Assembly: GCA_039621445.1 (NCBI GenBank)
Contig: CP154954.1
Location: 40,913,572-40,977,571 of the forward strand
From: Euglena gracilis
Lineage: Eukaryota
Length of the DNA: 64,000 nucleotides
Direction of reading: 5' to 3'
The notes under the pieces are model-generated. The model saw only the letters and a list, made by a program, of their open reading frames with translations. It had not been told where the DNA came from and made no database searches. This document shows positions 1-64,000 of this stretch, piece after piece (position 1 is the first letter of the stretch; every line of letters begins with the position of its first letter). The position numbers and the translations under genes were made by a program.

Positions 1-676
1 TGGCCCAAAATGGCAGCCAGTTGCCTTTTTGACATGTAATCTTTTTTCACTATTTTTCCCATCTCCTTTTGTACTGTTTTTATTTTCTGGGGGGGCACCT
101 GTAATTTTCCCTCTTGGAAGTTTAGCTGAAATCCAAGATGATTTACGATTTGGGTGGGCTGCAGGGAGGACTTTTTGACATTGATTTTGAATCCTGATTT
201 GATTAAATATCTGACCACTGTGTTCAGGTGATTTTGTAAGATGTTTTGTGCTGGGGCCACCAGTAAAATGTCGTCCAGGTAAATAAATACCTGGATGCCC
301 TTTTTCCTCCACAGCTTTTCCAATGTCTTCATTACTGACATAAAAATTTGGGGCATTACATTTAGGCCAAAACAGCCTGCCTGGAATTCCCAGGCCTGCC
401 CCCCCACCTGATGTCTTAGAAAGGGCCTTAGGGCCTGGCTCAATGGGATGTGGAAGTAAGCATCGTTTAGGTCTATTTTTGCTGCCCAGTGGCCTTTTTC
501 TAACACTGGAAAAATGTGCTGGATGTGAACCAGCTTGAAAGGTTTAACTTGGATTCGTTGATTTATTTCCCTGCAATTGCTTATTAGTCTCCATTTTGTC
601 TGCTCCCCCTCTGGTTTTGAAATCAGAAACCAGGGGATTAGGTGCTGGGTGGTTGAATCACTCACCCTCTTTACGG
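1..676 (-). mobile_element. DIRS-like retrotransposon reverse transcriptase (runs off left edge)
   Basis: Manual minus-strand translation: LIPWFLISKPEGEQTKWRLISNCREIN...WAAKIDLNDAYFHIPL...FGLNVMPQIF...GIQVFIYLDDILLV...GFKINVKKS...HLGFQL. YLDD lies at 270-281. An in-frame TGA sits just upstream (about 677-679). Confidence 0.9.
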
Positions 677-2350
677 ATCAAGATTTTTCGTAATCCAGCA
701 GTATTTTTTCTGCTTGGTGCAGGTTCAAGTTTGCACTGGGTTTTGGGTGGGTGGACAATTTGGTGGGTTTACCCAAGGGGGTTGAATGACATCACTGATT
801 AGTTAACTTGTTGTTGGGGGGGGGTCATTTTTTGTCCACCATTTCAGGCTTTTTTGCAGCCTTTGATGGAGGGGGGTGTCTCCCCATTTTTCCTCCATGC
901 AATTGATTTCTTGGATAAGATGATTTTGGGGGGGCTGGGCTGGAGATGTTGGACATTTTAGGCTTTTTTGCAGCCTTTGATGGAGGGTGGTGTCTCCCCA
1001 TTTTTCCTCCGTTGAATTTATTTTCTGGATAAGATGATTCTGGGGGGGGCTGCGTTGGGGGTGTTGGTCATTGCACCCCTAGGTCCCCTAGGGCTTGGGC
1101 TCTTGGAAAAAGAAATTTTTTCTGGGGGGATGTGCATGCGCTCTCTCCCTGTCTGCTCACCTCTCTGCATGAGCTTGTTGTTGGGAGACATACCACAGGG
1201 CTTAAGGCCCCTGTTTGGCCTATCTGGTCTTCTCCATGTTGATGCGGTTGGTTGACATACCATAGGGGGGCCTCTGTGGGCCCCCCCTTGATTGATTGAT
1301 CGGGAATTGAGAAATAAATGTAGGAGGGGTTCCTGCCCCTCCCTACAAAAGGGCCACTGTGGGTCCCTTGTCCTCCTGAGGCTGGGTCATTAAAGGGGCC
1401 ACTGTGGGTCCCCTTTTCTCCCTTTTTTGGCAGAGGGCCTCTGTGGGTCCCTCGGGGGATTTCTCCAGCAGCTGTCTTAGCTTCTTGGTTGCCACTGTGG
1501 GTCCACCCTGCTGGTTGGGTATGATGTCCCTTAGCTTCTTGGTGGCCACTGTGGGTCCACCCTGCTGGTCTCCAAGGTCTCTATGTGTAAATTATTTTCC
1601 ATAATCCTTCTGTAGGTCTTCCAGGCCTTGATTTGGCCTCCAACGCCACTTGAAATCTGGCGGGGGCTGCTGTGGCCACCCCCTTTTCCCCTTGAGAGGG
1701 GCTGTTGTGATAGATGAATTGGGGGGGTTTGACGGACCTTTTCTGCCCCTTCCTGAGGGGATTTGCTTGTAAAACTGGCCCCCATGGCCCCTGTAATGTT
1801 GTCCTCCTTGGCCTTCATTCCATCTCCCCATCCTTTGGCCAATTTGTGTATAGGCGACAGGGCGCCTTTGGGGGATATGACCCACATGCGTGGGCTGTGG
1901 TTGTTCAATTGTGGAGCAATTTGGGCCCCCCTGGCCCAACCTTTGCCCATCAAGGGCTGGGGCAGACTTTTGTCTTCTGGGCCTTCTGGCCACAGTGGTC
2001 CAAGGACCGTGGACGTCACTGGGGGGGGGGTTTGGGCTGGGAAATTTCTGGGGTGGGGGTCTGGAGGGGAAAAACGGCCACGGTTTGCCGCGTGTCGACC
2101 GCATCTCCAAGTTCTCCTGCTTCTACGGCAACTGCTCCAGGACGTCCGTGGCCATGCAATCCCAATTTCTTCTCCACTGCATTGCTCATTGAAGTCAAAA
2201 TTGAAATTTGATAATTGAATTCTCAATTGCTATTCGTCTGGTTCGTGTCCTTCTGGATATTGAATTGATATTGACTTCTTTTCTCGGTTCTTCTTCGTTT
2301 GTGAACTCTTTTCCTTTCTTCTGGGTTTCGAAGGGCAAGTTAGGAATCAG
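677..2350 (-). mobile_element. Degenerate 5' (gag-like/linker) part of the first DIRS-like element, with internal duplications
   Basis: Contiguous with the RT. Broken Pro/Lys-rich ORFs, a roughly 110-bp duplication (846-1050) and repeated GCCACTGTGGGTCC units (1350-1560). Confidence 0.5.
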
Positions 2351-2560
2351 CCAAATCCGGCGAAAAAAGGCACTCAGCAGGACCTCCTAACCCAGCGCAG
2401 CGAACAATCACACAACAAACCGCCGGCGAGCAAGGCATGGCCTCACAATGGCAAAGTGCGGAGCCCGAGGTGTCGGGCTTACCCTGTCGTTGTGCTTTGC
2501 CCTCCTGGTCATTTCCCCCTGGTTCCCTAAAGGTCCCCGGAGTGCATGACCACTCGGGCT

Positions 2561-3396
2561 TCACATTTCGGTTGGGTGAGATGTTGTGCACCAGTGTGTC
2601 GATTTCTTCTGCCGCCTTTTTTGGGCGTTAATGCGCAAATAATGGGACGCAAAACTTTTGAGATCTTTCCACTTGCCTATTTGGCACACTTCCTCTGAAT
2701 CCAAGCCCAAAGACTTGAAGAAAGAGACACCTGCACCTTTTGTGCTGTGTGCCCCATACAGGGCAGGGACCACCTGCTGCAAAGAAAAACGTTTGCTGAG
2801 GCCGTTGATGGAATTTGGCTTCAAAGCGTTAAAGGGGGGCTGAAGTGAAAGGAAAACCGGTCCCCCGTTTTTGTCCACGTGAGCTGTACGCTTAACATAC
2901 TCCATCAATAAATGTGCTGGACTGATGTGCACTTGTGAGTTCAGAGACGGTAATTGCTCCCACCGATGGAGTTTCAACCCTTTCACCTGAGTTTTATAAA
3001 AAATTTGTCCTGAAGTGTGGAACAGGTTCTAAGGAGAGAAGCCAAATCCCCACCTCGAAATAAGGAGAATAAACGCAGAATCACAATGAGACGTAACCGC
3101 AGTTCCGGTAAGGGCAAAGTATGCAGGGGGGCATCTTCAGCAGCCAGTCTTTGCACAATTGGAGTGGCATCCCAAAAATCAGCATACTTTTGCACAGATG
3201 ATGACCATTTTTTGCTCAGAGGTTGCAAAATTTGCTGAAACCTCAGACTCGAGCATCCTGGGATTAACAGACAAGCACTGTAGGCGTTTCTGGCTTGTGA
3301 CACTAAAAATTGAAACAATCTTTGGATGCCCTGTGCAATGTCTAGTGGGGTGGCTGAGCGGGGGTGCAAACCCATGTCTTTCATGACAGCATACAA
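2561..3396 (-). pseudogene. Tyrosine recombinase of second DIRS-like element (interrupted near 2985)
   Basis: ORFs 2983-3396 and 2561-2986 carry LFSLFRGGDL (catalytic R), HSTKGAG (HxxR motif altered to K) and GKWKDLKSFASHY (W and catalytic Y). Confidence 0.85.
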
Positions 3397-3399
3397 AAG

Positions 3400-4689
3400 C
3401 TGAAAGGAGGAGTGGCCACCATGGTGCTGAAGCCCAAAAGGGGCAAATGAAAAGGCAAAAGATCTGAGGATTTTCTCTCAGTCTGTGAAACCAGTTTAGA
3501 ATAATCTTCCAGGGTGGTTTTGCCCAGACATAGGAAAGGTCTTGCAGGGGGCAATTCAGGGCATCCACCCTGAAGGTTTGATGGTGGGCCATCGACAAAT
3601 CTATTTTGGGAATTTGGAATTCCCTGGACTGGCAAAGCAGTCCACAGCTGGCTGAACGTCGTTTTTGAAGTGGCAGATAATCTTTTGGAAAAGGTGATGA
3701 TTTAGGGTGTATTCCCCAGGGTCCTGGACCCACCTGGATAAGCTGTCGGCCTGCATTTGCTGGCTTGGCACCCACTGAACCCGAATTTGATCTCGATGCT
3801 TCACTGCCCGTAGTAAAAAACGGAGAATAATTTCGTTCAGGGCTTGAAACCCCCCCTTGCTTCCTGAGGTACCTGATTGTCTACCTGAACGACTACTGAT
3901 TCCCCTGGTTTTGTTAAGAACAAAATGGTGTCCTTTGCAGCTGAGAGCTCCTTTAAATTTGTGTGCCATCCTTGATTGCCTCTCCAAAAACTGTGCAGTT
4001 TTTTGCCCAGAATTTAGATCCAGGCCCCCTCCCACCCCTGTGTGGAACTGTCTGAACACAAAACTCTGTTGCGATTCACCAAAAAGGGTCTTCCATGGGT
4101 TTCTGCCAGAAGAGGTTTTAGAGACGAAATTTGATATTTTACTGACCGAGGAATGGTGTTTGATGGTGTCCTTTTCCATTTTTGAAATGATGAACCAAGG
4201 CACCAAGTGCTTGGACACAGCTCCTGGAGGTAGCTTTCTGACCGCACCTGAGGACTCGTAATCCCTCAAAATCCTGTTTGCCAAGCCATTTTCTTCTCTC
4301 CCATAGGATCTTGTGTTTTTGGACAGGTTTAGGGGTAATGGGAAATCTGGTAGAATGCCTTTTTGCAGAAGTTGACAGAGAAAAGGGTTCCCATGTTTTC
4401 TCCACCCGGACAGACTTTTCACAAGTCTTTGGGGAATGGGGGTGTCCTCCCACTGTTTTTCCCGCACTGAATCATGCGCTGTAGGGGGCATTCTTGATAA
4501 GAAAGCTGCTGAGTTTTGGGACCCACCATGGGTCGTTGTTCTGGCCTGGAGACTGGCTGGCCAGATGGAGGCTCCTCCACGTCCACGACCTTTGATTCCA
4601 GAGATTCTTCCTTTGCCCAGGCTTCCCCCGCCATTGGGATGGGTATGAGCTGCCATAGCTCCTGTTGAGGGGCAGACTGCCCTTGCCAC
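3400..4689 (-). pseudogene. DIRS pol remnant: RT N-terminus (core deleted), RNase H C-terminus and Dam-like methyltransferase domain
   Basis: ILRDYESSGAVRKL...HLVPWFIISK is homologous to element 1, but no YLDD core follows. VQWVPSQQMQADSLSR matches RNase H. VDCFASPGNSK followed, after a frameshift, by VDALN...YVWAKPPWKII...ICPFWASAPWWPLL matches the DIRS1 methyltransferase domain. Confidence 0.85.
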
Positions 4690-5439
4690 CTTTTCTTCTC
4701 CAATGTCTCCAACCTGTGCGGATGGGAATACGACTTGGAGCGCTTGGGAGTAATGGGAGCTTTACCTGCTCCATTGATGTTCTGGACCGTTCTGTCCACC
4801 TGCAAATCTGCTGAAGTGAATAATACGTTGCCCAGGGGGTGGGGCAGGACAGGTGTTAAGCATTGGTATGGTCCCCACCAGGCACCTATGGTCACTTCCC
4901 ATTTTGGTGCTCTGGTCGGCCCTGGTCGGCAAATAATCAGCCATAGGTGGGGGTATCCGTCACAGAAAAAAATGTGAAAGGATGGAATGATTTTCTGAAC
5001 AGCATCTGCATCTTGTCCACCATCTGCATCTTGTTCAGCATGTGCATCTTGTTCAGTATCTGTCCAGTATCTGTATTCATCCATTGGCTCCCCAAAAGCA
5101 ACCAAAATGACCTTAAGTGGCTTGAAATAACCAAAAATTACCCAAAAACGCAAATGGCCAAAATGCCATTAAACTATGCTCACATTGACCAAATTAGCCC
5201 AATATTTGCCAAATCAGTGACAAACAGCCCCCAAATTAGCAAAAAAAATTGATCGAAAATGGCCAAAATGGGTGTAAAACTGGAGATTTGTGGGAAAATT
5301 ATCCAAAAATGGGTTTAATTCTTCAAAATATACAAAAAAAATGCCAGGATTGCCCAGCATCGCCCAGCATCGGAACCCCACCTCTGGTCTCCAAAAATAC
5401 AGCATCGCCCAGCATCATCAGAGTGCTTGGTCCAGAGGG

Positions 5440-6150
5440 AAAGCTGCCGAATTCCTTCATCCATTCCCCTTCGGTCGGCCAACCACATGCAAGTCGCCCC
5501 TGGTCGGCCCTGGTAGGCCGTAGGTGCCTGGTCCCCCACCCCCAAAAACTCCATTATCTCCGGAACCACCACTGGTCAACGCCCCCAAATAACGGAAATT
5601 TGGCAATTTTTCGGCGTAAAGCGGGCGGGGACAGGGCAGAACGGGAAGGCCTGGTGGGGGGTCGACCACCCCACCCACCACAATATTTTCACGTTTCACG
5701 CACCCCCCAGTTCCTGGCATTGAGGCAATCTGGCCCCGAAAGTCACGCCCCCCCCTCCCGCCCCGATTTATCCTGAAAAAAAAAATGCCAAAATTTTTCC
5801 GGTAGTGATGGGGTTTGTTGGGGGTGGGGTACCCAGCTGACCTGGTCCCAGGGACTGGTCGCACTTTTTGGCACCCCCCCCCCCCAGTTCCTGGCATTGA
5901 GGCAGTCTGGCCCCGAAAATCACGCCCCTCCCTCGGATTCATACCCAAAGATCGTCAAATTTTTGCTATGCGGGGGTGTTGACCAGCAGTGATTCCGGAA
6001 ATAATGGGGGCGTGATTTTCAGGGCCAGATTGCCTCAATGCCAAGAAAACTGGGGGGGGGGTGAAAATGTGCGACCAGCCCCCGGGACCAGGTCAGCTGA
6101 GTTCCCCACCCCCCAAAAACCCCATTCTCAACAGAACCACTGAAACAGTT
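5440..6150. repeat. Abundant dispersed repeat with internal subrepeats in both orientations
   Basis: Motifs GGCATTGAGGCAATCTGGCCCCGAAAATCACGCCCC and GACCAGGTCAGCTGGGTTCCCCACCCCC recur at about 7800, 18430-18850, 35790-35970, 47680-48000, 48250-48610, 49665 and 50120-50300. Confidence 0.8.
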
Positions 6151-6464
6151 GCCCCAATTGCAATTGGGGGTCGCTGAGGGCAAAAGCCCCCCCCCCTTTT
6201 GGCTCCCTTCGATCCACTTTCAAACACCCTACTCAAATGTTTGTGATCAACCACGCACACCCTGTCAGATGGTGGATGACATTCCCCATTCTCTATTTAA
6301 ACACATCTTTTCTGTTCTTTTCCTGGAACCCTTGCCTCAATATCACACTTGAAAAATGATCCAGTCTGTCATCCAAGATTGCCGTCTTTGCATCCCCTAA
6401 CACAAAGTTGTTCTTTTCCAATTGTCCCCCACTGAGTTTTCAAAACGTTTTAAAAGCTTGTGTC

Positions 6465-6752
6465 CAGGCTTCTTTTTAAGACCCCCGGGGGGGGAGGGGG
6501 GGGGTCCCCCCCACACACCCAGGGTGGCGCGGGACCCCCCGGGGGGGGGGGGGGGGGGGGGGGCGGGGACCCCCCCCCAAAATCGGGCCCGTTAAAGGCA
6601 ATTTTCAAAAATTTTCGGCGCTTCGCGCCGAAAAGGTATACCCAGCACCTCCGGCGCGGGACCCCCCGGGGGGGGGGGGGTCCGGCCCGGCCCAACGCCC
6701 CCACCCTCCCCCCCCGGGGGGGGGGGGGTCAGGTGACTTAAAAAGAAGCCTG
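6465..6752. mobile_element. MITE with 16-bp TIR CAGGCTTCTTTTTAAG and 8-bp TSD CTTGTGTC (hAT-like)
   Basis: Perfect TIR. TSD copies at 6457-6464 and 6753-6760. Confidence 0.95.
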
Positions 6753-6760
6753 CTTGTGTC

Positions 6761-7080
6761 ACATTTTACGAGATTTTGGTTGTTGATTGGCAAAAATAAA
6801 ATGGGGCTCAAAAAACCCGTTAAAAGCAAAATTGGCTGTTGTTTTCGCTTTCCGCCAAGCCTCATGCCTTCCCTTGCTGAATCAAAAGCACTCAATATTG
6901 TCATTTTTGACCTCGTGAGAGACATCACCTTCACAGCAATCATCATCCAAATCCTTGTCATCGTCTTCCAAGTATTCAAAATCAGGTTCCATCCAAAGCA
7001 TGGTGATTGCTGAACCTCGATAAATCATCGCTTCCTGCAATGAATCTGCAGAAGGTACGGAAAGAGTGTCACATGCATAG
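6761..7080 (-). repeat. Dispersed repeat, second copy inverted at about 44948-45245
   Basis: Both copies translate to EPDFE..LDDDC.EGDVSHEVKN..IECF and share flanking nucleotide identity. Confidence 0.85.
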
Positions 7081-7991
7081 GGGGTAGTTCGGGTCACGGG
7101 GGGGGGGACACCACATTTTCGGTCGCCAAATTCACCGAACCCAAGCTATAAGAGATTTTTCCATAAACTAGGAAATACCCGCTCCCGAAATTTGGTTTTG
7201 ACACCAAATTAGGTTTTGACACCAAATTAGGAACCAGCTGGGAAAGAGGTGCCTGGACCCCCACCAGAGGGGTGACAATTAACCGCCAAACAATCGTAAG
7301 AATAAGCGATTAACCGCGACCAACTGGGGGCAGGGCGGTCCTTAAACAAATAAAAAAAAAACAACTCTGCTGTCCCAGCACACTCAATGCAAAATCCACC
7401 GGAAAATGGGAAAAGAAGTTGGGAATTTTTCGGCAAGAACAGGTCGACATCGGGGGAAAAAATGATTCCTGGTGTCCTTGGACCATCGCCCATCCACCCA
7501 AATCATCAAAAGATGTGTGTTTGAACTTTTTAATTTTGGACCCTGTTCAAGTCCCAGCCTGGTTCTTGGCTGGCCCTTTGGCCGAAAGGAGGGGGGGGCA
7601 GTGCTGAAGAAAATAAAAAAAAAACCTTCCTGTCCCTTAAGGACCGCCCTGACTGGGGGTCCCAGATTGATTAACCAAACGTCTCAAAAAAAACAACATC
7701 ATTGAAGAAAAGCACTACCTCATCGGAGAACTCTTGAGTCGAACGGCAAAACGCCGAGGGGGTGTGTTTGAGAGCTGTCTGTGAGGGTACCCTCCCCAAC
7801 GACCAGGTCAGCTGGGTTCCCCACCCCCAAACCCCATTAACACCGGAACCACTGCTGGTCAACACCCCCGCATAGCGAAATTTTGGCAATTTTTCAAGAT
7901 GCATCGGTGCCGCCCAGATGTCCTCAGCCCTGGACGGCCCTACCGCTCCTTTGGCCAACAAGCAGGGCAACACACAACTGGCGTCAAGAGG

Positions 7992-17701
<9,710 letters not shown>

Positions 17702-17871
17702 TTTCAAGCATGGCATTGGGGGGCGATGTGGAATTAACCCAAAATATAATCTCACCACAGAAGGAAAACCTTGTCCGTTAACATCAACAAAACCCCCCCT
17801 TTTGAGTTTCGCGCAACCTTCTGACATCTTTTATGTGTAGGGTAAGTTTTTCCTTCCAAACCACGCCCCCC

Positions 17872-18428
17872 CATAACCCCCCCCAAAATAAGACCCCCTC
17901 TAGGCCGATCGAGCAAAAATCCAAAAATAAGACCCCCCCCCTTGACGGCGCGAAGCGCCGGGGACGGTCAGATTTTCCACTGAAAAATTACCAAAAACCC
18001 CAATTTCTTCCCCCCCCCCATGTCCAATGACCGGTAACCTCTGTTCTCTGACCGGGGGGGGGGGTGGTCGTTGGACATAGGGTAGTGACCAAAAAGGTGT
18101 CCTCTGAGGGGGGGGGGGGTCGTTGGACATGGGGTCAAAAGAAAGTTGGTGGGTACCCGGGTCCCTACCCACCCAAAAGTGCCCAAATTTTCCCTTCCGG
18201 CGCTTTGCGCCGAAAATTTTGGGCAATTTTGACAAATTTTTGTCCAAAAAGTGTCAAAAATGGAAGTTTGGCCAAAAAATTTTAGTGCTCTTGGGAACCT
18301 GAAAAATGACGTTTCTTCGGGCCCTGGTCGGTCAAGAAAAAATCTAAAAATAAGACCCCCCCTGGAGGCTTCCAGCAACGGACCCAAAAACAAGACTCCG
18401 GTCTTAATTTGGGGGGGGGGGGGTTATG
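17872..18428. mobile_element. TIR element (CATAACCCCCC...GGGGGGTTATG) with a small nested inverted-repeat element at 18019-18131
   Basis: Inverted termini are visible but the TSD is not clear. Confidence 0.65.
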
Positions 18429-19102
18429 CCCGATTTATACCTGACAATTGCTGAAATTTTGCTGTTCGGGGGGCATTGGGCAGCAGTGGTTCTGCTGTTG
18501 ATGGGGGTTTGGGGGGTGGGGAACCCAGCTGACCTGGTCCCGGGGGCTGATTGCGCATTTTGGCACCCCCCAGTTCCTGGCATTGAGTCAATCTGGCCCT
18601 CCCTGTGCCCCGATGTATACCTAAAAATTGCAAAATTTTGCTGTTTGGGGGTGTTTGGGCAGCAGTGGTTCTGGTACTGATGGGGTTTTTAACCCAGCCC
18701 CGGGGGCTGGTTGCGCATTTTGGCACCCCCTTTTTCTGGCATTGAGGCAATCTGGCCCATGAAACCACGCCCCCCCCCCAAATGCCCAGAAATTATACTT
18801 GAAAATTACTGATATTTTGTTTTTCGGGGGTGTTGGGCAGCAGTGGGAACTTTCATCTGACGGCACACACACAAACACACACATACCATAAAAAGCCCAG
18901 GGGGCTGTTTGCCAGATAAAGCCCGCGTAAGGGGGCAGTTGATAACCATGGGGAGCTTGAAGAGCTGGGGCCACAGGGACTGGGGACGCTGCAGGTTGGG
19001 GCCCAAGGCGGTCAGGGGCTGTGGGGTTTGAGGCCCAGGGAGACCAAGGACGCTGCTGTAGGGGGGGCAGTGAGGGTGGCCGGCAGCTGCGCAGGTGGGG
19101 GG

Positions 19103-19493
19103 CAGGCATTTGCTCAAGGACCCCGGGGGGGGGGGTACTGGCTAGCCAATCGGCTGGACACTGGAAAAAGTGGACTAGCTAGACCCCCCCTGGGGGGGGT
19201 CCGGGGGTCCCCCTGACTGGAAAAATGAGGCTTTTAACAGGTTTTTGGCTGATCTTGTTCCAAAAATTCCCAAAAATGGCCAAAAACGGGGATTTTTGGC
19301 CATTTTTGGGGGTCCCAAAAATAAATTTCGGCGCTTTGCGCCGGTCACTGGAAAATTTTTTTCCACTAGCTAGCCCTGCTAGCAGACCCCCCCCCAGGGG
19401 GTCTGCTAGAAAACCCACTAACCAAATTTGGACTAGCTGCAGTCCAGCCCCCCCAGGGAGGAGGGATACTGCAATCGCTTAAGCAAATGCCTG
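19103..19493. mobile_element. MITE with TIR CAGGCATTTGCT(C/T)AAG and 8-bp TSD GTGGGGGG
   Basis: TSD at 19095-19102 and 19494-19501. Confidence 0.95.
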
Positions 19494-19534
19494 GTGGGGG
19501 GTGGGGGGGCGGGGGCAGGGTGGCCAGAGCTGCG

Positions 19535-20760
19535 GAGGTTGAGGCCCAGGGTGGCCAGAGCTGCGGGGGTGGGCCAAGGGTGGCCAGGGGCTTTGGGGGT
19601 TGAGCCAGAGCTGTGGGCTTCGGTGGTTCAGGCGGTGGGGTTCAGGTGGCTGTGCGTAGCACCCCCGTTCCGCGCCGGGAACCCTCGCTCGGCCAGGGCG
19701 AACCGAGGCCAAGCGAGGTCATCCGGACACGGCCCGGGGGAGGTTGAGGCCCAGGGTGGCCAGAGCTGCGGGGGTGGGCCCAGGGTGGCCAGGGGCTGCG
19801 GGGGTTGAGCCAGAGCTGCGGGGGTGGGTGGTTCAGGCGGTGGGGTTCAGGTGGCTGTGCGTAGCACCCCCGTTCCGCGCCGGGAACCCTCGCTCGGCCA
19901 GGGCGAACCGAGGCCAAGCGAGGTCATCCGGACACGGCCCGGGGGAGGTTGAGGCCCAGGGTGGCCAGAGCTGCGGGGGTGGGCCCAGGGTGGCCAGGGG
20001 CTTCGGGGGGTTGAGCCAGAGCTGCGGGGATCGGTGGTTCAGGCGGTGGGGTGCAGGTGGCTGTGCGTAGCACCCCCGTTCCGCGCCGGGAACCCTCACT
20101 CGGCCAGGGCGAACCGAGGCCAAGCGAGGTCATCCGGACACGGCCCAGGGGAGGTTGAGGCCCAGGGTGGCCAGAGCTGCGGTGGGCCCAGGGTGGCCAG
20201 GGGCTGCGGGGGTTGAGCCAGAGCTGCGGGGGTTGGTGGTTCAGGCGGTGGGGTGCAGGTGGCTGTGCGTAGCACCCCCGTTCCGCGCCGGGAACCCTCG
20301 CTCGGCCAGGGCGAACCGAGGCCAAGCGAGGTCATCCGGACACGGCCTGGGGGAGGTTGAGGCCCAGGGTGGCCAGAGCTGCGGGGGTGGGCCCAGGGTG
20401 GCCAGGGGCTGCGGGGGTTGAGCCAGAGCTGCGGGGGTCGGTGGTTCAGGCGGTGGGGTGCAGGTGGCTGTGCGTAGCACCCCCGTTCCGCGCCGGGAAC
20501 CCTCACTCGGCCAGGGCGAACCGAGGCCAAGCGAGGTCATCCGGACACGGCCCGGGGGAGGTTGAGGCCCAGGGTGGCCAGAGCTGCGGGGGTGGGCCCA
20601 GGGTGGCCAGGGGCTGCGGGGGTTGAGCCAGAGCTGCGGGGGTTGGTGGTTCAGGCGGTGGGGTGCAGGTGGCTGTGCGTAGCACCCCCGTTCCGCGCCG
20701 GGAACCCTCGCTCGGCCAGGGCGAACCGAGGCCAAGCGAGGTCATCCGGACACGGCCCGG
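19535..20760. repeat. Tandem array of 6 GC-rich units of about 205 bp
   Basis: Units start at about 19535, 19740, 19945, 20151, 20353 and 20558 and are near-identical. Confidence 0.97.
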
Positions 20761-20879
20761 GAGACATTGCAGGGGATGTGGAGTGGGGTGGCGACGTGGT
20801 GTCGTTGCAGGCAGTCTCCTTTGCCACCACCAAAAACCAGGATTGCCAGGAGCAGTGTGGTCAGGGTGGAGTTGATGAT
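20742..20879 (-). CDS. Putative terminal exon IINSTLTTLLLAILVFGGGKGDCLQRHHVATPLHIPCNVSRAVSG*
   Basis: T-rich tract plus CAG acceptor, GC3-rich codons and a hydrophobic segment. A further candidate exon lies at about 24655-24750 (HLLASLIGASWMMINAFVP). Confidence 0.5.
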   Translation of the reverse strand: MINSTLTTLLLAILVFGGGKGDCLQRHHVATPLHIPCNVSRAVSG

Positions 20880-21575
20880 CTGCTCAAAAAAAATATTTTT
20901 TTGGTGTTGGAGATATCCTCCTTCCCCATTTTGCTCTCTCTCATACACTGTGGAATTTACTCAATTTCCCCAAAATCCTTTAAGCAGTTGTATTTTTGTG
21001 TTCATTTGCACACCTAACCCGCTGGGAAATTGTCTCCAGACAAATGACAACTCCCTAAAAAGACAGGACAGCGGAAACAGACAATTGCTTCCCGACCCAC
21101 GGGGTGTCAAAACGGTCCAAATAGGCCTTCATGGAGGTTGAAGGAGGTCTCCAAAGCCACAGCATCCTTGGGTTTCCAGTTTGTCGTGGTCTAATGGTAA
21201 GAAAAACATGTTGGTTGCAAGAACTGACCACATCTAGATGGGTGCATTCGACCATTTCGGTGGACATGGACCAGGTCCATACTATTTTTATCGACCCCAG
21301 GGGGGAGGGGGGTCACTCCACTTTTTTAAAAACCAGTCAGTCACTCATTTTCAAAAAACCAGCCAGTCACTACCCCCCACCCCGGTGGGGGCAGGGTTTT
21401 TTGAGGTGCCTGCCCATAGCAGGCATCCCCCCCCCAACCCCGGCACCGCGGGCCCAGAAAAGGACATTTTCAATGAAATTTTTCTGGGCCCCCCAGACCC
21501 CCCCCCTGGAGGGTGTGCCTGCTATGGGCAGGCACCCTGTGGCACCCACCCCCTCCAGTACGCACAAGCCCTATA

Positions 21576-22224
21576 CAGGGGGGGAAATTATGCGGTCCGC
21601 ATTATTCCGCATTATTCCGCATTTTTCCGCATTATTCCGCATTTTTCCGCATTTTTCCGCATATTTTCCGCATTTTTTTGTAAATTTTCCGCATTTTTCC
21701 GCATTTTCGCATTTGACCGCATTTTTTCCGCATTTTTCCGCATTTTTCCGCATTTTTTTTTTTCTTTTTCTGCATAATTACTGCATTTTTTCGCATAATT
21801 TCCACATTTTTCCGCATAATTTCCGCATTTTTTGTGAATTTTTTACGTTTCAGGTCGACTACAAGGTTCATTGTTTCCCCAATATGTTGGAGCACAAGTG
21901 CTCGTCTTTTCATCTCTCTGTTTTATGCATAATTTGTGCTTTGTTTTTCCATTGCATTTTGGTGACTTCTGGCAAGCTTGGGCATCGGCGATGGGAATCA
22001 AATAGCATCGGGACCCCTGCATATTGTGAGGTAGAAATATATCTGTCCCCTCCATGTCACCTGGGGCTCCACAGAATTTCGGCATATTTTCCGCATTTTC
22101 CGCATTTTTCCGCATATTTTCCGCATTTTTTTTAAGCATAATTTCCGCATAATTTCCGCATTTTTCCGCATAATTTCCGCATTTTTTCCCCGCCTGCCAG
22201 ACCGCATAATTTCCCCCCCCCCTG
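21576..22224. mobile_element. MITE with TIR CAGGGGGGGAAATTATGCGGTC, internal TTTTCCGCA repeats and apparent 7-bp TSD CCCTATA
   Basis: Inverted termini with CCCTATA on both sides. Confidence 0.85.
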
Positions 22225-24329
22225 CCCTATAGTCCCCACTCCCCCCGGTCAATGAGCACAACCCTGGTGGGGTCGGCCACTTAGGGTTTTTTGACCAACA
22301 TCCATTGGTTTTCGGCCATTTTTTTTGCCATTTCTGGCCAGGTCCAAATTGACTGGCCAGGGCAGGAAGTGGGTGACTGGTTTTTTTTGAAAAGTCACTG
22401 ACTGGTTTTTTGAATGTGGGAAGTGATCCCCCCCCCCCGTAAAGCCTATTTAGGACCGTTTTGACATGGTGACCTGGGCGGACCTGGTCAGGCAATTGCT
22501 TAAGCACTGGCCGACCCCCCCCCCCCCCGGGGGGGGTGGGTGACTGGTTTTTTCAGAGTGACTGACTGGTTTTTGGCCCGGACCCCCCCCCCCGGGGGTC
22601 GGCCAGGGTTGGGCAAAAGTGGCTTGAGTGACCCCGGCGCCGAAGGCGCAGGAAAATTTTTTTTGGCCTAAAATTTTTTTTGGCCTTCTGAGCGGCCGAC
22701 CCCCCAGGAGGGGTCGTATGGGGTGCTATAGGGTGCCTGCCCCACATGGCCAGATGGCAGGGTGCCTACCCCCCCCCCCGTGGGGTAGAGCACAGCCTGG
22801 ACCCCACCCCCCTCCAGGGAGAGCCAAAAACCAGTCACTCACTCCGAAAAAACCAGTCAGTCACCCCGGGGGGGGGGGCGTCCATGGATGGCAGGCAATG
22901 GTGAGGTACAGAGGGTCAAGGGCAGTTTCCCAGGAGGACCATTTCCGAAGGGAGGGGTGGGGACAAAATCCCAATGACCAAACCCCTCTCCGGAAACTGT
23001 CTCCAGACAAATCAGCGAGAAGAGTTGGGACAGTTTCCCGGGTGGGTCAGGGTCAGAGAGGAGGCTGCATCTGTTGGAGGAGGGCGACGTCGGGCGAGGG
23101 TGTCGGGGTCGTCGCTGTTGGATGTGGCGGTGCTGTGGGTTGACTCACAGGCAGGCCAGTTTCCAGTGCAAGCACACAATTGCCCCCCCCCGGGAAACTG
23201 TCTCCAGACGAATCAGCGAGCACAGAGGAGGTCCCCATGAGGACAGGTCAGCAGGTGGAGAGAAGACAGTTTCAGGTCTGGTTCAGAGGAAAAAGTTTAC
23301 GGGTAACAAAAAAAATACGGGAAGCAATTTTTTCACAAGACTTGCCACCAGAGCCTGAAAAAAAAAATCGGAATTCTTTGACTCTGGAAATTGCCTCTCT
23401 TAAGACAAAAAATTCAATAATTTTGAAAAAAAATTGAGGAGACAGGTCACTGGATACAAAAGCAGTAGGCAGGCCCCCTTATGTGCGGGTGTAGAGGACG
23501 GTTTCTGGGGATGACAGTTTCCTGGAAGGGGGGGTAGGCAGCGCCCTAACCCCCTTGTCCATCGATTGGGTTCCTACAACCCCCAACCAGGGGGGTGGTC
23601 ATGCGCGCACCCCCAACCTGCAACCCCGAACCAAGGGGGTGGTCGGTTTACAGGGGTGGTTGGTGGACGGAGGGGGGGGCCAGAATGTCAAATGAGAGGA
23701 TGGCCATAAAAAAAAACAAAAAATAAATTGAACAAATGTAAATAAAAATGGAAAAATTTAAAAAAAAGTCATGTTCTTGAATGGTTTTTTGAGAGAGATG
23801 GACAAAAGCACACGGAGAAGAAAAATTTTGGTTCTGGCAAAGGGGCCACGGACCCCCTTCATCCCAAAAGGGAATCCAAATGAGGGGGGAGGGGTGACCT
23901 CTGACGAGATCACCCCTTTTGTCAGTGGGAAATAACCTGGTGGGCGCAGGGACTTTCGTATGAGGGGCTTCAAAAGTCCATAAAAATCGCTTTTTAAGAC
24001 CATTTCTTCAACAACTTGACAAAAAACCACACGATGAAAACGGAAGCTCTCCGGTGCAAAATGCTGGGGAAGAATAAGTTTTGGCTTCAGGGGGCGGTCC
24101 AGGACCCCCCTCCAAAACCAGCGTCCATTTCATTCCCAACCCATCCGCAAAATCAATGCTCACTTGGAACCCTGGAGATGTGCCAGAAGCAAAACAAAAA
24201 AAAACTTTGCATACAATCCCTTCACTCTTGTGAGGGTTCCAACCCCAGCAACCTCCCTCTCCCAAAACTGCATAGCCTAAGCAGAACAAAAAAAACAGGC
24301 CTCGGTGGAACCGGGGACGGGGGGGGCGT

Positions 24330-24650
24330 GGGTGGTGGCAGTCGGAGGCGCGTTGACAAACAGATGGTGCGTGGTGGCAGTGGAAGGTGTGCAAGGCGGT
24401 GGCAGTCGAAGGCGTGCAAGGCGTCGACAAACGGATGGTGGGTGGTGGCAGTCGAAGGCGTGCAAGACGGTGGCAGTCGAAGTCGTGCAAGACGGTGGCA
24501 GTCGAAGACGTGCAAGGCGTCGACATACGGATGGTGGGTGGTGGCAGCCGGAGGCGTGCAAGACGGTGGCAGTCGAAGGCGTGCAAGGCGGTGGCAGTCG
24601 AAGACGTGCAAGGCGTCGACATACGGATGGTGGGTGGTGGCAGCGGGAGG
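24330..24650. repeat. Minisatellite of about 25-bp units (CGGTGGCAGTCGAAGGCGTGCAAG) with higher-order structure
   Basis: Directly visible. Confidence 0.9.
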
Positions 24651-26860
24651 CGTTGTTGGAACAAAGGCGTTGATCATCATCCAGCTCGCGCCAATCAGAC
24701 TGGCCAGCAGGTGCACAGGTGCGCGAGGGGCCAGCACCACTTGGTGCCCATGGCCCTGGTGGGGGTGGTTCGGGTGGGTGAGGGCTGGGGTCTCCCCAAT
24801 GGGGCTGGTTGGCTGTGATGTGATGCACCCCAACTCATGTCGGTTGCACCCCCCCTCCGGTCCAGAGGGGAGGGGGTCGACCCCCCGCTGAACTATGCCG
24901 GGGTCGGGGCTTTTTTTTAAGACCCCCCAGGGGGGCCCACCAGCCTGGCGGGGGGGGGGGGTCCCCCCAAAAAATCGGGCTTTGTGAGACAATTGCCCAA
25001 GGATTTTCGGCGCCTCGCGCCAAAACCCATGCCCGGGTCTCTGCTGACTTGTAAAACGGTCCAGGCCAGTTTTGGGTGCGGCACAAAGCACTGGGCCGAA
25101 TACTTTTGCCCCCGCCCACCAAAACGGCCAAAATGCCATTTTGCGCACCAGGGGGGAAATTTGGCCCAAAAAATGCCAAAAATTTGGCACAAAGCGTTGG
25201 AAGGAAAAACTTGACTATTATGGGGGGGGTCCCGGGGATTATTTTTTGCCAGGCAGTGAAAAGCCCTCAAATCTGGGTTAGATTTGCTCCTTTGCTGGGA
25301 TGGGTCTTGATCCCCCTTGGGGCGAGGGGTGCCATTGCATCACAGTCAGCCTGAGGCACGGCCAGGCCAGAATGGGAAACATGAGGATTGGGGAGGTTGG
25401 CATCTCCCACCCATCCCTTGCCCACCAACGAGCTTGGAGGGGTTCCTCTTTTTGGGGGGTCAATCTTGCTCAAAAATTTTCCCAGAAAAATTGGCACTTT
25501 GGGTCAACCTTCCAGTGGTGCTGATTTGCCCCTCCCCCCCCCCCTCGGTCCGTCCGGACCCCCCAGCCACCCGCCACCAACCTTTGGGGAAAAAACTGCT
25601 GTGAGAGACCACTCCATTGGGATTGATTTTTGGAGTCAAAAAATTTTCGTACCAAAAATGGAGGGGGAAAATGGGGTACTCGCTCCGTTTGACCCTTGCA
25701 AACCACGAAAAGAATCCATGAAGCCCTCCCAACCAAAGCGTTCAGGCCATTTCCATTTTGGCCTGAGCACAGGGGGGGGGAGGTGGCTGGGCAATCCATC
25801 ATCGAGGGATGAGTTTGCTTCGGTTGCGGATACAGCGAGGAAAAAAAAGCCAGACCCTCCCCAGATTCCTAGAACCTTTGTTTGTTGGGAAATCTCAAAC
25901 CCAATGTCGCCACTGGGTGTTCAAGGTGCCATTTTATTTGTTTGCATCTTTTGTGCGATTTTTCATGGGTCTGACAGCTGTTCTCCCAAAGAAACGCTGA
26001 CCAATTCTCTTCTTTTTTTTTTGTACCAAACTCGGTGAAAAAAATCCAGATTTGAGAGATCAAAAAAGCACAAACCAAAAAATCCAGACAAAAAACTCAA
26101 CCCTCCAAGGAATGCCCAGCCAGGGTTTCAACCCTCCCTCTGGGGGTTTGCCATCTCCCCCCATTCTGCTTCCCTCCAGGGAATTCCTTGAGCGTCCCCC
26201 CCCCCCTGGAGGGGATCAGCTGAAGGAATTCCCTGCCCCAGGCCCATGGGCACCGGGTGCCAGCCCTGGGCGTGGGCTTGGGCTTGCGTCAAGGATTGTA
26301 AAGAAACCACATTTCGACCCAATAATGTTTCATACATACACATCCATGCACACATCTTTGTGCAAACAGGTATCCGGATAAAACGGCAGGAATCAAAAAC
26401 GGCGCTATAACTTTCAGGGAAAAATTCCAAGTTTGGAAAATTTGATGATGGAAATGTTCGACGTTCTACGGATGGGATGGCAAGGGACCGATTACAAGTT
26501 AAAAGCAGCCCCCCCCTCCCCCCCCACCGCCCCAACTCTTCTCAGCATTCCCCCCTCAAATCGACAACCCTGGGCCATCCCTTTCCAATCGTTGACCATT
26601 CAAAACGACATTGCTCCATTTGAAATGAAACCCCATCCTGGGCAAACAAAGATGGGTCACAGTATCATGTGGTGCAAACATGCACAAACAATGCACACAC
26701 AGACACCATTGGACCCCCCCAAATAATGCCCCCGGGCATTATTTTTTTCGCTCAAAGTCCCAGCCCCAGGGGGGGGGGGTATAATTGGGGGGTGAAAAGC
26801 ACCCAAAATTTTTTTGAAATTTTTCGGTCCCGTGGGACCCAAAATAGCACCTGAAACCCC

Positions 26861-27236
26861 CAGGGTTTGATATAAGGACAGGTGGGGGGGGTGGTCCGGA
26901 CCCCCCCTGCGGGCCAGGAGGGGGGGGGGGTGGGGGGGACATCCCCCGCCCACCTAAACAGTGGCGCGGTCAGGGTGACCGAAAATTTTTGACCCCCAAA
27001 ACGACCAAAAGTGCCATTTTGGGCACTTTTTGGGCAAAAAGATGCCAAAAATGCAAAAAATTTCGGCGCAAAGCACGGAGGAAAAAATTGACCCTTTTGG
27101 GGGGGTCCCGTATACCCCCCGAGGGTCTGTCCGGACCCCCCTGGCAGGTGGGGGGGGGTGGTCCGGACGCCCCCTGCGGGCCGGGGGGGGGGGGACCCCA
27201 CCTAAACCATGTACGCCCTCCTTATATCAAACCCTG
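26861..27236. mobile_element. MITE of the 13727 family nested in another repeat (about 26714-27500)
   Basis: TIR CAGGGTTTGATATAAGGA. The homologous host repeat at about 43045-43390 shows the empty site. Confidence 0.9.
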
Positions 27237-27557
27237 AACCCCCCTTTGGGGTCATTTTTTTTTGTACTTTCTCATGAAATTTAGCATTTTTGGAGGCCAG
27301 ATGATCCAGAAAAATCGATTTTTTTTGTAATTCGTTCTCAGAGATTGTGATTTATGCCAACGTTCTCAGGTCAAAATCCGGGCCGTCGGCCCGAAATTAA
27401 GGGGGGTATTAACTCGGTCGCCGAAGTTGGACCATGAGGAGGGGGGGGGGGTAGTAGTTGGGGGGCATCATTTGAGGGGGGGGTATTATTTGGGGGTTTA
27501 CCATCCTTGGGCATGTCGCGTTGGCGATGTTCTCTCTCGCGGTCTTCTTCATGTCGT

Positions 27558-30500
27558 TCACTGCAGCTTGTGCTTCAGCTTCTTCCACGCCCGGCGTAGG
27601 GCGTTTGGTCATGTGCAGGGCACAGCACTGGGCTGTGCTGCACAGAGGTGGGGCATTTGAGAAAGCCCCCCCCATCCCAAGAAAACGCGCCTGTCTGATT
27701 TGAGAACATACCCCCACCAAACAATCAATTAAACGACAGACTGAAAGTGCTTCAAGAAAGAACACAAATTCTGAACAGAAATTTCATATTTTTTTGAGCT
27801 TCTTCCCCCCCCCCCAACCTCGTATTTGTTGCATCTCATGACATTTTTGTTCGCATTGCAAAATCGTGGTTTGGAGATTTTTTCAACAAACTGAAAAAAA
27901 GAGACCAAAAGAAGCACAAAGCGCCGGGGAAGGGATTTTTCTGGGTTTCTGGGTTTCCCCAGACCCCTGTTCAAAACTAACACTCACTTCTTGCCATGGG
28001 GGTCCTGGTTTGCCAGGGCACAGGTGTCTGGGCAACAGGGCAACCCATAAATCTGCCCACCAATTTTCCTTGAAAAAAACCCACAATTGACCAATGTGGC
28101 TTAACAGAATGAGATTCTCCTCAGAAAACAACAAAATAAACAAAAAGGACGAAACAAACGTGCGCAACGATAAGTTTCATGTCACTCCAGGATTGCTGGA
28201 TGCCCACTCATGCTGGCTTTTTAGAACCTGGGGCTGTCCAGACCAACCCACCCTCCCCTGGGGCATGGGGGGGGTCCGGGGGGACCGATTTGGGGGAAGT
28301 CAATTTTGGGGTCAAAAGAAAAAAATCGCACCGAAAATAGAAGGAAACCCCGCCTCTGGCGGGACACCCACTCAGCTGCTGGGGAGGAGGTTCAACCGCC
28401 CCCCCCCCCCCAACCACAAAACTCTGAACTCATGAACCTCGGGCACTGAACCCTGGCTTGCCCATGGCTTGCACTGCAGCATTGGCTGGCGGCGCAGCGG
28501 GCTCCACCAGCGGCGGCGCTCCAGGCTGCGCCGGCGGTGCGGCAGGCGGTGCGGCGGCAAGCCATTGCCCTTGATGGGACGGATGGGGTGGCCTGGGTGT
28601 CCCATCCCCCCAGCTTTTGTTAAACACAAAGATTGAATTCCTTCGAAACCACCCCTGCGCGGAAGGAGGGTCCACCGGAGGGTTCTGCCGGGAAGTGCAG
28701 GAAAGGGTGCCAAGGGGGGTTTGAGGGGGTTAAGCAACGGCCTGCACGGCAGGGGGGTTGCCGAACCCGATGGCTTCGAAAAACCAGGCGACCATGCCAG
28801 GCGGTGGGGGCGGCTGCCGGTCCCGCCAAACCTGTAGGGGGCTGCGGGTGTTGATGAAGGGGGCAGGGACTTGGCGGCAGGCTTTTTCCCTTTGAAACTG
28901 ACATGTGCCTTGTGCCTCGGGGGGGGGGGTCAGAGTGCGGCCACCTCCGCCTCCGGGGGTGGGGGGAGCACTGAACATGGCTTTTGGGCAGGCTTCTTGG
29001 TGCCAGGCAAAAAGTATCTGGGCACTCGACCCATGTACATTCAGCTCCAGGGCCGTTTTCAGGCAAATTTTAGCCAACGGCCAGGCAGCCACCAGCCCGC
29101 CCAGGCACACCTGGCGCAAAGGCAGCACTGCACAAAAAAAAACCTCGACGAAAGAAAATTCTGACTGAAAGATCGGCGCCCCGGAAATACGACAAGGCTT
29201 GTGAGGTGCGGACTCCACCCTGCCCAGGATGGGGGTAAGGGTGGTCAGGGATCCCCTTCCCTTTCTCTTTGAGGATTCTTTTCAGCCTTGTCCTGCCCGG
29301 GGTGGTGTCGGAAACCATTAGAACACTTTGGGGAGGAGGGAGAGTCATGGCACACCCTGACCAGGGTTTTTTTTAAGGCCGGGGGGGGACCACCCACCCA
29401 CCCACCCCCCCCCCCCGGAATTCCCTGAAAATGGCCAAAAATCGCGAAAAATGCCAAAATAGCACCCTTTTCAAAAATTTTCACTGCCGAAAGGTACAAC
29501 TCACCAGCCCTTGGGGGGACCCCCGGGGGGGTTGTTCGGTGGGACACCCACCCTCCCCGCCCTCCCCGCTCACCCCCCCCAGGGGTCCACGACTAAAAAA
29601 AAACCTCTGACCCCCCTAAAGAAGGGACAAAAAAGAAAAAAATGAGGGGAAAAAAAAAGGAAGCCTGGGTGCAGGACCAGGGCATGTAGGCCCAGGTCCC
29701 CCAGGCCGCCCGCGGCGATGGCGACCAGGTGGGCCAGCCGCACGCCGTAGTAGGCGGCGTTGTGCCGCCACGCCCAGTCTCACTGGCGGGGGGTGGGGGG
29801 GGCAGGGAGGGGGCCACACTCCAGCTTCTTTCTACCAACCCCCAGGGCGGTGCCTTGTGCTATGGAGTGCCTGCCCACAACAGGCACTCGGGGGGGGGGG
29901 GGGTTCGGCCCCTGGTGCTTTCCGACCCAGCCTTTTTTTGCAAATGGCCATTTTCAGGCCCCCCAGCACCGGATATGCTGTAGCACCACCCCCAGGTGGG
30001 GATACCAAAACACCTGGAGGGGGAGAGGGGCGGAGTGCGGTGTCACTTTCCTCAATGAGAAGCCTGGTTACGCTTTCAAATGCAAAGCAAATCAAAACCC
30101 ATTTCCAGCTGGGGGGGTATTGAGGCAGGGCGTGGCCCACCGTAGCCGTTGCCTTCGACGAGGGGGCGGAGGCGGGCAGCGGTAGCGTGGACGAGGGCGG
30201 CGGCGGCTAGCGGCGGGGGCCCCTTTGCCAAGAGGGGGGGGAGGGCGATGCCTTTTTGTTTCAAAAGATGCTGAGAGTCTCGGAAATTGTGAGGAAATGA
30301 AATGACCTGAGAGTTGGAAAGCCCCCCCCTTCCGTTTCCACTCTCACCTGAGAATTGAACGTTCCTTTGAAAATTGACGATCACTCAATTGGCAGGTAGG
30401 TGACCGCCCCCCCCCCCAAAGCATACATCAAAACCAAATGAAAATTATTCTGGCTGCCTCTGTAACATATCCAATATCCCATATGTCCCATATATGACAA

Positions 30501-33500
30501 AATCGATGGACAGACAGCGTAAACTTAAATGGACAGGTGCAAAACATATCTGAATCATGTCCAAAAGGGGAGTGGGCCAAGAGGGAATGGGTCAGGTGAG
30601 TGGCTTTTGGGGGGATCCCAGCCCCCCCCCCCCCCGGGTCGGTTCGGACACTCCGGTCCATGGGGGGGACGATCCCCCCCCTCTCGCTGAACAATTCGTG
30701 AAATCGAACCCTGGTTGAGAGACAATTTGACCAACTACACCCAGGGCAAAAGGCACCCCGACCGCGCTGCATGGGTAGCGGCGGGGCACCCACAGCAGCC
30801 GTGGGCGGACGTGGTCCACCCACAGCCAGCCGTAGATGCCGGCCACCGCTGCCCATGCCAACGCGTTGGCCAGGCTGCTGTCGATGGGCGAGATCTGCGG
30901 CAGGGGCAGCGCAGATCCTTGGTGGAGCGTGGATCCTTGGTCCTCAGGGGGGTCCCCCCACCCACCCACCCGCCCCTGGGGGGGGGGGGGGTCCCGCGGG
31001 ACCCCGTCAATTTTCCCCGAAAATGGCCAAAATCGCGAAAAATGCTAAAAATAGCACTTTCTCAAAAAATTTAGGCGCCGTTGTCGCTGAAAAGTAAATA
31101 CCACCCCCTCAGGGAGGGGGGGGGCGGGCGGGCGGACCCACCAACCCTAACCCCCCCCAAGGCCCCAAGACGCTTCCCCCACCCACCCAAGACTAAACGG
31201 GGCCAAACATGGGTCCGTTAGGGATCGGAACCAATCTGTCAGGGAGGACAAACACCGCGGAGAAGATTTGCCGCTTTGCCCCGAGAAATGTGTTTGGGGT
31301 CGCCACATGTTCACCAACCAGGGTCGGGGGGTTCTTTTGTGAGAAAATCCTCATCGCTCGCCCAGTTGGGGGGGGGGTGCATTCCTGAAGGGAAACCTGC
31401 CTGGTCACCCCCCGACCCAACCATGCGCCGCCCTGCGTGTCCAGCCCGCGGCGCCGATGGCGGTGACGAGGGGGACGACCCACCACCAGCAGCCGCGGAA
31501 CTGTGAGACAGGGGGGAAGGGGAATTCAAAGGCACTTTGGGATAATCCCCTGGCTGACAGTGAAAATGCCGGAAAGAAGCGAAAAACGCCTGGAAATCTG
31601 ACCAAGAGTTTTTTTTTTACAAGGCGGGGGTGCCCTGCAGGGGGGGTGCCATGCATTCCACCCAAGGGGAAGAGGAGGTCCGGGGGGGGGGGGGCGCATT
31701 TTGGAGGGCCAAAACAAACACATCCCAAGTCACAAAAAGTCAAACAATTTTTCAGTCCTTCATGCTTAAAATGGAGGAAAAGTCTGCTCCCAACCTTTCC
31801 AAGGTCCAACGATAAAAATCACTCACTTTTTAAAATTTGAAAATCATCATCAAATAATCACCCCCCGTTTTCATAAAAACACTCAAGCAGGCCACACACC
31901 GAACAGGTCGGCGGCCTGTAATGGCGGGCGGCGTTCTGGGCAGCTTCTCGTGCGGCTACGGCAGGTGCCCACTGTGAAGGGAAAGGGGATTGGAGCCATT
32001 TAAAATAAGAATCATTGGCAGGTGCATCTGGAGTTGAATGCTTCCACAAACCCCAAAGATAACCAAAGCTCAAGCGAGAATTATCAGGGGACGGCATCGG
32101 AATTGGAAGAAGAATTCTAAATTTTGCAGAAAAAAATTGCCAGAAAAAAAAATTGAACTATTACACCTAGCGCCTAAAGTTTTTGCCATGCCTGGCAAAA
32201 TATTGCCCCAGTGTGACAGAATTTTACTCAAGCCAGCACAAATTTTTGCCCTGTGCCCCAAACGTATTTGCACTTGTTCAGAAAAAATTCGCACTCCGTC
32301 ATATTATCGTTACTACCCGCCCCCCCCCCCCCCAGGGTTCGATATAAGGAGAGGAGGGGGGGGGGGTGGTCCGGACCCCCCCCCTGCGGGCCAGGAGGGG
32401 GGTGGGGGGGGCACCCCCCCACCTAAACAGTGGCGCGGTCAGGGTGACCGAAAATTTTTGACCCCCAAAACGACCAAAAGGGCCATTTGGGGCACTTTTT
32501 GGGCAAACATTGGTCAAAAATGCAAAAAAAAATTTTCGGCGCAAAGCGCCGGAGGAAAAAATTGACCCTTTTGGGGGGGGGTCAATTTTCACCCCCCAGG
32601 GTCGGTCCGGACCCCCCTTGCAGGTGGGGGGGGGGGTGGTTCAGACCCCCCCTGCGGGCCAGGAGGGGGGGGGGACACCCCCCCAACTAAACCATGTACG
32701 CGCTCCTTATATCGAACCCTGGCCCCCCCTTGTCGTACGACCGGGTTCCTGCAACTGATCGGGGGGAGGGGTCGTCACACCCCCATAACTTGCAACCTGT
32801 GACCAGGGGGTGGTCACAAATGAGGGGGGGTTGTAGGTAAGGTGGGGTTAAATTTTTCGAAACCTGCAACCTGTGACCGGGGGGGGGGTCGTAACACCCC
32901 CATGACCTGCAACCTGTGACCGGGGGGGGGTGGGGTGGCTGTACGACAAGGGGGGGGGGGGCGGGTAAATGAAAAAAGTCGCATTGCACCAATGGAAAAA
33001 GATGCATTACGGCTGGAGTTTCGAAGGGTGACTGCAAAACGTGCGAAAATTTCTGAAAAAATGTGCAAATATGCAAATTGTGCAAATGTTTTTTTGGCAT
33101 AATGTGCAGATACTTTTGAGATAAAATGCAAACAAATCCCCCCACTGCCCCAGGACCCAAACTTAAAAAACCCTTGGTCAGCATCCAGTCGCCCCCAGGG
33201 TTGGGTGGGCCTCCACGGGGGGGGGGGTTGCAACCCACTGTGGGGGGGGGTTAATATGGAAGCCTGGATATTTTTTGGCACTTTGCGCAAGCAAGGGAGC
33301 AAGCGAACGCCACTTTTAGCAACTCATCGCCACCCCCCCCACCGCATGGTGGAGGGGCACAGCCACCCCCCATGCACCAACCAGGGGTTTTTTTTAAGAC
33401 TGGGGGGGGAGTGGGGGTCCCCACCCACCCACCCCCTGGGGGGGGGGTCCGGGGGACCCACAAAAAAATGGCCGAAAATCGAGAAAAGTGCCAAAAATAC

Positions 33501-36500
33501 CATTTTTGGGCGCCTTTGGCGCCGAAAAGTATATCCCACCCCCCTCCGGGGGGACCCCCCCCGGGGGGGGGTGCTCGGCCGGACCCACCCGCCCTACCCC
33601 CCCCCCGGGGGGTCCACGACTAAAAAAAACCCTGGCACCAACCCCAGAGCCCCCATTGAAAGAAAGATATGAGGAGAAAACAGGGGGTGACAAACACACC
33701 GGCGCAAACAGGCACCACGGGCACAATGGCACGCGGTGCCCGTTCACGTCCGTCTCTTGCAGCCCGAAGCGGTGGTGGTGTGGCCACGCGCTTAATTTGT
33801 ATATAATTTTGTTTTATTTTCTGAGTCTCTTTAACTTTTCGAAACTTCAGGCGCGACCGACATCAAGCTTCATAAATTCCTGTGTGAATGGGACTCAGGG
33901 GTCTTCCCAGGTTAAAAGAACCCAAACCAGAGAGTGGTGTTCAACACAGGCTGGAGGGGATGAATGAGCTTGGGGTGGAAATCCAAACCAGGGGGGCCAG
34001 GGCAACACCTTCAGACCCGACTCATTATTTGGATTTTGTTTGACAAAGCAAATAAGCGCGTGGGCGGCAGCGAGCACAGAGGGAGGAGTCGGCCACCGCG
34101 TGCAGCATCTGGATGCGCTTCGCGGTGGCCTCCTCCTCCGTCTCGACAATCCACCAATACTCACCGGCAGGCTGAGTATTGGTGGAAGGCTGCAATGAAG
34201 AGCTGTTCTTTCTCAAAGAGGGTCTTCAACAGGGACAGCAATGGAGGTGTCCTCCCCCTGCAGCTTTTGTGGATTTGGAAGGCACCCAGGGGGAAAAACC
34301 CTCACCATATGAAAACCCTCACACTCGCCATATTTCATCATCTTTGACCCTTTCTTCAAAACTCCAAAATTGTGTCAAATCAAACAACACCCAGCCTGCT
34401 CGAGGAGTTGGCGGATTCCACGGTAGGGGGCGGTGATGGGGCCGAAGAGCCAGTCGATCCAGGTCGGGGCAGGGTGCAGCTGGCGGTGCCCCCAGGACCC
34501 ACTGGAGCGAAGGGGGCTGGGGCTGGGGTTTGACATACGGACAGGTGGGAGCTGGGGGTTAGACCGGGGGGGATCCCACCAAACAGTGGCGCGGTCTGGT
34601 GAGCGATCCGGCCCGGCGCAAAGCGCCAGGCTGAAAATGTTGCCCCTTCCCCAAAATCGGCCGAACGTGTTTCTTCCGGCACTTTTGGGCAAAATTTCTC
34701 AAACACACCAAAAATTGCCAAAAGTAACCCATAGAAATGGAAAATTTTGACTTTGGGGGGACCCCCCCCCGGTCGATCCGGACTCCCTTGGCGGTGTCCG
34801 AACCCCTGATTCAGTAGGGGCAGGGGACCCCTCCACCATACCCCCATACACCCTCTGTATATCAAACTCTGGGCTGGGGCCACACATCACCTTGCGCGGC
34901 CCTGGCCCAAAATGTGTGACAAAATGATTCTTCAAAACCCTCAGGGGCAAGGGGGGGACCCATTGGAGGTCTCAAAAAAAAAGCCACCCCGCGACTCCCC
35001 CCCCCCCCTGTTGCAGCCACTGGGCTGCATGGGAGCGACATCCCCACCCCATCGCAGTGTGGGGGGGTTCGACCCAACCAGGATTATTTCCCTCCCCCTC
35101 CTCTGAGGGTATGGTTATGTTCCAATTTTTGGAAAATAATGTGGTTCTGGTGATGGGTCATGGCATTGCTTGCAACCATAAAGCATTGCTTGGGGGAAAC
35201 AGGGTCAATTTCCATCCCCCCCCCGGCCGCTCAGGCCCAAAAATCAATGTGTTTTGGGCTTTTTTTTGCCATTTTCTGGACCTCTTTTTGACCATTTCTG
35301 GCCAACCCACCAGGGGAGGAGGGGCACAAAACCGGGAAGAAAACCACTCACTAACTGAGCACCACCCAGTGGGTCCTGTGTGGCGGACGCGCTCCTGCCG
35401 GGAGGCCTCCTGGTCCGCCTGCCGAACGGCGTCGGCGGTGACGACGTTGGCGGCGATGGGGACCTGCGGAAGAAAAAAAAGAACAAATACTAAGGCTGAG
35501 AAACATTTTGAGGAGTTTCAGGGTTTTGGGGGGTTGCCTGAAATTCACAAACATGGGGAACCTGGGAGCCAACCCCCCTCTACCCAGCCCAGCACAGGAC
35601 AGGGGGTTCTTTTTTAAGTTGCAGGAGGGTCCGGCCGAGCCCCCCCCCCCCCGGGGAATTATGTCATTGCTGATCGACCGGGGGGGGAGGGGGTCACTTT
35701 CCACTTTCAAAAAACCAGTCAATCATTTTTCAAAACCCAGCCACCCACTTCCCCCCCCCCCACCTGGCCGGGGTCAGTCACTTTGGCCACTCGGCAATCT
35801 GGCCCCGAAAATCACTCCCCCCAGGCCCCGATTTACACCAAATAAATTGCCAACATTTCACCATTGTGGGTTGTTGACCAGCAGTGGTTCTGAGTGGGGA
35901 ATTTGGGGGTGGGGAACCCAGCTGACCTGGTCCCGGGGGCTGGTCGCACTTGGTCGAACCCAGCTGACCTGGGCCAAAAAAAAAGGCCAAAAATCAAATC
36001 GAAGAGATTTTGGTCAATTATTTCCAGCAATGGACCAAAAAGGCCCGAGAGCATCATTGAGGGGGGTGGGGCATTCTTCAGTGCAAAATGGCTTGCCAGT
36101 GGACCCTCCCCCAGAGTCCTTTCGCAATGGCCTGCCCAGAAAATATCCATTTCAAAATTTTAACATTTGTCAGAAAAGGAAAAGACAAACCAGGGGGGGG
36201 AATGCGCTGGACGGCCCTCGGAACAATGCGCAAAAATGCGCAAAAAAAATGCGCAAAAAATGCGCTGAGTTTGTGACATTCCAAAGGAAAAGGACTTGGA
36301 AAAAATTCCAACAATAAACCCAAAGTTAAACCAAAATCATCAAAAAGAGCTGAAATGAAGGCAAAAAATGCATGACCAAGGCGTCACTCTCCGTTCACCA
36401 TAACCAACAACCAAAATGGCAAAATGTGCAAAATTGGGCAAAAAATGCGCAAAAATGGAAAATGTGCAAAATTGGGCAAAAAATGCGCAAAAAAAACAAA

Positions 36501-37517
36501 AAGTGGAGAATGTGCAAAAATGGGGGGAAAATGTGCAAAAAAATGCGCAAAAATGTGCGAATGCGCATTGTTTGAAAAATTGACAAAAATGCGCAAAAAA
36601 ATGCGGAAAAATGCGCAGCGCATTCCCCCCCCCCCCTGGACGAACCCAGCCATGCACAAAAATTGACAAATTTTTCATTGATAAAAAATATGGGGCCAAG
36701 ACTCCTCGAGCCACTACCCCAAGCCAATGGGGTGAAAGAAAGAGTGGGAATCAGACAAAAAAATGGGGAGAGGGTGGAGATGATGTAAACCCCCCCAAAT
36801 AACGCCCCCCCCGTTGTGCTATTTGGGCACGCGAACTGGGCCCCCAGGGGGGGGGGGTGTTATTTGGGGGGGTGCTATTTTCACATGGAAAACCAAAGGG
36901 AAACAGGGGGGGTGTTACTTGGGCGCTCGAAATCGGCCCCCGAGGGGGGGGATGTTATTTGGGGGGGGTGTTATTTTGGGGGGGATTACCCTCACCCCCC
37001 TCAAACTTTGGGGGGGTGAGGGTAAAACCCCCCAAATAACACCCCCCCCCTCGGGGGCCGATTTCTTATGCAAAAAAATGCAAAAAAAATGCAAAAAATG
37101 CAAATTTCGGGAAAAGCTGATAATGCAAATTATGCAAGTTGCATCCCCCCCCCTCCCGCTCAAAGTGGCCACCCCAAAGTGGCCAAAATTTTTGGCATTG
37201 GTTTCCCCCCCTCAAAGTGGAGGGCAGCCACATTGGGGGAGGGAGGGAGGGGGAAAGAGGGGCAAACCCGGCGGGCGAGGAGGAGCACGACGGCGGCAGA
37301 GATGGCGGCCACGGCCCGCGCTGCCCAGCTGGCTGGGGTGGGGCTGGGGCGTGGAGGCTGTGGGGCTGGGCGGCGGTGCTGGAGGCGTTCCGCTGGGGCT
37401 GTGGGGGCGGCGACGGTGAGCTGCGGGCTGCGGAGGGGTGCGTTGTCGGCGGTGATGTTGTCGACGACGTTGGTGTGAGGGGTGACGTTGGGGGGCTGGA
37501 AACGGACGGGGATGAAG
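27558..37517 (-). CDS. Multi-exon gene for a membrane protein with a CxxC...CxxC motif; probably extends upstream to at least 40.9 kb
   Basis: Thirteen exons join into one open frame: 37517-37268, 35463-35382, 34487-34402, 34162-34066, 33779-33700, 31971-31900, 31500-31417, 30894-30741, 29778-29665, 29127-29039, 28831-28748, 28552-28459 and 27610-27558. Example: ...RVRHRQLHPAPTWIDWLFGPITAPYRGIRQLLEYWWIVETEEEATAKRIQMLHAVADSSLCARCHHHRFGLQETDVNGHRVPLCPWCLFAP... followed by several hydrophobic segments. Five introns are nonconventional and one has an uncertain GC donor. Confidence 0.75.
27611..28458 (-). other. Nonconventional (stem-bounded) intron, candidate
   Basis: AGC-CAGGGTTCAGTGC ... GTGCTGTGCCCTG-CACAT pairs at 12/13 positions including GU. 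The join reads MG|RPNALRRAWKKLKHKLQ*. The downstream frame is not independently certain. Confidence 0.6.
28553..28747 (-). other. Nonconventional intron
   Basis: GTG-CAGGCCGTTGC ... GCAATGGCTTG-CCGCC forms an 11-bp stem (2 GU). In-frame join GNPPA|APPAAPP. Confidence 0.8.
32316..32965. mobile_element. TA-flanked MITE (TIR CCCGCCCCCCCTTGTCGTAC) with a CAG-type MITE (32333-32721) inserted in its left TIR
   Basis: TA at 32314-32315 and 32966-32967. Internal CCTGCAACCTGTGACC repeats. Confidence 0.85.
33382..33634. mobile_element. MITE (CAGGGGTTTTTTTTA...TAAAAAAAACCCTG) with 8-bp TSD GCACCAAC
   Basis: TSD at 33374-33381 and 33635-33642. Relatives at 29362-29610 and 60201-60468. Confidence 0.92.
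33780..34065 (-). other. Nonconventional intron
   Basis: GCC-CACGCGCTTA ... TAAGCGCGTG-GCCAC is a perfect stem. In-frame join LCARC|HHHRFG. No phase-compatible GT/GC donor was found. Confidence 0.85.
34163..34401 (-). other. Nonconventional intron
   Basis: GAG-CAGGCTGGGTGTTG ... CAATACTCAGCCTG-CCGGT forms a 14-bp stem (2 GU). In-frame join IRQLL|EYWW. Confidence 0.85.
34488..35381 (-). other. Nonconventional intron
   Basis: ACA-CAGGACCCACTGG ... CCAGTGGGTCCTG-GGGGC is a perfect 13-bp stem. In-frame join ERVR|HRQLH. Confidence 0.85.
36191..36638. mobile_element. MITE with TIR CAGGGGGGGGAATGCGCTG, internal AAAATGCGC repeats and apparent 7-bp TSD GACAAAC/GACGAAC
   Basis: Inverted termini. Architecture resembles 21576-22224. 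Confidence 0.8.
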
Positions 37518-38824
37518 CTGCTTGGAATCAGAGGTTTTTGAGCGCCAGGGGGCACCCTCTGGGCACTGTTGGACCCCAAAATGGCCACTCTGGGGGGCGG
37601 GGTGGGGGGGGGGGGTCAAATTTTGGACTTCGGCGCCAACGGCCCTTCAAGTTGGTGGGTAAACCAAAATTTGCAAAAAAAAATTGGCCACTTTGAGGGG
37701 GGTGAGGGTATGGGGGTATGGGGGCCGCATACCCCCCCCCCCCCATCATCCCCCTCCGGTTTACCGGAACCCAACCCACTTTTCCCCTGAAAAGGCCAAG
37801 AAAATCGCGAAAATGCTGAAAATAGCATTTCTCAAAAATTTTCGGCGCCGAAAATGCATCCCCCCCCCGCTGGGGACCCCCCTGGGGGGGGGTTGGCCGG
37901 ACCCATCCACCCTTCTCCCAGGCGTCCAAGACTAAAAAAAAAAACCACCTGCCCCCCCCCCCCCGTCCTGAACCACCCCCTATGTATTGGCACACTCGGT
38001 ACTGATTTCTTTTGCTGAATTGCTTTTCAGAAATCAGCGTTTGACAGGACAAAAACTAATTGCATGAAATGTGCACCCACGGCTGGCAAGAAAATTTCAA
38101 CCCTGTCAATTTTTTTGGCCAGCACCGCCAAAAACAATTGCCCAAAGGTCTCAAAAATAATTGCACTGTGCCCTCAAATATATTTGCACTCTGTCATTTT
38201 ACATTTGCTCAATGAAAAAAACCTGATATTGGACGATGGAAAAATATCCATGCCGGTTGAAGTTTCAAAGGGGGCAAATACTTTGGGGATAAGGTGCAAA
38301 CATTGTTGAGACAAAATTCAAACAAGTTGGTGGCGGAAATGCAAAAGTATATGGTCTGAAGTGGAAAAATTCAGTTGTTATTTTCCAACAAAAATTTTTC
38401 CAACAAAAAAGAAAAACTGAAACTTGTTCAGCAACCGCTTAAGGCAGCCTCAGAAGGGGGCAGTGGAAGTGTATAAGAAGCTGGGAGTGCGGAAGGCCAT
38501 TTGAGGCTCGCTGAGACCACACCATTGCTCGGCAGGTGGGGGGGGGGTCACTTTCCACCATGAAAGAACCAGTCGGTCACTTTGCCCCCCCCCCCCAAAA
38601 ACCAGTCACCCATCGGGCATGGGCCACTCTTAAATGATGAGGAGCCAATGAAATTTTGCCAAAAAGTCTCAGAAAATCCAAAAAAAAGTTCCCGCAACTT
38701 CGGCGCCAGGCCAGCCACTTTTCATTTTCGGGCCTGCCCCACCCCGGGGGGGGGGCATTCTTGGCCAGAAAACCAGTCAGTCACGGGGGGTGGGGTGGGA
38801 CGGTGTTTAGCCATGGTGGCTCAA

Positions 38825-39812
38825 TGGAGGGGCTCTGGCTGGGGCTCGCATCGAGGCTCGGGCTCGTCGAGGGGCTCTGGCTGGGGCTCATCGAGGGGCT
38901 CTGGCTCGGGCTCGCCGAGGGGCTCTGGCTCGGGCTTGTCGAGGGGCTCTGGCTCGGGCTTGTCGAGGGGCTCTGGCTCGGGCTTGTCGAGGGGCTCTGG
39001 CTCGGGCTTGTCGAGGGGCTCTGGCTCGGGCTTGTCGAGGGGCTCTGGCTCGGGCTCGCCGAGGGGCTCTGGCTCGGGCTCGCCGAGGGGCTCTGGCTCG
39101 GGCTTGTCGAGGGGCTCTGGCTCGGGCTTGTCGAGGGGCTCTGGCTCGGGCTTGTCGAGGGGCTCTGGCTCGGGCTCGCCGAGGGGCTCGGGCTCGGGCT
39201 CGCCGAGGGGCTCGGGCTCGGGCTCGCCGAGGGGCTCTGGCTCGGGCTTGTCAAGGGGCTCTGGCTCGGGCTCGCCGAGGGGCTCTGGCTGGGGCTCGCC
39301 GAGGGGCTCTGGCTCGGGCTCGCCGAGGGGCTCGGGCTCGGGCTCGCCGAGGGGCTCTGGCTCAGGCTTGTCGAGGGGCTCTGGCTCGGGCTCGCCGAGG
39401 GGCTCTGGCTCCGGCTTGTCAAGGGGCTCTGGCTCGGGCTTGTCAAGGGGCTCTGGCTCGGGGTCAGTGAGGGGCTGTGGCTGGGGCTCATTGAGGGGCT
39501 CGGCCTCAGCAAGAGGCTCTGGCTCCGGCTCGTCTTGGGGCTGTGGCTCAGCTTCGGCCTCATCGAGGGGCTGTGGCTTGGCCTCGTCGAGGGCCAGGGG
39601 CTCATGCTCAGCAAGAGACTCTGGCTCCTGCTCATGGAGGGACTCTGGCTCGGGCTGGGCCTCGTCGAGGTGCTCTGGCTCCGGCTCGTCGAGGGGTTGG
39701 CCGAGGAGCTCTGGCTGCGGCTCGTCGAGGGGCTGGGGCTCCGGCTCAGCAAGAGGCTTTGGCTCCGGCTCGCCGAGGGGCTCTGGCTGGGCCACATGGG
39801 CAGGGGTGGCAT
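38825..39812 (-). CDS. Probable Ser/Pro-rich repeat exon (24-bp units, SPSQSPS[TA])
   Basis: Long 24-bp tandem array with no frameshifts, lying between other minus-strand exons (37517 and about 40861-40790). Boundaries and frame are uncertain. Confidence 0.55.
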
Positions 39813-39894
39813 TGGGGAGTGCCAGCCAAGGGGAAAGGGAAGTGATTAGGTTGGGGAGGGAGAGTCTACAAGGGGGTGGGAGGGCGTACCCAAG

Positions 39895-40528
39895 TCTAGG
39901 GGGAGGGGAGGGGAGGGTGTAGTGGAGGGGAGGGGAGGGGAGGGCAAGTCTAGGGGAGGGGAGGGGAGGGCGTAGCGGAGGGGAGGGGAGGGGAGTGCGA
40001 GTCTAAGGGGAGGGGAGGAGAGGGCGTAGCGGAGGGGAGGGGAGGGGAGGGCAAGTCTGGAGGGAGGGGAGGGGAGTGCGCAGCGTAGGGGAGGGGAGGG
40101 GAGGGGAGTGCGAGTCTAAGGGGAGGGGAGGGGAGGGCGTAGCGGAGGGGAGGGGAGGGGAGGGCAAGTCTAGAGGGAGGGGAGGGGAGGGCGCAGCGGA
40201 GGGGAGGGGAGGGGAGGGCAAGTCTAAGGGGAGGGGAGGGGAGTGCGCAGCGGGGGGGGGGGAGGGCGAGTCTAGAGGGAGGGGAGGGGAGGGCGTAGCG
40301 GAGGGGAGGGGAGGGGAGGGCGAGTCTAAGGGGAGGGGAGGAGAGGGCGCAGCGGAGGGGAGGGGAGGGGAGGGCGAGTCTAGAGGAGGGGAGGGCGTAG
40401 CGGAGGGGAGGGGAGGGGAGGGCAAGTCTAGGGGGAGGGGAGGGGAGTGCGCAGCGGAGGGGAGGGGAGGGGAGGGCAAGTCTAAAGGGAGGGGAGGGGA
40501 GGGAGCGTCGAAGAGGGGGGAGGGGGAA
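39895..40528. repeat. Purine-rich (GGAGG)n composite minisatellite
   Basis: GGGGA runs punctuated by GCGTAGCG and C(A/G)AGTCTA. Confidence 0.95.
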
Positions 40529-42684
40529 TTTTGGAGGGGTGAGGAGCACGAATTTTTGTCAGCATGCAATTGCTCCAACAGTCAAAAAATTGTGATGAAA
40601 AAAAAATGAAAATGACTCCACTTCAGTCATTCCGACAGCCAAAAAAAATGTGATAAAAAAACAAAACAAAAAATGAACGATGAAACACCAAGAAATCATC
40701 ACCAATGCTTTATGGTCACCCAAGGAAAATTTTTCATGAAGGAACTGATCCCAATTTTCTGCAAAAGTGAAGCAACTGTGTGGCTGGTTTGCTGGCAAAG
40801 TCAGCAGGGGGGTGGGGACTGCCAGGTGGGGGGGCGCTGCGGGGCTGCGCTGCCACTCCACCTGTGAGACAGGAATGAAACGGAAGCAATGGTGATGTCA
40901 TTGGTTGCCCTAGATGCCATGCCCCCCAAATTGGTGGGGGGGGGGCAAAAAAAGAGTAGACAGTGATTTTAGAATTGCCAAAAATGAAAAATTTGCACCA
41001 AACTGCCCCAGAGTGCTAGATTGCCCCCCCCCCCGCTTCGCGAATCAGGGACCCCACCGGGAGGACTGGGAGGGAAAAAACGAGGGAAAAATCAGCAGAA
41101 TGTTGCAAAAAATCACACAAATGGATGAAAGTAAAAATTGGTGTAGGAAATGCGCCAAATCCCCATTTTTTTAAAAAAGGCCAGAAGAAAGTGTTCAATC
41201 TGAAGACGACAAGTCAATCTGTAAGGTAATCCAAAGACGACAACAAGGTCCAGCACTCCACTACAGCATTGCCACTGCCACCACCACTGTCATTGTCACT
41301 GCACTGCCGCTGCCTGCACTGTCATGAAGACGGCTCCCCCTCCCCGATCCAGTACACCACAACCCCCTTTCCAAACGAGCCATTTTGTGAGCCAAAATGA
41401 CGCCACCCCCAAAACCCAAAACCTCCAACACTCAAAAGATCAAGAAACTAGATGTTTTGAATACGTTGAAAAAGAAAGACCAAATTAACACTTTGAAGGC
41501 GCATCGAAAACCATCATGGTGAAGGTCCTGCTGTGTTGTTCTGGTGAACTTCAAAGAAGAGACAGGTCCACCCCCCAGACTAACCAAGTTGGGTATGGCT
41601 TTTTCGAGACATTCACCTTGGATAATTCGTTCCCATGACTGGGAACTGGGCAGAGAAAGTTGCAAGGAAAGTGCTTGGAATCCCCCGGTGCCACCCATCG
41701 CTGGATTCTGCTTGATGATTTGCCTTAAATCAGTGGCTCTGACTGTTCAGAGGGTTTCGCAACAAAACTGAAGGGCATCACGCAACTTCAGACATGTGCC
41801 ACAAAAAGGCCTTCAGGTGGTGATTTATCGATTGTATTTCCTTGACTGGACGAAATCTATGAAGATTTCAAACTGAGCCGCGCTGCTCTTCTTCCGTTGG
41901 GGTGGAACATGTCACAAAATTGTGGAGAGGCAAATCACTATGCGCTGCAGTAGCAGGGCCGTGCCATGCAGTGGAGCGGGAGTGCCATAACAATGAACTG
42001 GCAGCAGCAATGCAGTGGTTTTTCAGTGGTTTTCGTTTCAAAACGAGGAATGACAGTGGTGGTGCAGCGCAATGGCACTGGCAGTGCAGTGCAGTGGCAA
42101 TTCAGAATGGACTTGCCAACAACTGGTGGTGTCAGCTGGAAATTCCAAAATGCAAGTTCTTGCTGTTTCATGCCGGCTTTATGATGGTTGGGGATCTCTT
42201 GCGCTGATCAAGGGCAACCAGGACAACCTCAATTTTTTTGCAATAAAAAATTCACGGAGACAAACAAATTCAAAGTGACAAACAAAGCAAGAGCACACCA
42301 GCAGAGTGTTGTTCAAGATGAAGAAGAGGAAAAAATATCCCATGGCTTGATTGCGTAGTGCCAAATTCTGTTCGCGTAGTAAACGTAGAGCGATCCTCGG
42401 GCCTACCCAGAGAGCAGTTCTGATATCAATTCTGATGAATTAGGAATACCGAGATTCGTGTTCCGCGATTTTAGCGAGCCCCCGGCCCGAAACCTACATA
42501 GGGGAAAGAGGAGATCCAAGAAAGCATCAAGCAAGAAACAAACAAGCACAGTATGAAACAGATCAAGATACAGTGCCGCGGACACTTTGACACTTCTTGA
42601 GTCCTCCAGACCACCAACAGTGTCCCTTCATCCAAATATATAACGTCCTCATACCATGACTACCTGAACTATCTTCTATGTTCA

Positions 42685-42945
42685 CTCACAACAGTTAGCT
42701 GAATTCGCGGCTTTTGACGCCGCTACACGTCTTGCTGCTCGCTTGGGTTGGAATGCTCTGACATATGTCGGGGACAACATGGGCACTTGTTGGCTGGCCA
42801 CACACCTGAGGCCCGCACTTTCTAACAAACCACTCTCGGACATGGCGCGCAAGATCTTAAACCGGTGCTTGTGGTCTCGATTACAGGTACACGTGATTCA
42901 ATGCCCCACACACATACAGCCCGCCTACCCCCTGTCTCGAACCAT
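42685..42945 (+). pseudogene. RNase H fragment of a YR/LTR-type retroelement
   Basis: QQLAEFAAF...LTYVGDNMG...RKILNR...VHVIQCPTHIQPAYPLSR matches the E, DN and PAD.LSR motifs, with the last D replaced by Y. Confidence 0.7.
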
Positions 42946-43450
42946 CCCCACTTCCATCGCTCAAGTAATCCAGGCCGTCGCTGCCGCGCACGACCTGTGG
43001 GACAAACTATGCCACCAACCGAACTAGCTCTGGCTCATTGAGTAAACCCCCCAAATACCCCCCGGGGTATTATTTTTTCGCCCGAAGTCCCGGCCCGAGG
43101 GGGGGTATTATTTGGGGGGGGTATTATTTTCCCAAAATTTTCGAAATATTTTGAAGTCCCTTAAAACCCAAAATAGCACCCAAAACCGCCCTTTGGGGTC
43201 ATTTTTTTTTTGCACTTTCTTGTGAAATTTACCTTTTTTTTGGAGGTCAGATGAGCCAGAAAAATCCATTTTTTTCATAATTTGTTGTCGGAAATTGTGA
43301 TTTTTACCTATATTTTTAGGTCAAAAATCCGGGCCTTCGGCCCGAAACCAGGGGAGGGGGGGTATTATTTCGGCGGCCGAATTCGGACCCCAAGGGCCAA
43401 AATTGGCTTGTAGCTGAACCAAAAAAAAATGCGTCACTTGGGGTCTAGGC

Positions 43451-44060
43451 ATGCACCATCCGGGGAGAGAAGGTCTTCACATTGCCAAAACGAAAGTAGT
43501 CCCGTGGAGCCCAGGGAGTGGCATTGTCCTACTTGGAACACCGGCAACATACCCACAAGCCACAAAAAATGAATTTTTGAAGACATTCTGGGCAGCCAAA
43601 CGGCTTGAACTGAGATGTTTGCTGCGCCGAATTTCTGTTCTGGGGCACTCTCAGTATGAACATTGCTTACTCAGGTCCTCACCAGATGTATGTCGCATCA
43701 TGCACTTGCTCCAAACCACAGATACCACACACGTTCAACAAACACTACGCGACATTAATCATGACCTATCGGAGGCCGTTGAGAATATGATCGGATGCTC
43801 ATTACCTGAAGATCAAGCAGAACAAGTCTTCTTGCCAACAAAACTGGCTGGACTTGGCATCAAGTCACCCCTTCACCATCAGCATGTGGCGCGACTCTGC
43901 TGTATTGCCAGCTATGTGCACAACAAAAACCAATATCACAGCGCATTTCCTGGTAACATGGCAGAAAAGCAATTTCAACATCATGTCACAACACTACGGG
44001 CATACCTTGGACAAGAAGTACAACCGCTGAAGGATTGGTCACACAACCCTGCAATAGTTG
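43451..44060 (+). pseudogene. Non-LTR retrotransposon fragment (RT C-terminal/thumb region, CRE/RLE-clade-like)
   Basis: GIVLLGTP...CRIMHLL...QVFLPTKLAGLGI motif series. Confidence 0.75.
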
Positions 44061-45847
44061 GCGGACCGGCCGCTGCAGCTTCCGTTGCCAATTACTGCTG
44101 CTGTTGTATATAGCGGACTACACAGCGCGGATTCACAAATTCAGCATCAAAATAGCGCAAACCGCTCTCTAACTGTTCTGATGTTTTCCACTGCAGGCTC
44201 CCTCTCTGCACCTATGGTTTCAATTCAAGATTGCGCTTGCGGAACCAAGTCCAAGGTCAAATTGCATCAATTTTCAAGGAATTCAAAAAAAGGCGCTGGA
44301 ACCAAGAAAGTGCAAAAGTCCAAGAATATCAAAAATCCCAAGGGCGGAGCAAGCAAAAGATCAAAAGATTGGCTATCTGCTGGCGCTGGAGGAGCAGTAC
44401 AAGCAAAAAAGGTGTTGGTGCTGGGGTACAAGAAGCTCAAGGGACGCCAAGCCGGACTCCCCCCTCCAACCACTCCCAAAAAAAAGGAGGGCCTTCGGTC
44501 CCCGGGAAACAAATCCTGCGTGGGAAGGGGAGTATCCCGAACCTACCCCTCTCCCCAAAGCCCATCGCGCCTACCCCCCACCCCGCCGGTACCCCCTCAC
44601 GGACCCCCGGTGGCAGCTTCAAAAATTTTATAAATTAAACTGGGTGTTTCTGGGTTTTTCCCTTGAAATGACTACCCCCCCCAAATAGAGGGGGGGTCAC
44701 GTTAGGGGGTGGGGAGTCCTCAAGCCCCCCCCCAATTGTCCACCCCCCATGTCTCACCCCCCTCCACCCTTCAGGCACAAAAAAAGTGGCCGGCCCAGGG
44801 AAGCGGACATTTGGGGGGGGGGTCAAATTTGCTTTCGGCGCCTTCGGTGTCGCAAATTTCCACTTTCTTTGAGGGGGCAATTTTGGCAAACCGTTTTGGT
44901 CAATTTGGGGGGGGGGGGCACTGAGAGGGGGGTGAGGCATTTCCCCCTGTGCATGTGACGATTCTTTCCGCACCTTCTGCAGATTCAATTTCAAGAAAAG
45001 AGGATTTATTGAGGTTGAGATTTACCAGTGGAACCTGATTTTGAAGATTTGGATGATGATTGCTACGAAGGTGATGTCTCTCACGAGGTCAAAAATGGCA
45101 CTATTGAGTGTTTTTTGATTCAGCAAGGGAAAGCACGAGGTTTGACAGAAATTGAAACAATGGCCAATTTTGCTTTTAATGGGGTTTTTTTGAACCCCAC
45201 TTTATTTTTTTTGCCAATCAACGGAACCAAAATCTTGTGGTGACCCAAAGGTAGAAAAGGTGTTGGAGGATGCAAAAGGAAAACGGCAGATCGATGAACA
45301 TCATAACAGTATGGTATCATGTTATGTCTGGTAGCATTCTGTTTGTATGCTATCATACCCCCCCCCCTTATTGTCCCCCCCCCTTATCATAGTGGGCCGG
45401 CCTGTTTTTTTTGACGTTGTTTTTTTTGTTTTTTTTAATTCTAACAATGTTTTTTTAAGAAAAACAAAAAACGCCCAGTGGGTTTTGCATGGAAAAATTT
45501 TTGAATGCACATTTTCAATGATTTTTGGCAACTTCTGGGTAATTTCTGCCAAAAACATCCTTCCACAAAAATGAAAAAAGTCATAAAGTTCCATTTTTGT
45601 TGCATTTTTGGATGTTTTTGACCATTTTTGGCAGTTTTGAACTTAGTAGGATTCTGTGTCAAGAACTGTGTTTGGGCCAAGAGTTAGGGGGAGCCCAGGG
45701 GCGGGGACCGCGGCGCCGAAGGCGCCGTGGTCGCCCCTGGGCCCCCCTAAAACCTTGGCCCAAAACACTGTTCTTGTTCGTGTTTGGGCCGATTTCGAGA
45801 CTTTAAAAGTCTTAAATCTTCGCCCAAAACACGGTTTCTATATCGAG

Positions 45848-45969
45848 AACTGTGTCCCAGACGCCGGTTCGGGCGGGAAACCTGTGCCTGGGACGCCGGT
45901 TCGGGCGGTAGCCCGAACCGGCGTCCCAGGCACAGGTTTCCCGCCCGAACCGGCGTCTGGGACACAGTT
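45848..45969. repeat. Perfect 59-bp-arm inverted repeat with 4-nt loop
   Basis: Arms at 45848-45906 and 45911-45969, loop GGTA. Confidence 0.97.
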
Positions 45970-48900
45970 TTTGAAACCGTGGCTAGGGGGCTCCGGTTTC
46001 ATGCCCGAACCGGCGGCTAGGGAATCACGGCCAATTTCGCCCAAAATACCCATGTTTGGGGCAGTTTTGGGCGATTTTGGCCCAAATGGGCGGCCGGTCA
46101 AAAATGGCAGATTTCATACTTATGAAGGCATGTCACCCATTAATCGAAAGCTCTTTTAAAGGGCTTTCGACAGATGGCCACAGGATTCGGCCATAATCAT
46201 GCTTGTGCTTACCAACCGGGGGGGGGAGGGGGGGGTGGGTGCTATAGGGTGCCTGCCCCTAGCAGGCACACCCCCCCCCCCCGGGGGGGATAGGGGTCCG
46301 GGCCGGACCCAGAAAATTTTCATTGAAAATGGCCGTTTCCGGGCCCCCGGCGCCTTCGGCGCCGGGGTCGGAGGGGGGGAGATCAGGCGGTGAACTTTGG
46401 GTTTTTCGGGCGGGACCCCCCCCACCCCCCCCCCTCTTCATTGGAAATACATGGCGGTGAACTTCACCGGTGAAGTTTCTCCATTGAAATTCCTTTAGGG
46501 GCGAAGCCCCCCAACCCCCCCCCCACCCCTGCCTAATCTCCGGGGTGCCTGCTAGGGGCAGGCACCCCCCGAAACCCTACCCCCCCCCCCGGGGGGGGGG
46601 TCGGATCGGGTGCTATGGGGTGCCTGCCCCTAGCACCCCCCCCCCCCCCCCGTGGGGTAGGCACCCGACTAAGCACAAGCCTGGCCATAATGCACGCAGC
46701 GCTTATTTTCAGCGATCGTGTATTCCAAAATTTGACATCCTAATTTGTCAAAACCCACAGCTCAGGTTGCATATTGCATGTCAAACGAAAGGTCTCGCCA
46801 ACACCTTTCGCTTGGTACCCACAGAACTCAGCCAGATTTCAAAGCGCCCTCAAAATCAGCGATCGCATTTTTCCGCATTTTTCGGACCCCATTTGCATAT
46901 CTGAAATTCCACTTTTCAGCTGCCATGTTGCCCATCGATCGAAAGCTCCTCTCAAGGGCTTTCTGCAGATGGCCTTAGATTTCTGTCATGCTGCGTGGTA
47001 TTCTATTTCAGAAATTCTCCAAAACTGGCCAAAAGGAAATTGTTGCTCAAAAAACCCCAATTTTTGGCCCAACACCACCCAAAAACTGCTAAAATATGAA
47101 TGCCACCTGTCTACAAACCCTTTTGGACACTTTTTGGCACTTTTTATTTTGGGTCCCCCAGACGCCGGTTTCCCGCCCGAACCGGCGTCTGGGACGCCGG
47201 TTCGGCGCAGAAATTTCCCGCCCGAACCGGCGTCCCAGACGCCGGTTCGGGCATGAAACCGGAGCCCCCAGACACGGTTTCAAAGTATGGTTTGGGAGTT
47301 TCATAACGAGTTTTTTCAATGAAATTTTCCTTTTGTTTTTTTTTGATGTTTTTTTTACTGTTTTTTTTTAAGAAAAACACGTTGTTTTGTTTTTTTTAAA
47401 AAAAACAAAAAAAATGCCCACTATGCCCCTTATTGTCCCTGGGCCCCGGCCGACGGGGGATTTTTTGGCCCGGCCAATGAAAATTCCTTTGGTACCCCCT
47501 TAAAAAAAAAATTTTTTTTAAAAAAAATTTTTTTTTGGGGGGGGGATTTAAAAAAATTTTTTTTTTTTTTTTTGGGGGGGTAAAATTGGCCCCCACCCAT
47601 TGTTGTCCGGTCGGGCCTCCCGGGGAGAAGTGGGTGGGACAATAAGGGGGGGGGGGTATTGGATCATTTTTCAGATGTGAGATTGAGGCAAGCGTTCCAG
47701 GAAAAGCCGCCCGAAATTTGCACCGGAAAATTGCCGAAATTTCGCTGTTCGGGGGTGTTGACCAGCAGTTTTTCCAGCAATAATCGGGTTTCTGGGGCCC
47801 GGGAGCCCAGCTAACCCGCTCCCGGAGGCTAGTCGCATTTATTGGCAACCCCGCTTTTCTTGGGATTGAGGCAATCTGGCCCCGAAAATCACGCCCCCAC
47901 GCCTCGATTTCACAGATAAAAAATTGTTAAAATTTTGCAATTCGGGGGGGGGGGGTTGAGCAGTTGTATTCCCCCTCCCCAAATAGCAAAATTTTGACAA
48001 TTTTTTGGGCGTCCGTCGGGGAGTGGTGTGTGCAAGACTGGGCATTCAATTCGCTCGTGAAAATTTTCCATCGTGAAATTTATGGCCGGCCGTTGAAAAT
48101 TTCACGCATTTTTTTCAAAAATTTCATTTGTACTTAGTATGGAAGACGTATTTTCCTTCGTTTGCCCTATTGCTCGGAACGAAGATTTGATTTTCTGAAA
48201 AAATAAAAAATCGTGAAATTTGCCCAGTCTTGGGTGTGTGCCAAACCGTGTCACCTGCCCCCCGGGACCAGGTCAGTTGGGTTCCCCACCCCCCAAAACC
48301 CCAGAGTCACCTGAACCGCTGCTGGTCAACATCCCACAATGGCAAAATTATGGCAATTTTTTGGTGTAAATCGGGGGCGATTGTTCGCTGCACGACCACT
48401 ATCCCCCCAAACGTCAGGGTCAGATTTTTTTTCGTGAAGGGTCAGGTCCCGGGGGCTGTTCTGGCACCCCACATTTCCTTCAACCTGGCCCTGAAAATCA
48501 CGTCCCCCGACCCGATCGACAGCCTCAAAATTGTCAAAGTTCTGCAATTCGGGGGGTTGAGCAACCGTTTTCCCACCTCGAAAGGCAAAATTTTGATAAC
48601 CTTTGGGTGTTAATCGGGGCTGGGGGGGGTCCCGGAAACCCTCCTCCTCATCTGCCTCGTTGAAGTTAGCTTACCCCCCTTATTGCCCCCCCCCCCCTAT
48701 TGTCCCTGGGCCCTGGCCGATGGGGGGTTTTTTGGCTCGGCCAATGAAATTCCTTTGGTTGTCCCTCGTGGTTCGGGACGCGGGGGGGGACGGGGGGGGG
48801 ACACGCGGGGGGGGGGACTGTGGCCCAACTACCCCCATATGTTTTCCTTGGAGTCGCCCAAATTTGCATGTAATTTTCCTTTGGTTGACCAAAAAATGTG

Positions 48901-50673
48901 CCTGGCCAGAGTCCGGGACGTGGGGGGGACGCGGGGGGGGGACGCGGGGGGGACACAGGGGGAACACCCCCTTATTGTCCGATCGGGCCTCCCGGGGGCA
49001 GGTCAGTGGGACAAAAAGGGGGGGTAACTAACTTTATTTCACCACCTCACCCCCCCCCTCAAGGTGGCCACCCTCCAGGCATCGTGGGACCCAAATGGCC
49101 ACTCCGGGGGGGGACACTTTGGAGTGAAGTTACCTTAACTTCACTTGTGAAGTTGACTTCGCTGGTGAAGTTACACCTAACACTCACAATTTTGGGACGT
49201 CCCGCCAAAATTGTTGGCCACTTTTGCCACAATTTTGGGCTCTTTTGCCAAAACGCCTGGGACCTTTCGCCAAAATTTTTGGGACCGTTGCCGAATTTTT
49301 GGGATTCCATTGCAGGGATTTTGGTACTCGGCGGTCAAAATTTTTGGGACTTTTTGCAAAAGCTCTCTGAATCCAACAAATCACTCTCTGAACAAACCAT
49401 TGCAACCCCACGGCTCTTCCAAGCAACACAGCTGATGTAAATCATACCCAGTGTTCGGGGGAACACCACATTTTTTTCACCGAACCCAAGGTATGGAACT
49501 TATTTTCCATATCTTGGACACCATCTTGGACACCAAATTAGGAACTGGCCGAGAAAGAGGTGCTGCCTGGACCCCCCCCAGGGGGTGGCAGGGATGATCA
49601 ATTGACCGCCAGCGCAGGGAAGTGAATTACCGCGATCAACTGGGGGCCTCAGGTTGATTACCTTTTCGGGGCCAGACTGCCTCAATGCCAGGAAATGGGG
49701 GGGGGGTGCCAAAAAGTACGACCAGCAAATATGGTCGCACTGGTGAGATGACGGTCTTCATCGCAGAGTCCCCGTGACTCGGCACCTGACACACAAAGTA
49801 CACGAGCTCCGACTGCGGAACAAGGCGCAGCTGCGTCCAGTTCCACAGTCACGCCAGCAGTGGTTCCGGGTATAATGGATTTTGGGGGGAGCAGACAATA
49901 TCACATGTGTCGGTGTGTGTACAACGACATGACTTGTTGCAGGTGGTGGTGCTGCTTCGATCACAGTCGATTTGGGTGTTGTCACCACTTCAGGTGTTTG
50001 TACAGGTAGTTGTTTCCGTGAAGACCCCCCGAATTACGAAACATTGGCAATTTCCGGTTGGTTGATATAAAAACCGGAGGTGGGTGAGGGGGGGGTGGGG
50101 GGGGGGGGGGGGAGTGGGGCGTGATTTTCAGGGCCAGATTGCCTCAATGCCAGGAAATAGGTGGTGCCAAAGAGCGCAACCAGCCCTTGGTACCAGATCG
50201 GCTTGATTCCCCGCTCTCAGAAACCGCATTAATGCCAGGACACTTGCGACTTCAACTTCCCACAATAACGAAATTTTTGGCAATTTTTCGGTGCCAATTG
50301 CGGCAACCAAACCGGATCTTATAAACCCCGGGGGTTTACAAATAGGGGTGGGGTATACCTTAGGGGGTGGGGGGATGATACTCAGAAAATGTATATCTCA
50401 GGTAGGCTATTACCCTACAGAACAATCCTCGCAGGTCGCATGTCAATAAAATTTCAAAAAAAACAAACCACAGGCTGTGACAGCTTTGGGGTTTCTGCCC
50501 TGTTCCTGGCCAATTGTTGTGGCCCAAGGGGTGGTTATAAGATTGGGGGGGGGGCAGGTGTCACTCCCAAAATGGTGAGAGTTCTGCACAGAAAGGGAAA
50601 ACAAAACGCAGCCGAAGGGGGGAAATGCCTGTGTCTGGGGAGAATGGATGAAGACCAGTGCCTCCGGGATCTG

Positions 50674-51017
50674 TTAAAAACGTGTTCAGCCCGCCAAATG
50701 CCTGCCCTGAAATTCGTGGTCATGAACACGTTTTCTATGAGGGCATTTGTGGCAATGACACGTTTTCAGTGAAGGCATCTGTGTTCAGGCACGTTTTCAA
50801 TGAGGGCGCAGTTTTTTGGGTCCGAATTTCACAAAATCGCGTTTTTGACCCCTTGCGTGAATCATGACCACGAATTTCAGGGCAGGCATTTGGCGGGCTC
50901 TGAACACGTTTTTAAACAAATTGTGGCTGAGCCCAGATTTCAGCCTGAAAACGTGTTCAGGGGGCCCCCTGGCTGAACACGTTTTCAGGCTGAAATCTGG
51001 GCTCAGCCACAATTTGT
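50674..51017. repeat. Two adjacent long inverted repeats
   Basis: IR1 arms at about 50674-50725 and 50862-50915. IR2 has perfect 45-bp arms at 50916-50960 and 50973-51017. Confidence 0.95.
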
Positions 51018-51734
51018 GTATAGAAAGACATCAGGTGCCACTTCCACATTGTTGACAAATCCCTGAGAGAAACAGGCAAAAACGGCAGTTGAACCTCCAA
51101 AGCAACTGTCACCTGGCACGTCGACTGCCCTGGCAACTTCCCACAAAGGCGCAGTTCCAAAAAAAACTACAATTATGCCAAAGAATAGATTTTTTGACCC
51201 CGAAACCCCCCAAAAAACACAAAAACAGCAACGTGCATCTGCGTCGGGAAAGAAAAATTTTCTGGTAATTTTGAGGGGGGTTCTGGACCTCCCCCCCACC
51301 CACCCTGAGAAGGGGTTGGGGCTGGTTGCCCCTTAACGCTCGCTTAGTACCATGGGGTTGGCTGGATGCAGGAACTGCATCGACTTTCGGCAGGCCACAC
51401 TGTCACGTCTTCTGGCGGGGGCACCGCAGCAGCACGGCGGGATCCTTCGCCCGCTGCGCTGCGCTGCGTCCCGCTGCGCGGCGGCCCTGAGCTGCGGCCG
51501 GGGCCCGCTTCGGCCGCTCCGGCAGCCGGCGGTGGCGCCGCTGCCGCCTGGCAACCCCAATGGATGTCCCATGGAACACAACACCGCACAAAAGTAACAC
51601 AAAACGGGGTAATGAAACCCGGCAAACCTGCCTAACCTTCAGGGGGGGAGCGGTTGCTCCAACGCACAAACCACCATGCGACCGGCATCAGCAGGGTCAT
51701 CAGGATGGGTCGGTTCGCAGTGTTTCGGCCGCAC

Positions 51735-51930
51735 CGGCCATTTGCTCGTTTCAGATGCACTAGCAGCCATTTGCTGCACTAGCAGCCATTTGCTGCACCA
51801 GCGGCCATTTGCTTGCTTCGGCCTCGCCGGCGGCCATTTGCTTGCTTCAACCTCGCCGACGGCCATTTGCTTGCTTCGGCCGCACTAGCAGCCATTTGCT
51901 CCACCGGTGGCCATTTGCTCGCTTCGGCAA
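51735..51930. repeat. Degenerate minisatellite (GCCATTTGCT core)
   Basis: Directly visible. Confidence 0.85.
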
Positions 51931-53162
51931 CACTGGGCCACGTCACTTCAGTCACCTTGAGCCAAGTTACAAGTGCCTGGCCGGGACATCATACGCCTGG
52001 TGGTGGCAGTATGTGGGCCCATTGGCACCCTGGCAGAAAAACCCCAGGCTGAAACTTTGGGAAATACCGGAACGGCAGTGCCAAAATTTGGGGGAAAACA
52101 AACAGTGCCAGAAAAATGCAGAAACCACAAAGCAAAATTGCTGGAGGGCACCCTCCCCGCCAGCCAGCTCAAATCCAGCCAGCAGCCCAAATTCGGGCTG
52201 GGAGCCCCCTCAGGGGGGGGGGGGGTCGAGTGAAATAAAGTTGGGTCCAGCCCGGCCTCTGGCCGCCCGCTAGCTGGCCAGCCAACTGGGCTGCCCAGCT
52301 CACCTATCTATGCATCCCCCCATCACAGCTTCCTCCATCTCAGCCCCCAGCCTTGATCCAGGTCCATCCATCCAAAAATGTGTTAAAAAATTTGGTTTTC
52401 ATCGACCCAACCCAGCCAGCCCGCTCCAGCCCCGGACCCCCCTGGATCACAAAATTGTTATTTATACACACATATGTTATTCTTAATAGTATGGGGGTGT
52501 TCCCCCCGCGTCCCCCCCGCGTCCCCCCCCGCGTCCCCCCCGCGTCCCGGATTTTGGCCGGGCATGTTTTTTTGGTTGACCAAAGGAAAATTACATGCAA
52601 ATTTGGGTGACGCCAAAGAAAACGTGTGGGGTGGTTGGGCCTTGGTCCCCCCCCGCGTCCCCCCCGCGTCCCCCCCCGCGTCCCCCCCCGCGTCCCGAAC
52701 CACCCCCTATAAAACTTTTATATAATACACATAATATTTTAATTAAATTAATAATTACAATTGGGGGTGCTGGGAGGGAGTACCAGGGGTGGGGGGTTGG
52801 TGCTTGAAAAAAAACTTGCGAAAAATTTCTATTATGTTGGCGGGATTTTTTGGAGGGGGTTATGAAAACGGTTACCTTCGCCGTTTGCATGTGTTGCCGG
52901 GGTGCTGGGAGGGAATATCAGGGATGGGAGAGGACGGTGCTCAAAAAAACCTTGAAAAAAGGAAATTTTTGGCGGGCGACCATCAGGGCGGGGGGTGACC
53001 CATGGACCCATGTAAATGCAGGGTAAATTGAGTACCCCCCCCCTAATTGTCACCCCTCCCTAACAGTCGCCAGGGGGGGTCAAAACGTTCCCGGGGGGGT
53101 GCCAAGGGGGGGTCACGTTATTTCCATGGCCCGAAGCCCTTCTTGAAAATCGACTGATATTA

Positions 53163-53495
53163 CCATCCCCCCCCCCCCGAGTTAGTCACCCCCCCCCCTG
53201 TTGGTCACCTTTGGGCCCCCGGGCAAAAGGTTTTTTTTGAAGGGATATATTTTTCTTTGAAAAAAAAGCCGAATTCGGCCGTCGCAATTTTTTTTTTTTG
53301 CAGGTTGCCATCCATGAAATGGGCCCTGGAATGCCAAAAACAACCTTGAAACCCCCTAGGGTTTGGGTGGGGGAGGGCAAAATTTGGGCATAAATTGCCC
53401 CCACCCCCCGAGTTAGTCACCCCCCCCCTATTGGTCACTCTGGCCGAATTTCCCTTCCAGGGGGGTGACTAACTCGGGGGGGGGGGAGGGCACGG
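53163..53495. mobile_element. MITE with TIR core CCCCGAGTTAGTCACCCCC (Tc1/pogo-like ends)
   Basis: Inverted termini with TA on the left flank. Confidence 0.7.
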
Positions 53496-54450
53496 TGATA
53501 GATTTTAGCAGGGGCGCCCGTGACAATGACAATTTTCAAGCCAGGCGTTCTTATTATAAAACGATTTTTGAAGAGGCTCCGTTTTCTTGCAGTTGGGAGA
53601 TAGGCAGCTGGTAAACTGATGGAATAGATTACTACCCCCCTCACCCCCCTCAGAGTGGCCAAGAATTTTTGGCAAATTTGGTGCCCCCCCCCAAAGTGGT
53701 TATTTTCTTCTGGCGCCGAAGGCGCCAAAGCCCAAAAACTGACCCCCCCCCCCCAAAGTGTCCCCTCCCCCAGAGTGGCCGTTTTGGGGTGCCGTGGTGC
53801 CCAGAGGGGCGGGTGAGGGTATGTGAATCAGAACTTGTAGATGCATTTGTACGCACAGTGTGTGTAGGGATTAGCGTCCCAAAGCTCAACAAGAGCTAGG
53901 AAAAGAACCTCCGCACGCAACCCAGTTTGAAACACAAAAATGAGGAGGTTCCAATGCTGGTTTTCCAACGGATTCTTGGAATTGAATTGTGTCGACAATG
54001 ACAACAATTCACACAAAATCCCAGAGCCCTCTTTTTGAGCAGATGATCACCTTGTGAGCGTTCTCTTCAAAGCGGGTGGGATGAATTCATTCAGCAAAGG
54101 AAATTGCCTGGGTGCTGAGGCCACAAGGGCAACATCCGGGACCCTTTGGTTGCACACTCGCATCAAGGCGTTTACATAATTTCGCCAAGAGCCGACGTCT
54201 CTCGCACTGACACATTTTGTTCCTCATGTTGTTTGTTGCAAGCCTCAGGCTTCCTGCTCATCAAACAAAAAAAAACTGCCTGAATGCAACGACGTCCCCA
54301 CGCATGCAAAAACTCATCAATTGATGCATATTTCACACCTAGTTGGTCGCAAAGATCAACGAAGGACAAAAAAAATGAGCCAAACTGGCTGGCTGCACGT
54401 TCTGAGAACCTGGAGTTTTGGGAGGGGGTCAGGTCATGGGGACACAGGGG

Positions 54451-54501
54451 GGGTTAGGGTTAGGGTTACCCTAACCCTAACCCTAACCCAAACCCTAACC
54501 C
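54451..54501. repeat. Inverted interstitial telomeric repeats (GGGTTA)3/(CCCTAA)~5
   Basis: Directly visible. Confidence 0.9.
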
Positions 54502-56168
54502 ATAGCCCTTGAAAAAATCCCTGTTTGGAGGCCAGGAAAAGTGCACTAAGTCCATGGTCTTAGTGGTCAGGTTCCACCCGTTGGGTACTGAAGCAGGGTT
54601 GACGTTTTTTTGTTTTTTTCAAAAAAAACGTGTGTTTTTATTAAAGAAACGCCAAAAACCATGTTTTTTTTTAAAAAAAAAAGCAAAAATTGACCTTTTT
54701 CTTTGGGAAATGGCCATTTTTTGAGGAAAATTTTTTCGGGGGTGGTTCAGGTCACGGGAAGGGGGTCACGGGGATACTTTCACACATAGAAAAACCTTTA
54801 GAGGGGGTGTTCCCCCGTGACCCACCCCCCGACCCGACCTAAGACCCTTTTCGGCCAATTTTGAAAAAAAAATTTTGGCCGGTGATGCCTAATTTGACAA
54901 AATATTCAGGTAGATTCCCAATTTTGAGGCATAAATTTTGCAAATTTTGGAATGTGATGCCTAATTTGGTGTCAAAGTACCAATTTAGGTTGGGGGATTC
55001 CTAATTTGGCGCCTAAAAAGGATTTTTTCCCCAAAAATTTGTTTTCGGTGATTCCTGGTTTGGCCACCGAAAAAATCTGTGTTTTTTGGTGCAAAAAATC
55101 ATGCTTTCAACCCCCCCAAAAAAACAAAAAAATGAATCCTGCAGGGATAAAAAATGCACTTTATTCTAAAAAAAACATTTTTTTCACCCAAACCCTCCAT
55201 GATGCTTTTTTTTACTTTTTCAAAAAAAACAAACCGTCAACCTTGTACTTGAGGGGACCAAAAGGAGATTTTTGACTCTTTTGTGGCCACTTTTGGCCTT
55301 TTGTTGGCTCACAATTTCTTCGGACATCGAAACCACCTTTAAAAAACCTCTTGGGACATTTTTTTGGAAACCCAACTATAAGAAACGGGTCTCTCACAGG
55401 TGGGGTGGGTCATCTCACAGTCTGTTGCATTTGTGAGGCATGTTCTCAAAATTTTTTTTGATGTTTTAGGATTTCAAACATAACAAAAACAAACAAAGGA
55501 ATATGTGTTTCTATATATACATATATAACGTATATATACATATATAATATATGTATGAACCATGCCCCCCCCCTTTACTGTTCCCCCCTTACTGTTTTCA
55601 TTGGGGGGACGGGAACAGTACAGTGTCATAGCACTTTTGTAAAGGATTCTTGGCACAAGGCAAAAAGGGGAATCTTTTGGTCGGTTTTAGGTGCTTTCCA
55701 TCCCACCAAAATCCAACTTTATGCCAAAACTTTATGCCGGACATTGTGGAGGTGCAATTTTCAAGCATGTAAACCATTTTGGCATTTTGGGTAACCTTTT
55801 GGGTCAAACTTGGGACTCAAAAGGGGGCACGGGAGGGGGGGGGCATGGTATATATATTTATATAAAGGAATATATACATACATGTGTGTGTGCGTGTCTA
55901 CACAGACATGCATACATGAATATTTTCATTTGTATGTGTTTATGTGCACCCCCATTACGTACCCCCATTATGTACCCCTTGGGGGGGTACATAATGGGGG
56001 GGGGGGCAGTCCCAAGAGGAATGCACCTCGCCCGGCCATCCGCAGGCATGTTCCGCCCATTGTGAACCCCCCCCCATTGTACCTCCCCCCCAGTTTCGGC
56101 CTCCCGGAGGAGGTATATAATGGGGGGGGATGGTATATATGTATATATGCACACACATATACATATAT

Positions 56169-56211
<43 letters not shown>

Positions 56212-56933
56212 TACATATATATATATATATATACATTCGGAAACAATAAACAAGGGATTTGCCCCCCAAAACGGGGTGGAAACACAAGGGATTTTGTTAT
56301 TTTGGGGCCCTCAGACAGACTCAGTTGCGGGTCGGGCCAGGCCGGGTCGGGCTACTGGGCTGAGGGCAGGCCGGGCTGGACTGCTGGGCCATCAGACCCC
56401 GGTGGGGGAATGCGTGCGTGGGCAGGCACCCCAAGGCACCCAGATCCGACCCCCCCAGGGCCAGGGGATTTCAAAACTCCCTATCCCCCTGGGCCGCCAC
56501 ACTGCAACCCGGCTCTGGGCTATATTTAAGGGCTTCTGAGAGTTGCTGGTTGGTTTTGCCCCCCAAGGATAGGGAAGTAACCCCTCCCCCCAGACGTTGG
56601 GAGGGTCCGGCCCTCCCACTCCTCCTCCTTGAAAGGTTCCAATGGCAGTGAAATTTTTACTGCCATTGGAAATTTTTACTGCCAAGTACTGCGCGCCGGA
56701 AAATGAGCAAAACAACACCCTTCTTCCTCACTTTGGACATATTGCCCGTTTTTTTTTTGATGTTTTGGTGGTCTCCACATGAAAAATGTGAAATAATTCA
56801 AAAAAATGAGTGTTTTCGGGTTCAAAAAAAATTGGGTATTTTCACCAAATTTGGCCCGATTTCTGGCCGGGCGGCGGCCACGATGGGCCCCTCCTCCTCC
56901 GCACCCCTGGTCCTTTGCCCCGCCTTCCCCCAG

Positions 56934-59900
56934 GTTTGATACTGCCGTTGCTGCATGTCACCCTGAACCGCCTGCTCTTCCCTGGGCTGCTGGCCGCCCA
57001 CCATGCCCGGGCCAAACACCGGCAGTGCGCCGCGGATGAGGTTGCATTGACGAGTTTGTGGTGTCCGCGGTTTATCGTGTTGTATGTGTGTTGTGTGAGC
57101 TTTCCAAGAGTCAATTGACATCCGCATTTCACTGGAATCACTGTCCGGAAGTGACCACAGTCGTGCCCAAATTGTTTGAATCTTGCTTGTGCACCATAAG
57201 AATGATGGTATGGAGTCCCAGGAAAAGATGCTCAGGCTTGAAGCCTCCTGAATGTGCAAGGGAGGACATACGAAGAGGTTTGGTCCCTAGTTTTGAATCC
57301 ACTGCACAACCACGTGTGTTGTGTCTGGCATACCTGGCGCATTTGCCCCTGAGCGCGCTCGCCTGTGCACGTCCACGGTGCACAGCCCGCCGCCGACCAG
57401 CCCCCGCCAGGGGTTGTTCCTCCCCAGTCGGTCCATCTCCGGTGAGCTCGCCCGGCGGGGCTCCAAGTCCAGCAGCCTCGCCAGCACCAACATTTCCCCG
57501 TCCCTCCTCTCCAACAGCTTTGTGTGTATCCTGCGCAGGGGCAGGCTCGGGCTCGGGGCCGTGTGGCCTCCGAAAGACACAGCACAAAGAGGGTGCGGCG
57601 CAGACATTCAGCCCAAAAAGGATTGCTCTGACTCTCCTTCGGCCCAGTCCTCCATCTTTTAACCACTCCAACCGATCACCTGCTGGACATGATTTGTTTT
57701 GTTTTCCACCTGTTTCATGCCAACGTACCGCAACTGGTGCCCCCAAGGAGTTTGGTCATGAATGCAAATTTGAACCCCTCCAAGTTTGCTTTTTTGCAAC
57801 AACTGACGATTTCACCCCCCATCTTTTTCAGTGTTTCAACCTTTTTTGCATTGCCTAGAATTCATAAAAAGGCAAATTGCCCCCAAATGTGCCCCGACGT
57901 TTGCCCCCAGCCTGACTCCCGCGATGAGGGTCTAGCTGAACCTCACGGCTCATGTCCTTCACTGCATAGGCATTGACCTCCTCTGGCACGGCGCTGCCCA
58001 CACAAAAACAGCTTCTTTTTTGAGTTTCCGCTTTGATTTTTTTTGAGAGGGCGGCCCGCTGGGGTGGCCATGGCCCTGACCCCTGAGCCCACCCCCCATG
58101 CAACGCCCGGTGACTGACCCGCCCGCCCTCCCGCCCCCTCACGACGAGCAGCTGTTCGAGATCTTCCAAACGTTTGCGACAGACCCAGGGCGGCTGCACT
58201 GCCTCCCCCGACCCAGGGGAGGGGCACCGGCAAGATCCTGCCTTTGGACCTCGAAATGTCGGAAGTCAGTGAGCGCAAGGCTGAGGCCCGCAGGATGTGG
58301 GGGCTTCTCTGGTTTGAAGGCAGAACACCCCCGCTCTCAACCTGCTGCCTGAATGCGACAATGCGGCAGGTTTTGCAATCTCAAATCAAATGTTCAGCCT
58401 TCAACCATCCCCCCAAAAATTGGGGGCGTGATCCCCTCAGCCCCCCCCCCCCCCATGTGACTGGAGGGTATCCGGCATCCCGATGGGACTGAGATGGCAC
58501 CTTGATTATGAATTTGTACCCATCTTAGGAATCAAAACTGCCAAAAATGTGTCTTGGATTTCTAATTGGACCTATTTTTTTCGAAGAAAAGAGTCTCAAA
58601 ATGGGCACATGCAAATTGGATGTGACGTCACGGTCAAATTTCCACATTCCCACCCCGCAACCCCTGCAGCCCCCCCCCATTGAACCCCTGCAGCGACCCA
58701 CACACCCCCATTAAAAAACAATATTTTGCTGTCTTGTGTGTCCTTTTTACCCCTGTCCAGTCCTCCAAACATCAGAAATCAGGGGGGGGGGAAGGGCAAA
58801 AACACATTTTTGTGTATTTTTTTGTTCTTTGTTCCAGTGTTGTTTCTTCAGTGTTTTTGCTGGGAATTTTTTTGACAATGAAACGTTTCTCATTTTGGCC
58901 CCAACTTTTCCCCAAGGCCAAAAATTTTTTCTGTCAATCTTTTGTCATTTTTGCATTTCTTGGTTGAAGAAAATGCTTATTATCCTGCGAAATGAAAAAG
59001 TTTCCCAGAGCCAATTTTTTTCAAGTCCTCTCCAGCAGAAAGTGTTTATCCCGGGGAAGCTCCAAAAGGAATTTCCATTCAATTTGCTTTTGTGTTGATT
59101 TTTTTGTTTATTTATGTTTTTCTTGCGTTTTTTTTGTGTGTATTTTTGTGCGTCACGTTTTTCGCTGGCCCATGCTGTGCCCCCCCCCCCCCACACAGAA
59201 ATTGGTGCAAGAAGCAGGAACTGAACGAAGGACACTCACAAAGTTCAGGAGTGCTGGGGAATTGTCAAAGGGCATTCCACCCCATGGAGGGGGAGGTCAA
59301 GAAGCCTGCCTGCTGCCAGCAGCCCCCCTGCCCCAAGGCCGTCCCCCTCCCCGCTGGGCCCAGCTCAGCTGAGCTCAGAATTCGTCCGCGGAAAGCGTCG
59401 TTTTTTTTTATAGAAAACAAGCAACAAAGATCAAATGTGGTGTTTTGAGGGCCCTTAACACCGTCGGTTGTGGTTGAGGTTTCTTGTGAGTTTGGGAACG
59501 CCCAGCCTGCAACCAGCACCTCCCCCCCCCAAAGAAGCTTTGCCCCCTGAAACCCCCAGGGAGGGGGTCCAGCCCGCACCTTTTTCCAGCCAGCATCCCC
59601 CTTCATCTCTGGCATCTCTTTGGCAACTGCCTCAGTTTCTGCAGCAACCCCCCCCCCCCCGGAAAGGCCGGGCCAGAGGTGTGGGCAGTGCAGGCGGCCT
59701 GGGACAGATGGGCTGGTCCATGTGGATCAGATCCCGACCATCCTGACCCTCCGGGATGAGAAATACTCCGCTGCCGAGTCCAGGGCTGGAAGCTTCTGTT
59801 GGGATGCCCTCCGTTGTTTTGAATTCTGGGAAGGCAGTGTTCGATGCCTGGCTCAAATGAGGACTAATGCGGCACAATTTTGCCAAAAGAGTTTGCACTT

Positions 59901-62900
59901 CTTCCCCCAGGATGGCCATATGATGGTCAGACGGTGGTGATTGCCACCAACTGTTTTTGGTGCATTTTCTCCAGTCACAAGGTGCAGAGCATGTGTAAAT
60001 CATTGCTGGAAGTGCAGACATGATGCGCGTGTGTGCGTGTTGTGCGTAACTGTGTAAAGGTGTGCGTGCGTGTGTGGGTGGGTGGGTGTTTTGGGAGCGT
60101 GTGGGCAGGTGCGAGTGAGTGTGAACGTGTGCAAGTGCTTACGTGCTCTCTCTCAACTCTCTCTTTCTCTTTGTGTGTGTTTGTGTGCGTGCATTTGTAT
60201 CAGGAGTCTTGGACTCCCAGGGGAGGGGGGTAGGACAGGTGGGTCCGGCCGAGCCCCCACGGGGGGTGTCCCCCCAGGGGCCGGTGGGATATACTTTTTG
60301 GCGCCGAATGCGCCGAAATTTTTCAAAAGGTGTTATTTTTAGCATTTTTCGCAATTCTTTTGGCCATTTTCAGGGAAAATTGAGTGGGCCCCGGGACCCC
60401 CCGTCCCCCACAGGGGGGGGGGGGTGGGTGGGGGACCCCTCCCCCGGTCTTAAAAAAAAAGCCCCCTGATTTGCATACGGATGAGTGAGTAAGTGAGTGT
60501 GTGCTTGCATGTGTTTCCCTGTGCCAATGTAGAGCGTCTGTGTATGTTTGCACCAGCCTTGCCCCTGATCGACCGGGCTGTCCATGCCACGACCCTCTCC
60601 GTCGGGGGAGGGGGCTGCCTACTGCCGTACGACCAGGTGCTGGCGGTGTGGCAAACCCTGAGCGTCCCCGGCAGCGAGGACACCACCCCCCGCTGCGACC
60701 AGAAGACGCCTGTGCCGCCGAGCTGGTGGCCGGGGTATGGATGCCTGCGCACCAGACGGCAGCACTCCCTGACGCTGGGCGTGCGCTCCAAGCCGACCAA
60801 CTGGCTGCTGTGTGTGACCCTTGTCATGGTGAGGCGCACCCCGGGCCCTTGAAATGCCATTTGCCTCGAATGGATCATCTGCACCGAAGATTTGTCAGGT
60901 TGAACTCCCATGGTATGGTTGGGTTTTACTGAGTGTACCTATGGCGGACGTTACGCCTTGTCAAATCCCCATGGGGTTGTTTGCTACCAGAGATGGGTTC
61001 GGCCCTTCTTCGGACATTTGTTGGGGGGCGTGCTAAATCCCAAAAACTCATGCCCGTGCCACTCCCACTTTTTGGACTTGGTATCTTTTAATAAACCAGT
61101 GCCTGGGTGTCATTGAGTACTCATCATTCTTGCACGAGCGCACAGTACCCACCAGGAATACTGAAAAAAATGAGTGACCTTATGACCAAGAACTGGTTAC
61201 AGATTTGATTTGGATTTGAAATGGCTGGATGAAGAGTGAGGATGCTGAAAGGATGGAGGGGGGCTGGGATCGCAGCAACCCCCAGCCTCTGTTCTCTCTT
61301 GCCAGCAGAGTCCGCCTCCCGTTGACCGTTGTGGTGGCGGCGATCATCACCGGCCTCGCCACTGCCTTTCTGTGGCGGTTCTCACCCATGGCTGGCCCAT
61401 CCCGTGCCCCGTGGCTTTGGGTGGCTTTGGGCGGGGGAGGGGGGGGATGGTCACCTGACTGGCTTGATGTGGGGCCGAGGGGGCAGGTGGGGGCCCGGCC
61501 ATGCGGGCGATCGAGCAGGAGATCCAGACGCTGCAGCGGGAGATGAACATTGTGCGGGACGCGGTGGAGTCCATCGGCGTCCGGCTCAACGAAGACTCCC
61601 ACAGCTGGAAAATCCTCTTTGCCACAACCAAGCTGTGGCTGGGTGTTTGATTACAAGCTTCTTTTTCATTCGGAAACGACGCATGCGTCGATGAATTCGG
61701 AGCCGATTTTGAGGGGCCTGCACCAAATGATTTGTGGGGATCCGAAAACCTCCGACGCAAAGTGCTCGCAAACGTTGATAAATGACCAAAGATGAAGGAA
61801 CCTGGCCATTTGAAGTGAACCAAATCAGTTTTGTCCCAAACTCCCAGGTTTTTTTTTTCAGAGCAATCAGCAGGGAATTGAGATTGTTCTGGTGTATTTT
61901 TTTGTGACCATGCGGACCTGGGCCAGGGGGATCCCAACTGGGGGTCTTGGCAGTTCCTTCTTGCCCAGCCATTTTCCCGAGGCTGGTTTGAAGCCAACCA
62001 AATCTCTGCCACATCCTTGTCTGGCTCTGGTGGCTGATGCTGAGCCTTTAGTTGTTTATTGATTACACTGCGTCCATTAATTATTGGTGCATTTTTATTA
62101 TTGCATTGTAATTAATCCTTTCAATTCAGATTATCATTTGATTATTTAATTGTTAATTATTTGATTGTTATTTAATTTTATTTATGCATTTCATTTTGGT
62201 TGAGACTCCATATTTTTGTCATGTCCTCTTCTATGCCATTTCTGTTCTGTGGCCGGAGCTTGGGCATGAGACTGATGCAAGGCAACATCATTGGTGTCGC
62301 ATATGTCAGGGACCCTGCAGCAACGTAATGTTTTAAGGAGGAGAATCATGTTCGGCAACTGAATATATTATTACATTATAGGCCTGGAGAGTTTCTCAGA
62401 CGAAAAGATACAATATTTGGCTGGGTGCATTGCATCACGATATTGAATTTGAGATTTTGATATTCATCTGATCTGATCGGATTTGATTCCCTTTCAGGCA
62501 TCAGTGTGTGTTTTGTGATATTTTTTTTGTGCATCATGCGTATCACAACGAAAATTTTGTGCATCCCCAGTGTATCGCCAAAGTTTTGTGTTTCATTGTA
62601 TATCATCAATGGCCCAGGCACTTTTGTGTATCACATATGTATCACCAAGAATTTACAGGAGAAGTCCAAATTGAAGGCGTTTTTTTTAATCATCTGTCAG
62701 GGGCTGAATAATCAAACACCTCACTGTTTTTGTAGACAGCATTCATCTCCTGACCCCGAAACCTCTCCCAGTCCATGGGCTGTGGTGATCGTATGTGCGC
62801 ACTGTACAATTGAGTCCAGTCCTGTGAGAGCAAAACCTTTGCCTTCCCTTACACCTTGCCGGGCTGGTGCTGCCCTCCTGTAAAGTGCACACTGCGTGAT

Positions 62901-64000
62901 GCTGCCCCTCAGGCTGGGTTGATCAGCCCCTCCCGGGTGGGGCTCGTGGAGTGCCCCAAAGTGTAGGAATGTGCTCAAAATGGGCCTGTTCCGGCCTTCC
63001 GGGCCTTCGCCGCCCAAACCCCCCTGGGAGAGGCCTTACACACGCCTTGGCCCGGACGGGGGCAGCGGGGACCCTCCGCCAACGCCACAGCGAACCGGTT
63101 CCTGGACGGCGTGGGGATGGCGCAGCAGGTGGTGCGGGGCCAGCTGGAGGAGGAGTGGCGGCAGCTGGTCCGGCAGGACCTTACGCTGGGCGTGCAGGAC
63201 ACCGTCGCCCAGGCCACCAACGAGGGGCAGCCGCCTCGGCTGGGTTCGACCAGCGGGAGACTGCAAATGCGTTTTCCGTGTTGTGTGTGATGTGTGTGTT
63301 CGATTTCGAACAAAATTTCGGTTTTTTTTGATTTTGTTTTTTTTTTAGTGGGACACTTTTCCATTTTCGCCAACAATGAATTTGGCATGGAAAAAGAAAC
63401 TTCATTTTTGATTTTTTTTTTCACCTGATCTTTTGTGGGTCATTGTCGTGTTCCTTTAGGGGGTGCTGCAATCAGCAGCTGTGCTTCAAGCAAGGGCCCG
63501 TTCCTCCTCTGCTCCATTTCGGGTGTCACCGTCCGAGCGATGCCCAACACGGCATCTGCCCCGCCACATTGGGCCACGTTGGGGCGGGGTTGCGGGCCTG
63601 GCGGTAACTGGCTGGCGGCGCTCAACACCAGCGCGGCGCCGCTCGTCGACGCCCTCAACCAGCAGTCCGCCGCCCGGGACATCACGCTGGGGCGGTGGGC
63701 GGACGCGAGGCGCACTGCGATCACAGTGCTCACCGCCCACAACGTCTCCGGCCCCCCAGCGCGGCGTTGGTGCACAACCGCTGGGGTAAACGAGGGCGGG
63801 GTGGCAGGGGGGGGGGATGGAAGGTGTGAAGCAGCGCAGCCTCCACCTGTACTCCGCTGCATGCTTTTGACCCCCCGCGTATTAAGCCCGGAGGGCGGCC
63901 ACGTTGGCCTGTGGCAGCGTTTCACGCCTCGTACACCTCTCAAGCACCTTCACCTCCGGGGGACACTGACTGAGTCACACGCGGCGCTGCTGCCAGTGTG
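56934..64000 (+). CDS. Multi-exon gene for a probable transmembrane protein (possible degenerate EF-hand, TM helix, then helical domain); continues beyond the window
   Basis: Exons 56934-57019, 57351-57521, from 57911, about 58130-58300 (EQLFEIFQTF...GTGKILPLDL), about 59700-59777, 60557-60821, 61330-61383, 61509 to about 61600, 63091 to about 63240, and about 63550-63786. Joined segment: NWLLCVTL|VVAAIITGLATAFLWRFS|IEQEIQTLQREMNIVRDAVESIGVRLNED. Confidence 0.7.
57020..57350 (+). other. Nonconventional intron
   Basis: CGG-CAGTGCGCCG ... TGGCGCATTTG-CCCCT stem. In-frame join RAKH|ERARL. No suitable AG was found before the downstream exon. Confidence 0.65.
60201..60468. mobile_element. MITE with CAG...CTG ends and TSD ATTTGTAT/ATTTGCAT
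   Basis: Reverse-oriented relative of the 33382 element with a 7/8 TSD. Confidence 0.85.
60822..61329 (+). other. Nonconventional intron with residual 8-bp TSD
   Basis: ACCCTTGT-CATGGTGAGGCGCAC ... GTCCGCCTCCCGTTG-ACCGTTGT. In-frame join CVTL|VVAA. Confidence 0.85.
61384..61508 (+). other. Nonconventional intron
   Basis: ACC-CATGGCTGG ... CCGGCCATG-CGGGC stem. In-frame join WRFS|IEQE. Confidence 0.8.

Follow-up and report, generated by a model that had tools for sequence, protein, structure and literature searches.

MITEs with CAG-type ends and 8-bp target-site duplications in Euglena gracilis fit the nonconventional splice code and may seed new introns

Introduction

Nonconventional introns of euglenids pair CAG at positions +4 to +6 with CTG at -8 to -6, as the original prediction for this locus assumed and as published accounts describe (PMC4770533; PMC11282704). 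In knock-ins, splicing strictly requires 3 nt before CAG, accepts 5-6 nt after CTG, and is lost when a single base of CAG or CTG is altered (PMC12501133). The strict code reads N3-CDG...CH'G-N5-6|R, with a purine as the first base of the downstream exon (PMC12501133). At both ends, reported junctions read pyrimidine|purine (49-55 of 55), and the downstream exon has A at its second position in 43 of 55. In E. agilis, 84.4% of introns have short direct repeats at their splice sites. Intron 4 of gapC in E. agilis ACOI 323, which is strain-specific and was gained recently, carries eight-nucleotide direct repeats (PMC4770533). Both a MITE origin of these introns and a role of splicing as a buffer against insertions were published in 2014, 2024, and 2025, and the 2025 genome study itself continues to treat the origin as unclear.

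The DNA analyzed here (the window) is a stretch of 64,000 nucleotides from E. gracilis contig CP154954.1. It holds MITEs that begin with CA, end with TG, and have 8-bp target-site duplications (TSDs), the sum of the 3- and 5-nt spacers of the splice code. The locus raises the question of whether such elements, once inserted into exons, could become nonconventional introns.

MITEs of the window

The window itself shows how the MITEs are built, how long their TSDs are, how they group into families, and that they moved in the past. All eight elements of the original prediction were recovered, with terminal inverted repeats (TIRs) and an 8-bp flanking duplication at each predicted start. The TSD is exact in six and has one mismatch in two (9902-10790 and 60201-60468). 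The 5' end is CAG in seven elements and CAT in one (8887), and the 3' end is CTG in all eight.

6465-6752 (with TSDs 6457..6760): MITE of 288 bp; exact TSD CTTGTGTC; TIR CAGGCTTCTTTTTAAG; terminal stem of 16 bp
8887-9227 (with TSDs 8879..9235): MITE of 341 bp; exact TSD CTCCCAAC; CAT.../...CTG termini
9902-10790 (with TSDs 9894..10798): MITE; TSD GTGAAAAT/GTAAAAAT with one mismatch; host of the nested MITE 9994-10465
9994-10465: nested MITE of 472 bp within 9902-10790; exact TSD CCCCCCTC
13727-14163 (with TSDs 13719..14171): MITE of 437 bp; exact TSD ACCCCTGC
19103-19493 (with TSDs 19095..19501): MITE of 391 bp; exact TSD GTGGGGGG
33382-33634 (with TSDs 33374..33642): MITE of 253 bp; exact TSD GCACCAAC
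60201-60468 (with TSDs 60193..60476): MITE of 268 bp; TSD ATTTGTAT/ATTTGCAT with one mismatch; weak left TIR

Unbiased scans of the window added six further elements.

7331-7651 (with TSDs 7323..7659): MITE of 321 bp; exact TSD ACTGGGGG; TIR CAGGGCGGTCCTTAA
8086-8547 (with TSDs 8078..8555): MITE of 462 bp; exact TSD GGGTGCGG; ends CAGGGGCGTATGGGAAGCC / CAGGGATGGTGGGAAGCC
26861-27236 (with flanks 26853..27244): MITE with CAGGGTTTGATATAAGG ends; decayed TSD (6-nt repeat, three mismatches in the 8-nt register)
32333-32721 (with TSDs 32325..32729): MITE; TSD CCCCCCCC/GCCCCCCC, low complexity
45388-47425 (with TSDs 45380..47433): element of 2,038 bp; exact TSD CCCCTTAT; 10-nt TIR CATAGTGGGC
48033-48232 (with TSDs 48025..48240): MITE of 200 bp; exact TSD GGTGTGTG; 12-nt TIR CAAGACTGGGCA

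The window thus contains at least 14 elements of 200-2,038 bp, which fall into at least five families by end sequence. All 14 start with CA and finish with TG, mostly as CAGG...CCTG, and in 11 the two termini read CAG...CTG; the stems formed by the termini, counted without gaps, span 2-21 bp. The TSD is an exact 8-bp repeat in 10 elements, has one mismatch in three, and is decayed in one. To gauge this length, the longest flanking direct repeat was scored for 1,897 outermost exact 10-nt inverted-repeat pairs in the window. Repeat lengths of 0 to 7 were found for 1222, 467, 123, 44, 18, 6, 5, and 3 pairs, respectively, followed by 8 pairs at length 8, and five 20-nt block shuffles gave zero pairs with a flanking repeat of 7 or longer. 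The excess of 8-bp TSDs exceeds both the geometric fall-off and the shuffles and is above chance.

The families are non-coding, with two to five copies each at 68-92% identity. Elements 13727-14163, 26861-27236, and 32333-32721 form one family (80-85% identity), and 9902-10790 and 19103-19493 form another (87-92% identity). Elements 33382-33634 and 60201-60468 belong to the same family in reverse orientation (74% identity), with decayed copies of the 33382 family near 29362-29609, 30948-31158, and 37775-37941. The termini of 8086-8547 place it in the 9994 family, both ends matching 9994-10101 and 10425-10465. Past mobility is recorded twice, by an exact-TSD element inside a PsaD-like frame (described below) and by the nested 472-bp element, which is missing from 19103-19493, the paralogue of its host 9902-10790, leaving an empty paralogous site. 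Rfam and tRNA scans gave no matches. When metagenomes were scanned for the 19-nt terminus of the 13727 family, two loci were returned that share one identical, unrelated sequence and lack the second end; these matches were read as chance.

Assignment to hAT-like elements

The terminal inverted repeats of hAT elements have a YARNG-type end, and CAG-type ends occur in plant and animal hAT elements. The 8-bp TSD that the original prediction ascribed to hAT elements is documented for Hermes, whose transposase sets this length and prefers the target nTnnnnAn (PMC10368747). In the TSDs of the window, T occupies position 2 in 5 of 12 and A occupies position 7 in 5 of 12, a small sample from which two low-quality TSDs were excluded.

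The search for a matching transposase in the window came back empty: Pfam scanning of 460 open frames gave no transposase domain. The frame survey comprised 668 frames of at least 60 aa, with 199 low-complexity frames and 12 frames in 55.2-56.6 kb left out. The 460 frames matched RVT_1 (E 2.3e-23) and, below the threshold, PsaD, the other matches (E 6e-4 or worse) being taken as noise, and no protein domain was found in the 2,038-bp element 45388-47425. A hAT transposase C-terminus was at first suspected at 6885-8171 on the minus strand and was dropped for want of Pfam and PDB support. The hAT assignment is drawn from TSD length and end sequence, the scanned frames having shown no transposase domain. 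Judged from these sequence features, the elements are best explained as non-autonomous cut-and-paste DNA transposons with a hAT-like insertion signature.

Insertion geometry and the splice code

A transcribed exonic MITE with CAG...CTG ends would be a ready-made nonconventional intron. Cuts would fall after position 5 in each TSD copy, so that the RNA would lose the element together with 3+5 = 8 nt, which is the length of exactly one copy of the TSD. The pre-insertion message would be restored in either orientation if TSD position 6 were a purine. The sum of 3 and 5 on which the original prediction built this model is sound with the published spacers. The acceptor spacer also tolerates 6 nt and a purine is required, so that removal would not always be scarless.

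Ends of the CDG...CH'G type are present in 11 of the 14 MITEs, which, read together with their TSDs, reproduce the published N3-CDG...CH'G-N5 pattern. Three elements are off the code (CAT..ATG, CAA..TTG, and CAT..CTG). The first exon base would be a purine in 11 of the 22 orientations of the code-fitting elements, about the chance level, and the purine requirement would filter which insertions are tolerated. Two elements, 6465-6752 and 7331-7651, match the whole published code, purine included, in both orientations. The predicted RNA fold of 6462-6757 has 3 free nt, a CAG-to-CTG stem, and 5 free nt (-199.5 kcal/mol, z -3.8).

Published junctions offer two points of contact with this geometry. 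The eight-nucleotide repeat at the recently gained gapC intron fits what the model predicts (PMC4770533). The A at the second position of the downstream exon corresponds in the model to TSD position 7, and hence to the A of the hAT preference nTnnnnAn (PMC10368747). The chance of the spacers summing to 8 by coincidence is roughly one in ten.

The anatomy of the MITEs supports, without proving, the idea that such elements seed nonconventional introns. We infer that these MITEs are spliced through this code and have given rise to older introns. With moderate confidence, hAT-like CA...TG MITEs with 8-bp TSDs, which fit nonconventional splicing, are taken as the most likely source of new introns. 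A stronger form of the idea is possible but doubtful. It holds that nonconventional splicing arose, and still serves, as an RNA-level excision system fitted to hAT-type MITEs, that the transposase's 8-bp stagger set the 3- and 5-nt distances, and that any insertion into an exon is a scarless intron from the outset whenever TSD position 6 is a purine. If the 3- and 5-nt rule does mirror a hAT-like 8-bp duplication, an odd cutting rule would be simply explained, and a whole splicing pathway would amount to scarless RNA-level repair of transposon insertions that permits massive intron gain. The RNA-level excision reading, if true, would also account for the majority of Euglena introns being nonconventional and for the shared Y|R junctions, the A at exon position 2, and the short direct repeats.

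Exonic insertions and candidate introns

The one MITE of the window associated with a protein-like frame is 8086-8547.

8256..8819, minus strand: PsaD-like open frame, which enters MITE 8086-8547 directly after ...EVRCPHP

PDB matches of this frame are 9vfj_D (a 698-aa chain with three PsaD units, E 3.5e-25), 9vjs_D, and 9uas_D, and its Pfam PsaD match (E 0.003) lies under the cut-off. Residues that are alike across all aligned PsaD chains shown differ in the frame, and beyond the MITE the sole PsaD-like stretch is VLPEKV. A homologous-protein search with the frame found nothing. The frame is probably a pseudogene fragment. When scarless removal was simulated for the MITEs of the window, long open frames were fused for 8086-8547 only, and there the PsaD frame was left one base off and so was not restored. 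By this open-frame fusion test, none of the 14 MITEs in the window was seen in a live exon.

The original prediction also placed older introns at eight junctions, listed without coordinates, in two genes of the window, and proposed that cutting restores the frame at seven of them. Candidate junctions on the plus strand were re-derived with its cutting rule and frame continuity.

59778-60566, plus strand: candidate nonconventional intron of 789 nt; stem CAGGGCTGG/CCAGCCTTG; would join ...LRDEKYSAA|E|IDRAVHATT in frame, by frame logic
61384-61508, plus strand: candidate nonconventional intron of 125 nt; stem CATGGCTGG/CCGGCCATG; would join ...AFLWRF|S|IEQEIQ..., by frame logic
60822-61338, plus strand: alternative candidate junction; stem CATGGTG/CGTTGTG, by frame logic

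The frame joined across 61384-61508 would end ...LWLGV, and this candidate ends where the original prediction ended. The 60822-61338 reading is rivalled by a GT...AG reading from 60829 to 61305. MITE 60201-60468 falls within candidate intron 59778-60566.

The ends of the three candidates (CAG..TTG, CAT..ATG, and CAT..GTG) all lie outside the strict published CDG...CH'G code. The picture of donors, intermediates, and old introns sitting side by side found no support: none of the three candidates resembles a MITE family of the window, and the two that were scored show no TSD relic, the 8-mers in the TSD register matching at 3/8 positions for 59778-60566 and 1/8 for 61384-61508. Blind enumeration of CA...TG stems flanked by open frames gave hundreds to thousands of candidates and so cannot identify introns alone. 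Screens of GC3 and composition did not draw gene limits reliably. Homologous-protein searches with the 60493-60849 frame and the last-exon frame found no spliced product. A representative-protein search gave one 102-aa protein (944-nt contig), which is unspliced, since its frame continues straight through the presumed donor. Sampled words of 56900-62100 were present at 9-21% in 19 contig runs (RNA only by guess) and at 88% in one run. Four raw RNA-seq runs were also among the runs listed for this segment, and none of the listed runs that contain its words is recorded as RNA.

These results bear on the unlikely alternative that the resemblance is a coincidence. The elements would then be ordinary hAT-like MITEs of intergenic and intronic DNA, the introns would arise in other ways, for instance through double-strand-break repair or by drift from conventional introns, and the CAG ends and the 3+5 = 8 sum would be causally unlinked. 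The outcome of the fusion test and the unlikeness of the candidate introns to the MITE families both agree with this, as does the reading of the eight-nucleotide gapC repeat as break repair by its own authors (PMC4770533); conventional 3' splice sites in E. gracilis likewise usually carry CAG. Several independent features nevertheless converge, namely the CAG/CTG identity, the pairing register, the spacer sum, the Y|R step at both junctions, and the eight-nucleotide repeat at a young intron, and terminal inverted repeats are not expected from break repair.

Direction of adaptation

Splicing could instead have come first. Only transposon families with suitable ends and TSD length would then have persisted and multiplied in genes, by introner-like selection, and the host system would not have been shaped to remove them. 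Introner elements are usually explained in this way (PMC11282704; PMC7789003). The three elements off the code also suit it, as they indicate that not all local families are adapted. If CAG-type hAT ends are widespread, however, these features predate euglenid selection and the element would have had little to adapt. The 8-bp TSD, moreover, is fixed by the transposase, as in Hermes (PMC10368747), and this direction of events is considered improbable. Least probable by far is that excised circular intron RNAs were copied back into DNA to yield MITE-like families: nonconventional introns are indeed released as full-length circles (PMC11282704; PMC12501133), but every copy has its own 8-bp flanking duplication, none contains an internal 3+5 nt circle junction, and the copies lie mostly outside open frames, one nested in another MITE, all of which fits cut-and-paste transposition.

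The preferred reading is the insertion of hAT-like MITEs as a source of introns, and it has parallels in other systems.

Comparison with known systems

Maize Dissociation (Ds), a hAT-family element, was reportedly found by Giroux et al. in 1994 to be removed from the transcript as a de novo intron when located in an exon. Its removal is said to use conventional splice sites and not to be scarless, unlike the euglenid model.

Introner elements of Amoebophrya (PMC7789003) and non-canonical introns of Fritillaria and Micromonas (PMC11282704) are likewise described as non-autonomous TIR elements that act as introns, with hairpins that join the ends. Their direct repeats span the exon/intron borders, so that the element and one repeat copy are removed. 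Unlike the euglenid case, these repeats are 3-5 nt long and a modified spliceosome is held responsible; the euglenid repeat would instead be 8 nt long, with cut sites set by their distance from the CAG-CTG stem and with circles as the released product.

The closest precedent is the MITE-origin hypothesis itself (Milanowski et al., 2014, PMC3935182; 2016, PMC4770533; review, PMC11282704; Euglena agilis, PMC12501133), in which the inverted repeats at intron ends are interpreted as TIRs and the short direct repeats at junctions as TSD-like. The same papers place CAG/CTG at +4 to +6/-8 to -6 and suggest that the splicing machinery mitigates transposon insertions. The original prediction was right that a transposon origin is in print, but the idea is less new than it implied, as a MITE origin, TSD-like junction repeats, and splicing as mitigation of insertions have all been published. 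In 2014, transposable elements were not yet known in euglenids (PMC3935182). These papers name no actual MITE family, and in the texts searched both the term 'hAT' and a TSD of '8 bp' are absent, although their supplementary tables may hold relevant repeats. The window, in contrast, provides real families with CAGG ends and 8-bp TSDs, and whereas the 2016 work ascribed the eight-nucleotide repeat to break repair, the 3+5 register is here tied to the TSD. Relative to the papers searched, the actual MITE families, the hAT-like 8-bp TSD, and the 3+5 = 8 register are new, and together they refine a known hypothesis in a plausible and testable way.

Terminal Inverted Repeats and Target-Site Duplications

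The MITEs (short non-autonomous transposons with terminal inverted repeats) in this region stand up to checking. Their geometry is hAT-like, and they already have exactly the shape that nonconventional splicing would require. The original prediction listed eight with CA(G)...CTG ends and 8-bp target-site duplications (TSDs). A search at each start for inverted ends and a copy of the 8 bases to its left bore out all eight (six exact TSDs). CAG opens seven of them and CAT one, and CTG closes 8/8.

MITEs of the original list
6465-6752, TSD 8 bp exact
8887-9227, TSD 8 bp exact
9902-10790, TSD with one mismatch
9994-10465, TSD 8 bp exact
13727-14163, TSD 8 bp exact
19103-19493, TSD 8 bp exact
33382-33634, TSD 8 bp exact
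60201-60468, flanks ATTTGTAT/ATTTGCAT, left end weak; copy overlooked by a strict script and found by direct reading

Elements added by scans and closer inspection
7331-7651
8086-8547
26861-27236
32333-32721
45388-47425
48033-48232

The window has a G+C content of 42-61% and abounds in short elements with many runs of G and C. In a first scan, exact terminal inverted repeats of 10 nt, no more than 2.5 kb apart, were sought along its full length, and 1,897 outermost pairs were kept. The longest flanking direct repeat was 0 to 9 nt in 1222, 467, 123, 44, 18, 6, 5, 3, 8, and 1 of these pairs, respectively, a steady drop with length followed by a peak at exactly 8. Seven of the eight pairs with an 8-nt repeat start with CA, the remaining one being an A/T run. 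A looser scan (12/14 end bases matching) also gave eight pairs at length 8, and five shuffles of 20-nt blocks gave zero pairs with repeats of at least 7. TSDs of all 14 elements are exact in 10, carry one mismatch in three, and are decayed in one; the ends are CA...TG in 14/14, with CAG...CTG at both ends in 11.

Families and Mobility

Elements were grouped by BLAST against the window.

MITE families
13727, 26861, and 32333 (element starts), 80-85% identity
9902 and 19103, 87-92% identity
33382 and 60201, plus decayed copies near 29362, 30948, and 37775
9994 and 8086, matching at both termini

Within the third family, 60201-60468 matches 33382-33634 in reverse orientation (74% identity). Element 9902-10790 carries 9994-10465 nested within it, and its paralogue 19103-19493 is without the 472-bp insert at the corresponding site. 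A CAGG tip followed by (T/A)TAAG about 12-16 nt inward is common to several families (6465, 7331, 9902, 19103, the 13727 family, and 33382), and one transposase type may mobilise all families with such ends. The 8-bp TSD and CAG-type ends point to a hAT-like transposase, as judged from sequence; P-like or other families with 8-bp TSDs are a possible alternative source. Hermes is documented with an 8-bp TSD and an nTnnnnAn target preference (PMC10368747). None of 460 open frames scanned in the window has a transposase domain; the elements would thus be non-autonomous, with a partner outside the window. The window has 668 frames of at least 60 aa, and 199 low-complexity frames and 12 in 55.2-56.6 kb were excluded before the scan.

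Other repeats are present. A retroelement at 1-6125 (minus) runs off the window start; its frame 3-677 (minus) matches the reverse-transcriptase family RVT_1 (E 2.3e-23), frames at 2564-3477 (minus) look by eye like a tyrosine recombinase with no Pfam match, and 5711-6125 holds long inverted repeats. Two open frames at 42668-44110 (plus) resemble by eye a LINE-type retroelement tail, also with no Pfam match. Two diverged copies of one repeat (78% identity, opposite orientation) lie at 6768-7084 (minus) and 44943-45238 (plus), and also at 6317-6363 and 47660-47706. An acidic peptide, ...EPDFE.L.DDDC.EGDVSHEVKN..IECF, is encoded in both copies and matches no family, and a different element is inserted near each (6465-6752 and 45388-47425). 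Tandem arrays occupy 19534-20761, 38855-39792, 39891-40503, and 12779-13136; the types are six copies of a 205-bp unit (96% matches), 27 copies of a 24-bp unit in which either strand has long open frames, a G-rich array of 27/54 bp, and (TG)181. No tRNA genes or Rfam families at gathering threshold were found in the 64-kb window.

Agreement With the Nonconventional Splice Code

According to PMC12501133, CAG and CTG are both required for splicing, as determined by knock-in; exactly 3 nt must precede CAG, and 5 nt (6 are tolerated) follow CTG. A purine is obligatory as the first exon base, 61.2% of nonconventional introns fit N3-CDG...CH'G-N5-6|R, and short direct repeats border 84.4% of all introns (PMC12501133). 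With an 8-bp TSD, each of the two cuts would come between TSD positions 5 and 6, and the RNA would lose the element plus 8 nt, keeping one TSD copy. The proposed arithmetic, in which 3+5=8 removes the element and one TSD copy in either orientation, is correct given the published spacers. Eleven of the 14 elements match the published motif, and 6465-6752 and 7331-7651 fit the whole code in both orientations. The predicted RNA fold of 6462-6757 has 3 free nt, a terminal stem, and 5 free nt, as expected.

Three published observations, none used in the original prediction, fit this model. In E. agilis gapC, the junctions of a strain-specific, recently gained intron carry direct repeats of eight nucleotides, which exceed those of older introns in length and which its authors read as break repair (PMC4770533). 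The pyrimidine|purine pattern is alike at both junctions (49-55/55 introns), which would follow if each were located in one copy of the same TSD. In 43/55 introns, the downstream exon has A as its second base; under the model, this base would correspond to TSD position 7, where nTnnnnAn has its A.

On balance, we slightly favor the inference that splicing removes these MITEs and that they gave rise to old introns. Coincidence between the two geometries appears rather improbable, and so, to the same degree, does the same link with selection acting in the opposite direction. An origin as retro-mobile introns is very improbable.

Candidate Introns

The original prediction placed eight junctions bounded by CA...TG stems in two genes. 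Candidates on the plus strand were found by its rule and frame continuity.

Candidate introns, based on frame only
59778-60566 (plus), nonconventional, stem CAG..TTG, contains MITE 60201-60468
60822-61338 (plus), candidate junction, stem CAT..GTG, rival GT...AG reading
61384-61508 (plus), nonconventional, stem CAT..ATG, C-terminus ...LWLGV, last position equal to the end coordinate given in the original prediction

All three stems fall outside the strict published motif, and the candidates have no similarity to the window's MITE families. The 8-mers in TSD register match at 3/8 positions for 59778-60566 and 1/8 for 61384-61508. Frame restoration alone is weak evidence for these junctions because an unguided search for stems returns hundreds that keep the frame just as well. 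The spliced product of the 60.5-kb exon has no match in protein databases, the sole match being to the unspliced 102-aa product.

A PsaD-Like Frame Interrupted by a MITE

MITEs of this kind do insert into coding sequence.

8256-8819 (minus), PsaD-like open frame, matching PDB chains

Its PDB matches are a chain of 698 aa that holds three PsaD units (E 3.5e-25) and two chains with one PsaD unit each (E about 4e-8); in Pfam, PsaD scores below threshold. Three units in one chain is an arrangement typical of Euglena, and the reading of the window as euglenid is based on this match together with the sequence's general style. Several residues invariant in all aligned PsaD chains shown are changed, so we read the locus as a probable pseudogene or very divergent copy. 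The frame ends ...EVRCPHP at element 8086-8547, which has the exact TSD GGGTGCGG. In silico removal of the element and one TSD copy gives HP-ED-.-VLPEKV (PsaD, HPKDGVFPE), collinear with PsaD but one base out of frame, and no PsaD similarity was detected past VLPEKV. Reading through into the element's right end (8530-8560, minus), the first 10 nt in frame add RDG after HP, and HPRDG resembles HPKDG of PsaD. In-frame joining as HPRD|VLPEKV would also result from use of a GT...AG pair that lies in the element and the adjoining flank. Either the likeness and this option are due to chance, or the true intron borders differ from those of the TSD and inverted repeats. The case is uninformative on splicing. 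Scarless removal simulated for the other 13 elements on both strands gave no convincing open-frame fusion.

Relation to Earlier Proposals

A MITE-like origin of nonconventional introns is already in print (PMC3935182), TSD-like repeats at the junctions have been drawn (PMC11282704), and splicing has been proposed as mitigation of transposon insertions (PMC12501133). Within the main text of the open full-text literature searched, no actual euglenid MITE family, no mention of hAT or an 8-bp TSD in the context of euglenid introns, and no statement that 3+5 equals the TSD was found. Relative to the known MITE-origin hypothesis as found in those texts, the new parts are the actual families, the hAT-like 8-bp TSD, and the equivalence of 3+5 and the TSD.
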